From Chiloscyllium plagiosum (taxonomy: Eukaryota): a stretch of 64,000 bases of DNA. A program made the position numbers and the translations under genes. Location of the stretch: assembly GCF_004010195.1 (NCBI RefSeq), contig NC_057718.1, positions 98,779,794 to 98,843,793 on the forward strand. The letters run 5' to 3'. Positions within the stretch are counted from its first letter, which is position 1, and each line of letters starts with the position of its first letter. Shown piece by piece: positions 1 to 64,000 of this stretch. A model generated the notes under the pieces. The model saw only the letters and a list, made by a program, of their open reading frames with translations. It did not search any database and was not told where the DNA came from.

Positions 1-230
1 TGTGTTGCCACTTTCAGGGAACTGTGGACCTGTATGCCTAGATCCCTCTCTATGTTAATCCTATTAAGTTTTCTATCATTTATTGTCTACATCCCTCCTG
101 TATTCAATCTTCGATATCACCTCACAGTTGTCCGGATTAAATTCCATCTGCCATTTCTCTGCCTAAATTTCCAGCATATCTAAATCCTGCTGTATCCACT
201 GGCAATCCTCCTCACTATCTGCAGCTATTG
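1..230 (-). mobile_element. CR1-type LINE reverse transcriptase fragment
   Basis: Reverse complement resembles the RT segment at 9400-9610 (WQMEFN..KC.V motif region). Confidence 0.75.
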
Positions 231-610
231 TCAACTGGTCTGTCTTCTCCCAACTAGAACTAGAATTAGAATTAGCTTTATTGTCACGTACTCACATGGG
301 TACAGTGAAAGTTTAAAAGTCGCCACTTACAATGCCATTTTAAGTACAAAGGTACCTAGATACAAAGTCTTAAGTATAAATTCTTCAGGGGAAAAGTAAT
401 TTAGAAAAGTAAAGAAATAAAAAGTCCAGCATTTCTGATCATAGGATTTATTAGGAAAATAAAGAAATAAAAAGTTCTGAATAACAGTCCTTCCAAATCA
501 GTCCACGGCAGCACCTGGCCTTTAGTCTGCACTGGGTCTTGATTCTGGACCATATCAGGCCTCACCTTGAGGTTCTTGAGGCTTACAGACAGCTCTGGAA
601 TCATATCAAT

Positions 611-868
611 AGACAATAGACAATTGGTGCAGGAGTAGGCCATTCGGCCCTTCGGGTCAGCATCACCATTCATTCTGATCATGGCTGATCATCCACAATC
701 AGTATCCTGTTCCTGCCTTTACCTCAGAATCCTTGATTCCACTATCTTTAAGAGCTCTATCCATCTCTTTTTTGAAAGTAACCAGAGACTTGACCTCCAC
801 TGCCTTCTGGGGCAGAGCATTCCATATATCCACCACTCTCTGGGTGAAGAAGTTTCTCCTCAACTCGG
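611..868 (-). mobile_element. CR1 LINE 3' end
   Basis: ORF track motif RNFFTQRVVDIWNALP..TFKKEMDR plus a (attgtct)n tail. Confidence 0.9.
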
Positions 869-910
869 TTCGCAAGGCCGGAAGCCGACGCTGAGACCAT
901 GCCAAGATGA

Positions 911-1134
911 AAGACTGCCACATCAGGCTGAGAGACCACCACGACAGACTGGGAGGCAGCTACAACAGACCAGGAGACAGCCGCTCCTGGCCGGCAAACA
1001 GCCACACCGGTCCGGGAGACAGCCACACGGGGTGAGAAACATCCATGACAGGTCGAGAGATGGCCAAGACAGACTGGAGACAGCTACGCCAGGTTGGGAG
1101 AGCGCCACACCGAGCCGAGAGACTGCCAGGTTGG
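911..1134 (+). repeat. Degenerate 21-bp GC-rich minisatellite, about 11 units
   Basis: Units such as gagaccaccacgacagactgg, gagacagccgctcctggccgg, gagacagctacgccaggttgg and gagagcgccacaccgagccga in register. Confidence 0.8.
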
Positions 1135-2412
1135 GTCTCCACTGAAACTGAGAGTCCGAGTCTGCGCTGAAGCCTGGCATTCAGGACATCGCCAAGAAGA
1201 AAGAAGGGATAAAAACCACAAAAGAGAAATAAAAGGAAAAGAAGTGGATGGAGCGGATGAGTTCCGGCTTAGGAATCCAATATCACTGCCATCTTGGATA
1301 CTCAATGTCTTACAACAACTGGCTGGTGACCTATGTATAGCAGATATGTAGTTGCTGCTTGATTTAGTTAACTAAATGAAGTTTATCAATGAAACAAAAT
1401 GTTCAAATTCCGTATTATGTACCTACTGAATTCCCATTCTTACCAAATTCCAGCTTAAGTTCTAACTCTCACTCTGTTTCCAACTCACTCTGTTAAGTGA
1501 TGTGCTCTTGAAGCAATAAATGGTATAGGTAATAGCTCCAACTAGACTGGGCAGTACAGTTGTTCAGTCCTCTAAGGGATTTTACTAACATTGAGGAGCA
1601 GTGTAGCAATTTCTAAATTTGTATTTTCACTGGATTCTGATTCCTAGGATTGGAATACTGTGCCATGACAAACCTACAGGTAACATGCAAAAGATCAGCA
1701 ACATAAAGCATTTCCATAACATTAAGAATGAATTGCCACATTTATAGTTGACACAATAGTTAAATATTCAAATCTTTGCAGGTAACAATGTTTTGATGAT
1801 AAATTCATGTTGCATAAATTTGTTTTTACTTGAAATTAAATTTTCTTAGACTCAAAAGAAACATTTTAGATCATTTCTGACCTTCTCATACAAATATTAA
1901 GCTAGTTCTGAAGTGTTACAAGTGTTCCTTTAATGTTATCGAACAATACAGTGTGCCTAACACTTATTCTCCAAAGCCGTCCCTTGTGATTACAGATGAA
2001 TTTCTTCCACTCCAGTGTTGTGGATCCAGAGGTAATTAGACAGGCAGGTTTTGAACACCCTGCCATAAGTGTTTGAAGAAGCAGATGGATGGGATGCTTG
2101 GGTTTTGCATACCACTACCACTGCTTGTGCCTGACTCCCATCTGTGACTGTTGGAAATGCTAGAGATGGTTGTCACCTGCATTAATGGTTCTTCTCCAAT
2201 TTGAGTGGGCATGTGACTCTCATGGATTGGTGGAGATGTTGCATTTCTTTCCAGGGAGACTTTAATGATATATTTGAAGCATTTCCGCCGTCCTCCTAGT
2301 AATAATGACAAGGTAGAGAGCTGGTTTGGAAGGCAGACAATGTGGCCAATAATTAAAGCAATATTGATTCTACAGAGCTGAACCGGGGTGATCTGCTTTC
2401 ACGTGGCTGTAT

Positions 2413-2727
2413 AGAGTCATAGAGACGTACAGCATGGAAACAGACCCTTCAGTCCAACCCGTCCATGCCGACCAAATACCCCAACCCAATCTAGTCCCAC
2501 CTGCCAGCACCCAGCCCATATCCCTCCAAACCTTTCCTATTCATATAACCATACAAATGCCTCTTAAATGTTGCAATTGTACCAGCCTCCTCCAGGGAAA
2601 ACAGCCCTAGCCTGTTCAGCCTCTCCCTGCAGCTCAGATCCTCCAACCCTGGCAACATCCTTGTAAATCTTTTCTGAACCCTTTCAAGTTTCACAACATC
2701 TTTCCGATAGGAAGGAGACCAGAATTG
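2413..2727 (-). mobile_element. HER1-like CR1 3' end with an internal deletion
   Basis: Encodes QFWSPSYRKDVVKLERVQKRFTRMLPGL and has a (ctatgact)n tail. About 210 bp is missing relative to the copy at 60958-61472. Confidence 0.9.
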
Positions 2728-3239
2728 GTAATCCAAGATGGAGGATGGGAAAAATTTCTGGCTGTAAGAGCTGCTCCTTTTTTTTTGAGGTATTTAAGCT
2801 GTATGTTTGATTCTATCCCGAAAAGGAGACAAAATTGCGTCATTTGTGACCACTATGTCCTGGAAATATGCCAATTGTAGCTTTAACTTTGATGGTGATA
2901 CTGGGAATTCAAAGTACTATCATTTTTCTGACATCCAGGATTTAATTAACAAATCTGATGTAAGCTAAAAGACAGCACACCTAACTGTTAATATTCAATG
3001 TTATTCATTATTAAGAGTGAGACAAAATATTAATGGTTTGATGAAGGACAATTACTGCAAAGTATTATAGATATGAGCTGTGCAAAATGAAAATATTTTT
3101 ATAATTCAAATAAGGTCTCTTGAAACACAGTGGTTCATACTGTCTATCATTACCATGATTGGTATGTGTGATATTATGTGCTGTGGATATTACTCACTGA
3201 CTGAATGGTACTGAATGGTACTGTAGACTCCATACTGTG

Positions 3240-3768
3240 GTCATACTGTGAACAGTTCTCGGCACCAAATCTTGAGATGGCAGGAAGTGCAATGTAAATT
3301 GCTGGAATAGTATTTGGTACCCAAGGGTTAAATTACTGGAAGAGATAAATTAATCTAATGTTGCAATCCCTGGAATTTACAAAGTTAATTGATGATTTGA
3401 TTTGTTTAATTTTTCAGAGAGGCTGTAACAGCTTTAAATTCCTACTAAGGGAAACATATAGGATTGATACAGCAAAGTATTTCTGCTGATTGACATATGT
3501 AGGACTAAGGGGATAAGCCTAAAGATTCGAGTCAAATCCTTCAGGAGTGAAACTGGAAAGCATGTTTACAAACACAGCTCAGTGGAACTCATTTCTACAA
3601 CCGTCAATTTATTCTTTGTCAGTTGTTAATTTTAAATCTGACTTTTAGACTTTTGTTAACCAAAGGCATTGAGGTGAATGGGGCAAGGGCAGATAGGTTT
3701 CATATCAGCCACAATTCCATTGAATGATGAAACATGCTTGAGGGGCTGAACAACTTCCTCTGTTTCTG
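3240..3768 (+). mobile_element. Old decayed CR1 3' end
   Basis: Residual similarity (catactgtgaacagttct; ccattgaatgatg..gcttgaggggctgaa) to younger CR1 tails in the window. Confidence 0.6.
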
Positions 3769-3769
3769 T

Positions 3770-3930
3770 GATATCATTCATGAATTAATGGTACGATATA
3801 GCATTACGCACTTTGATATTACTCATTTAATTAATGGTATTGTGTATAATTATGCACTTGATATTATTTATTGAATTGAAAGTTATAATATAGTATTATG
3901 GACTATGATATTCTTAATTGAGTGAACAGC
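3770..3930. repeat. Decayed ~45-bp AT-rich tandem repeat
   Basis: gatattactca..aattaatggta..attatgcactt recurs about 3.5 times; a related unit lies at 3170-3225. Confidence 0.55.
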
Positions 3931-4474
3931 AGTACCTCAATCAAATCGAATGTCATTTTTGGAATATGGCAAAGCAGATGAGCTAAGATTAATATTGTAC
4001 TGCTTGGTGATCACTCATTAATTTAAGGTGGCGCCCACATGTAGTGTGGTCAATGACTTTGGGTGTTTTTAATCTGTTATGTAACCCCTGGTGTGATTTA
4101 AGTCAGAAGTGTTTTGCTGCATTATTCTTGAGTAATCTTAGTACAGTGTTCTAACACAGGGACAGGAAAATATCTACATCCATCTCATATTAGTTATTCG
4201 TGAACAGTGTTATGTTTCAAAGCTGATCAGTCTCAGAATTTTGTTTAGTGAGGGCTGAATTTTCCTGTTCAAGTCACGAATTGGAATCTGAGCTGATTTC
4301 GAGGTCACAGGCCCGGACAGGTGGCTGGACATTCGGTGTGAACTTTTCTTAGAAGGTGAATTAACAGGTCACCACTGACAATGCCAGTCAATTAAGTTTG
4401 TTGGGAGCCTGAGCATGAAGACATCAGAGTGCCAGTGTGAAAGATGGCTGGCCAATGCACTGCAAATGCTGGGC

Positions 4475-4783
4475 ATTAGATTAGATACCCTACAGTGTGG
4501 AAACAGGCCCTTCGGCCTAACAAGTCCACACCGACCCTCCGAAGAGTAACCTACCCAGACCCATTTCCCTCTGACTAATGCACTTAACACTATGGGCAAT
4601 TTAGCATGGCCAATTCACCTGGCTTGCACATTTTTGGACTGTGGGAGGAAACCAGAGCACCCGGGGGAAACCCATGCAGACACGGGGAGAACATGCAAAC
4701 TCCACACAGTCACCCGAGGCTGAAATCAAACCTGGGATCCTGGTGCTGTGAGGCAGCAATGCTAATCACTGAGCCACTGTGCC
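4475..4783 (-). mobile_element. HE1-like V-SINE
   Basis: tRNA-like head (ggctcagtg..tagca), V-domain gtggagtttgca.gttctccccgtgtctgc.tgggtttcc, (tctaa)n tail. Confidence 0.9.
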
Positions 4784-6889
4784 TATATGAATTCAAATCC
4801 CACCATCTGCTGTGGCAGGATTCAAATGCAGGTCCCCAGAACATTCCCTGGGTCTCTGGATTAACAATCTAGTGATAATCCCACAAAGCCATTGGCTCCC
4901 CAATTGGCTGAGCAGATTAGACAAAGAGACGAAAGTTATCCAAATGCAGCAAGACCTGGTTAATATCCAGGATTGACCGACATGTGGCAACTAACAGTCA
5001 TTGACCATTAACCATCGCCTCTTGACATTTAATGGCATTACCATTGCTGACTCACCCACTCGTGTTGGAAAGGAGGATAGATTCCTCAGTTGCAAGATTT
5101 TTTATAGGGCATACACGGAGCCTGTATTAATTATTCAGTTCTATGAATCCTACATGAAAACGCAAGAAATTTGATCAGGTTATCAATGTCGCTATCTATC
5201 AGCTGAAGGAAAGAAACAATGGGATTATCAATACATTTCTATATCACAGTCTTTATGTGAGGTGTCACTGACATATAGTTCATGAACTGAACAAATTGAC
5301 ATCAGTTACAACACAGCATGTATCAGCCTGCATCTCCAATTATTGAAGCATGTCAACATGTTCTACAATAAAGATGCATTAAATGTGTATAAATAATAAC
5401 ACACACTTTGCTGTTAATAAGCCAGCTTATTTCATGTTAAGTTAATGCTTGGTACAGCCTTAATATTAATAGAGACTGAATACTTGAGCATGGTGCAGTG
5501 ATGTATTGCCAACATTTCCATGTAAAATACTCCAGCCCAACAAAGTATTTATCCACTAACAGTTAACCTGGTTAACATGGTTAAACAAAGCCTATTAAAA
5601 ATGGTTTATTGCAGAGCAAATCAAGTTTGAGAGTTAATTTTAAAAGTTTTCTTCAAGTGTTGTGTTCAACCTTTTCACTCATGTTTGCTGTTCATTAAAA
5701 TTTAATTTTTGTTCCATTTCTTTTGCTCATCACTTTGAAACAATGCTACCATTCAGGAGTTGAACACTTCGCCAGCATTATGCTCTCAATCATTTCTCTA
5801 GCATGTATTTCTAGATCATTTCAGGATGCCACAGGAGGCATCAACAACATTAAGTTAATCAGCTGTGCATAGATGTATCGCACACACAGCCATATTTGCT
5901 TGAGCAAGCAATTCCACTACATTCCCTTTAGGCATGTGACAGCACTGTGATGACTAGTGTTCCCAAATGTCCTGCTGTTTACGGGTTGTTCCTATGCACA
6001 CAATGCACACGTATGCTCTGTATATATTGTCCAGTGCAAATTAATCTCTCAGTCCCTTTTGCGTGATATTTCTGAGCTGGTGTTTGCAAGGGAGAAGAGA
6101 AAGGCACAGGAGCGATGTCCCAGAACAGCTAGTGTGATTTGAGTTACCGGCTATTGGGACAAAATTAAGGAAGATGGGTTTACAGTGGTGCAGTTATGAG
6201 CAGCCATTTATTGCATTCAGTGGTGAAGTAGATGGCTCTAGTATTGTCTTTGCTAAGAGAGCGTGGGCTTTTAATCTTCAAAGCAGGTAGCGGAAGTTGG
6301 GAGACTTCCTGGCCTCAGGAGAAAGTGCCCTCAAAGATGGAACTTTTGCTGTTTGAGGAATATGCATGCAGGCCGTAATCAGACCAGCCAACCCAGAGAA
6401 GGTAGCTACAGGGGCTGGTTGGTGCACAGGTGGGATGTTTAAAAGGTCTACCTCATTCTGTGATACTTCATCCCAGTTATGATAAATGAATAATGGACCT
6501 CTAGCTCTCACATCCACTTCATATCTCACCTAACCCCCATACAGGTTCCAGGCCCTGTCCATGCAACTTCCTGCCCCATGTGTCAGACTGTGCACCTCAA
6601 TCCACTCTCATGCCAAACTATGGCTCTTCCATATTCACTGGTCTTCCATAAACTGTAAAGAACAATTGATCCCCATAGTGAAATTAGGAAGTTGCAAAAA
6701 AAAACTTTCAAGATCATTCACATTGTTCCACTATGTTAAAAAAGTCATTTTGCTTAACATTAATGAAGTTTCAATCATCTTCACCATATTATGTATCAAT
6801 AGTATAAAATGCAAGCACTTGAAACTTTTTAATCTTGTGTAGTTTTGGCCCACAGATTTCAGTTATTTACCGTAACAAGCATTTTTAAA

Positions 6890-7440
6890 ACCTCATTCAC
6901 GAGTTTTGGCAGTCATTGTCCACACCAGTATCTATTAACCATCCCTAATTGCCCTGCAAATGGTGATTGTGACTCACCTTCTTGAATAGCTGCAGTACAT
7001 GTTGGGCAGTAGGGAAGAGAGTTCTAGAATTTTGACCCAGCACTAGCAAAGGACTGATATGACAGGATGGCATGTGCCTTGGAATGGAACTTGCAGGTGG
7101 TGTTCCCATATGCCTTGTCCTTAAAAATGGTAGAGGCTCACGGCTTTGATGGTACTACCAAGGCAGTCTTGAAGAATTACTGTGGTGCATCTTGTAGGTG
7201 TAGGCACTACTGCCACTGTGGGTCAATGATGGACAGTCTGAATATTTAAGGAGGTCGGGAGGTACCAGTGAGACTAGTTGCCTGGTTCTGGATGCTGTTG
7301 AGCTTCTTGGCTATTGTTGGAGCTGTAATCAATCATCCAGGTATTCCATCACACTCCTGATTTGTGTTTTGTCGAAGTTGGACAGACTTTGAAGGAGTGC
7401 TACTTGCAGCAGAATTACTAACCTCTGACCTGCTCCTCGT
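6890..7440 (-). mobile_element. Decayed CR1-clade LINE 3' end, same family as 45515-46085
   Basis: Colinear similarity to 45515-46085 (ccatccctaattgccc, ttttgacccagc, ttgcaggtggtg). Confidence 0.75.
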
Positions 7441-7892
7441 TTTCACATACGGTCAGTTGGAAATTGCCCCTTGAGCATCAGGTCCACAGTGTTCACATGC
7501 TTTTATCTTTCCCTGACGATACTATCAGTACTTTGCTACAGCAAAGTCTCCACATGATTGTCTGCATTTATGATTTGAAACTTACAGACATTTTGTACTT
7601 GACAACACGTGGTTTGCATGACCAACACACACCCATAAAGGTTTGAACAAGCAAAATTTAATTTATGTAGGATAGTCATGGGTACCAAAGAAAAGAAACT
7701 ATTCTTGCAGTATGTCTGTTTGCTACAGAAGTGAATGGTTGAATTTGTCACTTGGTCCCTGTGAATCCTTTTTACAGATTTGTAAAACAGGATTTGTTTG
7801 GTATTTTAACAACCAGAAACAAATGAATCTAGGTTGTGTGGGAAGTTGAAATATTAAAAATCTAAATTCTCCAACCAGCTAATTAAAGCTGT

Positions 7893-8252
7893 CCTCTTCA
7901 CCCCCCTTGCCCTCCATTCAATCTGTCTCCTCTCAGATCTCCTCCTCAATTATCTTTCGTTTGCTCTCCCCTTTTCCCTCCCTTTTCTCTTTTGCTCCTT
8001 TCCCCCTCCTGCCATTTTGTTCTTCCCCTCCCCTCATCTCCTTGTCCCCCAACATTCACCCCTGCCGGTCCTTTTATTTTTCTCTCTATTTCCTTCCCCT
8101 CCTCTCCTTTCACCCACTCTCCTCTGCCAACTCCAGTCCTCCCCTTTCCTCCACCCCTTCTCCTCGGTCCCACCCACCCTTGAACCCCTCCCCACACATA
8201 GCCACGTTTCTTCACTCATTTTTCTCACCTTCCTCCTTTCCTTTCTGTCCCT
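7893..8252 (+). repeat. Polypyrimidine low-complexity tract
   Basis: About 360 bp strongly dominated by C/T on the + strand. Confidence 0.9.
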
Positions 8253-9371
8253 GCTAAGGAATGGATGTCAGATTTTAGAACAGAGCTACTGTTGAAATGA
8301 ATGCCTTGAAACTGTCTCAAGGGATTTGGCAGCACTGGTGATATTTTCAATGTTTTGCTGCAGCTTTCACCTCTACAACATTGCACAGGTTACAGATTAC
8401 CTTGACTGAAAGAGCTTGCACAATTTCCTTACATATATTTTGTTGCCTCGAATAATTGCATGTGAATTGTGAATGCATCCTCTAACAAGAATTTGAAATC
8501 CTGGTTTGCCAGCCCAGTGAAGGGAAGGGCAAAGCAGCTTTACATTTTGTCTAAAAGATCACACAATTCTTAGGCGTGGGACCAATCTGAGTGAATTCTT
8601 CTTTTGTTCTGTCCATGTCATGTGGAGTCAGAACACGAGTCGTTTTGCTGAAGTGCTAGGTTAATAATTCCAGTAATTACTTTGCTGAACGCACCTAATT
8701 TGCAATAAATATAAAATGTGAATATACCCATGAATGATTAAATATGTTGAGTGGTTTTTTTTTTGCAGGGTATGGCATTTTTGGTATTGTTCATATGCAT
8801 GAAATCCCTTGAGGAGCACAATAGATTGGGATTAGTTGATAGGCTGGGAATAAATAAGATGGGGTTTGGCCTTCTGTATTTGCATAAAAAGTAAATCCTC
8901 TTTTGTGGATCTCTTTAATCTTTTGCATAGTGCAGCCTGAGTGGGCCAACAAAGTAAAACTGTAAAGATTTAAATTAAATCTGATGACTACAGTGTGATT
9001 TGCTGAGAGGCAAGGATTCCCTGAGAGAACATTCATCTACAGCAGAAACTAATTATAATGAGCGAGGATGACTGAGCACAGCTAGGCATTAGGCTTGTTC
9101 AACCTTTCATTTTGTCAGTGAGAAGGTACTTTGCTTTCTCCTCCCCCAACGTCCTACAATTCCTTTGATGTTATGTTTTAGTCACAAGTCCTACTCATTA
9201 ACTCAGGGTCTTTCCTAATATTTATAGTTGAGACTTTAAGGCCTGAATTTGGATGTTGTGCCTAGTTCATGAGAGGTTTGTTAAAGAATTAAATATACTC
9301 TAGTACAATTTTTTTTTAAAATTGTTATTTCTCACCACGCAATTCATATTTACCAGAAGCCTGAATATTAA

Positions 9372-10253
9372 TTTGTGGAGTAGTGGACAGTTTGGAAGAA
9401 TGTTGCAGGTTGCAGGGGAACTTGGATAAACTGCAGAATTGGGCTGAGAGGTGGCAAATGGAATTCAATGCAGATAAATGGGAGGTGATGCACTTTGGGA
9501 AAAATAACAGGAAGGCAGAGTACTGGATCGATGGAAAGATTCTTGGTAGTGTGGATCTGCAGAGGGATCTTGGAGCCCATGTACATAGATCCCTGAAAGT
9601 TGCCATCCAGGTGACTAGTGCTGTTAAGAAGGCATACGGTGTGTTAGGTTTCATTCGTAGAGAGATTGAGTTCCGGAGCCGCAACATCATACTGCAACTA
9701 TACAAAACGCTGGTGCGGCCACACTTGGAATGTTGTGTACAGTTCTGGTCCCCATATTTCATGAAGGATGTGGAAGCATTGGAAAAGGTGCAGAGGAGAT
9801 TTACCAGGATATTGCCTGGTCTGGAGGGAAGGTCTTATGAGGAAAGGCTGAGAGACTTGAACCTGTTCTCATTGGCAAGAAGAAGGCTAAGAGGGGATTT
9901 GATAGAGGCATGCAAGATGATCAGAGGATTATAAGGCAGACAGTGAAAGTCTTTTTCCTAGGATGATGATGTCAGTGTGTACGAGGGGGCATAACTACAA
10001 ACTGAGGGGTGATAGATTTAAGACTGATGTCAGAGGCAGGTTCTTTACACAGAGAGTGGTAAGGGTGTGGAATGCACTACCTGCTAATGTAGTCAACTCA
10101 GCCACATTAGGGAGATTTAAACAATCCTTGGATAAGCACATGGATGATGATGGGATAGTGTAGGGGGACGAGCTGAGAATAGTTCACAGGTCGGTGCAAC
10201 ATCGAGGGTTGAAGGGCCTGTTCTGTGCTGTATTGTTCTATGTTCTATGTTCT
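9372..10253 (+). mobile_element. CR1 LINE, 5'-truncated (RT C-terminus and 3' UTR)
   Basis: ORFs 9383-9934 and 9963-10163 (LQGNLDKLQNWAERWQMEFN..YKTLVRPHLECCVQFWSP..FFTQRVVRVWNALP) and a (tgttcta)n tail. Confidence 0.95.
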
Positions 10254-11064
10254 ATTAATTACGTTTATGAAAATTTCACAGCCCAATATTTTTCTAGAAA
10301 TATTTTGGCTTCTTTTTCAGGTGCAATGTTTTTGGCTATAAAGTGTCACCTAATTTTTTGGTCAACAGTTTATTAACACTGTAGCTAGCAACCATGGTAG
10401 CAACCCCTACTTTATTAACATGAGATTTGCATCTTATTTAGCTATGCTGTGTTTGTGGTTGTTTGATTCCTAGCATACAACCACATTAAGTTAAGAAAGG
10501 CAAGAGGCTAGGTGCTCTAGTGAGTCTCTGCTGGTTCTTTGCCTTAAGCTATTGGAGCAGAAATAAGCCATTCAGCCCATTGAGTCTGTTGCACATTCAA
10601 TGAGATCATGGCTGATTTCTTTCCTGTCTTTTCCTCATTCAAATTGAGACCAATTTCTCTGCTGACCCACTTTTGTTCTGTGTGGTACTTTGCTGCAAAT
10701 ATTTATCTTGCATCACTTTAAAAGACACTACATACTTCCTTAGCAATTACCTGCTGCAAATCTTCCCTTTTCTTGCCTCAGCAAATTTGTGGAATAAAGG
10801 ATTTCCTTCAAACTGCTTTCCTCGCTCTCAGAGACAGGTTTAAATTGATGTGTCTTACTGGCAATTTTAAATTGAACATTCATCCAGTACCCTGAGCCAT
10901 CACTGAACAGAAGTGACTTGGTGAAATCGCCACACCTGAATGCATGCGTGAAAGAGGTTGTTTCTGAGACAGGAGGTGGTTCTTTATTGCAAAATCGCAT
11001 GATTTCAGTTAGAGTCAGCAATCTTGGCACTATTTATGTTGTGTGGTTAATACAGCATAGATGC

Positions 11065-11081
11065 TGTTGCCAATGGCAACA
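11065..11081. promoter_or_regulatory. Palindromic RFX X-box-like motif
   Basis: tgttgcca-a-tggcaaca fits GTTGCC-N(0-3)-GGCAAC and lies outside recognised repeats. Confidence 0.3.
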
Positions 11082-11324
11082 TAGCCAAGGCACTGGGATG
11101 CCAGATAAGAAAGATAGATATTCAATTGTGGTTTAAGGAACAAATAGCATACATTTTTCCAGTAGCATATAACAATGTAATAGTATTGAAATTGACATAT
11201 GGATCTATAGTATATGAATGCTGAACGTATTCATCTGGAATTCCAAACTTGGTGTTGACCTATTTAATTTCAATAGCACAGTAAAGAGAAAACTGTCAGA
11301 TGAATGCATTGATTATTCATGGGA

Positions 11325-11905
11325 TAGCACTGGAGAGAATGCAGAGGAGATTTACCAGGATGTTACTGAAAACAAAAAATGCTGGAGATCATAGCGGGTC
11401 AGGTGGTATCCATGTAGAGAAAGCAAGTTAACATTTCTAGCCTAGATGGCTCTGATGAAGAGCTGCAAACGGCAGCATTTTTTTGTTTTCAGTATCTGCA
11501 GAAATTTGCTCCTACATTGCGTTTACCAGGATGTTGCCTGGCTGGAGAGTTTTAGTGATGAAGGGAGGGTTAGATTGACTGGGCTTGCTTATCTTGGAGC
11601 AGAGTTCAGATGTATAACAGTTTGAGGGGCATTGACAGAGCTGACAGGAAGACACCTTTCCCCATGATGGAGTGATCAAAGACTGGGGCAGAGAATTAAA
11701 AGTAAGGAGCAGAAGGAGATGTGAGGAAAAGCTTTTTTACCCAGAGGGTGGTGGGAGTCTGGAACTCATTGCTTGTAAGGTGGAAACATTTAAAAAGTAT
11801 TTGGATGCGCACCTGTGTTGCCAAGACTATGGGCCAAGTGCTGGAAAATGGGATGAGAATAGGTAGGACGAGAACAGGGCAGACCGGATGGGCTGAAGAG
11901 CCTGT
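11325..11905 (+). mobile_element. Decayed CR1 3' end, interrupted at 11365-11521
   Basis: gcagaggagatttaccaggatgttgcctgg and the motif RKSFFTQRVVGVWNSL. Confidence 0.8.
11365..11521. mobile_element. Penelope-like short palindromic insert
   Basis: Exact 14-bp TSD tttaccaggatgtt (11351-11364 and 11522-11535); inverted ends actgaaaacaaaaaatgctg / cagcatttttttgttttcagt; ctgatga remnant. Confidence 0.75.
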
Positions 11906-12945
11906 TTTGGTGGTGCAGAGCTGGCCAAAGGCAAGTAAAGTATCTTCCCACTCCACAAAGTCCTCCCAATACCTGCTGGCTCCTGGGATCCACAGTTGAT
12001 AATACTGGAGGTTGGTGTGCAAAAGATTGACATCCTCAGTCTGGGACGTCAATACTATCCGAGGCAAATGCCTCATCCAGTTGCTTAAAGGTTGTATCAT
12101 GTATTTCCTATAGGATACACTTCAGCAAATAACTAATACTTTCCCCTTGTTAAAAGGCATGCAACTTTGCATGGAATCACTTGTGCCTACTCGCTGCCTG
12201 AAGATAGATCTGAGCACAGACAACACTTTTGATCATGGGTAGAATAAGGAAACACGTCAGCCAGAAAAGGCATCAAATCCTTACATTGTTCTTACCGCCC
12301 AGTCACTCCAACGAGCTGACCTTGCAAGGAAGCTAACTTGCTGAGGCAGCATGTGATTTTTAAACCTATATGTTGAGAAACTGAGCTAGTTACTCAGTTC
12401 AACCGTGACTCGGGATGTATAATAAATGCCAGTCTTGCCAGTGATGGACACTTTCCATGCAAAACAAAAATCAGGCCAGCACTTTCCTCATAGCCTTTTG
12501 GAACGTCCACCATTAATTTGTCTTTGGATTTTGTATTTCACAATGTATGTCACCATCAGTGGGCCTTTTTTTGCAAGGCAAGTCAAGACTTTGAAGACTT
12601 TCTTTCACAGGATAGTCTGTCCTGATTTATAGTTCCGAGACAGTGAGCTCAGAGGTGTTACTGAGTCTAAACAGTGTAAGGACGGTAAAATTGACATCCA
12701 TGGGCATAAATCATTAACACAGATGCTTCAGTGATCCTGTCACTTTGAATGTTGATATCAATTTAACTCTATAGCATTGCCATGCCCTCTAAGCTAGAAC
12801 TCACATCTCCCTGTTATGCTAGCAAATGAGAGCAGAAACTGGAAACGTACTAAGAGCTATCCATTGTTTGCAGTGGCCAATGACACTTGAAATGTTACAA
12901 TTAAAAGGTATATTTCAGAGAGAAATTAAAACTAAAATTTCATAA

Positions 12946-13282
12946 ATTTGTGAGAAGATTTGTAGCTCGGGAGCTTGTTGTTGTGGTCCTGTTCGCCGAG
13001 CTGAGAATTTGTGTTGCAGGTGTTTAGTCCCCTGTCTAGGTGACATCCTCAGTGCTTGGGAGCCTCCTGTGAAGTGCTTCTGTGATGTTTCCTCCGGCAT
13101 TTATAGTGGTCTGTCCCTGCCGCTTCCGGTTGTCAGTTCCAGCTGTCTGCTGCAGTGGCTGGTATATTGGGTCCAGGTCGATGTGTTTGTTGATAGAATC
13201 TGTGGATGAGTGCCATGCCTCTAGGAATTCCCTGGCTGTTCTCTATTTGGCTTGTCCTATGATAGTAGTGTTGTCCCAGTAC
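12946..13282 (-). mobile_element. Penelope-like retroelement 3' fragment (GIY-YIG endonuclease C-terminus and pLTR)
   Basis: Reads WDNTTIIGQAK*RTAREFLEAWHSSTDSINKHIDLDPIYQPL, typical of the PLE endonuclease end. 9-bp TSD atttcataa (12937-12945 and 13283-13291). Confidence 0.85.
13015..13055 (-). ncRNA. Degenerate minimal hammerhead ribozyme in the Penelope pLTR
   Basis: gca-CUGAGGA-u-gucaccu agac aggggac-UAAAC-ACC-ugc. Stems I and II are present; the GAAA and NUH positions are mutated. Confidence 0.65.
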
Positions 13283-14727
13283 ATTTCATAAGCTTTCAAA
13301 TATGAGACTTTAGCCTTCAAACCAGAAGACAAGTTATCGAGGTTGAGTTTCTCAAAACATATCGGCTCAGAATTTGCTGGTAAAACAACAGCAGGTTTAA
13401 TGAATCTTGTCATTATATATGACCCAATCACCTGGAAAGCTTTGGGGGAAGGGAGGGTGTGATATATCCCATGAATTATGAATTCCCATAAACTACTGGG
13501 CAATTTGCATTGCTCCGCCTTTAGCCATGAGAAAACACAATTTTATGCTCATACTTCCAGTGAATGTCGAAACATTTCTGCATTTGTATTGTTAAAACAA
13601 TCAAATTTTCCAATGCAAGGTAAGCCCAGTATTTAACAGAGTAAGATCCTTTTAAAAACAAGGTTATTTTCATGTAATCCCACTCAACCTCTCTGGTCTA
13701 GAAAGGGATACCATTTAAACTATGAAGTTGCTTTCCAACAGCTACCAAATTATTCACAGAGCTATCTTTCAAAGTGAATGTTTGCACATATTTACATTTT
13801 TTTCATCTTTTCCTTTCTGTCTCTTTATTATTTCTTTCTTTCTCCATATTCATTTATCTCTCTGGAGCTGATTTGATTTTAATTCACTACTTTCCACTTG
13901 TCTGAATGACCAAATGACTCTCCTTATAATAAAGTCACTAATGACTTTAGACTTAAATGTGTTGTGCAAATCTCAATGCATTACCTGATATCAGAAATCC
14001 ATGCAAACTGAAAGGAAGCAGTTCATTGAAGCCACTGAACTGTTCTCAGGAAGCAAGATTTAAAAAAGCAAGGAGATAATTCCAAAATCTGTGGGCCAGT
14101 CAGTTTGGAGCTCCCTAAATGTAAGTGTTGAACAAATAAATTAGCATGACAGATGCCAATACTGCTACAGGAATTCCAATTTTCCAATTCAAAGCATTGG
14201 CAAGAATGTCTTATTGCATCAGGATTGACAGGCAGATTGTAAGTTAGAATAGTGAACATGCTGATTTACTGCATGTGTGATAAAGAATATAATGCTTTTG
14301 CATCATTCAACCAAACAGATGGCCCCTTGTGTTTACACCACCCTTCCCCCCAACTGCTTTGTGCCATTGATGTCAGGTCTGCCTTCAGTCATGTAAAACC
14401 CTCATTCTCTAGACCCATCCTTTTCTCCGTTTCTCTCCCCTTTGGAGCCCATTTACAATTTATGTCTATGACTAGTCTTTTGGCGCCCACTCTTCTTCTT
14501 TGTCTTACTGTCCGTTATTGTCTGCTAATGTTTCCATGAAGGACTGTGGAAATGGTTTCTTGGGATTGGGGCTGTATAACTGCAAGTCATAGCTTCATTG
14601 TGGTTTTATTGAAAAGTAATAATTCCATTGGATCGGGAAACTGATATAATTTCAAAGTGGGCTAGAGAGTCGACTGCACATTTAAGTGTACAATGGTGAC
14701 ACAATGGAATCAACATTATCCAGTGCA

Positions 14728-14955
14728 CTAAAATCAGAAAATGGTGGAGAGACTCAGAAGGCCTCAGCAGGTGAGACAAACAGATTTATCATTTTGGGTT
14801 CAATGACTCTTGTTTGGAATTGTGCAGAGGTTCCGGAGAAGAGTCATTTTCGACTCAAAAGGTTGCTCTCTCCAAAGATGGTGCCAGACTTGTTTTGTTT
14901 CTCTAGCATTTTCTGTTATTTTAATTTTAGCTTTCCAGCATCCACAATGTTCTCC
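14728..14955. mobile_element. Old Penelope-like palindromic element
   Basis: Inverted arms aaaatcagaaaatggtggagagactcag / tttctctagcattttctgttattt with a decayed hammerhead remnant near 14833-14865. Confidence 0.6.
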
Positions 14956-15174
14956 TTGAATTATTCAGTACACCTTAGCCATGAGGACACATACAAACAG
15001 CTTAGATATGTATCCAGCCTGGTTTCCATATTTAGCAATGGACTCCTGCCAGTGTCATTGCATGCACATGCAAGACCAGCTGTACATTTTTAGGGCCCAA
15101 GGTTTGGAAGAAGGACTTAGGCAAATATATCTTTTGTACCAAGCCTTTTGTCTTAGTGGACAAAACTTCTGTGT

Positions 15175-15650
15175 CAGCATGCTCACCTCTGAATCAGAAG
15201 GGCAACAGGTTCAATTCTGACTTTAGTGCAACATTATGTCAATGTGTGAGCCTCATTGTGAGTGTTGTTGGGGATGAGATGTTGCATCGAGGCTCTGCTT
15301 GTCTTCTGAAGTGGATCTGAAATGATCCCATAACAGTGTTTCAAAGAAGAACAGGAGGGTTGCCTTAGTATCCTGACCAACATCGTGTAGACAATACTGT
15401 CTCCACGCCCCCTGCATAGAGGAAAGGGAAACAGTAACACGTGGAAATGAATATACAGTACTGACCTTCTGTTTTGAAGGTGAACAAAATGAATCAGATC
15501 AATATGACTCATTCACCAGTTTTATTGGATTTTCTTTCTGGGTATTTTCATGTTGTTGCTTGTGGGAGCTTGCTGTGTACCAATTGGTTTCAATAATATC
15601 TTCAGTACAATATTGACTGCATATTAAATCATAAATGCAAGTCTTTCCTT
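15175..15650 (+). mobile_element. DeuSINE (SacSINE1/AmnSINE-like), decayed
   Basis: Deu-domain-like blocks ggatgagatgtt..gaggc..gatccca..gaagaacagg and tgtgggagcttgctgtg..aattgg; tail ataaatgcaagtcttt. Confidence 0.7.
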
Positions 15651-15657
15651 GTCTTTA

Positions 15658-15963
15658 GGGGTGGCACGATGGCTCAGTGGTTAGCACTGCTGCCTCACAG
15701 TACCAGGGATCCAGGTTCGATTCCAGCCTTTGGTGACTGCCTGTATGGAGTTTGCACATTCTCCCAGTGTCTGTGTGGGTTTGCTCCAGTTTCCTCCCAC
15801 AATCCAAAGATGTGCAGGTTAGGTGAATTGGCCGTGCTAAATTGCCTATAGTGTTAGGTGCATTAGTCAGAGTGAAATGGGTCTGGGTGGGTTGCTCTTC
15901 GGAGGGTCGGTATAGACTTGTTGGGCTGAAGGTCCTGTTTCCACACTGCAGGGAATCTAATCT
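15658..15963 (+). mobile_element. HE1-like V-SINE
   Basis: A box tggctcagtgg, B box ggttcgattcc, V domain, aatctaatct tail. Confidence 0.9.
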
Positions 15964-17009
15964 TATATGCCCAGAATTTCTGCCCAGGATGTCTTTTCCT
16001 CACTAGGTTGTCTGAAATAGTTTGGCTGAACTTGCAGGGTTGGGGAAAGAGCTAGCTAACCTCCCCAAGTCCCCTAACCCACAGTGATTTGGGGCCATAA
16101 ACCAGAGAGTTCCCATTAATTTGTTTACATTCTAAGCAAAGTAATGATTGCATTTAATTTCACAGCCAGACATGAGTAGATATAGAATGTGAGGCAGAAA
16201 TATGAATAATGCATTCAACAGCGCTTGTTAAGCACTCTTGTTTTCAGCACTTTTGCTCAATAGGCTTGGAGTTTATGTAGCTGAACTTTACTTGTTTTGC
16301 TTTTACAATAACTGGTATTAAAGCACTGCATTGTTCACAGCAGAGCCTATTAGCTACTGTAAGTGGAGCAGAATGCACAAGTTACAACAGTTGACTTGTT
16401 AAGTGACTACAGAGCAGTCTCTAAAGTATTTCAGTTTTTACATGCACTAGGAGATCTGTTTTCTATAGTCAAAGTTGTTGTGCTTTCAACATATAGCAAT
16501 TCTTTTAAGAGACCATTATAATCATTAAATTGAGTTGTGAAAAGTAATATTGGATGCTACTTAACAGTAGCTGTCAAAAAACTGCTTTATTCAGGCTCTT
16601 ATTCATGACTCATATGAACTTTCTCCCTCAGGTACATTTACGTAGCCGCCTACAAATTCTACAATTTCTGACACCTGGTAGTTTTTTTTAAATCAGGGGT
16701 TTTCTGGGAAGATAGTTGACCGGGTTTCTAAACAGACCAGCACAATGATGTATGCATGGGCGCACTTTGTGCTCGCAATTAAAAATGATCATAGAAATCA
16801 AAATGTGGCATATTGCACAAAAATAAATGGGAGCAAATGAAGTGTTGCTTGGAGATGACAGCACATAGGTAATTTCTAGTTAATAGCGGCAGCAAGTTAG
16901 TTTTAGCAACTCTCTAGAAATAACACACCAATACAAGCCAAATACAAGCCAACCCAAGCATACTGCGATATTTGTTTCATTTGCAAGAGGTTCATTTTGG
17001 GTAAAAGCT

Positions 17010-17236
17010 AAGAGAACTGCAGATGTGATAAATCAGAAACAAAAACGAGAATTGCTGGAAAAGCTCAGCAGGTCCGGCAGCATCTGTGGAGAGAAATCAG
17101 AGTTAATGTTTCGAATCCAGTTTGGGGTCCAGTGACAAACTGTAAAGAAGGGTCACTTGATTTGAAACATTAACTCTGATTTCTCTCCACAGATGCTGTC
17201 AGACCTGCTGAGCTTTTCCAGCATTTCCTGTTTCAG
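17010..17236. mobile_element. Penelope-like palindromic element
   Basis: About 65-bp inverted arms (gctggaaaagctcagcaggtc..ggagagaaatcagagttaatgtttc and its reverse complement) around a decayed hammerhead. Confidence 0.85.
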
Positions 17237-18379
17237 TTCGCTTTGAGTGTTGGGTAGTAGATTATAACCTTCTATAAAACCTCCGCATTATAGAGTACTC
17301 TCCTTGACCTATGTCATTGTTCGTCTTTAGCGTATGGAGCATAGACTCTGTGAATATGTTTCTGGGGAGATTTCCACGTTCTTTTGATTGCGCACTTGCT
17401 TTAGAAATTCGTCAAGATTAAAAAGATAGAGCGCCAAGTTACTAATCCCTTAGCCTCGGTGGCAAACCTTAGTAAAAACATCAAAAACAGCAGTGGACCA
17501 TTCAGCCTGTCAACTCTGTTCTGCTATTCAATGAAACCATAGCTACACTCATCCCTTAACTCTACTTCCCTACCATATCCCTTGATTCACTTGGCCTCCA
17601 ATAGCTCAGCTGGCAAGACCTGTTCCTGCTGAAATCAGATGGGATCCTCTCAAATGCGTGGCAGTGAAGACCAAGTTTGACTCTATCTAGATAATTTACA
17701 CACATCAAATGTGTGTTAAAATACAGTGGAGACTGATAATGTTTTAGGAACTCAATTCGAAATTCTAGTTGAGCATGGCATGGTAAGATTTCACATTTTA
17801 AGAATTTTACAAGTGCAACCACAGAGGGGCAATAAATGCAGTTCCATCCATCGACCTTGATATCCCATGAATCAATAAAAATGAAAGCCATGGCTAACTG
17901 AACTGGTGGTCAAAATGGCACTGTGGTATGCTTGCCAAATCTTCACCTTCAACTTTTGTTAGCCCTTGGGAATTGGGACAACTTACAGAAAAAGCTAAAT
18001 ATTACTGTCTCATCGTCTTACTTCCTTGAAACAAAGACATTGCAACTCCCTGTAATTTTAATCCACATTCATTTTCAGGTCATTTGTGAAGTCATGAATC
18101 AGTGACAAACTCAGAGCAATCTATCAACCTGAGACCACCATTTTACTGGAAGGACCAGTCTCGTGATTGCGTCTGTAGCCTCAGATGATGAATAAAAAAA
18201 AAAATCTTATGCTGCCAACTATTGCTTCACTTTCTGCCCAGCAACAAGGCAGGTCTGCACACAGGCTGAAACATTCAAATTGGGTGTTTGACTTGTTAAA
18301 CATTTAAACAACATAGACAGTTTCCTACTCATGGAACAGTACAGCTGTGCCAACCATGATACCATTCAAAAAATCAGAG

Positions 18380-18772
18380 AATCCCCACAGTGTGGAAGCA
18401 GGCCATTTGGCCTATCATGTCCACACTGCCCCTCCCACCCAGACCTACACCCCTATCCCTGTAACCTGCATTTCCCATGGTCAATCCACCTAGCCCGCAC
18501 ATCCCTAGACACTATGGGCAATTTAGCATGGCCAATCCTGACCTCTTGTGCTTTTCCAGTGCCACACTTTTTGATTCTAACTCTCCAGTCCTCACTTTGT
18601 CAATCCACCTAACCCACACATCTTTGGACAGTGGGTGGAAACTGGAGCACCCACAGAAAACCCAGAAAGACACAGGGAAAATCCACACGGACAGTTGCCC
18701 AAGGCTGGAATCGAACTTGGGTCATTGGTGCTGTGAGATAGCAGTGCTAACCACTGAGCCACCATGCCACCC
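18380..18772 (-). mobile_element. HE1-like V-SINE containing a short Penelope-like fragment (about 18539-18600)
   Basis: Head and V domain on the - strand; the insert is flanked by caatcc duplicates. Confidence 0.8.
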
Positions 18773-19361
18773 CAATTAAACTAAATCTTATTCTAACTCT
18801 AAACTAATCCTGTCTGCCTACCCATCAATGATGGCAGCACACTCATCTCTGAATCAGAAGGATTGTAGGTTCAATTCCAACTAGAAGATTGCCTGCATGT
18901 GGTCCCTATCCCTTTATTCCCTGTCTGTTCATGTTCAGTGCAAACGGTTTCTGGGACAACATAGTGGGTTGTCTAAACATGCTATTGTACCAGGTTGAAG
19001 TTATAATGCAACTGGGTGTGACGACCAGTTAGCTGGAAGCATCTACTGGAGGTGTCTCACACTTTATGGATTTGGTGGGGGACACAAGGATAGTGACTTA
19101 CTCATTTATGTTGACACAATGTTGAGTTTAACTAAAACAGTCAGATATTACATTCACAAAACATTGTGGTGAATTCTGTGCATGATTATTTCTTCAAAAG
19201 CAGACCAAGATTGAGCTCTATCACAATGTTGTGAGGCAGTTAATTAGATCAAACCAGTCGCTTACTTGCAGTGATATCTTTGGCTGAATATCTCTTACAA
19301 AAATATTGTTTTAACTTTGCTTCCTGTTATTTCCCTTTAAACTGTCACCACTTTATTTGTG

Positions 19362-19547
19362 AAGAGTGTGGTGCTGGAAAAGCACAGCAGATCGGGCAGC
19401 ATCTGAGGAGGTGGAGAATTGAAGAAGGGCTTATGCCCGAAACCTCGATTCTCCTGCTCCTCGGAGGCTGCCTGACCAGCTGTGCTTTTCCAGCATCACA
19501 CTCTCGACTCTGATCTCCAGCATCTGCAGTACTCACTTTCTCCTCCG
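19362..19547. mobile_element. Penelope-like palindromic element
   Basis: 12-bp TSD actttatttgtg (19350-19361 and 19548-19559), inverted arms, core tgaaga-agggcttatgccc-gaaac. Confidence 0.9.
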
Positions 19548-19924
19548 ACTTTATTTGTGCTTAGAAAACTAAGTGTTATCTAAAGTCCAACATTTAATCA
19601 TTTAGGCATTCCCTGGATTTTGGAAGAATTAGAAGCAATCTCACTGAAACATTTAAATTATCAGGGGGCTTAAAAGGGTAAATGCTGATGCTTTTTACCT
19701 TTGGATGGAGACTTTAGAAAATGGAACACCAGTCTCAGGATATGGAAGCCATCATTTGGGACTGAGATGAGGAAGAACACCCAGAGGGTTCTCAATCTGA
19801 GAATTCTCTATCTCAGAGACTGTGGACAATCAGCCACTGAGTATTTTCAAAGCTGAGATTATAAAATTCCTTGAGATTTCAAGACCAAGGGCATATCAGG
19901 TTATTTACTTATGTGATCTACCTG

Positions 19925-20016
19925 TAACTATGTGATCTACCTGTATTACACACAAGACAAAGCTTTTCACTGTGCCTCGGTACACGTGACAATAAACTCA
20001 ATTCAATTCAATTCAA
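19925..20016 (+). mobile_element. Rex/Babar-type LINE 3' tail fragment
   Basis: aaagcttttcactgtgcctcggtacacgtgacaataaa followed by (attca)n. Confidence 0.6.
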
Positions 20017-20021
20017 TATTT

Positions 20022-20500
20022 CTAAGATGAGCGGAGAAGGATTTGAAATGGCCCTGGGGGAAACCTTTTCACACAGAGAGTGGTTCATGTGTGGAATGAA
20101 CTGCCAGAGGAAGTGGTGAATGCACATACAGTTACAACTTTGCAAAGGCATTTGGATAAATACATGAATAGGAAAGGGTTGGAGGGATATGGGCTGGAAA
20201 TGTGTTGCTGGAAAAGCGCAGCAGGTCAGGCAGCATCCAGGGAACAGGAGAATCGACGTTTCGGGCATAAGCCCTTCTTCAGGCTTATGCCCGAAACGTC
20301 GATTTTCCTGTTCCCTGGATGCTGCCTGACCTGCTGCGCTTTTCCAGCAACACATTTCCAGCTCTGATCTCCAGCATCTGCAGACCTCACTTTCTCCTTG
20401 GAGGGATATGGGCCAAGTTCAGGCAGGTGGAACTAGTTGGGATGGACTAGTTGGACCAAAGGGTCTGTTTCCGTGCTGTATGACTCTATGACTGTGTATG
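20022..20500 (+). mobile_element. HER1-like CR1 3' end, interrupted at 20195-20397
   Basis: Motif VHVWNELPEEVV..RHLDKYMNRKGLEGYG and a (ctatgact)n tail. Confidence 0.9.
20195..20397. mobile_element. Young Penelope-like palindromic element
   Basis: 81-bp inverted arms (20193-20273 and 20282-20362) with 1 mismatch, 35-nt tail, TSD ttggagggatatgggc (20179-20194 and 20398-20413). Confidence 0.93.
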
Positions 20501-21139
20501 ACATGGAATCGGGGATATTGAAATCAGTCAGTTTTAGTTGAGTAAAGGTATTAAGGGATGTGGGCCAAAGGCTGGTATGCGGAGTTAGGCCACAGATCAA
20601 CCACAATCTCATTGAATGGCAGAATGGTTTAAAGGGGATGAATGGTCTACTCTTGTTCCTATATTTCAATGAGTATAGTGGAGTTCAATAGAAAAATCAC
20701 TCAAGATCCTATTGAATAGCGGAACAGGCTTGAGGGGCCAAATTGCCTATTCACATTCCTACTTCTTAGGTCCAGCTTGAATTATCATTGTGGTTCACTG
20801 GCCTGTGCACAGGAGATGAAAAGATGGAACCATCAATAGTCAAGTCATAGATTCTAATTTCAGAGTGAAAGTAAAGAATTAAAATTGGAAGATAGTTTTG
20901 CTACTATAGTGTTAATGCTGGTGCATTTCAGAAAACTGGGAAGTGTTGTGTGTAGAAGTTCACAGATTACGGTTACGTGAGCAGGTAACAGGACAACCCA
21001 CAGACCATATGGAAGCAATTGCAGCTACGAATAAGGATTCATATGTTAATTGGCTGTGTAAAACTGAAGTGGGATGCTCCATCTCTCCCAACAGCTGTCT
21101 AGATATCTCCGATCTTGTCATCTCATTGAAAATATTCCA

Positions 21140-21386
21140 GCTTGCCTTCACACAGGGCGCGGTGAGCCTGCGGACTTCACTGGTACAGACAGCAATCCAG
21201 GCTAAAATGTTGAATGCTTTCAAGAAGGAGTTAGACAATGTTCTTAGGGCTAAAGGGATCAAAGGGCATGGGGAGAAAGCAGGAACAGGGAATTGAGGTA
21301 GATGATGAGCCGTGATCCTATTGAATGATGGAGCAGGCTTGGAGTGCCGAATGGCCTATTCCTGCTTCTACTTTCTGTATTTCTAT
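21140..21386 (+). mobile_element. CR1 3' end
   Basis: Motif LNAFKKELD plus 3' UTR attgaatgatggagcaggc..gaatggcctattcctgc. Confidence 0.75.
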
Positions 21387-21954
21387 GGCTGTTTAACTAC
21401 AAATCTGTAATGTGGCACACCTTATACTTTAATGAAATAGCCAAGAATGCGTTGAATTATACAGCCCCCATTAAAGCTGTACTCTAGAATCACTTCTGCT
21501 CCATCAGCATCCTGGAGGGAGAGCCTGGAAGGTGAGAGGACATGGGGGCTGGTGAGGTGGGGGTTGATGGCAGGGAGGGAGTGTTGTTGGGGCAACAGGT
21601 ATAAGGAGCAACAACCGAGGTGCTATCAAGGTGTTCAAGTTGGTGAAGCACTCCTGCTCTTCGTGGTTCCACCCATTATAACTGTTCTAAGTGCCTTTTG
21701 TGGATGCTTGTGCCTGGGTGGATCTAACTAGGCTCCTGTGAAACTTAGAACAGTAGCAAAGAAGCCTAAAGCAGGAATCAGGTCATTTACCTCCATATGT
21801 TAGGAACCTCATGCCTGTCTTAAGCAGTTGTGGTATTTGAAAAAATTGTCCAACAGATGTTGCTTTGAGAGACATTTGGGTTTTTTTAAGGTCTTGGGGC
21901 TCCAGTTTTAAGTCTGTCCCTCTTTGTGCCCATGGTACATGAGTTTCCATTAGA

Positions 21955-22985
21955 CAATAAGATGTAGGAGCAGAATTAGGCCATTCAACCCATTAAGTCT
22001 GCTCCGCCATTCAATCATGGCTGATATGTTCCTCAACTCCATTCTCTTGCCTTCTCCCTGGAAGCCTTGATCCCTTTACTAATGGAGAATCTGTCTATCT
22101 CTGTCCTATATACACTCAATGACTTTGTCTCCACTGCCTTCTGCGACAGTGAGTTCCACAGAGTCACCACCCTCTAGTTGAAGAAATTCGCCTTAATCTC
22201 AGTTCTAAAGGGTCATCCCTTCACTCAGAGGTTGTGCCCTCAGGTCCTAATCTCTCCTGTCTGTTCGGAGGCCTCTTAGTAATCTACAAATTTCAGTCAG
22301 ATCCACCTTATTCTTCTAACCTCCATCATGTACAGACCCCATGTGATCAGCCCTTCATTCCTGAGATCTTTCCTATAACTTCCTCTGGACTCTCTCCAAC
22401 ACCATCATATCCTCTCTCAGATAGGGGGTCCAAAACTGCTCACAATATTCCAAATGCAGACTAATCAAAGCCTTATATAGCCTCAGCAGTACATCTCTGC
22501 TCTTGTATCCTAGACCTCTTGAAATGAATGCTAACATTGCATTTGCTTTCCAAACAGCCAAATGAACCTGCACGTTAACCTTAAGAGAATCCTAAAGTAG
22601 GACTCCCAAGTTCTTTTGTGGTTTAATTCCCAAAGTCTTTCCTGAAAAAGACTCTCTGCCTTCTTCCAGTCAGCCAATCCTCTATCCATGCCAGTACATT
22701 GCCCATGACCTCTTAATCTATTTAGCAGCCTCCTGGGGGGGTGACCCCTAATCAAAGGCTTTGTGAAAATCCAAACACATCACATCAGCTGCCTCTCCTT
22801 TGTCTGACTTGGTCAGTACTCCTCAAAAAATACTAACATTTGTCAGGCATGACCTGCCTTTGATAATGCTATGCAGACTCAGTCCTATTTTACCATGCAC
22901 TTCCAAGCACTTCATAATCTCACCCTTAATAATCATTCCAAGTCAGGCTAACTAGCCCTTAATGTTCTGTCTCCCTCCCTTCTTA
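21955..22985 (-). mobile_element. CR1 LINE fragment (RT and 3' UTR) with deletions
   Basis: ORF track KANAMLAFISRGLGYKSRDVLLRLYKAL..LEYCEQFW; 3' UTR at 21955-22100. Confidence 0.9.
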
Positions 22986-24053
22986 ACAGGCGTACTACGT
23001 CAGAGAGCTACAATAAGTTTCAATTTCTACCCCATTGCTTCAGTTTTATGTTTGGTGCATTCCAGAATATGGGTCCAGCATCTTTAAAGAATTTGACTTA
23101 ATTCCAATAACAACTTAAGATAAGCTCAATGTCAAAACAAATAAAAGAATACTGGCCCAGTCAGTGATGCTCATATTTTATGCTATCTCACTTACCCCTT
23201 CTCTTGCATTACCATAGAATTGTGTAGCAACAATAATTTCCATTTAAACAGCACCTTTTATGTAACGAATGAATTAAAAACAAGGGCACTGGATATGCAG
23301 TGGAACATAAGCCCTTCATGTAAGTGATTGATATACACAACTTTCGACCGAAATGTGGTATCGTGCAGAACGTCCTGTTAATTAGACTCCTACCTGCAGC
23401 CTTCAGCTTGAATATAAGTTGTACCCTTGTTGGCTTGGAAGTGTGAACTGATAATGACCCAGCAAGGGAATGGAGGTATCTGAGACTCCTGTAAATGGTG
23501 AGACCACCAATGTATCTCCTTAACTAACAGGATTTACTCATTCAGAAAGAAACAACAGGAAAATTAAGAAGGTTAATGGAGGGGATCCAGAAGTGTGAAA
23601 TTAAATTCACAAGGTTTGGAGGGTTTGAGGCTGAATAGGCTGGGGCTATTTTCCCTGAAGCATCAGAGGCTGAGGGGTGACCCTATATAGATTTATAAAA
23701 TCATGAGGGACATGAATAAATAGACAAGGTGTTTACCCCAAGGTGGGGGAGTTCAGAACTATAGGACATAAGTTAAGGTAAGAGAGGAAAAATTTAATCG
23801 GGATCTAAGGGGCAGCATTTTCATACCGAGAGTGGTGCATGTATGGAATGATCTGCCAGAGGAAGTGGTGGAGGCTGGTAAAATTACAACATTTAAAAGG
23901 CATCTGGATAGGTACATGAATAGGAAAAGTTTGGGGGATATGGGCCAAATCATGGCAAATGGGACTAGATTAATTTGGGATAGCTGGTTGGCATGGACGG
24001 TGTGGACAAGTTGAACCAAAGAATTTGTTTCCATGCTGTACAGCTCTATGACT

Positions 24054-24140
24054 AAAAATCACACAACACCAGGTTATAGTCCAACAGGTTTCTTTGGAAG
24101 CACTAGCTTTCGGAACACTGCTCCTTCATCAGGTGGTTTT
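24054..24140 (-). mobile_element. 87-bp Penelope-like pLTR insert
   Basis: Exact 13-bp TSD cagctctatgact (24041-24053 and 24141-24153); same family as the palindrome at 43744-43948. Confidence 0.9.
24101..24135 (-). ncRNA. Minimal type I hammerhead ribozyme, apparently intact
   Basis: CAC-CUGAUGA-A-GGAGC AGU GUUCC-GAAA-G-CUA-GUG: stem I CAC/GUG, 5-bp stem II, loopless palindromic stem III (AGCU), NUH = CUA. Confidence 0.8.
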
Positions 24141-25229
24141 CAGCTCTATGACTTGTATGACTCTAAGACACCGAAGAGAGTTAAAAATGAAAAGAAAGAC
24201 TGAATTGAAGATTAGAAAAAGTGAGACTGATATGCAACAAAAGCATTTTGGCATTTTTAAATTCTCTAACAACAATTGATTATTTCTTGGAAGAAAACAG
24301 TATAAATTGTTCCCTTTCATGACCAGTGAACGTAACTGACATTCATTTTCAGGTTGTTAAAATGGTATTTATGCTGTTAATCATGAGCTTTGACATTCTG
24401 TAGCAAGTTTTTAAGGTTAATAAGGAGGCTAAGAATGATATGACATTTGTGTGGGGGAATTGGGGAAATCAACCAGATCTGCAATTAGGGGCATATCCTG
24501 GAATTTCTGGCTAGTTCATGCATTAAGAATGACATACATTGTTCAAAAACAGTGATTTTTTTGCAGCAAAATTCTCCTCATTCTCTCATTTGTCTTGTCA
24601 GAAACAAACAATGGACAGGGGAGACAATTGCACGTTCAATGTTCGTTACTGCTGGTTTGGTTATTCATTGTCTTTACCTTGTGAAACTTCTTTCGCCATT
24701 AAGGGCAATTAAACCATTATGATAGAAATAAAATTTTAATTAATTTATTTTCTTCAGAAAAAAATTGCCCCAGGGAAAGTAATATAATTGACTGTAGAAT
24801 CATTCTGCATCCCCCTTTGCCACTAGAGATTTATTTTCACATAAGAAGATTAAAGAATAAAATTTGGCTGGGACTTTTTTTAAAAGAAAGATTGTGTATT
24901 TCTCATTGAAGCTGCATTAATGTTACCTCATTTCTTCTGCAGTCTTTTGCGGTTTGCTGTCTCCATGTGAACTACACCTTCTGTCACAACTGGTGTCTCA
25001 AGTCTCACAAATTTCATTTCTTTAAACTCTGATTTATAATCCCTTGGTTCAGTTTGCCTCTGTGTCTTGATTCCACTCTTTTCAAACTGCTGTTATTATC
25101 ACACATTCGGGATGTTGAAATTTCCATCAAGGATGTTTTTTCATTCTGTCTTCATTCATACATCCCCATGATATTGGATCCTCTCTCCTTTATATATGAT
25201 TCTCTCCCATCCCTTCGACTTTTCTTCAG

Positions 25230-25928
25230 TCATTTTTGGGATGTAGGTATCACTGATGCGACCAGCAATTTATTGCCCATCCCTAATTACCCAGAGGGCA
25301 GTTAGGAGTCAACCTGGAATCACATATAGGACAGACCAGATAAGGATAGTGGCTTCCTTCCTTAAAGAACATTTCCTTAAATGGACCTTATAGAGGTTTA
25401 TAAAATCATGATGGGCATGGATAGGATGAATAGCCAAGGTCTTTGTTCCAGAATAGGGGAGTCCAAAGCAAGAGGCATAGGTTTAAAGTGAGAGGGTGAA
25501 GATTTAAAATGGACCTAAGGGACAACTTTTTCATGCAGTGGGTGGTACGTGTATCGAATGAGCTGCCAGAGAAAGTGGTGGAGGCTGGTACAATTACAAC
25601 ATTTAAAAAGCATCTGGATGGGTGTACGAATAGGAAAGATTTAGAGGGATATAGGCCAAATGCTGACAAATGGAATTAGATCACTTTAGGATATCTGGTC
25701 AGTATGGACGACTTGGAAGGGTCTTTTTCTATGCTATACAACTCCATGACTGTAGTGAACCAGATGAGTCCAGTCAACAATGATAATTGTTAGATTCATA
25801 ATTCCAGATTTTTACTGATTTTAAATTCCTTCACTGACCATGGCACAACTCAAATCCAGGTCCCCAGAATATTTCTTGGGTCTCTGGATTAATAGGCTGG
25901 GAAGAATACCACAATGCCATCATTTCTC
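25230..25928 (-). mobile_element. tRNA-derived SINE (family C), split by a HER1 fragment
   Basis: Head ttaatccagagacccaag..ctggggacctggatttg on the - strand; body gtgaaccagatg; tail tttattgcccatccctaatt. Confidence 0.75.
25385..25752 (+). mobile_element. HER1-like CR1 3' end
   Basis: gaccttatagaggtttataaaatcatg..gaatgagctgccaga..catgact. Confidence 0.9.
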
Positions 25929-25962
25929 CGTTCTCTTGCATAACCATGGAGTTGTGCCGCAT

Positions 25963-26330
25963 CAACAACTTCCACTTAATCAGTGCCTTTAATCGAATAG
26001 AAAGGTAACAAAATGTCCCAAACTACTTTGCAGGCACACTGTCAAACAAAATTTGACACAGAACCACTTAAGGATAGATCAGAGTAGGTGACCACATACT
26101 TAAAATGGCTTGGTTTTACAGATCCTCATACAGGAAGAGGGAGAGATAGATAGGTAGGAAGGATTAGGAGATCATCCTAGAATTTAGGACAAAGAAAGCT
26201 GGAGGCACAGTCCCTGATAGTAGCACAATGAAAACTGAGGATTAGAGGAGCACAGATATTTCAGTGCATTATAGGGCTGGGAGAGGTAATCGAGATGGAG
26301 GAGAAGATGTGAGGTGGTATACGGCCATGG
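25963..26330 (-). mobile_element. Old L2-like LINE 3' end
   Basis: aacaacttccacttaatcagtgcctttaa..tgtcccaa..caaacaaaatttgacac; colinear with 49465-49860. Confidence 0.6.
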
Positions 26331-26559
26331 AAGAATTTGAAACCAATTGTAATTATACAATACTGAAGGAGACCATTCAATACATTGAGCTGCTGCTGGC
26401 CCTTTGAAAGAGCTATCCAGGTAGTTCCTTCCCAAAAGCCTTGCACATGTTCCTCTTAACGTCTTTGTATAGCCTTCCTTTCTGTGCTGCTGGCTTCCAT
26501 GTTTCCATCCAATACCTCATACCAATGCTAGAATAATCTAACAGATACGTTCCAGGACT

Positions 26560-26850
26560 GATATTCCTGAGGCTTTCATGAGTATTCCAGTGAACGTGAG
26601 TTTAAATTTAATCAATTTTAGAATTTGAGGAAAAACATGGGAATAAGTCACTAGTGTTTTAAAGGTGATGTGGTAGCTGTTGGATTGTTGTAAAAACACA
26701 ACTATCGTCCCCATTGTCTTCTAGTGAAGGAAACCTGTCATTCCTTCTCTGTCCTAGCCTACATGTGACTCTAGTCCCACAACAATGCTGTCGATTCTTT
26801 ACAGCTTTCTGAAGTAGTATTCCTCTGTTGTGAGAAAGGCCATCTACTCA
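26560..26850 (+). mobile_element. tRNA-derived SINE (family C), decayed
   Basis: gattgttgtaaaaac..gaaggaaacctg..gcctacatgtgactc..cccacaacaatg. Confidence 0.6.
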
Positions 26851-26874
26851 GCACTACCAGAGATCATTTACAGT

Positions 26875-27082
26875 AACTTGGCTGGGCAACTGGTTTACAA
26901 TGCAAAGTGATGCCAAAAATTCCTGCACTGGTTGCAATTACCATGAAGGTCCCACCTTTTCAACCTCTCCCCCCTTGTCTGAGGCATGGCGACACTCAGG
27001 TTAAACCACCAGAGCGAGTTATCTCGCTCTCAAATGAGGGAGCAGTCCTGTGGTCTTCTGAGACTATTATGAATTTACCTTA
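26875..27082 (+). mobile_element. tRNA-derived SINE (family B)
   Basis: Similar copies at 48120-48325 (+) and 39060-39240 (-): ccatgaagg..ccttctcaa..caggttaaa..tgtggtc; ends tttacctt. Confidence 0.7.
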
Positions 27083-27096
27083 TCAGAGGTGGATAA

Positions 27097-27675
27097 GTGT
27101 TGCAGCTGTACAAGACATTGATTTGGTCAAATTTGGAGCACTGTGAGTCGTTCTGGTCGCCATCCTATAGAAAGGACATTATTAATCTAGAAAAAGTGCA
27201 GAAAAGTTTTCCTAGAAAGCTACCTAGACTGGAAAGTTTGAGTTATATAGAGAGGCTGAATAGGCTGGGACTTTTTTCCATAGTGTACAAGAGGCTAAGG
27301 GAATGACCTTATGGAGCTCTATAAAATCACGAGAGGCATAGATAAAGTAGGTAGCCAACAGTTTTTCCCCAGTGTAGGGGAGTTTAAAACTAGAGGGATA
27401 GGTTTACGGTGAGTGGAAAGAGTTACAAAAACGCCCAGATGGACAATTTCTCCACTCAGAGGGTGTAGAGTGTCTGGAATGGGCTGCCAGAGATATTGGT
27501 GGAGGTGAGTACAATTTTGTCATTGAAAAAACACTTAGACAGGTATATGGATGGAATAGGGATAGAGGGATATGGACCAAATGCAGGCAAATGGGACTGG
27601 TTTAATTGTGAAAACTGGGCAGCATGGACTAGTTGGGCCAAAGGGTTTGTTTTCATGCTGTAGACCCCTATGACT
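27097..27675 (+). mobile_element. HER1-like CR1 3' end
   Basis: ORF LQLYKTLIWSNLEHCESFWSPSYRKDIINLEKVQK and a ctatgact tail. Confidence 0.9.
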
Positions 27676-28367
27676 AATTATTCCCAGAGAACACCCTATC
27701 AAGTGTGGGAGGGTGTGCAGCAATGCATATCATAAACTCACAGGAATGATCAGGTAGTGGAAGCTAATGGGTTTAGTTTACCAATTTGGACAAGGGGAGA
27801 AAAATGTAGCTAATAGTTTCTCTGTGAAAAATATGCATGCATGCTAGCTATGAACTGGGGGCGAAGTCTGGTTTAACATCCAGTGATATGTCAGCGTTGT
27901 TGGAAGTGTTACAAATTTCATTGCCACCCCTGCAGTTCTGCTCAGTATTAAATAATTGCTAGGTTACAAAATTATAGTATTACGCCAATGAATTAAAACA
28001 TTAAGCTAATCTACAAGTAACAACTGTATGTGATGAATGCAGCTGGTGTGAATTTTGTTCCTGCTTATAAAAGTAAATCTGTGCTTTGCTGTTATATATA
28101 GGAGTGGGGATCATTTCTTGTTTCCCATGTTCAGTCAGGAGCCCCTGATGCTGGGACAAGAGATTCCAAGAGTTAGATTTTAGAGGTTTGGGACCACAGC
28201 TGCCTAATATAGGCAGCTGACCATTCATAAGGGACTTTTAGATAGTTAATTAAGTTTGCAAAGAGCTAACAGTTGAAATATGACACATTAGTTAATTCAA
28301 CAAAATTAACGTATACTTCAGTGACAATGAGAATGGTCCACTGGTACTAAAGGGTGAATAGGCAGTT

Positions 28368-29255
28368 AGAAACACAGAATAGGAGCAGGAATAGACCATT
28401 CAGTCCTTCAAGCCTGCTCCACCAGTCAATATGATCATGCCTGATCCTCCAACTCAATACCCTGTTCCTACTTTCTACCCATACCTTATGATCCCTTTAG
28501 CTCTAAAAACTATATCTAGCTCCTTTTTGAAAATATTCTGTGTTTTGGCCTCAATGGCTTTCTGTGGCAGAGAATTCCACGGGCTCAGTATCCCTGGGTG
28601 AAGACATTTCTCCCCATCTCAGTTCTAAATGGCTTACCCTGTACCATTAGACTTTGACCTCTGGCTCTGGACTCCCTGGTTATTAGGCACATTCTTCCTG
28701 CATTCTCCCTGTCTAGTCCTGTTTGAATTGTATCCGTTTCTGTGCGATTCCTCCTCAATCTTCTGAACTCCAGTGAATATAAACTTAACCGATCTGGTCT
28801 CTCTTCATATGTCAGTTCTGCCCATCCCAGTCTTATAAACCCTTATTGTACACCCTCAATAGCCAGAACATCCTCCCTCAGATAGCAAGTCGAAAACTGC
28901 ATGCAATACTCCAGGTGTGTGATCACCAGGGTCCTTCTGTACCTGAATCCTCTCACTATGAAGACCTGCACACCATTTGTTTCTTTACTGCCTGCTGCAC
29001 CTGCACAATTATTTTCAGAAACTGTTGTTGAGGACATCCAGGTTTTGTTGCACCTCACCCTTTCCCAATCTATCACCATTCAGATGTAATCTGTCAGCCT
29101 GCTTTTACTACCAAAATGGACAAACTGACATTTATCGATATTATACTTCACCCGTCTGCCCACTCACTCAACATGTCTAAATCACATTGAAGCGTCTCAG
29201 CATCCTCCTTACAGTCCACCTTCCCACCCAGCATTTGCAAACTTGGAGATATTCC
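28368..29255 (-). mobile_element. CR1 LINE fragment
   Basis: Motif HLEYCMQFSTCYLREDVLAIEGVQ plus a 3' UTR ending cctattctgtgtttct. Confidence 0.85.
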
Positions 29256-29549
29256 AGCCATCCAAGGAGTCAGTCTGCTACAAGAAGCACAGAGTGTGTA
29301 GATCTCATTAAAGTTGTGAAGACAGCATACGGCTTTCCAGATGAATTGTTAGGAAACTCTTCCTTGGGTCTTCGCTCAAAATCTTCTGGTCCTGATGAGG
29401 ACTGGTCCCAGATCCTGAGCACTTGGATAATTGTACTTTCTCATTTACAATCAGCTGTTCCCCGCAAGTCTGTATGCCATCATCATTGTGGTAGTGCTCA
29501 ATGCACTCCTCAATGTTAACCCTTTCAGCCCTTTACACAATTATACAAC

Positions 29550-29812
29550 AGTGGTAAAGCCACTAGATTATACTCTGCAGTCCCAGGCTACTGCCCTGGG
29601 GACATGGATTCAGATCTTACCAAGTAGGCAACAGATGGAATCTGAATTCAATCAACAAAGTACGATTATTGTAAATACCTATAGATTAGCCTTTCTTACC
29701 CCAGGCTTGTCGACATATGACTATAGATTCACAGCAACGTGCTTGACTCCTCACTGTAATGGACTTGCAAGTCACTCAGCTCAACAACAATTAGGAATGG
29801 GCAAGAATAAAA
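29550..29812 (+). mobile_element. tRNA-derived SINE (family C), decayed
   Basis: cagtggtaaagccactagat..ctggggacatggattc..gaattcaat..caattaggaatgggcaa. Confidence 0.65.
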
Positions 29813-29914
29813 ATCAAACTTGATTGGAGAGATATTTATTTTAATTCCAATGTCTTAGTGAGCAAAGGCATGGCCAGCTGTATTATGGACTAGAGGATAA
29901 CTTAAAAACATATG

Positions 29915-30157
29915 ACCTTTTTTTATCCGTTCAGCTGGTCTGGAGTCATGTGTAGGACAGAGCGAGCAAGGACAAACATTTCTTTCCTAGAGGCATTTGT
30001 AAACCAGGTGGGTTTTTCTGACAATTGACAACGGTTTCACGGTCATCATTAGACTCCCAATTGCAAATATTTATTGGATTCAAACCCAGATCTCCAGAAC
30101 CTTACCAGGGTCTCTGGATTAATAGTCTAACGATAAAGCACTAAGACATCACCTCCC
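29915..30157 (-). mobile_element. tRNA-derived SINE (family C)
   Basis: ggtctggagtcatgtgtagg..ggtcatcattagact..gggtctctggattaatagtc. Confidence 0.7.
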
Positions 30158-30184
30158 CTTTACACAGAGCAAAGTGAGCAACTC

Positions 30185-31025
30185 CTTATTCAAAGACTGT
30201 GACCCCATATTCTCGAATTCCAGCCAGAATAGTCATTCTCTTAACATCTGCCCCAACAAGCCTCTTCAGTATTATATATGAACAAAGAACAGTACAGCAC
30301 AATATTAAGTCTTTCAACCCTCCAAGCCTACGCCAACAGATCTCACCCTTCCATATTAAAATTGTCTTCACTAACAGTATCTGTATCCCTCTATTCCATT
30401 CCTATTCATATCTTTGTCCAGGTGCTTCTTGAACGCTACTATTGTGCTGTATACTTCAACAAAATTATCTAAATTCTACGGAAAGTCCAGTATTCTCAAT
30501 CTTTCCTCATTGCACAATCCCTTCATCCCAGAGATCAATTGAGCAAACTCTTGTTGCATTCTCTTGGTAAGGATGCTCTTGCTCAGGTATGGGTAGCAAA
30601 ATGGCACACAGCACGACAGCTGTGCTCTCCCCAGGGCCCGATAATACTGTAATAAAACTACTTCACTCTTACATTCCAGTCTTTGCTTGATACAGATTGG
30701 CATCTCCATGTGCTTTCCTAATTACTTGCTAGCTGTGTTAACATTTGTGTTGGGATGTCCAGGTTCCTCTGTATACTAACATTTCCCTGTCTCTCACCGT
30801 TTAAAAAGTTTCCAATTTCCCTTCACTTCGCACTCCCTCACATTAAATTTCACCAGTCATGTTCTTGATTACTCCCTCTAATTGGTCTACATTCATTTGC
30901 AGTCTCTACACCTCCTCCTCCCAGCTTATTGTCCTACTTAGCTTCATATCATCAGAAAAGGTTACACTTAGTGCCATCATTATGGATGTGGGTTGGAAAC
31001 AGTGCAAGCCCAAGTGCTGATCTAG
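30185..31025 (-). mobile_element. Cluster of decayed CR1 fragments
   Basis: Motifs LLQYYRALGRAQLSCCVPFCYPYL and TFSDDMKL; CR1 tail at about 30280. Confidence 0.65.
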
Positions 31026-31877
31026 TGAAACCTGATTACGTTCAATCCTCATTATCCACGAGGCACAGGGACATGGATTTCCTCTGAATAAGAAATAAAG
31101 AACGGAGACCACTACTGTGTTCTTCGACCCTGCAGTGTGAAAGATTGCATGATGTTTAGCGAGGCAGACAATGGGGTAAGGATAAAACTGGGCCTGAAGC
31201 CAAATTCCTGAGTACACAGCTCCGTGGATTGTGAGTCAGTGGATAACAAGGAGTGAGTGGTAGTCACAATCTGTCAACCTGAAAATTACCCATTTATTCC
31301 TGTTGTCTGTTTTCTGTACATCAACAATTGCTTGAGAAGAGAGGACACTGATTGAAGATGATTGGCAAAAATGACCAACAGCAACACGAGTAAAGTCCTT
31401 TTCACTTTGTAAGTGGTTAGGATCTGGAACTCACTCCCCAGAGGCAGCTTCGAGTGCAGTTCTCAAAAAGCGTCTGAAGAGAAAAGGAAAACATTACATG
31501 GTCAGTCTGAAAAAAGCGGGGAAGAGTTGCTCTTGCAGAGAACGAATGAGTAATTGGCCTCTTCCTGTATTGTAGCCATTCTAAAATACTCTGACTGGGA
31601 TTCAAATTTGACAATTGCTCCAAAGCAAATTAGAAGAGTATACACACATAAGAATAAATGAAACTTTGGGCAAAACCATTGTATTTGTAACTGGTTACTG
31701 TCACATAGGTGTGCAGTGAAATGACTATTTTCACTGTCTCTGTCCAATCTCTGATTCATATTCCTTCCTGTGTGAAAATATGCCCTTTCCTCTCCAGTAG
31801 TCTTCTGAAGTCCTGGAAACCTGCTTAGCGTGTGGTCAGATTTTGCTTTTGAATTTGCAAGCCAGCTGAATTCATAG

Positions 31878-31964
31878 ATTCTGGATCAGTGGTGCTGGAA
31901 GAGAGCAATTCAGGCAGCATCCGACGAGCAGCAAAATCGACGTTTCGGGCAAAAGCCCTTCATC
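31878..31964 (-). mobile_element. 87-bp Penelope-like single-arm insert
   Basis: 8-bp TSD attcatag (31870-31877 and 31965-31972); hammerhead truncated in the core (GAUGA-A-GGGC UUUU GCCC-GAAAC-GUC). Confidence 0.85.
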
Positions 31965-32599
31965 ATTCATAGGCTAAGTAAAATACACAGAAGTGGTGAA
32001 TTTATTAAATGTATTAAGACTGAATTGGCCATCCCTCTTTTGTTGCTGATAGAATGAATTTTCCATTGAGGTAGTTGTGGAGTATTTGCTGTACAGAAGC
32101 AAACCATTCCGCCGCACAACTGTAAATTGACTAGCAAATTTTGCAGAAAGCAATTCTTGATCGACTTAGTTTGAAAATAGAATAGATGGAACTGGAACTC
32201 ATTTAATCTGTTTTCTACAGCTGCAACTATAAGGGGGTTGATCAACTCAGTACAGGTAATGGTGGAAACATGTCAAGTGCCATTTTAGTGAAGGCATTGT
32301 AGAGATGTCTGAGGTGGCTGTGTGAAAACAGGCACTGTCCCCTTTGATGCTTGTTGTAGCATCCAAACTGGAAACTGGCCTAGCTCAAACTCATACGTGC
32401 TAGCATGTCAACGCTCCAGACAAGGTTAGGAGGCAATTTGACAGAGTTGTATAAAATCAGGAGGACTTTAGAGGAAGTAAATAAAGAAACACTATTTCAA
32501 AGGTTGATAGCTAGAGAAAACAAGGTTTAAGATGTGTTGCAGAAGAACCACATGAGGAAATCTTGATTTTACACAATAGAATTTGGACTTAACTAGGAG

Positions 32600-32931
32600 G
32601 CATTGTGGCTCAGTGGTTAGCACTGCTGCCTCACAGCACCAGGGACTCAGGTTCAATTCCACCCTTGGAAGACTGTCTGTGTGGTGTTTGCACAGTCGCC
32701 TTATACCTGTGTAGGTTTCTGCTGGGTGCTGCGGTATCCTCCCACGGTCCAATCCAGCGGATTGGTCATGCTAAATTGCTTTGTACAGTCCAGGGCTGTG
32801 TAGGCTAGGTAGATTAGCTGTGGGAAATATAGGGATAGGGAACAGTGGGTCTAGGTGGGGTTCTCTTTGGAAGGTTAGTGCAGACTTGATGGGTCAAATG
32901 GCTTCTATCTGCACTGTAGGTGTTCTATGAA
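32600..32931 (+). mobile_element. HE1-like V-SINE
   Basis: gtggctcagtggttagcactgctgcctcacagcaccaggga..ggttcaattcc, V domain, tail. Confidence 0.85.
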
Positions 32932-33026
32932 CTGGGACACATAGCTTGTAAGTATGATGGATACAGCTTCAATTTAAATGCGGTAAGACAAAAGGTGCAT
33001 TTTCAGAAGGAAAAAAGAATCATATA

Positions 33027-33376
33027 ATCATAGAATTCCTATGGTGTGGAAACAGGCCTTTTGGCCCAACAAGTCCACACCAGGACTATGAAGAGTCTCC
33101 ATCCTTGGTGGAGAATGGATCCACCTAGACCCATTCCCCTACCCCATCACTTTTACATTTTCCCTGACTAATGCACCTAACCTGCACATCCCAGAACACG
33201 CTGGACAATTTAGCACGGCCAATTCACCTAACCTGCACATCTTTGGACTGTGGGAGGAAACTGGAGCACCCGGAGGAAACTCATGCAGAAACGAGGAGAA
33301 TGTGCAACCTCATGACAGACAGTAGGCCGAGGCTGGAATTAAAGCTGGGTCCTGGTGCTGTGAGGCAGCAGTGCTG
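33027..33376 (-). mobile_element. HE1-like V-SINE
   Basis: V domain ctttggactgtgggaggaaactggagcacccggaggaaac and head on the - strand. Confidence 0.88.
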
Positions 33377-33394
33377 AATTTATGAAATATTAGC

Positions 33395-34050
33395 AATGAC
33401 AGGACATTAGTCCCCTCAAATCTGAACTGCCATGCATTAAGATTGCAGCTGATCTGTTTGGGTTTTGAATTCTACACCTTGATAGTCTTTTATTCCCCTG
33501 CTGAACAAGAATCTATCTACTAGATTAGAGTGGTGCTGGAAAAGCACAGTAGGTCAGGCAGCGTCTGAGGAGCAGGGAAATCAATGTTTCGGGCAAAAGC
33601 CTTTCATCAGGAATGGAGGCTTTTGCCAAAAATCTATCTACCTCTGCCTTAAAAATATTCACTGTTTTCTGCATCTTCTGAGGCAGAGAGTTCCAAAGTT
33701 GCACAACCTTTTGAGAGAAAAATGTCTCCTCATTTATGTTTTAAAAGGGTGACTCCTTATTTTAAAACAGTGGACTCTAGTTGTAGACTGACCCACACGA
33801 GGAAAACCCTTTCCACATCCACGATAACTCACCATTCAGGATCTCACGCACTTCAATCAATTCTCGTCTCGCTCTTCTACACTCAAAACAGGCCCAGTCC
33901 GACCAACCTTCCCTCATAAGAATACCCATTCATTTCATGTAACAGTCTAATAGATCTTCTCTGATCTGTATCCATTGCATTTATATCCTTCCATAACTAA
34001 GAAAATCAAAACTGGGCACAGTATTTGTAATGTGGTCTTACCAATGCCCT
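33395..34050 (-). mobile_element. Decayed CR1 3' end with a Penelope-like insert
   Basis: ttctgaggcagagagttccaaa, cagtatttgtaatgtggtct and other CR1 3' blocks. Confidence 0.7.
33521..33630 (-). mobile_element. Penelope-like insert, single arm plus short fold-back
   Basis: 11-bp TSD aatctatctac (33510-33520 and 33631-33641); - strand attc-CUGAUGA-AAGGCUUUUGCCC-GAAAC-AUU. Confidence 0.85.
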
Positions 34051-34918
34051 CTATGCTTACTGTTGCATGTAAGAGGAAGGAATGTGGGACTAATCGGATT
34101 ACTCTGCAAACAGCTAGCATGGATCAGCCAGGCCAAATGGCCATTTTCAGTTCTGTGCTATTCTATGATTCTCTGATTAATGTACTGTAATTATGGAGGA
34201 GGATGATGTTGAAAGGAACCTCAATAAATCTTGAAACTAGCCGGTAGAGTTCAAATTGATAACAGATCACTGAAACACTCCACATTCATTTCCTATTCAA
34301 CTGTGTTAGAGTTGAGTCTATTTATTAAAACGAATATCATTTAGTCTCTGAGAATGAAGCCACATGGTTTATGAATATCAGACATTTGACTTAAAGTTTT
34401 AAATTCACTGCTGCCTACCTGATACTGCTTGTTTTGTCCATATGGAATGAAATTAATTTTCAGTTTACATAGCTACAGTTATCCAGATGACATACTAAGT
34501 ATTCTCACTAAGCAGAGAATCAGAAAATGGAAATTACATTGTCATTTGATGTGATAGATGAGTTATAACATCATGAAAGATTAAAAAAACTAATGTGTTA
34601 TTAAAACTAATAGTCTATGCGGTTAGTTCCAATATTTACATTTATCCAGTTTTTGCTTATTGTAATATGAATTTATGATGTCAGGGATACATTAGAGTAC
34701 TTTGTTTTAAATAATTTCCCATCATAAAGCTTTATTTGACACCTGAACCTCAAATTGGCACTTAGTTGGCAATCACTCAATTGAAAACATTAGCTGGAAA
34801 CAGGAGTAGGCCATTCAGCCCCTTGAGCCTTTACACCATTCAATGACATTATGGCTGTTATGCTCAGTGAAGGATATCACTGAATATGGTCTCTTTGAAT
34901 GTTCGTATTATTCAGACA

Positions 34919-35090
34919 CTGCCAGAGGAAGTGGTGGAGGCTGGTACAGTTACAGCATTTAAAAGGCACCTGGATGGATATATGAATACGAAGGTTTTAG
35001 AGGGATATGGGCCAAGTGCTGGCAAATGGGACTAGATTAATTTAGGCTATCTGGTCAGCATGGAAGAGGGGGACTATCTGTAAGACTCTA
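34919..35090 (+). mobile_element. HER1-like CR1 3' end fragment
   Basis: ctgccagaggaagtggtggaggctggtaca..gagggatatgggccaa. Confidence 0.85.
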
Positions 35091-35547
35091 CATACTCATA
35101 GATTAATATTTTCTCCTGTAAAGTTATGCCTTGTCTTAGCAGAGCAGATGTTCATGAGGCAGGACTGAATAAGGTAGTCAGCCAGTCAAAACAAGAATGA
35201 GCTGTAACTATTTCAAACATGTGGCAGGTTATTCATCAAAAGCAAAATGCTGTGGATGTTGGAAATCTGAAATCAGAGCAGAAAGTGCTGGTAATGCTCA
35301 TCAGCAAGTCTGGCACCTCTTGTGAAGAGAGAAAAACAGAGTTATTAACCTTTCATCAGGGTGTTAATCAAAGTGGTCTCACAAAAGTATCATTGACACT
35401 GGATGCTTCTCTTTTGTTAATTTCAATAATAAATAATTACGTTTTGAGGTTGTCAAATTAAGTCTTCTTTCAATAGAAACTATGGGAAGGATTATCATTT
35501 AAATTTGTGTTAATCACTTCAATGTATCCAATTTCCTTTTGCTACAG

Positions 35548-35606
35548 ACCTAACTGGTGCTGCTATTTTCTGGGATTGAAGTCTCCAGTGACAGCTCGAA
35601 TTCATC
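35548..35606 (+). other. SNAP25: 5' UTR part of SNAP25 exon 2
   Basis: Acceptor tttccttttgctacag ends at 35547, 59 nt before the ATG; similar to the short UTR portion of vertebrate exon 2. Confidence 0.75.
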
Positions 35607-35678
35607 ATGGCCGATGATGCAGATATGCGCAATGAGTTGGAGAACATGCAACAGCGTGCTGACCAGGTGGCTGATGAG
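35607..35678 (+). CDS. SNAP25: SNAP25 first coding exon (exon 2 equivalent), coding part
   Basis: Translates to [24 protein letters not shown], 20/24 identical to human [24 protein letters not shown] (recalled). 72 nt, phase 0, donor gag|gtgagt, start context atcATGg. Confidence 0.95.
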
Positions 35679-36545
35679 GTGAGTGAGATGGTGCTGAATT
35701 CTAAATCATCCTTTAATTCCCACTGATTTCACAATTCATGTCACTGTATTGGTGCACTCAACTGATTCAGTAATACCATGCTGCAAGACACAAGCTGTGG
35801 TGCAAAGAACTGGAGAGGGAGAGGAGGGTACATTCCATTAACATGCGGAAGTTAACTCCTTGGCTGTGGGTAGCAATGTCAAGAGCAGCTTTTGATAAAG
35901 AAGGGGATCAGGCCAAGAATACAATCAATGCCTGCATGGCTTCAGCCCACCCTATCTCTCTTGTCTGCTTCATTCTCAAGGACTGATCTCTGTGCTATTC
36001 ATGTCAAATGTCCTTTGAATTCCCCTTTTTCCTGCTTCATTGTCAGTAACAGAAACTTGTCTCAACAGTCAGATCTTTCATCCTAAATGTTTTTGCTTTG
36101 TTACTTCTCCTGCAATATTTATTAACATCTTCAAAGTTTACATTTTTATCATACCTTCAGTCACCACAATGTAACCTTCTCCTGATGCACAGCATCTTTT
36201 GAGGTGTTGCATGCTCTACAAATGAGAAATGTTTCTTTCTGGATCTAGCTGGACTTAGTTCTAGATTAAATATGACCTAACTGGTGTCAGATTTCTGTCA
36301 GTCCATCCTTCCCAAGGCACCTCTCTCTCTGTACCTCTTTTTGCCTTTTAAATTTGCTCCTTCCAGTTTCTGCATATACATTAATCATAGGTTTATCTCA
36401 TTGTGCAGCCTCACCGTTAATGTCCAAGGAACCCCCACAATAAACACTTTAACAAGACCAGTATACAATCTAAATTCTTAATTTTGCGAGTATGGTATGG
36501 TTAAAAATTTTTTCAATGAATGAAATTTCATGGACAATACGCAAT

Positions 36546-36835
36546 GAGTGGCTCAGTGGCTAGCACTGATGCGTCACAGCTCCAGGGACCCGGGTTCGAT
36601 TCCAGCCTCGGGTGACTGTCTGTGTGGGGTTTTACACATTCTCCTTGTGTCTGCGTGGGTTTCCTCTGGGTGGTCTGATTTCCTCCCACAATCCATTGAT
36701 GTGCAGGTTAGGGTGGATTGGCCAGGGGAAATGCAGGGTTGCAGGGATATGGTGGCTCTGAGTGGAAGGCTCTTCAGAGGGCTGGCGTAGCCTTGATGGG
36801 CTGAATGGTCTGCTTCCACACTGTGGGAATTCTAT
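36546..36835 (+). mobile_element. HE1-like V-SINE in SNAP25 intron 2
   Basis: A and B boxes (gtggctcagtgg, gggttcgattcc) and V domain. Confidence 0.9.
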
Positions 36836-36914
36836 GCTACACCTAGTTCTTAGCACACTTGTCTCTTAGTTACCAAGTTCCACATCTAAGTTCCATTCTA
36901 GATCTTAATCACTT

Positions 36915-37252
36915 CAGTGAAGTACTGAGTGACAACTGCACTGTTTGATGGCCTGACTTTGGCAATGAAGCATTGAACTAAGGCCCTGGCTGCACTCTCC
37001 ACTTGGCATGGAAGATCCCATAGAATGATAGCAGGGGCAATATCCACGGCGTTCAGGCCAAAATATATCCTTCAATCACCATGACTAAAACAGATTAGCT
37101 GGTTGTCAACACATTGTTACATGTGGAAGCTTGCTGTGCACAAATTAGCAGTTGCGGTTCCTACATTTCAACAGTAAATATACTTCAAAGTGCTGTGAAG
37201 TGTCAAGTGGCTGTGAGAAACGCAATCTAAATACAAATTCCTTACTTTCTTT
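36915..37252 (+). mobile_element. DeuSINE (SacSINE1/AmnSINE-like) in SNAP25 intron 2
   Basis: agtactgag..ctgcactgt..aagatccca..gactaaaacagatta..gtggaagcttgctgtgcacaaatt..ttcctacatttcaacagt..tacttcaaa matches the Deu domain and tail as recalled. Confidence 0.8.
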
Positions 37253-38139
37253 CTTTACAAGTTACTGTCATGTATAATTAATGCCAGTATTTGAGATTAT
37301 CTACACTCATTTTCCAGATTATGTAATGCATTTCAAATGTGTGTAACCTGTGAAAAGGACAAGTATATTTTTATTCAGTACAATGGTTGCACTGTATTAA
37401 TATGACTTGCTCAAGTTCAGTAGTTTGAATGCTGATAATGACAGTGTTCAGTATCTGCACTGACTTGCCGGAAGGTAAATTGTTCTAAGGAGAAAAGGCT
37501 AGAGCACAACTGTTCATTCTCTGTGTCTGCTGAGGCATTAGATGTACTTCCTGCCCATATCCATCTTAATTAAAAATCTATTTGAGCTTTGTCTCTGGTC
37601 TGGTTGATCATAAGATCGCATCAATTTAGAGCCGGATTCACATCAATAATGTAGGTATGTTGAGTTGGGAAGCTTCCAACAGACCATTCTCCCTTTAAAA
37701 AGTCGCTGTCTGCTGTATTTTCATTTTGGAAGATGGCTGCAGGATGGACTTAAGTCTGAAGCAGTGTGGAGGTATGGCGATGGTAATGTAAGAGTGCAGA
37801 GAGCCAACCTTGGTTCCTGAATCTTTGACACAATTGTACTGAGGGATATTAGACACTCTATCCCTCAACCCTCATATCCCCATGTGACCCTCATGCCCAC
37901 TCCCCAAGTATTCACTATGCACAGAACCAATGAGCAATACAGTAACAGCTCAAGACAGAAGAGAGCCATTCAAACATCTCCTTAGAATAAAACTATAGCT
38001 CTTGCAATCCTACAAAAGTACCAATCAGATTCTGTCATTAACAATATCAATAATAGAGGCTTAGCCTACTTCATATCTCTTATTTTTGCCTAGAAAAAAC
38101 ATTGAAAAACTTGTTAAAGAACCAATTCTTCTTATGTAA

Positions 38140-38308
38140 ATGCTGAAAGAACTGCAAATGCTAGATATCAGAAACATGAAAACAGAAATTGCTGGAAAAG
38201 CACAGCAGGTTCTGAGGAAGGGTTACTTGACCAGAAAAATTAAGTCTGATTTCTCACCACACATGCTGCCACATCTGTTGAAATTTTCCAGCAATTTCTG
38301 TTTTTGTT
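38140..38308. mobile_element. Penelope-like palindromic element (17010 family)
   Basis: Arms aaaacagaaattgctggaaaa / ttttccagcaatttctgtttt; core gtt-ctgagga-agggttacttgacca-gaaa. Confidence 0.8.
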
Positions 38309-38431
38309 GCTAATAACTTATTGCAACCTCTTAAAAATGTTGATCAATCACAGATGATACTTCCAGTCAAACTGTTTCATAACAATGTCAATTTAAGTGA
38401 GTGGCTTGCTCAGCTGTTTGAAAGGGCAGTT

Positions 38432-38820
38432 TTTTTTCATTCGTTCATGCAACGTGGGTGTTGCTGGCTGGGCCAGCATTTATTACCCATTTCTAGTTGT
38501 CCTTCAGGAAGTTGTGGTGAGTTGCCATCTTGAACCACTGCAGTCATTAGAATGAAGTGCCTCAGGACCAAATATTCAGCTATATTCTTACGGATTTGGA
38601 TTAAAATAAGGACCAGGCAGAGTAACACTGGCAGATTTCCTTCTGTCAAGAACCTCAGTGAACCAAACGGACAATTTTTACAACAATCTAATAGTTTTTT
38701 GATGACCATTACCAGCATTGTTTCCTTCTAAATTCAGATTCACAAATTAAGCGAATATAAATTCCCCCAGTTACTGTGGTAGGATTTGAACTCATAACCC
38801 CAAATTACTAGGCACAGTAC
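38432..38820 (-). mobile_element. tRNA-derived SINE (family C) with a LINE-derived tail
   Basis: The tail gctggctgggccagcatttatt..cttgaaccactgcag is shared with the LINE at 45515; body ggcagatttccttc..agtgaacca. Confidence 0.75.
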
Positions 38821-39059
38821 TACTGTGTACACAAAGGAAATGTAACAGGATTCAATAGTAACTTCCAGTTGGCACCAGAATAAATATCTGAAGGGAGCAA
38901 TTTGCAAGGCTATGGAAGGAGAATTGACAGGTTAACATAGGAATATTGATGCACGTGGACACATTCATTTCCAGGCATTTTTAATCTCCCTGTTGAGAGG
39001 TGTTATTACACATCTCTAGAGCAGGTGGGGCTTGAACCTGGGCCTCCTGGCTCAGTCCC

Positions 39060-39240
39060 ACTCTCTCATAAGAGAGAGACAACTGGTGAGGAGCTTAATT
39101 TGAGAGTTTCCAAAACCCAGACAAGGGACATGTTTGAAAAAACAAGACTTTCACGTTAACCTGGCACCGGAATTGGATCCATACTATTGGCATCACTCAA
39201 CATCACAAATAAGGCACCTGGCCAACTGCGCTAGCTAACC
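39060..39240 (-). mobile_element. tRNA-derived SINE (family B)
   Basis: Reverse-complement similarity to 26875-27082 and 48120-48325. Confidence 0.6.
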
Positions 39241-39381
39241 CCCAGAGCTAGGGCTGTACCAGTGCCACAAGAGCCCTCCTATTCTGTTCAATTGCCATTT
39301 GATTCAATGATTCCTGAAAATTGGTTAAGCTGTGTAGTTTCTGATTTTGTTCAATTCATTTTCTGTCTTCTCTATTTACAG

Positions 39382-39423
39382 TCATTGGAAAGCACTCGCC
39401 GCATGCTTCAACTGGTTGAAGAG
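39382..39423 (+). CDS. SNAP25: SNAP25 exon 3 equivalent
   Basis: Translates to SLESTRRMLQLVEE, identical to the human sequence as recalled. 42 nt, acceptor ttctgtcttctctatttacag, donor gag|gtaagg. Confidence 0.96.
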
Positions 39424-39959
39424 GTAAGGACTTCAATGTTCAGATGTGGACTGTGTTCTGTTGTTTTATGCTGAGCGTTTCAATTGTAAGTTTTGGTTGT
39501 TACATGGATTAGTTTCGAGAGAATACCCTTTCTCTTCAACTTTCCATTTTACACATCATTTTCCTATTGGAGCAGGATGGAAGAGCTGAATGGCCTATCC
39601 CTACTCCTCTTTTCTATATTTTATATCTTTGATTGAGGAATCTGGGATGCAAATATCTCTTGTAAGGCTCTAACTGCACTTAATCCTAAAAGAGTAAAAC
39701 TGATTCTGTAAATTCTACCCTTTCTCCATCCCACTTTAATTAACATCACTATCTATAGCAGTTGTTAGGGATTTACAAAGAGAAAGTTCAGCCCTTTGTG
39801 TTTGTTCTGTTACTCAGTGATTGATAAATTGATCCAAAGACAGATGATTAAAGTATGAAACTAGTCACAAATCCTTTCTTGATGGCTTGTTTATTTATAG
39901 AATACTGCATTACATACCATTGCTTCCTGTCAACACACACAGTGCCCCACTTTATTGTT

Positions 39960-40062
39960 GATATTTTTGAATCAATCTGTTCAGAGATGTTATTACACAC
40001 CTCTGGAGCAGGTGGGACTTGTAACTGGGCCTATGGATTCAGAGGTAGGGACACTACCACCA
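39960..40062 (-). mobile_element. Short ~110-bp tRNA-derived SINE (family D)
   Basis: Reverse complement of ggtagtgtccctacctctga..caagtcccacctgctccagaggtgtgtaataacatctctgaaca. Confidence 0.8.
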
Positions 40063-40099
40063 TAAGATCACTCTCTTATTATAGTATTAGGGTGAATCA

Positions 40100-40285
40100 A
40101 TTAGAGTTATAGAGATATACAGTATGGAAACAGACCCTTTGGTCCAACCAGTCCACGCCTGTCATAATCCCGAACTAAACTAGTGCCACCTGCATGCTCC
40201 TGGCTGATATCCCTCCAACCCTTTCCTATTCACGGACTATCAAAATATCTTTTAAATGTTGTAACTATAGCATCTACCATTTTCA
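40100..40285 (-). mobile_element. HER1-like CR1 3' end fragment
   Basis: tagagttatagagatatacagtatggaaacagaccc.. same tail as 2413. Confidence 0.8.
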
Positions 40286-40383
40286 TTGGGTCATAACTGT
40301 CCTGTTGTCCCAGTGCAGCCACTGGAGGATTCACCACTTAAATTGTCGGGACCTGCTGACACGGTCACCCACAATATCTTTGT

Positions 40384-40526
40384 TTCTGGATCAGTGGTGC
40401 TGGAAGAGCACAGCAATTCAGGCAGCATCCGATTTTGCTGCTCGTCGGATGCTGCCTGAATTGCTGTGCTCTTCCAACACCACTGATCCAGAATCTGGTT
40501 TCCAGCATCTGCAGTCATTGTTTTTA
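40384..40526. mobile_element. Penelope-like palindromic element
   Basis: 15-bp TSD ccacaatatctttgt (40369-40383 and 40527-40541); 49-bp arms with 1 mismatch; 33-nt tail. Confidence 0.92.
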
Positions 40527-40646
40527 CCACAATATCTTTGTGCCAGTGGCTGAATATGGAAACACTCACCTCCCACTTGTAGGGTCAGCAGCTGAGAACA
40601 GCTTGGAGTGAGCAGCTCATAGAGGCAGGCTGTCACCTACAATGGG

Positions 40647-40779
40647 GAGAAAGTGAGGTCTGCAGATGCTGGAGATCAGAGCTGAAAATGTGTTGCTGGT
40701 AAAGCACAGCAGGTCAGGCAGCATCCAAGGAACAGGAGAATCGACGTTTCGGGCATAAGCCCTTCATCAGGGCAGAGTG
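40647..40779 (-). mobile_element. Penelope-like single pLTR with tail and intact hammerhead core
   Basis: 11-bp TSD cctacaatggg (40636-40646 and 40780-40790); - strand CUGAUGA-A-GGGC UUAU GCCC-GAAAC-GUC at 40741-40771. Confidence 0.9.
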
Positions 40780-40867
40780 CCTACAATGGGCATCAGCCTC
40801 TTATCACCGCCACGACTAAAGTCATAGAAACTTAGAATAGGAGCACAGGTAGGCCATTTGGTTCTTC

Positions 40868-41065
40868 AAGGCAGAGGTGTGTACTGCAGATGCTGGAGAT
40901 TAGAGTCAAGATTAGAGTGGCGCTGGAAAAGCACAGCAGGTCATGCAGCGTCTGAGGGGCAGGAAAATCGATGTTTTGGGCAAAAGCCCCATGAAGGAGT
41001 TTGCCCGAAGCGTTGATTTTCCTGCTCCTAGAATGCTGCCTGTACTTTTCCAGCACCACTCTAAT
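40868..41065. mobile_element. Penelope-like palindromic element inserted in a CR1 tail
   Basis: 13-bp TSD catttggttcttc (40855-40867 and 41066-41078); inverted arms attagagtgg..ccactctaat. Confidence 0.9.
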
Positions 41066-41493
41066 CATTTGGTTCTTCGAACCTGCTCCAGCATTCAATA
41101 TGATCATGGCTGATCAAACCAACTCAGTACCCATATTCTCTCACCCTAACATCAGTTGGGTTTTGTAGACCTGCTGAAAGAATTCCTGTTGTATGTTTCT
41201 CAAGGGAAATGAGTGGCTTCCATCAAAAGGGATGTTTTGACAGGCAGCTGCTGTATCTCCTCATTGAAGCAGATAGCCGAGCAGAATTGACACTGAAATC
41301 AGGTGACCTTCAAAATGGTGTGCACATATTGCAGGAGCATTCATTCAGATGAGCTTGCTCAAAGAATTGATGAATTAAAATTCTGGGGGACTGTAAAGTG
41401 CCTATGGTGATGCACAGGTATATTTTGGGTCATTCTTTCAAGGACAGAATTGTTCATATTTGTCTCTTTAAAATGCAAACTGTAAATCTTTAG

Positions 41494-41630
41494 AACAAAA
41501 TACTGCAGATGCTGGAAATCTATTAAAAACCCAGGAGATGCTGGAGAAACTCAGCAGGTCTAGCAGCATCTGTGGAGAGAGAAACAGTTAAACATTTTGA
41601 GCCATGAACTGTTAACTCTGTTTCTCTGTT
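41494..41630. mobile_element. Penelope-like palindromic element, partial
   Basis: aaatactgcagatgctggaaatc..gagagaaacagttaa / gttaactctgtttctct. Confidence 0.7.
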
Positions 41631-42407
41631 ATCAAATCTTGAATGTGCACACTTTATTTAGGATGATTGCTTTATTTTAAAGTTGGAGGCAATCTCAAAT
41701 AATTTACTTAATCAGGCTAATAGTAAGCCGGCTATTCCTATCTGAATAATCTCAGAGTATATATAGTTTTGGACAAATAATTCCTTTGATTTATGGAAAG
41801 TGTACATATCCTTAGAATGGAGCTAACTAGTTGTTAGGGAAGAGTCTTACATGCCTATCATTAGCAGTGATGCAAAATGATCTTACAGGAGATAATGATT
41901 ACTGCTGTCTGCAAATGTTCCTCTGAAGGAAGGCCAGGAGGCACAAGTCAGCAATCATACAGAAACACTTCAGTTAAGTTCATCACTAGCTCTGAGGAAA
42001 CTCTGAAAATAGATCTGCCAACTGCAGTCTGACATAATGTTAAAATTCTTAAAGGACAGCGCAAGTATATCTGCCACTCATTACATAAGATATGAGCCAG
42101 CACCAGGGTCAGACAATCTATTATTGATAGCAAGTGACAGCCTCATTACAGCTGAAGGATTGGACGGTACTGGGAATGAAAATCACGACATCTTCACAAA
42201 ACTATCGTAATGTGAAAGTCTGGTCCGAAAGGCAGATGTTCACCTGCATGGTCCCGTAAGAAATAGGGACAGGAGAAGGTCATTTGGCCCATCAAAGCTG
42301 CCCTGCCATTCAATAGGGTTATGGCTGATTCAATATTCCCCACGTCCACTTTCCCATATAACCATGTCATGTTTCACTAACATTGGTGGAACAGAACTTT
42401 CTGTGGT

Positions 42408-42806
42408 TCATAGAATCCCGATAGTGTTGGAAGCAGGCCATTCAGCCCACACTGACCCTCTGAAGAGCATCCTATGCAGATCTACTCCATCCCTATGACC
42501 CTGCATTTCCCATGTTTTATACACCTATCCTGCACATCCCTAGACACGACAGGCTATTTAGCATGAGTCCAAAAGGGTGGCACTGGAAAAGCACAGCAGG
42601 TCAGGCAGCATCTGAGGAACAAGAGAGTCAACGTTTCAGGCATAAACTCTTTATCAGGATTGTTCCTGATGAAGGGCTTACACCTGAAACATCGACTCTC
42701 CTGCTCCTCAAATGTAGCCTAAACTGCTATGCTTTTCCAACGCCACCCTTGAACTCTGACTCTCCAGCATCTACAGTCCTCAGTTTCTGTTATTTAGCAT
42801 GGCCAA
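42408..42806 (-). mobile_element. HE1-like SINE 3' half, interrupted at 42566-42790
   Basis: catagaatccc..gaagcaggccattcagccc..ctgcacatccctagacac..tttagcatggccaat. Confidence 0.75.
42566..42790. mobile_element. Penelope-like palindromic element with two divergent hammerhead cores
   Basis: 11-bp TSD tatttagcatg (42555-42565 and 42791-42801); cctgatgaagggcttacacctgaaacatc on + and a decayed mirror copy on -. Confidence 0.9.
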
Positions 42807-43160
42807 TGAGAGGTGATCTTATTGAAATGTGAAAGATCCTGAAAGTACTTGATAGGGTGAGTGCTCAAATCTAGATCTGTGCGGTGGGGGCACAGTTTCA
42901 GAAAATAGGCCTTCCATTTAAAATGGAGAGTACGAGGAATTTCTTCTCTCTGAGGGCCGGATTTCCCCACCTCAGAGAATGGAGGCCAGGTCATTGATCA
43001 TGTTCAAGACTGAGCTAGACTGATTTTTGATTGACAAGGTAATACAAGGTTATTGGGGATAGGTGGGAATATGCAGTTAAGGCCACAATCAGATCAGCCT
43101 GTGAAGAGGGGGACTCGAGGGGCTGAATGGTCTCATATTGCTTATATTTTATGTTCATTT
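42807..43160 (+). mobile_element. Decayed CR1 3' end
   Basis: tgagaggtgatcttattgaaa..gaggaatttcttctctctgaggg..ctcgaggggctgaatgg. Confidence 0.7.
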
Positions 43161-43743
43161 CTCCCTTTGGAAAGGTCTTTGCTACCTTTCCAAAGACTCA
43201 GCACTGTGTTCTCCTCATAAGGCACCATAGACCATTTTTTAATATGATGTGGGCATTTCTGAAAGGGCCAACATTTGTCACCCATTCGTTATAGATTTTC
43301 AGAGGGTGGTGGTTAGCCGTCTTCTTGAACTGCAGCACTCCATGTGGTGTAGGTACATCCACAGCATCTATTAGGGATGTTTACTCTAATAAGCATCAAA
43401 TTATATCAAGCTGGAGGGACTCCTGATTGACTATTTTAGGAAAAAAAAAGTCATAGGCAAGTTCTCATTCTCCACATGGGGAAGACAGGAAGATGGACCC
43501 ATAATTGATGGATTATGTCAGTGCAACACTGTCTGCGACTCACACTCTACAATGTTACAGGTGATGGGGAAAGCTGTGTGTGTCCCCTGCCATTAGCCTG
43601 GAGGATACCCTTAAATGGGCAATTTATACCCATATCTCTCCAATATACTGGGCAGCAGGAGAGTTCTTGTAGTGCATTGGTGGTGTTCCTGCCTCTGAGC
43701 TTGAAGGCCAAACTCAAGTCCCATTTGCTCCATAACATCTCTG

Positions 43744-43948
43744 GGCAAAGTTAAAAATCACACAACACCAGGGTATAGTCCAACAGATATATTTGGAAGC
43801 ACTAGCTTTTGGAGCGCTGCTTCTTCACCACCAAGAGACAGTGCCTCAAAAGCTAGCGCTTCCAAATAAACCTGTTGGATTATAACCTGGTATTGTGTGA
43901 TTTTTAACTTTGTCCACACCAGTTTAACACCGGCTCCTCCAAATCATG
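43744..43948. mobile_element. Penelope-like palindromic element (24054 family) inserted in a family D SINE
   Basis: About 65-bp arms aaagttaaaaatcacacaacaccagg.. / ..cctggtattgtgtgatttttaacttt; 12-bp TSD ataacatctctg / atagcatctctg. Confidence 0.88.
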
Positions 43949-44402
43949 ATAGCATCTCTGATTAGAAAATATCTGTGTGCGCCAGTGAAGTTGCACATGT
44001 GGCACACTGGTAGTGTCCTTACCTCTGAGCCCAGCTAACTTAGGCTCAATTCCTACTTGCTGCAAAAGGGATGCCAAGTCTGAATCAATGATTACAAAAT
44101 ATGTATAATAGACAGCAGGAAAGCTCAACACTTCATGTGTGCCTCAAAAAGTTTTACCCTGGAGCTGCTGTTGTTTCAGAGCCTATCTTGCACTTCTGAA
44201 CTTTACACTGGGATGCGGAGCGCCCACAAGGTTATAACTTTTGCCTGTCTTGGGCTTCTGATACCCATTTGAACTTGAGGCCAGGGTTTTAGAAGCCCAT
44301 GAGGGACCATCCTGTCCAGTCATCCAATTCAGTGTAAGGTAATTCTGATGACAGATCATTGACCTGAAACATTAGCAAATAAGGGCGTTCCCCAGGGATT
44401 CC

Positions 44403-44680
44403 AGACTAGGGGTCGTCATCTAATGATAGGGGAAAAACCATCTGAGACTGAGATGAGGTGAAATTCCTTCACCCAGAGAGAGTTAACCTTGTGGAATTTG
44501 TTAGCGCAGAGGCCAGAACATTGTATGGTTTCAAAAAACTGTTGGATATAACACTTGAGGCTGAAAGGATAAAAGGACGGGGGTGGGGGGACAAGCAGGA
44601 ACAGGCTATCGAGTTGGATGGTCACCATGATGACAAAGAATGATGGAAGGCTGAATGGCCTACTCCTGCTTGATGTTTGT
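44403..44680 (+). mobile_element. CR1 3' end
   Basis: actgagatgagg..ttcacccagagag..ctgaatggcctactcctgct. Confidence 0.75.
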
Positions 44681-45514
44681 AAGTTTTCTCTTTCTGCAAA
44701 GATGTTCTGACTTGCTGAGCCTTTCCTTCACTTTTTGTTTCTCTGTAAACTACTTCCAGAAAGTTCTATTCATTCCAAAAGAAGCGATAGATAATCTGCC
44801 TGCTGAGGTTCTGAAGTGATTAAGAATTTTGCTGACATTCCCAGTTTGTTGTTTTTGTTTTGTTAATATGTTAGAATTTACTCCCTTTCCCTCAGTGCCC
44901 CGGTAATGAAACAGGCTTGCTTTCCCCAAGAGAAGTTCCTTTCTGCAGTTACTGAAAATAGCATCCATTTCACTCAATCTTACTGTAAAATCCCTTTGTG
45001 TTTAATGTGGAAAACATGCAGATTTCTGTATCCCTGCAGTTTAATATACAAAGAGACACTAACAAAATTGGAGGCAAATCCTTTCCAATCTTATTGAATC
45101 ACCTACCTCACGATTAGATGTAACCACAGGACTAAATAGAAAGAAAATGTACTGGCAGTGAAGGCAGTCTTCTGTCTGGGATAATGAAGGCTTTATTTCC
45201 TTTCAAATCCTTCCTGCTGTCCTAATCCTACAGATGGTACAGGGGGAAGGAGGGGTGAGGAGCTTTCAATTTGTGATACACACAAAGACCTGAATTTTAC
45301 TACAGCCTTCTAAGACTATGACATTGAGGTGAAAGGTGATTCCTTAACAGTCCAATTAACTGGATAGGTGGACAATTAACTGTCCAATTAATGAGAACAT
45401 TAATAGACCTCCTATAATGGTCTGAAGCGTCAGTAACAGCCCCTGGGAAACGTAGATGCTGCTGAGACAGGCAGGAGAACTTGAGGTGGTGATTTGGAGG
45501 AAGTAAAAATATTT

Positions 45515-46086
45515 TGTTTTATTCAGTCGTGATATGTGGGTATTGCTGGCTGGGCCAGCATTTATTGCCCGTCCCTAGTTGCCCTTGAGAAGGTGGTGGT
45601 GAGCTACCTTCTTAAGCTATTGCAGACTGTGTGTTGTAAGTTGACCCACAATGGCCTTAGGGAAGGAGTTTCAGGATTTTGACCCAGCGACACTGAAGGA
45701 ACGGTGAGATATTTCCACTTCGGGATGGTTTGTGGCTTGGAGGGGGACTTGCAGGTGGTGGTGTTCCAATGTATTTGCCGCCATTGTCCTTCTAAATAGA
45801 ATTGGTCATGAGTTGGGAAGGCACTGTCTAAGACTCTTTGGTGAATTTCCCTACTGCATCTTGAGGATGGTTCACACTGCCGCTATTGAGTGCCAGTGTT
45901 GGAGGGAATGGGAGCTTGTGGATGTGGTGCCAATCCAGTGGGGGCTGCTTTGTTTCTGGATGTTGTCAGGCTTCTAGATTGTTGTTGGAGCTGCACCCAT
46001 CCTGACAAGCAGGGAGTATTATATCACACTCCTGACATGTGCCTTGCAGATGACAGACAAGCTTTGGAACATCAGGAGATGAGTCA
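45515..46086 (-). mobile_element. CR1-clade LINE 3' end (post-RT domain and 3' UTR)
   Basis: The - strand reads HLLMFQSLSVICKAHVRSVI*YSLLVRMGAAPTTI*KPDNIQ, a decayed YKxxVRxxxEY..IQ motif. Confidence 0.8.
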
Positions 46087-46396
46087 AGGAGCCAAAGGTG
46101 GGAAAAGGAATCCTTCTTGGGGTTAGGGAGGGGCAGAGGATTTGTTGGGACAGTATGATAGGTTTTGCGTTTCCTGCATCCTCATTAGAGGGTGAAGCCT
46201 CCAACAACAAGTGCACTGCTGTGTTAAAGCTTATGGCTTCTCCAAACAGTGTGGGAAAATTCTGCTCAGGCAAACAGAGCTGGAGCCTAAATGAATAATG
46301 CCCTGGCTTTCCCAGAAAATGGAGACTCTAATGATCACACCATTTCCAGGGTTGATTAGTTCCTCACTGCTTCTCAATCTTTTGTCCCATCTCTAG

Positions 46397-46703
46397 GGGT
46401 GGTATGGTGGCTCAGTGGTCAGCACTGCTGCCTCACAGCACCAGGGACCCAGGTTCAATTCCATCCTCCAGTCTGGAGTTTGCACATTCTCCCCGTTTCA
46501 GCATGGATTTCCTCTGACAGTGCAAAGATGCACAGGTTAGGGTGGATTGGCTGTGTTAAATTGCCCCATAGTGTACAGGGATGTGCAGGCTAAGTGGGTT
46601 AGACAGGGGAAATGCAGGAATGCTATGGGTCTGAATGGGATGCTCTTTGAAGGGTTGGTGTGGACCCGGATGGCCTGCTTCCACACTGTAGGAATTCTGT
46701 GAT
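46397..46703 (+). mobile_element. HE1-like V-SINE
   Basis: ggtggctcagtggtcagcactgctgcctcacagcaccagggacccaggttcaattcc and V domain. Confidence 0.88.
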
Positions 46704-47154
46704 TGTAGTTTTTTTTTTAAAAATGGGATATGAGTATCATTGGCATGGCCAATTCTGCACTGGCTTTCAGCAAGTGTCTTCTGGAACTGTTTTGGCTAAT
46801 GTGGCAAGATCCAACATAGTGTGTAATTCTCAGAACCTCTCAAGAGATAGTTTTTGATTTTTAAAGGCTATCTTTTGGTTTTCCAGAGCTGTTTCTTAAT
46901 GCTTACTGATCCCTTTATTAGTTGATGCAGTCACATATAAAATTATGTTCTATATTTGTATTGGATCCACATAGAAACAGAATTAGAATAATTCATGAAT
47001 ATCCTCAATATCAACTTCATTAAACCTACAGCCAGAATATATAAGGAAAGCATCAATTTCCTAGATGACACAGTAATTAACTTGGCACAGGGCGACATGT
47101 TGAAGTTAACAATAATTCTTTTCACAAAATAATTGTGACACACTTCTACACACA

Positions 47155-47318
47155 GGAGAAAGTGAGGACTGCAGATGTTGGAGATCAGAGTCGGAAGGTG
47201 TGGTGCTGGAAAAGCATGGCCGGTTAGGCAGGAGCCAAGGAGCAGGAGAATAGGATTCTCCTGGTCTTCAGATGCCGCCTGACCTGCTGTGCTTTTCCAG
47301 CGCCACACTTTTCAACAT
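47155..47318. mobile_element. Penelope-like palindromic element, hammerhead region deleted
   Basis: TSD ttctacacaca / ttctacataca (47144-47154 and 47319-47329); tail ggagaaagtgaggactgcagatg plus inverted arms. Confidence 0.85.
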
Positions 47319-47599
47319 TTCTACATACAAAAGGCCATCATCCTAAACGCACCTTCCACAGACTGGTATAGTCACAACAAAGTGCTTAGCATTAGCAGCA
47401 AGCATGGAAACAACTCCCCATCGTTAGAGAAACCGCTCCTCACCATTCCTTTCCATGCTATTCAGGGGGGTGACTTTTCCATAGTATGCACCCTTGTGAG
47501 TGAAATTTCCTGGATGAATTGGAGATTTCAAAAGCAAATTTGCCCGCTGACCCCATGTAATGTGGGCGTTGTCATCTGGCATCTGTAGCAGTTTTGTAC

Positions 47600-47915
47600 A
47601 AGTGGGTGGCTGTCTGGACAATTTCAGAGGGCAATATAAAGCCAACCACATGACTGTGGGTCCAGAGTCACGTCTGGCCAGACTGGGTATGAACAGCAGA
47701 TTTCTCTCCCTGAAGGACATTAGTGAATAAAATGGTAATTTTAAACAACTATCAATCACAGTTGTCATGGTCACCATTATTGAAACTGGCTAGCAACTGC
47801 AGATATATACATTGATTACAAATTACATCAGCTAACATATTAAGCCCATACCTCCAGAGCATTAGTCTGAATCTCTTGACAACCAGTGATGGTACCACTA
47901 TGCCACCTTCTCCCC
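47600..47915 (-). mobile_element. tRNA-derived SINE (family C)
   Basis: cagagggcaa..gtgggtccagagtcac..gcagatttctctccctgaaggacattagtgaa. Confidence 0.75.
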
Positions 47916-48119
47916 CAGTTTTTGTTAATGTGTAGCAAGTAAGATGCTCAAAGACATTTTAAAAACTCAATGAGTTTGAGTTCTGCTATGACTTTCCTCT
48001 GGGATTGCTCTGGGCAATAACCTGGCAATATGTCCTTAATTCCTGGAGTCTCCAGGGCAATGTTAGAGGGCTGACATCCCGAGTACAGGTCTACACAGTG
48101 CTCTACCTAGGAGGGTCAG

Positions 48120-48325
48120 TGAGCTCAGTTGGCTGGATGGCTGATTTGTAATGCAAATTGATGGTAACAGCACAGGTTTAATTCCTGCATTGTCTGCGAT
48201 TCCCATGAAGGACCCTTCCTTCTCAAACTCTCCCTTTACCGCAGGTTAAAGCAATCACCAGTCACCACCACCACCTCCACTTCTCTCACTCATGTGAGAA
48301 CAACCCTGTGGTCTGGTATGATAAT
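48120..48325 (+). mobile_element. tRNA-derived SINE (family B)
   Basis: agctcagttggctggatggctg..ggtttaattcc..ccatgaaggac..caggttaaa. Confidence 0.7.
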
Positions 48326-48382
48326 ATATTTATTTTTGCTAGGACAATTAGGCTCCAGCCTAGCAATGGAAGATGACATATT

Positions 48383-48690
48383 GATTAGATTAGATTCCCT
48401 ACAGTGTGAAAACAGGCCATTTGGCCCAACAAGTGTAAACTCACCCTGCGAAGAGTAACCCACCCATTTCTCTCTGACTAATGCACCTAACACTATGGGT
48501 CAATTTAGCATGGCCAAACCACCTGACCTGCACATTTTTGGATTGTGGGAGGAAACCGGAGCACCTGGAGGAAACCAAAACAGAGATGGGGAGAATGCGC
48601 AAACTCCACACAGACAGCTCGCCCGAGGATGGAATTGAACTTGATCCCTGGAGCTGTGAGACAGTGCTAACCACTGAGCCACCGTGCTGC
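48383..48690 (-). mobile_element. HE1-like V-SINE
   Basis: (tctaa)n tail, V domain and head on the - strand. Confidence 0.9.
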
Positions 48691-49464
48691 ACTTATGCTT
48701 GGGTGAAGCTTAATTGCTGCTAATGGCTTCAGATTCTCACCCTTGATTGCCTTTGAACTGAAAGTTGATATAAAAATGATAGTGTACATGAGGAAGTGGT
48801 GGCATGTTATTAATCTGATCACACCCTGACATTAAAACGTCTTATTTAGAAAGTCGGGTGTTTGATTCTGTGACTCCAAACTCATCAGACGTTGACACTT
48901 CGAGTGACTGTCAGCCAGACAAGCAACAACCTCATTGATTTGGAGCCTTTGCATTTGAATCCTGCCCTCTCTGACATCTCGCTGCCTCTGGTTTAACTTA
49001 ACATTGTCAAAGGGCAGTCAGTTGTTGAAATAGAACTGTTCCTACAGTCCGACATTAACAAAGAAACCACTTGCCTATTTTCCTATTGCAAATAAGGAAT
49101 ATGTTAGCACTGTCAAATGTTTTGTAGCTAAAATTAGAAATCTCATGTACTGGGAAGAGTTTCCTGAACAGATTGTCTGGGTGTGGCAAGTGTCAGAATA
49201 TCAACTCACTCTGAGTGCATGCCTGTGAAGAAACCAGCCTGATTTTCCCTCAAGCAATTTAATTCGAGGGAAAGCAGGGGAAACAACAGAAGATTATCTA
49301 TTTTTCAGGGATGTTTTATCCATAATTTAAGTCACAATCATCAGTTACTCACTTGCCTAGTTAATGACGGTAACTACTGCCTGTGTCCCTTATCTCTTTA
49401 ACATTTTTAATATTCCGGCAGTCCCCAAATCTCGCCAGTTTCAGAAACTGTAACCCCGACATTT

Positions 49465-49860
49465 ACAATAACAATTTAAATTTAAGTAGCATCTTTAAGT
49501 TCATGACGCATCTCCAGGAGCTCCACAGGTGTGCTGTGAAGCAAATCATGATACTGAGCTACGAGGTGACAATAGGTCAGATGACCGAAAGCTGAATCAA
49601 AGGGGTGGACTTTAAGAGTGCTTTAAAAGAGGAAAGTGCGGTCAAGAATTAGAGATGTTAGGGAGGGAATTCTAGTGTTTGGAGCAGACACAACTGAAGA
49701 CATGGGGGCCAATGGCACCGTCTTTCTGATTTGGAATGCTCAAGAAGGCAGAGTGTTAGCAGTGCAGAGATCATGGAAGTTCCCAGACGTTACGGGGAGA
49801 TAGGGAGGGCTGAAGCAATGGAGGAATTAGAAAACAAAGGGGGAGAATGAAGAGTGGGAG
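49465..49860 (-). mobile_element. Old L2-like LINE 3' end
   Basis: Colinear with 25963-26330 (caataacaattt..cagatgaccgaaagct..agggagggaattc). Confidence 0.6.
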
Positions 49861-49971
49861 CAGTCTCAATCCTGCTGCCTTTTTGAACCGATGTTAAAAA
49901 AACAGTTATCTTAGGTCCAACACCTCCATTTAGGAAACCTTTTAACTTGGTACCGCACAATAGAAGGTTAA

Positions 49972-50890
49972 CATAGAAGAATAGAAAATTGGAACAGGAG
50001 GAGGTCATTTGACCCTTGAAGCCGACTCCACCATTCATAGATAGTCCAACTCAGTATCTTGTTTCTGCTTTCTCCGCATAACATTCGGTCCCTAAGGTCT
50101 ACATCTAACTCCTTCTTGAAAACATTCAATGTTTTTGTCTTACTACTTTCTGTGCAGAAAATTCTGTAGGCTGACTATTCTCTGGGTGAAGAAATGTCTC
50201 CTCGTCTTAGTCCTAAATAATTCTGGACATGTCAGTCATAGGCAACATCTTTCTTGCATTTATCTTAATCCTTTTATAATTTTATATGTTTTAATGAGAT
50301 CCACCTCATTCTTCTAAATGTCAATGAATATAACCCTAACTGGATCCAGTCTCTTTTCACACATCAGTCCTGCCAAGAATCAATCTTATAAAACTTTGTT
50401 GTACTCCCTCCAGAGCCAGAACATTCCTCCTCAGGTAAGGAGACCAAAATTGCATGTAGTGTTCTAGTTGTGGTCTCACCAAGGCCCTGTACAATTGCAG
50501 CAAGACATCTCTACTTCTGTACTCAAATCTTCTTGCTATGAAGGCCAATATACCATTTGTTTTTTTTTCACTATTGGTTGCAGCTGCATGTGTACTTTCA
50601 GTGGCTGCTGTATGGGTCTCATACATCCAGGTCTCATTACACCTCCCCGTTTCCCAATCTGTCACCATTCAGGTTATAATCTGCCTTCCTCTTTTTGCTA
50701 CCAAAGTGGATAACCTCTCATTTATCCACAGTATGCTTCATTTGTCATGCACTTGCCCACACGGTCAGCTTGGCCACATCACACTGAAGCATCTCTGCAT
50801 CCTCCTCACAGTTCATCCTCCCACCCAGCTCTGTGTCATCTGTAACTTTAGATTTACTTCCCTTATCAACATCATGAATATACATTGTAA
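49972..50890 (-). mobile_element. CR1 LINE fragment
   Basis: ORF NGILAFIARRFEYRSRDVLLQLYRALVRPQLEHYMQFWSPYLRRNVLALEGVQ. Confidence 0.9.
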
Positions 50891-51012
50891 ATATGGGACC
50901 TTCTAAACTGGAGGATGCAGGAATTTCAAATTTAAGAGAATGATACCATATGTCTTACTACAAGAACCCTATGCATAATATTGTGCAAGCCGGGTACAGA
51001 ACATGCAGGATT

Positions 51013-51270
51013 AAACAAGAACCAACAGCGCTGGAGAAACTCAGCAAGTCTGGCGGCATCTGGAAACAATTTTGAGTGAGGGAAACAGTGCTAATGTTTT
51101 GAATCCAATGTGACTTGCCTTTAGAACTGAAGAGGAAGTTGGGAAAGTGTATACTTCACACTGTGGTACAAGGTGGGGAGGAGCAGTGGAAAGATGGGAA
51201 GGTCAAGGGAAAGTTAGAGGGCAAGGGAGATTAGTGATTACAGGTGTCACAGGACAAAACACAAAGGGCA
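51013..51270 (-). mobile_element. Old Penelope-like pLTR and 3' UTR fragment
   Basis: gctggagaaactcagcaagtctggcggcatctg arm followed by purine-rich sequence, mirroring 56880-57120. Confidence 0.55.
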
Positions 51271-51366
51271 TGCTAATAAGATGATAAGAAATAGGAACTA
51301 GGCCACTTGACCCCTCAAGCCTGCTCTGCCATACAATAGGATCACGGACAAAAAAAAACTGCAGAT

Positions 51367-52952
51367 AGAGTCATAGAATCATAGAGATGTACAACACGGA
51401 AACAGACACTTCAGTCCAACCCGTCCATGCCGATCAAATATCCCAACCCAATCTAGTCCCACCTGCCAGCACTTGGCCCATATCCCTCCAAACCCTTCCT
51501 ATTCACATACCCATCCAGATACCTTTTAACTGTCACAATTGTACCAGCCTCCACCAATTCCTCTGGCAGCTCACTCTATACATGCACCACCATCTGCGTG
51601 AAAAAATTGCCCCTTAGGTCCTTTTATATCTTTTCCCACTCTTCCTAAACCTATGCCCTCTAGTTCTGGACTCTCCCGTCCCAGGGAAAAGACTTTGTCT
51701 ATTTATCCTATCCATGCCCCTCATGATTTTATAAACCTTTATGAGGTCACCCCTCTGCCTTCGATGCTCCAGGGAAAACAGCCCCAGCGTATTCAGCCTC
51801 TCCCTTTAGCTCAAACCCTCCAACCCTGGCAACATCCTTGTAAACCTTTTCTGAACCCTTTCAAGTTTCACAACATCTTTCCGATAGGAAGGAGACCAGA
51901 ATTGCACGCAATATTCTAAAAGTGGCCTAACCAACACCCTGTACAGCCAGAACATGACCTCTCAACCCCTATACTCAATACTCTGACCAATGAAGGAAAG
52001 CATACCAAATGCCTTCTTCACCATCCTATCTACCTGTGACTCTACTTTCAAGGAGCTATGAACCTGCACTCTGAGTCGCTTTGTTCAGTAACACTCCCTA
52101 GGAACTTACCATTAAGTATATAGATTTGCTTTCCCAAAATGTAGCACCTCGGATTTATCTAAATTAAACTCCATCTGCGGCTTCTCAGCCCATTGACCCA
52201 TCTGATCAAGAACCTGTTGTAATCTGAGGTAACTTTCTTTGTTGTCCACTACACTTCTAATTTTGGTGTCATCTGCAAACTTACCAACTATACCTTCTAT
52301 GTTCGTATCCAAATCATTTATATAAATGACGAAAAGCAGTGGACCCAGCACCGATCCTTGTGGCACTCCAGTGGTCACAGGCCTCCAATCTGACAAAACA
52401 ACCCTCCACCACCACCCTCTGTCTTCTACCTTAGAGCCAATTCTGTATTCAAAAGGCTAGTTCTCCCTGTATTCTATCCTTGCTAACCAGTCTCCCATGA
52501 GGAACCTTGTCCAGTGCCTTACTGAAGTCCATATAGATCACATCCACCACTCTGCTCTCACCAATCCTCTTTGTTACTTTTTCAAAAAACTCGTTCAAAT
52601 TCATGACTCATGATTTCCCACGCGCAAAGCCATGTTCACTATCCCTAATCAGTCCTTGCCTTTCCAAATCCGTGTAAATCCTGTCCCTCAGGAGTCTTTC
52701 CAACAACATGCCCACCCCCGATGTCACGCTCATCAATCTATAGTCCCCTGGCTTGTCTTTACCACATTTCTTAAATAATGGTACCATGTTAGCCAACCTC
52801 CAATCTTGTGGCACCTCACCTGTGATTATCGATGATACTAAGGGCCCAGCTTCCCTAGCTTTCCACAGAGTTCTAGGGTACACCTGATCAGGTCCTGGGG
52901 ATTTATCCACCTTTATGCGTTTCAAGACATCCAGCACTTCCTCCTCTGTAAT
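51367..52952 (-). mobile_element. HER1-like CR1 LINE, about 1.6 kb with RT domain
   Basis: Motifs KSPGPDQVYPR, PQDWRLANMVPLFKK, GVPQGSVLGPLLFVIYINDLD..KFADDTK; (ctatgact)n tail; stops and frameshifts. Confidence 0.96.
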
Positions 52953-52954
52953 AA

Positions 52955-53130
52955 GCTGGAATCCAAGGTAGATCAGCAGGAGGCTGGAAGAACACAGCAA
53001 GTCAGGCAGCAACAGGAGGTGGAGAAGTGAACATTTCATGACATGAAGAAGGGTTACACTCGAAACATTGACTTCTCCACCTCCTGATGCTGCCTGGCTT
53101 GCTGAGTTCTCCCAGTCTCTTGCTGGTCTA
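52955..53130. mobile_element. Penelope-like palindromic element; rest of its tail at 51348-51366
   Basis: Arms ggtagatcagcaggaggctgg..ggagaagt / acttctcc..cttgctggtctacc; core tgaaga-agggttacactc-gaaac. Confidence 0.85.
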
Positions 53131-53944
53131 CCATACAATAGGATCATGGCTGATCTCTCATTCTCACATCCACTTTCCTGCATTTTCCCCATAACCTTTG
53201 ATTCCCCGACTGATTAAGAATCAATCTCCCTCAACCTTAAATATACACAAGGACTCTGCCCCAACAGCTACTGTGTCAAGGAGTTCCAAAGACTCTCAAC
53301 TCGCTGAGAGAAGAAATTCAACCTCATCTCAGTCTGAAATTGGTGCCCCTTTATTATGAGACTATGCCCTCTTGTTCTAGACTCTCCCATGAGGGGAACC
53401 ATCCTCTCAGCATTGACCTTGTCAAGCCCCTTGAGAATCTGATATGTCTCAATGAAATCACCTCCCATTCCTCTAAACTCCAAGGAGTACAGTCCCAATT
53501 TGTTTAACCTTTGCTCAAAAGATATTTCCTCCGTACCAGGGATTAACTTAGTAAACCTTCTCTGAACTGCCTTCCACAAAATAATATATTTCTTGAAATA
53601 AGAGGATCCTACTGCTCAAATATACCAGATGCAGTCTCACAATACCTTGTACAGTTGCCATAAGACGTCACTACTCTTATATGCCAATCTGCATGAAATA
53701 AGGGCCAACATTCCATTCGCCTTCCTGATTACGTGCTTCACCTGTATGCTAGTATTCTGTGTTTTGTGCATAAGTAATGGTTATTGAGAAGTGTGAGAGT
53801 CCAGAGTAGTTTTCGCAGGATCCTGGAATTTCTGCACCATAGCTTACGCTGCATTTCCACATGATGTTAGGATCACTGAGACAATTTTAACATTGAGCCT
53901 TTCAATAAGGGACAATCTGATAAATAAACTGAAGGACTCTTCAT

Positions 53945-54051
53945 GATACAGGGTACAGTCCCTACCTTAGAAGCAGGAGGGCCCAGCTTCAAACCGCACT
54001 GGCTCCAGAGGCTTGTAATAATATTTCTGACCAGGTCGATTGGAAAGTATC
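53945..54051 (+). mobile_element. Short SINE (family D)
   Basis: gtccctacct..ggcccagcttcaa..gctccagaggcttgtaataatatttctga..gattggaaagtatc. Confidence 0.65.
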
Positions 54052-55809
54052 TGGGAATAATATGGTAGACGTGTTAATGACTTTGTGACATTGAATTACT
54101 GCATGAACTAACTTCCAGGTAAGAAGTAAGGCAAAACCCATTGTTAGAGATTGAAGTTCTTTCTCAATTTGCTTCGAAGGCTTTAGAATCTAGAATATCC
54201 TTTGAGCGAAAATATTCTGTATTCATAAACTTTATGCAAAATAGATTATAAAATATTATGATTTGAGAATTGCAGAAGGTGCCATAAAATTCAGCTTGTC
54301 CCCATACAGCAAGTTCTAATTCTTGGGTGCCCCTCAATACAATTGTAATATTTTTAATATTTACGTTATACTTTGCATATCAGGAATGTAGCCTGAGGGC
54401 AAAACATTTTAAATTGACAATTACAGCAAGTGCAATATAAAATAAGCATTTCTCCACACACCGTGTTCCACCCTCAGGTAGTTCAATACAATTTCAATAC
54501 TCTTGATGGTTGATTCAGTATCTTTTTCGAAGTTGAGGGATAGGCGATGACTATTTGTTCACCAGCATGTTCCTTTAAAGAAATTGATGAAGAGCCACAC
54601 AATTGCTTGCAGGGTGTGAACCGCCTCCACAGATTCTCAGGAGCCTCATCTGTTTGTATGCTAACAGGCCAGCTGTCACTTGGAAAATCAACATTTCTGT
54701 CACTTCACGGTGATTTTACACTAAACTTGCATTTCAATTGGTTACGGCAGTGCAAGGAAAGGGGTCAGGGTAACCATCTACATGTGAGGTGCTCAGAGTC
54801 ACTAGGTGGGCTAGGTTGAGGGACAGTGAGGGGAATGGATTTGTCTTCAGGAAATTAGTGTCACTAAAAGTGAGCTTGATAGGGTTTGCACCCTGGGCCC
54901 ACTTTAAATTTGCTTTGGACAAAGGTAAAGGTAAAAATGGGAGGCACCTGCACTCTCTGGGTGGGCTAGAACCTGTCAAGGGAACTGTTGAAAGGGACCT
55001 GGTCATGTGAGTTGACTCCGAGGCTCATCGTGTTTAATCAGCTTGTGGTGACAGTAAAGATAGCAAACAGAATACAGGATTATATTTGTAAACCAGCTGG
55101 ATTCAAATGAAAGAGCGATGAGGAGTGAATTGTTAAGCCATTGTTTCAGGTTTGCTTTCCATATCCTACTCAGTGTTTTATGTACCTTCTAAAGGGTGCC
55201 CTCTGCATTGTTTCCCTTTGAAGATATATCAGAGAGGACCCCTTATTAGACAAAAGCCTGAATGGGAAGTAGGAAGGAAATCTGATCCAATAATTGGAGC
55301 TTGTACCAGGCAGCTTGACAAGAGGTTGTGGGTTCAGAAGGTAACATTTAGGGTAGATATCATGTGCTTTGGAGAGAGAGAATGGTAAATAGCTACAATA
55401 GGTTTCCATCGGGAGAGAGGATGATTCTAGGACAGTGCCTTCATTTACGGAAAGCAGCTGGAGGGAGATGTGGGCGTAAGTAGTCATGATGAGATCAGCT
55501 AGCTTTTTGAGCTGTCTTCATCTTAGGTCTGCCTTGTGATCTTTTAAAGGATGTGAATGGTCTCAATGAGAATGTGTCAGATATTTTGAGACAGCTGTGT
55601 GTGTGATTTTTTTTTACAGCACAGGATAAATATATTCCTTCAAAAATGAGTTAATTACGTCGTTGTTCACCTTATTCCCTAGACTGGGGACACTGTACTG
55701 AATAGTTTACACCCCTGAATCCTGAATGAAATGAGGCACTTTTTTTTGTAAAGTACTAGTTAATGCTTTTAGAGGCCATAAATAAATAAAATGAATAAAA
55801 TAAATTTGT

Positions 55810-56028
55810 CACAGGAAGCATTTGAGGCCAAAACATTGAATGCTTTTTAGAAGGAATTAAATATAGTTCTTAGATCTGAAGGAATGCCACAATGCCACAA
55901 TGGACAAAGGGCATAGGGAGAAAGCAGGAATTGGGTACTGTACTGAGTAGGGCGATCAGTCATGCTCACAGTGAATGGCAGAGCAGGCTGGAAGGGCTGA
56001 ATGGCCTACGCTGGTTTCTGTTTTCTAT
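55810..56028 (+). mobile_element. CR1 3' tail
   Basis: gaggccaaaacattgaatg..gggagaaagcaggaa..gaagggctgaatggcctac. Confidence 0.7.
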
Positions 56029-56609
56029 TAGAGGAATATCAAACCCTGCAGGCTATCAAATGTTACCTGAAATATTCCATGATGTGGGTGTTGCTGGCTA
56101 GATTGAAGTTTATTCCCCAACCATAGCTCCTCCGCATTTGTATCTTAAACTTGCAACATCTTACTCTGAGATTAGGTCCTGGACTCTCCCTAAAGGAGAA
56201 ATGGCATTTCCACGTCTACCCCAATGAGTCCTCTGAGAATCTTGCATGGTTCAACAAGGTCATCTCTCATACTAGCTTTCTTATTGAAGGCATTGTGTCC
56301 ATGTGGTCAATGTGCTTCCACAGGGCTGTTAGGTAGGGAGTTGTAGGAGGCCAATCCAGCAAGGTAAAGGCTAAGTCTGGCTAATGTAAAGCTGGGAGGG
56401 GAATATGGAAGTGATAGCATTACCATGAGCCTTCCACTGTTGTCATTCTCGGTGGTGAGGTCTCAGGTTCAGGAGTTGCTTTTGAAGGTAGAAAAGTAAA
56501 TCTGATATGTATTTTACTTAATTGTTATTGAACACTTAGTCAGCAATAGAAGTTGGACTTACCATAGGCTCAAAAATCCTCATGATAGAGTGACTGAGTC
56601 ATTTCAGGC

Positions 56610-57125
56610 CTAAAATCAAAACAGAAAGTGAAATAACTCCACAGAAGCTGGTTTACCAACACCAAGTCACTCTTTATTTTTACTTGGAGAATCCTTGATC
56701 CAGCTCCGTCAAAAGCCAGCTCTCAGAGTGAACAGAACCTCTAACACTCTTGTTTATATATGTCAGCCAGGGCTCCCTGATTGGACCAGATTAACAGCCC
56801 CAGTCAGGGAACCTATATTCTACGAAGTCCACCTGGCTGACCTTGTTACAATTACTACAGAAAATGCTTGAGAAACCATTATCAGTGTCTCTTTTGTTAG
56901 TTCTGGTCACCCTCATAGTCTGTTCCACTCGCTCCTCTTCCTTCTCTCAACAGCATAATAACCCCCAATTTCCAGCTACTTTCACTCTGAAGAGGTGTCA
57001 TGCTAGACTCGAAATATTAACTCTGTTTCTCTCTCCACAGATGCTGCCAGACCCTGTTGAGTTTCTCCAGCACTTTATATGTTTATTTCAGAATTCCACC
57101 ATCCACAGTAGTTTGCTTTTATTGA
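56610..57125. mobile_element. Penelope-like element with inverted arm and pLTR, split by the solo LTR
   Basis: ctgaaga-ggtgtcatgctagactc-gaaatattaactctgtttctctctccacagatgctgccagacc. Confidence 0.7.
56629..56859 (-). mobile_element. Solo LTR, 231 bp
   Basis: TG...CA termini (tgtagt..atttca on -), TATA-like tatataaa and AATAAA on -, flanks gaaag / gaaaa; interrupts the arm aaaacagaaaatgct. Confidence 0.7.
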
Positions 57126-57211
57126 AGTCTTCATAAAGGGCCTGGTCTATATAATTTATCTAAATTAACTTTCTGAGTGGTACAGATTTCACAACTGGCA
57201 GATCTCTGGAC

Positions 57212-57450
57212 CAAACAAAAACAGAAATTGCTGCAGAAACTCAGCAGGTCTGGAAACATCCATGGAGAGAAAATAGAGTTACAATTCAAGTCAATTGACC
57301 ATTCTTTAGTTCTGAATAAGTGTCATACCAGACTTGAAATGTTAACTCTGTTTCTCACTCTACAGGTGCCACCAGACTTGTTGAGTTTCTACAGCAATTT
57401 CTAATTTTGTTTGTTTCAGATCTCCAGCATTCCCAGTTCGTTGTTTTATT
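57212..57450. mobile_element. Penelope-like palindromic element (17010 family)
   Basis: Arms aaacaaaaacagaaattgctgcagaaactcagcagg / ttgagtttctacagcaatttctaattttgttt with tail tcagatctccagcat. Confidence 0.85.
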
Positions 57451-57876
57451 ATGGCAGTGCCCTGGGCTAGCAGTGGACAAATCAGATATGGTCTAGGTTA
57501 CTTATTACCATTCAGTGGCTTCTGCTAGAGGTGGAGAGATGGATGTGTTGTGTGTTTGAGTGCAAAGAGATTATCAGACTGTGATATCTTTCATGGTTCA
57601 ATCAACTGCCAACATACACTTGGCTTTCACATGAACAACAACATCTTTGGGCAAGATGTTGGCAAATGATCAAAGTATCACCACAGAAGTAGGCTTTGTC
57701 TTTAGCAGAGACTGAGAGGAAGGAGATTGAAAAGGCAGAAAATAGTTAACAAGGTACAAAAGATGGCAATAAATGAGAACTCTTTAGGTGGATTCTTCAG
57801 AGCTCTTCAAGAGTTTATTCTGTTTTTCATGAAAAATATGTAGGAGGTACTCGCTATGCAATAATATCAGATTAAC

Positions 57877-58626
57877 TGTGACAATGAGCTAAGTGATTTG
57901 AAGATGGGATTAAGCTAAATTAATTGAATTGAAAAGAGTTTTGAACAAATGTGATAAATTGTGACTGATGAATCTTTATATGTACATAAATCTATAATTA
58001 TTGAGATGATATTGTGGCTTTCAGAGATGCATTTTGTCCTTTTTTTTAATGAAGAAAGGTTGAGACAGAAATCCTGAGCATTCTGCTCCAAAGCTAATAA
58101 ACATTTTGTGAGGCCTTGGATATTTTTAAAAGTTGAAACAATAGACACAGCCTGAATGGGTGGGGTCAAGCTCCTGCAGAACCAGGATTTTTTTAGTTGT
58201 ACCTTTCTGTAGCAGTTGCTGGGGACTTGAAGCTGGATGTGGATACTTTTATTCCTCTCTCTGTTGCAGTTAAAAGCTGGTGTTCTCGTGCTGCTGCTAG
58301 AAACGCATGTGAGATGATCTATTTTACTGAATTTGCCTTTGTTAATGGTGTGTTCACGGGATGTTACTATACTAGAATAGATTATTATTAAAATATATAT
58401 TATTTTGTTAAGCATTTTGATAGAGTTACAATTAAGCCTCTTCTTTTAGCTTTATTTTGTCTGTATTTTAATTGCCGTATAAGTGAAGTGTGTTTTGTTT
58501 CAAGCCTGGTAGTTTGACCAATCGAATTGCATCTGGAACACAACGTCTTCCTTTAAAATTAGAACAAGTTAGCATCCTGATTATCTTCTTAATATATTTT
58601 GAGGGGGTTTGGTCTGGTCCATAACA
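57877..58626 (+). mobile_element. Probable solo LTR; 5' boundary uncertain
   Basis: Ends ggtctggtccataaca, candidate start tgtgaca, LTR-like composition; no TSD confirmed. Confidence 0.45.
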
Positions 58627-59637
58627 GAATGTATATTAAAATGATGTGAGTTATGTAGCATTAAAAGAGGCATTTGACAAAGGGAATAAAGGAAAACATC
58701 TGGGTGAAACTTAAATGTTGAATTATTGAAGGGGTGAATGGGATGCTTTTATGTATGAAGTTAAGCAAAATATCAGTGTTCATCTCATCTGTGAAAGTAC
58801 ATTTTTAGCCTTCTTTTACAATATTGGTATTTCATAAGTGATAATGATGCCTTCGTGAGAGGTCAGGGGACACTAGGACTATTCCAGCACTCAGGGCTTT
58901 AAGTACTATTAATGAAAACAGAAAATCAAACCTGTTTTCAAAGCAGAAAATCATATTGAGAAAGGACATTGGGACTTGCTAATTTAGGAGGGCTATTTTG
59001 GTGCAATGGTGTGAACAGACCAAAAAAAGGTGCTAATACGACATAGCTGCTTGAATTTCTGATTTTAGCATGCAATTTTGATCCTAATTGCTGATTACCA
59101 AAGTTGAACTCAGCAGGAGATACCAAGATAGGCACTTGCAGATTTAAGACATGTTCAAATTAACCTGCCCAGCATGGAGCAGGTGGGACTTTAACCCAGG
59201 ACCTCCTGACTCAGAGGCAGGGAGACTATCACAGGAGCCATCCACTTGCTGGTTTAACACTGAACTGGCTTTGGAATTGATATCACAATGAGATTGGTGA
59301 CAATCTTGTCAATTAGTGGAGTAGGCTTGAAGGGCTAAATGACCTGGTCCTAAGTTCAATGCCCTTGCCGTTAGTGTTAGCCAACAAAATAAGTGGCAAC
59401 CTCCTTCATGTACATTAACAAACAGTTAAAAAGGCAATCAATCCTCAACGATCTTCAGGTGACCAAATGCAATCTTCAACTATTTATTATGATATCATTT
59501 CTCATGAACCACCAAACTGCCTTTTCAGCATAAGACCAACCTGGGCTAACATGGAGGCTCTTTAATGACAAAGGTATCTGAGGAAAATTGCCCTCTAAGT
59601 TTTTAAATGATAGTCTTAAAATGTGCCGTTTGATTCT

Positions 59638-59800
59638 GTGCAGTCCAAAGGCATGCAGATTAGATGGATTGGCCATGCTAAATTGCCTGAAGTGTCCAGG
59701 CTTGTGCAAACTAGGTGAATTAAACGTGGGAAAATGCAAAGTCTGTGTGGACATGATGGGCCGAATGGCCTGCTTCCACTCTGTAGGGATTTTATGATTT
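59638..59800 (+). mobile_element. HE1-like SINE 3' half
   Basis: cagtccaaag..gattggccatgctaaattgcc..cttccactctgtagggatt. Confidence 0.75.
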
Positions 59801-60957
59801 CAATCTGTTCAGGAATATTTTCTTATAATGTTTTCTAGCAGTAAACATCAATGCTCCCAAATTCTATTTCGATGAAACATATTAAGCGATGGAAAATATT
59901 GTTCATTGCTCCATCAAGTCTGTCATCTGTGCCAAAAAGATGAGATGTATTAATAACATTTAGGTCTTCAATATTCAATTGCCATTAAGAAAAATAACTG
60001 TTCCAAATCCTGAAGGGTTCCTGTAGATTAAATAAAGAGAAGCAAGTGGTCTTAGAAAGGTCAATAGGCAGTAGTATTCTTTTTCAATGCCAGCATAGTT
60101 TTTAACACAACAACAGAAATTGAATTTTATAAATGTGTGTGCAAGCCTGATTTTGTTAAGTTTGCATGGGTGTACTTGTTTATTCCCCTGAGCAATCCTA
60201 TGGGAGAGGTAGCAATGCCCCTAGAGACATTCACAAGAGATTAGTTGGCGTTTTGAATCATCTGATGTGGAAGTGATGAAAAAATAATATTTTCACGGGA
60301 GCGCAGGAATTCAATGTAATCACAAAACGTATTTAAGGACATTTAAGGTGTCAGGAACTCATCACTGCAAACCACCATTGAAGCAAATTTGATCAGTTTT
60401 GAAGTGATGTAAGTAATTGCTCAAAACATTGCGGGATGTGGCGAGGGACAGATATTGGGGAAGACCACTTGTGTAAACTTAGTGAACAGAACGGGTTATT
60501 TCTGTGCCTTAATCTTCTGTCATTTCAGTTTGACTTTTAAACGCTGTCACAATCTGCTTCGAGTCAAGTGCTCCATTACAGCTTATTGACCATGAAGGAA
60601 TGGGAGATTATCTGGGGTCTGTATTGAGCAGGGTGTTCAGACTGGGAAGGCTTGACGGTGATACAATTTTGGAGCAGGAAACCGTCTAACTTGCCTGCAC
60701 TGGGCCAGAGATTTCCTTGTAGGCCGCACCGGAGCAGATGTAAATATAAACTGAAATGCTCCTGGAACGCCTTTGTGATTATTTCAGCTAGTGGTCATTT
60801 TAAAGTGTGCATAGTTCTGACTCTACCCTTGGATATCACAAATTCACATTCAGGATCCAACAACCAGTCTGCTCTTGCCCACATTTCTGCATTTAAAGAG
60901 CCAAATGCCAATTACAAATGGGTGCCCTTGTCAGTCAATAACTGCTTGACCCGATGT

Positions 60958-61472
60958 AGTCATAGAGTCATAGAGATGTACAGCACGGAAACAGCTCGGT
61001 CCAACTCGTCCATGCCGACCAGATATCGCAACCCAATCTAGTCCCCCCTGCCAGCACTCGGCCCATATCCCTCCAAACCCTTCCTATTCATATACCCATC
61101 CAAATGCCTTTAAATGTTGCAATTGTACCAGCCTCTACCACTTCCTCTGGCAGCTCATTCCATACACATACTATCCTCTGTGTGAAAAAGGTGCCCCTTA
61201 GATGTCTTTTATATCTTTCCCCTCTCACCCTAAACCTATGCCCTCTAGTTCTGGACTCCCCGACCCCAAGGAAAAGACTTTGTCTATTTATCCTATCCAT
61301 GCCCCTCATGATTTTGTAAACCTCTATAAGGTCACACCCCAGCCTCCGATGCTCCAGGGAAAACAGCCCCAGCCTATTCAATCTCTCCCTATAGCTCAAA
61401 TCTTTCAACCCTGGCAACATCCTTGTCAGTCTTTTCTGAACCCTTTCAAGTTTCACAACATCTTTCTGATAG
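60958..61472 (-). mobile_element. HER1-like CR1 3' end, young
   Basis: ORF 61088-61483 KDVVKLERVQKRLTRMLPGL..FFTQRIVCVWNELPEEVV; (ctatgact)n tail. Confidence 0.95.
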
Positions 61473-61642
61473 GTGTCCTGCATTTGGATGCATCAGATCA
61501 TGAGGTGACGTTTGGAGATACTTACATTGGGAATTAGCTGACTTTGAGTTAGATCTGTCCCCTTATAGCTTTATTGTTAGTTGTATGTGGATTGTGGTTA
61601 ATTTTACAATTACATTGTATTATGATGGAGAGCATTAATTAT

Positions 61643-61897
61643 GGGGCTTTTGTGCCATGGTGGTAGTATCCCTACTTATGAGCAAAGAGGCCCAGCTTCA
61701 AGTCCCACCTGCTCCAGAGGCATTGTAATAACACCTCTAAACAAATTACTTAGAAAAAAAAGAGAACAAGAGTGTTGGGAGGGCCCTTGTGGTGCAGTGG
61801 TAGCGTCCCTACCTCTGAGCCAGAGGCCTGGGTCAAAGCCCTACCTGTTCCAGAGGTGTATGATCACATTTCTGAGCAGCTTGATTAGGAAAATATC
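61643..61897 (+). mobile_element. Two adjacent short SINEs (family D): 61643-61757 and 61781-61897
   Basis: Both carry ggtag..tccctac.t.tgag..caag.ccc.acctg.tccagagg..ttag.aaa; another copy lies at 62597-62702. Confidence 0.8.
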
Positions 61898-62850
61898 CAG
61901 AAGGCATTGGTTTGGTTGCTACTTAAGCACATATGAAGAGACGCTTAGTGACATACGATGATGGTAGTTGAAATGGAGAATGTAATGTTTCTCTTTGTAA
62001 ATAAATTTAAAGAGAGTAAAGATTGGCACTAGTTTCACCCTTCACCAATTGGTAATCAGGAAAATATCAACGATACTTCAAATAGTCAAAGCTGGAGCTG
62101 GGATTTAAACGTTTGTGTTGGAAATTTATTTGTAACTTAGCCTTTTAATTTTTGTTCACTGAAATGCACACTCAGACCTCATGATAATACAATCCTTGGG
62201 TTCCATATTGTGACACTCCACAGAGGTGAGACCATGTTATTCCATAAGCAATAATCTGCATGTTACTACTGAACCACAATGAAATTGGCATAGAGGAAGT
62301 AAGATCAGAGAGTTGGATGTGTGGCTCAAAGATTGGCATGGAAGAGATGGGTTTTGATTCATGGGACACTGGCACCAATAGTGAGGGAGTATGGAACTGT
62401 ACCATCTGTATCGCGCTAGGACCGGTGTACTGGAAAACTGTGTAACAAAGGTTAAACCATGGACTTTTAGCAAAGTAGTAGGTAAGAGTACAGTGGAAGG
62501 TTCAAGTGAGGGATGATTTGTTAAGTTTAGAAGAAAGGCATTAGTCTATTGTAGTGATGCAGGCAAAGATAACCAGAGTACAACAGGAAGGAGGTACTTG
62601 TGGCCCAGTAGTAATATCCCTCCCTTTGGGCCATGTGTTCAAGTCCCACCAGCACCAGAGGCATACAATAACACCTCTGAGCAGGCGAATTAGAAAATAT
62701 CTACAACGGTACAGAGTATAGAAACATGAATGCACCAGCAAATAAGGTCAGAGTAGGGAGCATTTGGAAAAAGATAAAATTAGAGTCTTTTTTAATATCT
62801 GAATGCACTTATAACAAGGGAGATGACTTGATAGTACAAATAGTTATATA

Positions 62851-63195
62851 GGAGGCCCAGTGGTTAGCACTGCTGCCTCACAGTGCCAGGGACCTGGGTT
62901 TGATTCCTCCCTCGGGCGATTGTCTGTGTGGAGTTTGCACATTCTCCCCGTGTCTGCGTGGGTTTCCTCCGGGAGCTCCAGTTTCCTCCCACAGTCCAAA
63001 GATGTGCAGGTTAGGTGAATTGGCCATGCTAAATTGCCCATAGTGTTCTGGGATGTGTAGGTTAGGTGCACTAATCAGAGGAAATGTAAAGTAATAGGGT
63101 TGGGGAATGGGTCTGGGGGGATACTCTTCGGAGGGTCAGTGAGGACTTGTTGAGCCAAATGGCCTCTTTCCACACTGTAGCGATTCTATGATTCT
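62851..63195 (+). mobile_element. HE1-like V-SINE, young
   Basis: Near-consensus V domain gtctgtgtggagtttgcacattctccccgtgtctgcgtgggtttcctccggg. Confidence 0.93.
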
Positions 63196-63529
63196 GAGTG
63201 TGATAAGATAACCATGATAGAGACATGGTTGCAAGGTGATTAAGAAAATATCTAGAAGGCATTGGTTTGGTTGCTACTTAAGCACATATAAAGAGCTGCT
63301 TGTCTCTTTATATGTTGGGATCTAAATATCCAAAGGTATTTTACACTTTGGAAGGACACAAAGAGCTGAAAAGGAGGGCTGGGTCACTCTGTTAATAAAG
63401 GATGAATTAGTTCAGTCATAAGAAATGGCGTTGGATTGGAGGAACATGTACAGAACCAGTTTGGATACAGATAAGAAACAGCAAATGAAATAATGATGCA
63501 AGTGGTTTCTAGCAGCCCCCCTGCCCCAC

Positions 63530-63852
63530 TCATGAGAGGCATAGATAGAGTGAATGCCACTCAGTCTTTTTCCCAGGATTGGAGAATTAAAGACTAGCGG
63601 GCATCAGTTTGAGGTAAGGGGGAAAGAATAAAAGGGAACCTGAGGGGCAACATTTTCACACAGAGGGTGGTACGCATGGAATGAGCTGCCAGCGGCAGTG
63701 GTTGGGGCGGGTACATTAATAACAGTTAAAAGGCATTTGGACAAATACGTGGATAGGAAAGGTTTAGAAGGAAATGGGCCAAGTGCAGGGACATGGGGTT
63801 AGTGTGGACGGACATTTTGGTCAGCATGTACCAGTTTGAGCTAAAGGGGCAG
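63530..63852 (+). mobile_element. HER1-like CR1 3' end
   Basis: tcatgagaggcatagatag..ttttcacacagagggtggtacg..ggaatgagctgcca. Confidence 0.85.
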
Positions 63853-64000
63853 TCTCTACTGTTGGACTCTAGACTTAATGACACTATGATTATTCAAATT
63901 GACAAAATTAGTCTGGAGGATGAGTTCACAGACTATATTTGGGATAGTTTCTTAGAACAACACATTCTAAAACCAATCAGAAATGGAGTATTATAGACCT

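Follow-up and report, generated by a model that had tools for sequence, protein, structure and literature searches.

Short hairpin inserts in a shark genome are ends of Penelope-like elements and likely record copying from both cut DNA ends

The genome of the shark Chiloscyllium plagiosum contains a great many short, non-coding inserts that look like MITEs. Each of the four insert families that we studied corresponds to one end, the hammerhead plus tail, of Penelope-like elements (PLEs) of the Neptune type. The copies follow two rules: if two arms are joined head to head, then one outer end is long (L) and the other is short (S), and most arms stop at the 5' edge of the ribozyme. This one-long-one-short shape is likely the trace of an enzyme that uses both cut DNA ends simultaneously to copy the beginning of its RNA.

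Results

Inserts in the window and across the genome

Within the window (the whole stretch of 64,000 nucleotides from contig NC_057718.1), we catalogued 22 inserts, of which 11 are head-to-head pairs and 11 are single arms (Table 1; +1 is the C of CUGANGA). The initial annotation had named 19 places, and we found such sequence at all 19. The inserts at 12949, 18537, 35238, and 51013 are additions to that list. The old copy at 11365 is absent from the catalogue and was recovered by a relaxed search alone. Target site duplications (TSDs) of 8-16 bp flank 10 of the 22 catalogued elements, and the copies at 11365, 14728, and 47155 have TSDs of 14-15 bp with 0-2 mismatches. About 12 inserts had been said to have TSDs of 8-19 bp: the count was about right (13 of 19), but the range was not, as we saw 8-16 bp and found no TSDs of 17-19 bp in the window. 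Of the sequence families, at least four of which had been proposed, 1, 2, and 4 are relatives of one another. Finally, the sequence at 56610 is not all family 2, as an unrelated LTR-like repeat interrupts the remnant of a family 2 arm.

Table 1. Inserts in the window. Ranges with plus or minus signs are in ribozyme numbering.
Feature	Position	Strand	Details
Old family-2-like head-to-head insert (11365-11521)	11351..11535	.	14-bp TSD (11351-11364 / 11522-11535)
Right end of a PLE (family F6a), which we take from its motif to be Poseidon-like	12949..13382	-	End of endonuclease frame, 3' UTR, hammerhead (core start 13052), tail
Old family 2 head-to-head insert	14715..14973	.	Short arm left, long right; 14-bp TSD, 2 mismatches
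Family 2 head-to-head insert	17010..17233	.	Long left +14..+125, short right +4..+92; no TSD of at least 8 bp
Decayed family 1 single arm (+53..+124)	18537..18601	+	From catalogue
Family 1 head-to-head insert	19350..19559	.	Short left, long right; 12-bp TSD
Family 1 head-to-head insert	20179..20413	.	Short left 0..+90, long right +10..+126; 16-bp TSD
Intact minimal hammerhead in short left arm of 20179..20413	20282-20255	-	From sequence descriptor
Family 3 single short arm (-5..+80)	24041..24153	-	Intact minimal hammerhead 24132-24104; 13-bp TSD
Family 1 single short arm (+2..+94)	31870..31972	-	8-bp TSD
Family 1 short arm (-9..+91) with 9-nt inverted stub	33506..33641	-	15-bp TSD
Decayed family 2 single long arm	35238..35335	-	From catalogue
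Family 2 head-to-head insert	38146..38314	.	Long left, short right; TSD not found
Family 1 head-to-head insert	40369..40541	.	Short left +43..+91, long right from cut site (+28); 15-bp TSD
Family 1 single long arm (0..+128)	40636..40790	-	Intact minimal hammerhead 40770-40743; 11-bp TSD
Family 1 head-to-head insert	40855..41078	.	Long left, short right; 13-bp TSD
Family 2 long arm (-) with short inverted stub	41494..41633	.	Candidate TSD of 7 bp only
Family 1 head-to-head insert	42555..42801	.	Short left, long right; inner ends -4/-2; 11-bp TSD
Family 3 head-to-head insert	43732..43960	.	Short left, long right (carries AATAAA signal); 12-bp TSD
Family 1 head-to-head insert	47140..47329	.	Long left, short right; both inner ends directly after cut site (+29/+30); 15-bp TSD, 2 mismatches
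Old family 2 single arm	51013..51150	-	From catalogue
Family 4 head-to-head insert (+20..+102 / +2..+89)	52955..53131	.	TSD not found
Family 2 insert	56610..57120	.	Long arm 56953-57120 (+); short inverted remnant ~56610-56877, read by eye, split by unrelated LTR-like repeat 56629-56859
Family 2 head-to-head insert	57213..57450	.	Short left, long right; TSD not found

The window is typical of the genome. In 1.15 Mb of sampled sequence there are 315 elements, or one per 3.7 kb (one per 3-4 kb had been estimated), and PLE ends make up about 5% of the sampled bases. By extrapolation, the genome would contain about a million of them. Our initial genome search was biased by rare words, so we dropped its central matches from the sample statistics; a few matches from that search persist among the 100 refined junctions. 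Single arms account for two thirds of the copies, and lengths vary continuously between about 70 bp and more than 1 kb. TSDs of at least 10 nt were found for 65 of 148 young short copies, as compared to 1% of 300 false pairs, and were not recovered for the other 83. These TSDs are 65% AT and usually 12-15 bp, with a range of 10-18 bp and one of 23 bp.

The inserts carry a minimal type I hammerhead: a CUGANGA / GAAA / NUH core, stem II, a palindromic stem III, and a short stem I. A strict descriptor of the minimal hammerhead matched 3 times in the window, as compared to a mean of 0.1 across 30 shuffles, and 56 times in 1 Mb of evenly spaced stretches of the genome, as compared to 0-2 in each of 5 shuffles. 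One exact 23-nt hammerhead motif occurs 43,543 times in the genome. As the initial annotation had noticed, changes in the stems between families preserve pairing. Stem I has 2 base pairs in subfamilies F1a, F1b, F1d, and F1e and 3-4 in the others; for F2u, whose upstream majority sequence was noisy in this comparison, the 4-bp stem I is from a separate sequence comparison. Searches of Rfam gave no hammerhead match at E <= 5, and the sub-threshold matches were mostly to miRNA families.

The families are the ends of PLEs

Sequences from each of the four families lie directly downstream of reverse transcriptase (RT) and GIY-YIG frames at other loci, although the copies at those loci are broken or partial. 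For example, at 19 of 30 GIY-YIG loci, a family 1 or family 4 end lies 200-750 nt downstream on the same strand, and locus L144 encodes the RT, a CX4CxxC linker, and GIY-YIG in a single frame. The partners of family 2 are at L240, L243, and L245; those of family 3 are at L209, L212, and L228; and those of family 4 are at L032, L038, and L069. The RT part has a match to RVT_1 from Pfam as well as sequence motifs. In families 1, 3, and 4, we found the CCHH motif with two cysteines between GIY and YIG, which is a feature of endonuclease-containing (EN+) PLEs (PMC8557442). A CX2-5CxxC zinc finger lies between the RT and the endonuclease in families 1, 3, and 4 and, by tblastn across the linker, in family 2. 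It is from this zinc finger, which Nematis shares, that the elements appear to be of the Neptune type; in the parts of the literature covered here, Neptune and Poseidon are the only PLE clades reported in vertebrates.

The layout is also that of a PLE. At 30 loci that we found via the start of the family 1 ORF, tail sequence precedes the ORF, so the unit starts and ends with the same sequence (the pLTR), and there is a one-sided tail and an inverted truncated copy. Thus, the initial annotation was correct that these are minimal hammerheads of PLE origin that inserted by a retro-mechanism with variable TSDs and that they only look like MITEs. The inverted-repeat shape and small size do suggest MITEs, but the TSDs vary over 10-18 bp instead of having the fixed length of a DNA transposon, the ends are asymmetric instead of being the symmetric terminal repeats of a transposase, single arms make up two thirds of the copies, and arms and RT/GIY-YIG frames are found in one contiguous unit. 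We consider MITEs, as well as chance palindromes, to be refuted.

One long end and one short end

The outer ends fall into two classes, S at about +83..+95 and L at about +120..+128. Among hairpins, 105 of 113 have one of each (p = 5e-23), and even kilobase-long inserts of family 3 keep this pairing (L208, L216, and L217). Single arms can be either (112 S and 91 L). These two classes match the two internal sites, bounding the tail, at which RT starts in vitro for a PLE from the anole, whose protein cuts and extends both strands (PMC11167929). In those experiments the two strands did not differ in which start site they used, which leaves the one-L-one-S rule unexplained.

Of 512 departures from the majority sequence of the family, 165 are common to both arms of a hairpin, versus 13% in shuffles, and the arms have differing variants in 5 of 27 hairpins. 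Among 91 hairpins, the arm that extends further 5' is S in 40 and L in 21. S ends below +80 are seen in 11 of 53 hairpins and in 2 of 29 single arms; these shortened ends look more like the end of synthesis than like a fixed priming site.

A wall at the 5' edge of the ribozyme

Of the arms that reach +10, 161 of 196 end by -10. Inner ends pile up at -10..+10, where the 5' strand of stem I lies. At this wall, which spans about 20 nt rather than a single base, arms end at a rate of 3.9% per nucleotide; in most other bins the rate is 0.2-0.8%. Of the arms, 18% extend past the ribozyme. The initial annotation had put the centre of symmetry at or inside the ribozyme, but it is mostly at the ribozyme's 5' edge, neither inside nor at the cut site. 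Describing the inserts as ribozyme-delimited is accurate as to position, but most ends precede the cut site by about 30 nt. Just 17 of 200 inner ends are at +27..+32, where self-cleavage is predicted (p = 2e-4, confounded by microhomology within the palindrome). Also, later deletion at palindrome centres could have moved inner ends.

In mappings of public RNA reads (a poly(A) single-cell run), we found no pile of RNA starts and no pile of RNA ends. A G copied from a cap is not enriched before the wall (5 of 12 versus 31 of 101, p = 0.52). In the public run, RNAs of family 3 are polyadenylated at +56..+59, directly past the ribozyme and upstream of both start sites.

We considered and set aside three other ideas. 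A peak of loose ends at -3, along with two G-joined tandem joints in public contigs, suggested an RNA start at -3, but we discount this because subfamilies also diverge upstream of that base. An intron that ends at the tail seems not to exist, as the AG is not conserved among the ORF-start loci and no matching joint was present among the joints listed. Jumps between RNA molecules are unsupported: the tail and upstream subfamilies mismatch in 2 of 62 long family 1 arms, both at one locus. A template jump inside a single RNA would be invisible.

Discussion

How the inserts might form

We think that the inserts are probably made by cutting of both strands, priming at two sites in the 5' leader, and run-off at the upstream edge of the ribozyme. 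A staggered cut of 12-15 nt would yield two 3' ends; one end would prime at L and its partner at S, usually with a single RNA or sister RNAs as template. Both cDNAs would stop at the 5' end of the RNA or, less often, at the ribozyme-cut end (+29). If their 3' ends were joined via short homology or filler bases, the product would be a head-to-head repeat whose tail is on one side only; retention of just one cDNA would leave a lone arm, either S or L. Tandem RNA, read-through RNA, or a template jump could explain the 18% of arms that extend beyond the ribozyme. Most stubs would be dead on arrival, since ORF sequence from beyond the tail is needed for priming.

Two processes are worth comparing. 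In twin priming by L1, both strands of the target prime on the RNA, and non-overlapping parts of the RNA are inverted, whereas here the same part would be copied twice. In retroviruses, minus-strand strong-stop DNA is a short cDNA from an internal site to the 5' end of the RNA, but it is primed by a tRNA and is not integrated. The likeness to both processes is one of analogy and not of membership. As a tentative reading, and one that as a whole we doubt somewhat, the million or so inserts would be integrated "strong-stop" cDNAs that reveal the PLE cycle. The mRNA would be terminally redundant, like that of a retrovirus, from the first base of stem I to the poly(A) or ribozyme site directly past it; a protein dimer would prime both target strands at two fixed sites in the 5' leader of one RNA; full-length pLTR copies would arise only when RT jumps to the redundant 3' end; and the stubs would, in addition, spread functional poly(A) signals through the genome.

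Alternative explanations

The same PLE ends might form hairpins by fold-back, with L, junction, and S copied in one pass from a self-primed antisense template, as has been suggested for rotifer PLEs, or from nascent cDNA. Antisense self-priming is how PMC3846280 accounts for head-to-head pLTRs with a one-sided tail; also, both arms usually share variants, the L arm reaches further in 21 of 91 hairpins, and S ends of hairpins show early stops (+14 to +82 in 7 of 31). But in the 40 of 91 hairpins whose S arm reaches further, fold-back of one L-primed cDNA cannot be the source, and an S-primed cDNA would lack the tail. Fold-back would also have to stop at the very point where single S arms start, some hairpins (such as L332) combine the arms of two known variants, and single arms have the same 5' wall without any fold-back. 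We consider fold-back to be unlikely. We see still less of a case for priming at the 3' pLTR or a tandem junction followed by stalling of RT at the hammerhead (perhaps a dimer that pairs two RNAs) or at a bound protein, so that the stubs would be ordinary but extreme 5' truncations. The position of the wall on stem I, the lack of a cap G, and the lack of a single sharp end would fit; PMC4209133 suggests that minimal hammerheads work as dimers and already reads most solo motifs as truncated PLEs. However, an RT moving 3' to 5' would have unwound stems I-III before it reached -4, the protein requires ORF sequence in vitro that is missing from the 3' pLTR (PMC11167929), and the poly(A) site of family 3 is upstream of both start sites.

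It is also quite improbable that some hairpins are self-propagating, non-autonomous families that are mobilised in trans by the PLE protein. In its favour, the 23-nt junction of the 20179..20413 insert occurs 1,258 times in the genome, and 31 of the 35 copies that we fetched have S on the left and L on the right. There are also more near-identical pairs of junctions than expected (21 versus 11.9, p = 0.013), PMC3846280 reports mobilisation in trans via pLTRs, and a 2026 preprint derives retrozymes from PLEs (bioRxiv 10.64898/2026.07.22.740005). But this junction lies on at least three haplotypes, 22 of 27 copies have arms that match, as compared to a mean of 9.5 in shuffles, and it is reversed in 3 of the 35 copies, which indicates repeated independent joining. 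The junction of the 40369..40541 insert occurs just 6 times, in both polarities (5 of 6 copies examined). Across these copies of the two junctions (35 of 1,258 and 5 of 6), ends and junction do not look inherited from one master. Lengths are continuous, and we saw no common carried-over flank. So the separate micro-element families that the initial annotation had raised are not supported: RT/GIY-YIG partners exist for each family, lengths are continuous, and the commonest of the junctions tested recurs on at least three variants and in both polarities.

Implications

For the origin of the pLTRs, tails, and inverted repeats of PLEs, the papers discussed here propose circles, antisense self-priming, and tandem mRNA. 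The million or so young and old copies give two sharp in vivo rules that any model of PLEs must satisfy, and both rules (one L and one S; the stop at the ribozyme's 5' edge) are directly testable in the existing in vitro system. For annotation, PLE ends can mimic MITEs or miRNA hairpins. Also, copies of family 3 may terminate host transcripts.

Comparison with known elements

The architecture itself (inverted pLTR, one-sided tail, and solo hammerheads) has already been published. The insertion units of EN+ PLEs (Penelope/Poseidon and Neptune; PMC8557442, PMC3846280, and PMC2377424) likewise have a pLTR, an inverted 5'-truncated copy with arms head to head, a 30-40-bp tail at one end only, variable TSDs, an Inr-like word in the pLTR, and an RT with a C-terminal GIY-YIG that contains CCHH. 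As compared to those units, 261 of our 315 copies are at most 260 bp and they occur every 3.7 kb. The one-L-one-S rule and the wall at the 5' strand of stem I are quantified here; the relevant passages of those three papers state neither. In the open-access literature, we found no paper on these families and no run-off or twin-priming model for PLEs, and a whale-shark paper mentions Penelope once.

The minimal hammerheads of metazoan PLEs (PMC4209133) are similar in their palindromic 15.2-16.2, the extra base before stem II, the short stem I, the covariation between families, and the prevalence of solo motifs with some opposite-strand pairs. The U3-A8 core swap of Cercyon from Schistosoma is also present in our subfamily F2u. 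For coelacanth and frog, 4,000-9,000 motifs per genome were reported, versus 43,543 here, but the counting differs; the results and discussion of that paper do not name cartilaginous fishes. Non-LTR retrozymes (bioRxiv 10.64898/2026.07.22.740005) are also derived from PLEs, are non-coding, have type I hammerheads, and are reported in one chondrichthyan. They are defined as head-to-tail repeats of at least two ribozyme units, whereas the copies in our window are single or head-to-head, dispersed, and flanked by TSDs, and head-to-tail joints are rare elsewhere.

Another close system, and one that has been studied in vitro, is PAc, the Poseidon of Anolis carolinensis (PMC11167929), whose protein required RNA as far as +172 of the ORF. 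That paper assumes a tandem mRNA, and neither inverted copies nor run-off stubs are covered in its main text. PAc also has a hammerhead at the start of the unit, a tail between two ends that are about 35 nt apart and about 90-125 nt past the ribozyme core, and AT-rich targets, but our families 1-4 differ from it in carrying the Neptune CX4CxxC linker.

Abundance of hammerhead inserts

The initial annotation listed 19 places in the window with short hammerhead inserts from at least four families (families 1-4), and short repeats are indeed present at these places, often as inverted pairs. In the window, which we analysed as C9:98779794-98843793 of the 3.56-Gb assembly, we catalogued 22 elements; the old copy at 11365 is additional. 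A strict descriptor of the minimal hammerhead had 3 matches in the window (versus 0.1 in shuffles) and 56 matches in 100 evenly placed 10-kb stretches (versus 0-2 in shuffles). An Rfam search of the window did not match any hammerhead model. TSDs of 8-16 bp flank 13 of the 19 listed inserts. The proposed covariation was also borne out: the letters of stems I-III differ between the family majorities while the pairing is kept. Among these majorities, stem II is GGGC/GCCC, GGGT/ACCC, GGGTC/GACTC, or GGAGC/GCTCC; stem III is ACGT or AGCT; and stem I is ATTC/GAAT, AGTT/AACT, AGTC/GACT, or CAC/GTG. Four subfamilies of family 1 have a stem I of just 2 bp. In one family 2 subfamily (6 copies), the core pair C3-G8 is replaced by U3-A8, a swap that is also described for Schistosoma (PMC4209133).

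Across 120 stretches of contigs C1-C33 (1,152,990 non-N bases), we found 315 elements, or one per 3.66 kb, and they cover 4.8% of bases. Most are short (261 are at most 260 bp), 104 are head-to-head, and 30 extend to the upstream end of the reference sequences. A fifth hammerhead family, F6, accounts for 20 of the 315, and it has fewer hairpins (head-to-head pairs of arms) and less truncation than families 1-3. We counted 43,543 genomic occurrences of a single exact 23-nt motif from the ribozyme. The inserts are real and abundant. Extrapolating from these stretches, which were evenly placed rather than random and left out the small contigs, the genome would have roughly one million copies.

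Features in the window and in loci fetched elsewhere in the genome (L-numbers)
Feature	Location	Strand	Remarks
Fifth hammerhead family, F6	window:12949-13382	-	Longer stem II, Poseidon-like C-terminus
Solo-LTR-like 231-bp repeat	window:56629-56859		TG...CA ends, AATAAA on minus strand; nested within a remnant of family 2; 8 more of the fetched loci have related pieces
Look-alike fragment, presumably of a CR1-type LINE reverse-transcriptase frame	window:9365-9934
Look-alike fragment, presumably as above	window:52608-53213		Family 4 insert at 52955 at its edge
Look-alike fragment, presumably as above	window:61088-61492
U3-A8 subfamily of family 2	L104:351, L069:2071, L127:1290, L150:8689, and others		Stem I also AGCT/AGCT
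Family 4 end grown to a tandem array	L254:2555-3040		About 9 units of 49 bp (+43..+91), without ribozyme
Poly(A) sites within a family 3 pLTR (terminal repeat)	L209:2112-2115		About 1,400 reads of run X19; 136 further at the long end (2177)

Ends of Penelope-like elements

The inserts had been attributed to Penelope-like elements (PLEs), and RT/GIY-YIG partners are present elsewhere in the genome. A genome search for GIY-YIG yielded 14,403 candidates at first look; we scored 150 of them and fetched 30. In 19 of these 30 loci, a family 1 or 4 end follows in the same orientation, 200-750 nt downstream. A single 535-aa frame in L144 runs from an RT (YIDD) through a CX4CxxC linker to a GIY-YIG domain with internal cysteines; Pfam matches RVT_1 in L144 and GIY-YIG in L140. 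RT/GIY-YIG frames of their own also lie upstream of family 2, 3, and 4 ends. Judging by the features given in PMC8557442, the PLEs behind the families are probably Neptune-type. The unit starts with the same hammerhead-plus-tail, as the tail sequence precedes the ORF in 30 loci that we found via the family 1b ORF start. If we number the C of CUGANGA as +1 and the preceding base as 0, then the leader extends beyond -20 in 4 of these loci, starts at -19..+10 in 8, and starts after +39 in 18. We are nearly certain that the inserts are PLE ends.

ORF-bearing copies (L257-L286) are often cut within the leader (+39..+125; 18 of 30), with losses above the first-pass arm rate. The higher loss might be due to collision with a previous cDNA. 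The 3' UTR of family 3 (L209, L208, L223) contains CA-rich tandem blocks of variable length.

Poly(A) sites

Our RNA data are from X19, a public poly(A) single-cell run of an organism that is possibly of another species than the genome. On one family 3 copy there were 3,739 reads, and over the ribozyme the sense direction was about five times commoner. Non-templated poly(A) followed +56, +58, and +59 of this copy in 593, 111, and 707 reads. The family 3 sites follow A(A/T)TAAA at a distance of about 12-15 nt, and letter variants show that the poly(A) reads came from several source loci, either within host transcripts or as mRNA of the element. Possibly, stubs of family 3 serve as portable poly(A) signals. 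The signal is absent from most family 1, 2, and 4 majorities, and family 1b had no poly(A) among the top loose read ends. Neither RNA starts nor cleaved ends piled up among the listed read ends.

Rules for outer and inner ends

The outer ends are bimodal in each family, either short (S) or long (L). Among 113 hairpins that are clear of edges and gaps, 105 pair L with S, while 5 are SS and 3 are LL; single arms are S in 112 cases and L in 91. The inner ends (296 arms with at least 84% identity) pile up at the 5' edge of the ribozyme, at about -10..+10, which we call the wall: of 196 arms that reach +10, 161 end by -10. The stop rate is 3.9% per nt at the wall, 1.2% at +26..+33, and 0.2-0.8% in other bins. 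The 200 refined ends include 17 in a minor peak at the ribozyme cut site (p 2e-4), but this peak overlaps the ACGT/TCGA palindromes.

At 39 of 100 refined junctions the arms overlap or abut, by a mean of 2.9 nt versus 0.65 by chance, and the remaining 61 have extra bases. In 91 hairpins, the arm reaching further 5' was S in 40, L in 21, and tied (within 5 nt) in 30 (p 0.02). Variants were common to both arms of one element in 165 of 512 cases, versus 13% in a shuffle comparison. TSDs of at least 10 nt flank 65 of 148 young short copies, versus 1% of false pairs, with a mode of 12-15.

How hairpins might form

As a rival reading, some hairpins might be non-autonomous subfamilies that spread from a master copy. 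The junction of the element at 20195 occurs 1,258 times in the genome, and its polarity is the same in 31 of 35 fetched copies, as a master copy would predict. However, at least three haplotypes carry this junction, and the two arms match each other in 22 of 27 copies (shuffle mean 9.5, maximum 17); it is reversed in 3 of the 35; and the S ends differ among copies. (The junction of the element at 40384 occurs 6 times, and the other five are 4 SL and 1 LS.) A better fit than a master copy is independent joining that recurred at favoured microhomologies.

The protein of an anole PLE cuts and extends both DNA strands; reverse transcription begins at two internal sites, which bound the tail; and the reaction requires RNA to +172 of the ORF, while ribozyme cleavage is dispensable (PMC11167929). 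If our elements behaved similarly, priming would occur in the 5' leader, where the ORF follows the tail. A unit-length RNA that starts near stem I would then give run-off cDNAs of 90-130 nt, and if each DNA end used one of the two sites, and each site were used once, an L+S hairpin would result. We think it fairly probable that hairpins arise by such double priming and run-off, with both cDNAs copied to the RNA 5' end and then joined. At the wall, subfamilies F1a/c/e and families 2 and 4 have Inr-like words (TCATTC, TCAGTT, CCAGTC), but the Inr consensus has low information content. An internal promoter has been described for Penelope of Drosophila (PMC2377424). Several points count against this mechanism: a cap-derived G is not enriched at the wall, the wall spans about 20 nt, S ends are often shortened in hairpins, and the anole PLE is described as lacking strand bias in vitro (PMC11167929). 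Alternatively, hairpins might form via self-priming (PMC3846280), or the wall might be where RT stalls at the ribozyme.

Comparison with known elements

The two quantitative rules, together with the poly(A) site, make competing PLE models testable. In the open-access literature, our searches turned up no paper that treats these families or gives the two rules. Truncated pLTRs in inverted orientation, with a 30-40-bp tail on one side and 8-10-bp TSDs, were already known (PMC8557442, PMC3846280). Solo minimal hammerheads have been reported by the thousands and read as truncated PLEs, and opposite-strand pairs were reported as well (PMC4209133). Finally, one chondrichthyan is described as having PLE-derived tandem retrozymes (bioRxiv 10.64898/2026.07.22.740005).

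Follow-up and report, generated by a model that had tools for sequence, protein, structure and literature searches.

An 87-bp insertion in the genome of Chiloscyllium plagiosum (positions 24054–24140 of the 64,000-nucleotide stretch analysed here, hereafter the window) carries on its minus strand all of the bases of a hammerhead core, and the question it raises is whether this is a ribozyme at work or a passenger. We favor the second answer, with a probability of about 0.8: the insert would be a short 3′-end copy, likely inserted by target-primed reverse transcription, from a very abundant repeat that is likely a Penelope-like element (PLE) terminal repeat (pLTR), and its hammerhead is probably a passenger that does not cut here. 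An earlier note, made from the sequence alone, had described the insertion as essentially one complete hammerhead. The size of 87 bp and the completeness of the motif stand, but that description goes too far, as only 35 of the insert's 87 bases belong to the hammerhead. The note also passed over the likely PLE source, the abundance of the family, the decay of this copy and the poly(A) module in its 3′ half.

The insert lies between identical 13-bp duplicates (24041–24053 and 24141–24153), just as the earlier note had reported. At its 3′ junction the last base of the left duplicate is also the next base of the element, a 1-nt microhomology, and contigs of the repeat family align from 24053. At the 5′ junction two bases (24139–24140) are foreign to the family sequence; family pieces run as far as 24138 and then continue in other letters. 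The target (23627–24168, plus strand) is the 3′ end of an older LINE with its short-repeat tail, 75%–87% alike to the repeat end at 51379–51800, which comes after the RVT_1 frame at 52115–52456 on that frame's strand. We take this LINE to be a CR1. Both duplicates hold four bases that are found once in other copies of the LINE end, and both carry a G, at 24043, that is private to this locus where the other LINE copies have T. Because they include non-repeat bases and the private G, the duplicates reach beyond the 8-bp repeat of the LINE tail and are a true target-site duplication. Two short insertions (20179–20413 and 24041–24153) lie in the 3′ parts of one LINE family, and contig joints point to further copies of the insert's repeat elsewhere in that LINE end.

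The hammerhead motif (24101–24135, minus strand) is a complete minimal type I motif and the best in the window. It consists of a 3-bp stem I (5′ arm 24135–24133, 3′ arm 24103–24101); the core box CUGAUGA (24132–24126, with C3 at 24132); an extra A (24125) between positions 9 and 10.1; a 5-bp stem II (24124–24120 with 24116–24112: G-C, G-C, A-U, G-U, C-G) closed by a 3-nt loop; the core box GAAA (24111–24108); a loopless stem III made by the palindrome AGCU (24108–24105); and A17 (24104), with the cut predicted between 24104 and 24103. The earlier note had drawn the core, stems and extra A in this same layout. The motif agrees with the minimal hammerheads (min-HHR) of PLEs in its CUGANGA and GAAA boxes and NUH site, in its extra base (A24125) and its G10.1-C11.1 pair (G24124-C24112), and in its palindromic 15.2–16.2 without a loop III and its short, 3-bp helix I. 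That an extra A and a loopless palindromic stem III occur in natural hammerheads is confirmed by the consensus in PMC4209133, and the note was also right that hammerheads with a loopless stem III have been proposed to act as dimers. A full-descriptor scan of both strands of the window returned this single site. In 60 random windows generated by a third-order Markov model, a loose descriptor gave 0.17 hits per window, and none of the 60 contained a motif with a stem II of at least 5 bp and a loopless stem III. Rfam covariance models gave no match at the gathering score across the whole window; within 23500–24700 they gave five chance-level matches, no hammerhead among them. The note's ranking of the site as the best candidate for an active ribozyme in the window thus survives as a statement about the motif, the sole full-descriptor site, and is not supported as one about likely activity.

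To place the insert in its family, contigs and reads from four of 24 runs were compared with 23900–24560 at 85% likeness: contig sets from the same species (X5) and from two related species (X13 and X18), and one RNA run (X21). The insert's repeat, which we call family A, is plainly hugely abundant in all three species. Counting those on the LINE part, 46,814 (X5), 53,982 (X13) and 44,930 (X18) contigs fall on this interval, and the summed contig depth, which is not a copy number, is 7–10 million at 24061–24083 and 2–3 million at 24107–24129, with ~11 in the unique flank. Contigs depart from the reference at one shared point before 24053/24054 (1465 + 413 in X5, 2231 + 615 in X13, 1893 + 533 in X18), and part of those leaving before 24053 run into an AC-rich tail. 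Upstream of 24138, shared family sequence continues in 297 (X5), 395 (X13) and 347 (X18) contigs. Among the joints listed (15 of 119), seven connect opposite strands, all with one end at 24134–24142, and none corresponds to an empty allele. Go-back joints such as 24087 to 24053 (within 24053–24097) reach a summed depth above 800 in X5 and X13 and suggest a ~36-bp head-to-tail repeat from the element's 3′ end elsewhere in the X5, X13 and X18 genomes.

These features are those of a PLE. Elements of this group that bear an endonuclease have a fixed 3′ end, 5′ truncation, an optional 30–40-nt tail, inverted neighbors and short duplications (PMC8557442, PMC3846280, PMC8969392). Family A has 5′-truncated copies with a common 3′ end, and it has adjacent inverted 5′-truncated copies, both as opposite-strand joints in three runs and at a sister locus in the window (43742–43945), a head-to-head pair in which both cores are broken or missing. 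The right arm of that pair extends ~40 nt into an AC-rich tail (43906–43945); the same optional 30–40-nt tail appears in the loose ends before 24053 and is absent from the 24054–24140 copy. The target-site duplication is short, 13 bp here as compared with the 8–10 bp cited for rotifer PLEs; duplications of 8–16 bp were seen at 10 of the 14 window loci checked, three of them only 8 bp and possibly due to chance. A reverse transcriptase and GIY-YIG gene linked to family A is absent from the window, where Pfam finds one LINE-type RVT_1 among 144 frames. Exact-pattern scans of viral, metagenome and prokaryote genome collections found 0 loci each and no longer, ORF-bearing member of the family, and the supplement of PMC8557442, as far as a search by terms reaches, holds no trace of the window's hammerhead families. 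Membership thus rests on non-coding hallmarks: on account of the fixed 3′ end, the optional ~40-nt tail, the head-to-head pairs and the short duplications, we consider family A likely to be the pLTR of a PLE.

Most of the insert outside the 35-base hammerhead is a poly(A) module, made up of a hexamer, poly(A) sites and a GU-rich tract. The evidence comes from X21, a poly(A) 3′-biased single-cell library of which ~2 in 100 of the run was read. Of the 3,130 reads that align, 24 are at least 99% alike, and first mates lie mostly on the plus strand (2026 versus 428 at 24084–24106). Poly(T) loose ends begin before 24074 in 727 reads and before 24077 in 602, just before the GU-rich tract. As the element is not A-rich there, we read these as true poly(A) tails on minus-strand RNAs, which may stem from few loci. 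The family's poly(A) ends thus fall at 24074–24077, 15 and 12 nt past the hexamer position (24089–24094), though they are not shown to be those of this copy, which has AAGAAA where the family has AAUAAA or AUUAAA. The latter comes from a common variant at 24093 (28%–54% of contig depth; 926 of 1964 first-mate-plus reads) that turns AAUAAA into AUUAAA, the other standard poly(A) hexamer. Behind the poly(A) sites, a GU/U-rich tract (24054–24070) ends at the family's common 3′ end, the putative first start of reverse transcription. These reads show that family A supplies working poly(A) sites to cellular RNA. In the available rows of Fig. S3 of PMC4209133, at least nine of 56 have AAUAAA just past the motif when judged by eye, although their flanks are AU-rich and chance matches are likely. 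A literature search that covered few subscription journals found no paper on poly(A) use beside PLE hammerheads.

The same reads bear on the state of the RNA. Depth on the 5′ side of the predicted cut is nearly as high (1713 at 24107–24129), which indicates that most aligned family reads cross the site uncut, in a library that would lose cut products. Since the inserted copies extend at least 20 nt beyond these tail positions on their 3′ side, transcription of the template RNA had continued past the poly(A) site. Two groups of reads, 524 and 425, carry family sequence upstream of the hammerhead, and at least the polyadenylated RNAs therefore do not start at its front edge. A family variant with its own upstream sequence is seen in X21 reads over 24114–24138, 524 of which leave at 24135; it has length changes at 24100, 24116 and 24119 and points to one or a few highly expressed loci or to a subfamily.

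A sequence of steps can be proposed for the insertion. A PLE endonuclease would have nicked the short-repeat tail of the LINE, as PLE biochemistry suggests (PMC11167929), and the reverse transcriptase would have used the first of two internal starts (24053/24054) and a template RNA that had read through the poly(A) site. This template was probably uncut at the hammerhead, because the copy holds the whole core, as was found for the anole element (PMC11167929). Copying would have ended 6 nt in front of the core, and, more tentatively, it may have ended there because the template RNA begins there; two extra bases would then have been added, and repair would have left the 13-bp duplication. In the parent element a dimeric cut would probably be helped by the element's protein. 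Hammerhead cleavage as the cause of this copy's 5′ end was considered and rejected, the whole core being present. One point against our reading is that the core is unchanged despite the age of the copy, but it is one pick among dozens of window arms, most of which are broken.

Copies across the window end at the front edge of the hammerhead, and for a few the end point is the cut site. Many window copies share this build, so that 24054–24140 is a usual product of these elements and not an exception. An alternative is that the 87–130-nt unit forms a separate non-autonomous mini-element, comparable to a SINE or a retrozyme, whose defined 5′ end lies at the hammerhead and whose short master RNAs are copied in trans by PLE enzymes. 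The 16 arms that reach the core, at 14 loci and in three families, speak for this: except for one pair, in which the arm is its own inverted partner, none has more than ~9 convincing upstream bases in common with another locus (best identity 11–40 nt upstream of the core, 27%–43%), and the seven opposite-strand joints mentioned above, from the 15 of 119 listed, all have one end in the same narrow zone. Nevertheless, family sequence runs on upstream of 24138 in hundreds of contigs and in RNA reads, many arms stop earlier and at scattered places, no tandem array exists at the locus (23000–25500), and the polyadenylated family RNAs, which stop short of the point where inserted copies end on the 3′ side, cannot be the template. 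We consider a separate mini-element unlikely, and the 3′-end copy of a longer repeat the better account.

The other two families are of similar build. Family B consists of 90–130-nt repeat ends that carry a minimal hammerhead (palindrome ACGU) and stand mostly in head-to-head pairs, several with 11–16-bp duplications (19360–19518, 20186–20372, 31889–31966, 33521–33630, 40394–40503, 40648–40778, 40895–41059, 42572–42765, 47180–47314 and 52983–53115); two cores, at 40770 and 20282 on the minus strand, are intact with a stem I that keeps only 1 bp. Of the 16 family B arms, at 8 loci, four have an end no more than 2 nt from the predicted cut (19422, 40430, 47251 and 47254), although a palindrome is centered on that site and all four are in inverted pairs. 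In family A, one listed joint ends at 24103. Such ends are possibly the trace of cleaved templates, or possibly the result of palindrome-guided joining. Family C is a third, older family of the same build (14738–14912, 17032–17226, 38189–38297, 51027–51125, 56987–57080 and 57225–57403). The bases just before its core resemble what we take to be the consensus of an initiator or a 3′ splice site. In Drosophila virilis, the Penelope intron ends at helix I (PMC4209133).

A bolder proposal would make the PLE end module a two-part RNA switch, in which a functional poly(A) signal sits beside a dormant hammerhead that would cut 9 nt ahead of the hexamer. Spread through the genome in very many copies, the module would set where both host and element RNAs end, the poly(A) tail would be cut off once a second family RNA paired with the module or the element's protein bound it, and genome copies would record both kinds of end. 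We regard this as quite improbable. If it were true, copies of one class should end at an RNA start before stem I and those of a second class at the cut site. The second class, if real, would support germ-line cleavage by PLE hammerheads, which is not shown in vivo in the available text of PMC4209133 and PMC11167929; the role of the PLE hammerhead in vivo is described as an open question in the field (PMC8557442, PMC11167929). The end points of the many short family copies preserve where the copied RNAs began and therefore offer a cheap test of the hammerhead's role: if 5′ ends pile up in front of stem I, the RNA would start at that point, and a pile-up at the cut site among copies lacking an inverted partner would demonstrate cleavage in vivo. 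As a single locus, 24054–24140 matters little.

Can this copy itself cut? A monomer is unlikely to, since a loopless stem III cannot close within one molecule. In the parent element, cutting would be expected only in a double hammerhead joined through the AGCU palindrome and exchanged stem I arms. PLE hammerhead variants are said to cleave as dimers, going by the title of a 2016 RNA Biol article by Lunse et al. and a passage in a review. At our locus, C3 and G12 are missing from the nearest same-strand family copy, which lies at a distance of 19,613 bp, a third arm lacks the first box, the other hammerhead families of the window use a different palindrome, and no intact same-strand partner exists in the 64-kb window. 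Published assays give little encouragement: one minimal hammerhead showed no cleavage as a monomer and low cleavage as dimer and trimer (PMC4209133), cleavage by the anole PLE hammerhead requires the protein of that element (PMC11167929), and in the related class of frog retrozymes, dimers cleaved in one of nine cases (bioRxiv 10.64898/2026.07.22.740005). For the anole element, uncut RNA is reported as the main template, with no RNA-seq reads ending at the cut site (PMC11167929). Given the loopless stem III, the monomer inactivity in PMC4209133 and the lone intact copy, the earlier note's active ribozyme at this site is not supported, and we judge the hammerhead unlikely to be active at this locus.

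Folding models, which include no tertiary contacts and had no positive control and so show competition rather than inactivity, give the double hammerhead formed by a pair of 87-mers an energy 5.5 kcal/mol higher than that of two free monomers and 17.1 kcal/mol higher than that of the best two-molecule fold. The probability of a fold with stems I and II and an open core is 1e-2 for 46 nt, 1.6e-3 for the 87 nt and 3e-5 for 287 nt (100-nt flanks). In the folded 87-mer, the stem I 5′ arm pairs preferentially with a downstream segment, and the fold is no better than those of shuffled sequences (z 0.27). In X21, the unique flank (24153–24560) has a depth of 0 and no pile of read ends, in a library that loses a 26–29-nt cut product and most intronic RNA.

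The age of the copy can be gauged from related genomes. One X13 contig (record 8) spans 24112–24560 with 17 differences and one gap; as it covers the 5′ junction, the duplicate and the flank, the insertion is present in a second species. In the same species, X5 records 17 and 24 cover both sides of the junction, and X18 has no contig on 24153–24359. At 24092 this copy differs from the letter found in 97% of X5 depth, the change that turned AAUAAA into AAGAAA. In stem II (24112–24124), the pair 24121–24115 is G-C in ~95% of family depth, and the G-U pair described in the note is, by comparison with the family, a decayed G-C; the loop base 24117 differs from ~60% of family depth. Core positions are not among the differences from the family that were listed. 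On this comparison the copy is old and drifted, with hexamer and stem II both weakened.

These observations also weigh on the idea of a working ribozyme kept by the host, whose minus-strand transcript would cut after CUA, either as a dimer in trans with family RNA or with the help of a protein. All core bases are intact, both stems can form, the insertion is common to two species, and same-strand family RNAs are plentiful in X21, so that partners in trans exist. On the other side, stem II and the hexamer have drifted from the family even as the insertion persisted in one other species, the double-hammerhead fold is unfavorable by the margins given above (from models with no tertiary terms and no control), stem I has only 3 bp, and non-GUC sites are reported to be generally slower in engineered hammerheads. 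We think a host-kept ribozyme very improbable. A host gene was sought around the locus. The window has no long ORF, and internal repeats make up 25% of its length. A Pfam search covered 144 frames (about 141 of the 146 mostly unique frames of at least 60 aa, and about three longer frames; the low-complexity frames at 7858–8292 were left out), and the only match was the RVT_1 at 52115–52456. No host gene was identified among these frames, 20 of 22 exon candidates gave two weak Pfam matches below the curated cut-offs, and one exon candidate found nothing in PDB, the ESM Atlas or 1.84 billion proteins. Elsewhere in the window, the non-repeated segment 58190–58460 contains what looks like a strong 3′ splice site, together with an open frame of 44 codons (58215–58346, plus strand) for which Pfam and the same three protein collections gave no match; the segment may be either a short exon or conserved non-coding sequence.

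That motif and duplication are chance products of the LINE tail, a run of 8-bp repeats that by itself gives short duplicates, can be dismissed, since no such motif arose in the 60 random windows, the duplicate holds non-repeat bases and a private variant, and the insert belongs to a separate, very abundant family. A non-LTR retrozyme is likewise ruled out, as there is a single unit, no tandem array in 23000–25500, and the next same-strand copy is 19.6 kb away and broken.

Among known systems, the closest is the PLE min-HHR of Cervera and De la Pena 2014 (PMC4209133), which shares the type I fold, the short helix I, the extra base between 9 and 10.1, the G10.1-C11.1 pair and the loopless palindromic 15.2–16.2, and which is likewise found mostly as solitary copies spread through the genome. 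Within its Fig. S3, the Marsupenaeus japonicus row has the same CUA site and CAC/GUG arms as this motif, and the Chrysemys picta row has a GC palindrome followed by AAUAAA; the 56 rows of that figure include no cartilaginous fish, and the family A sequence is not among them. This copy differs in its 5-bp stem II with one decayed pair. The available text of that paper makes no mention of the adjacent hexamer as a poly(A) signal, whereas family A uses it. As described by Frangieh et al. 2024 (PMC11167929), PAc, a Poseidon-clade PLE of Anolis carolinensis, also has its hammerhead shortly upstream of two reverse-transcription starts, and these bound an optional 30–40-nt AC-rich tail, as in family A; there uncut RNA is the template and no RNA is reported to end at the cut site. 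The PAc ORF starts inside stem II, whereas at 24101–24135 that frame meets a stop inside the motif. Animal non-LTR retrozymes (PMC7229834; bioRxiv 10.64898/2026.07.22.740005) are of the same type I, non-coding, short and probably moved by PLE enzymes, and solitary monomers are common; however, they are defined by circular RNAs and by tandem units with at least two hammerheads (canonical ones in the 2020 paper, PMC7229834), and this locus has a single 87-bp unit, a minimal motif and a target-site duplication. The intronic hammerheads kept by amniote hosts (RECK, CTCL; PMC6155905) are, like this motif, solitary type I hammerheads in a vertebrate genome, but they are few, canonical and conserved, and this one is drifted and one of very many minimal copies. 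The insertion at 24054–24140 is one worn copy of a motif class already described in 2014.
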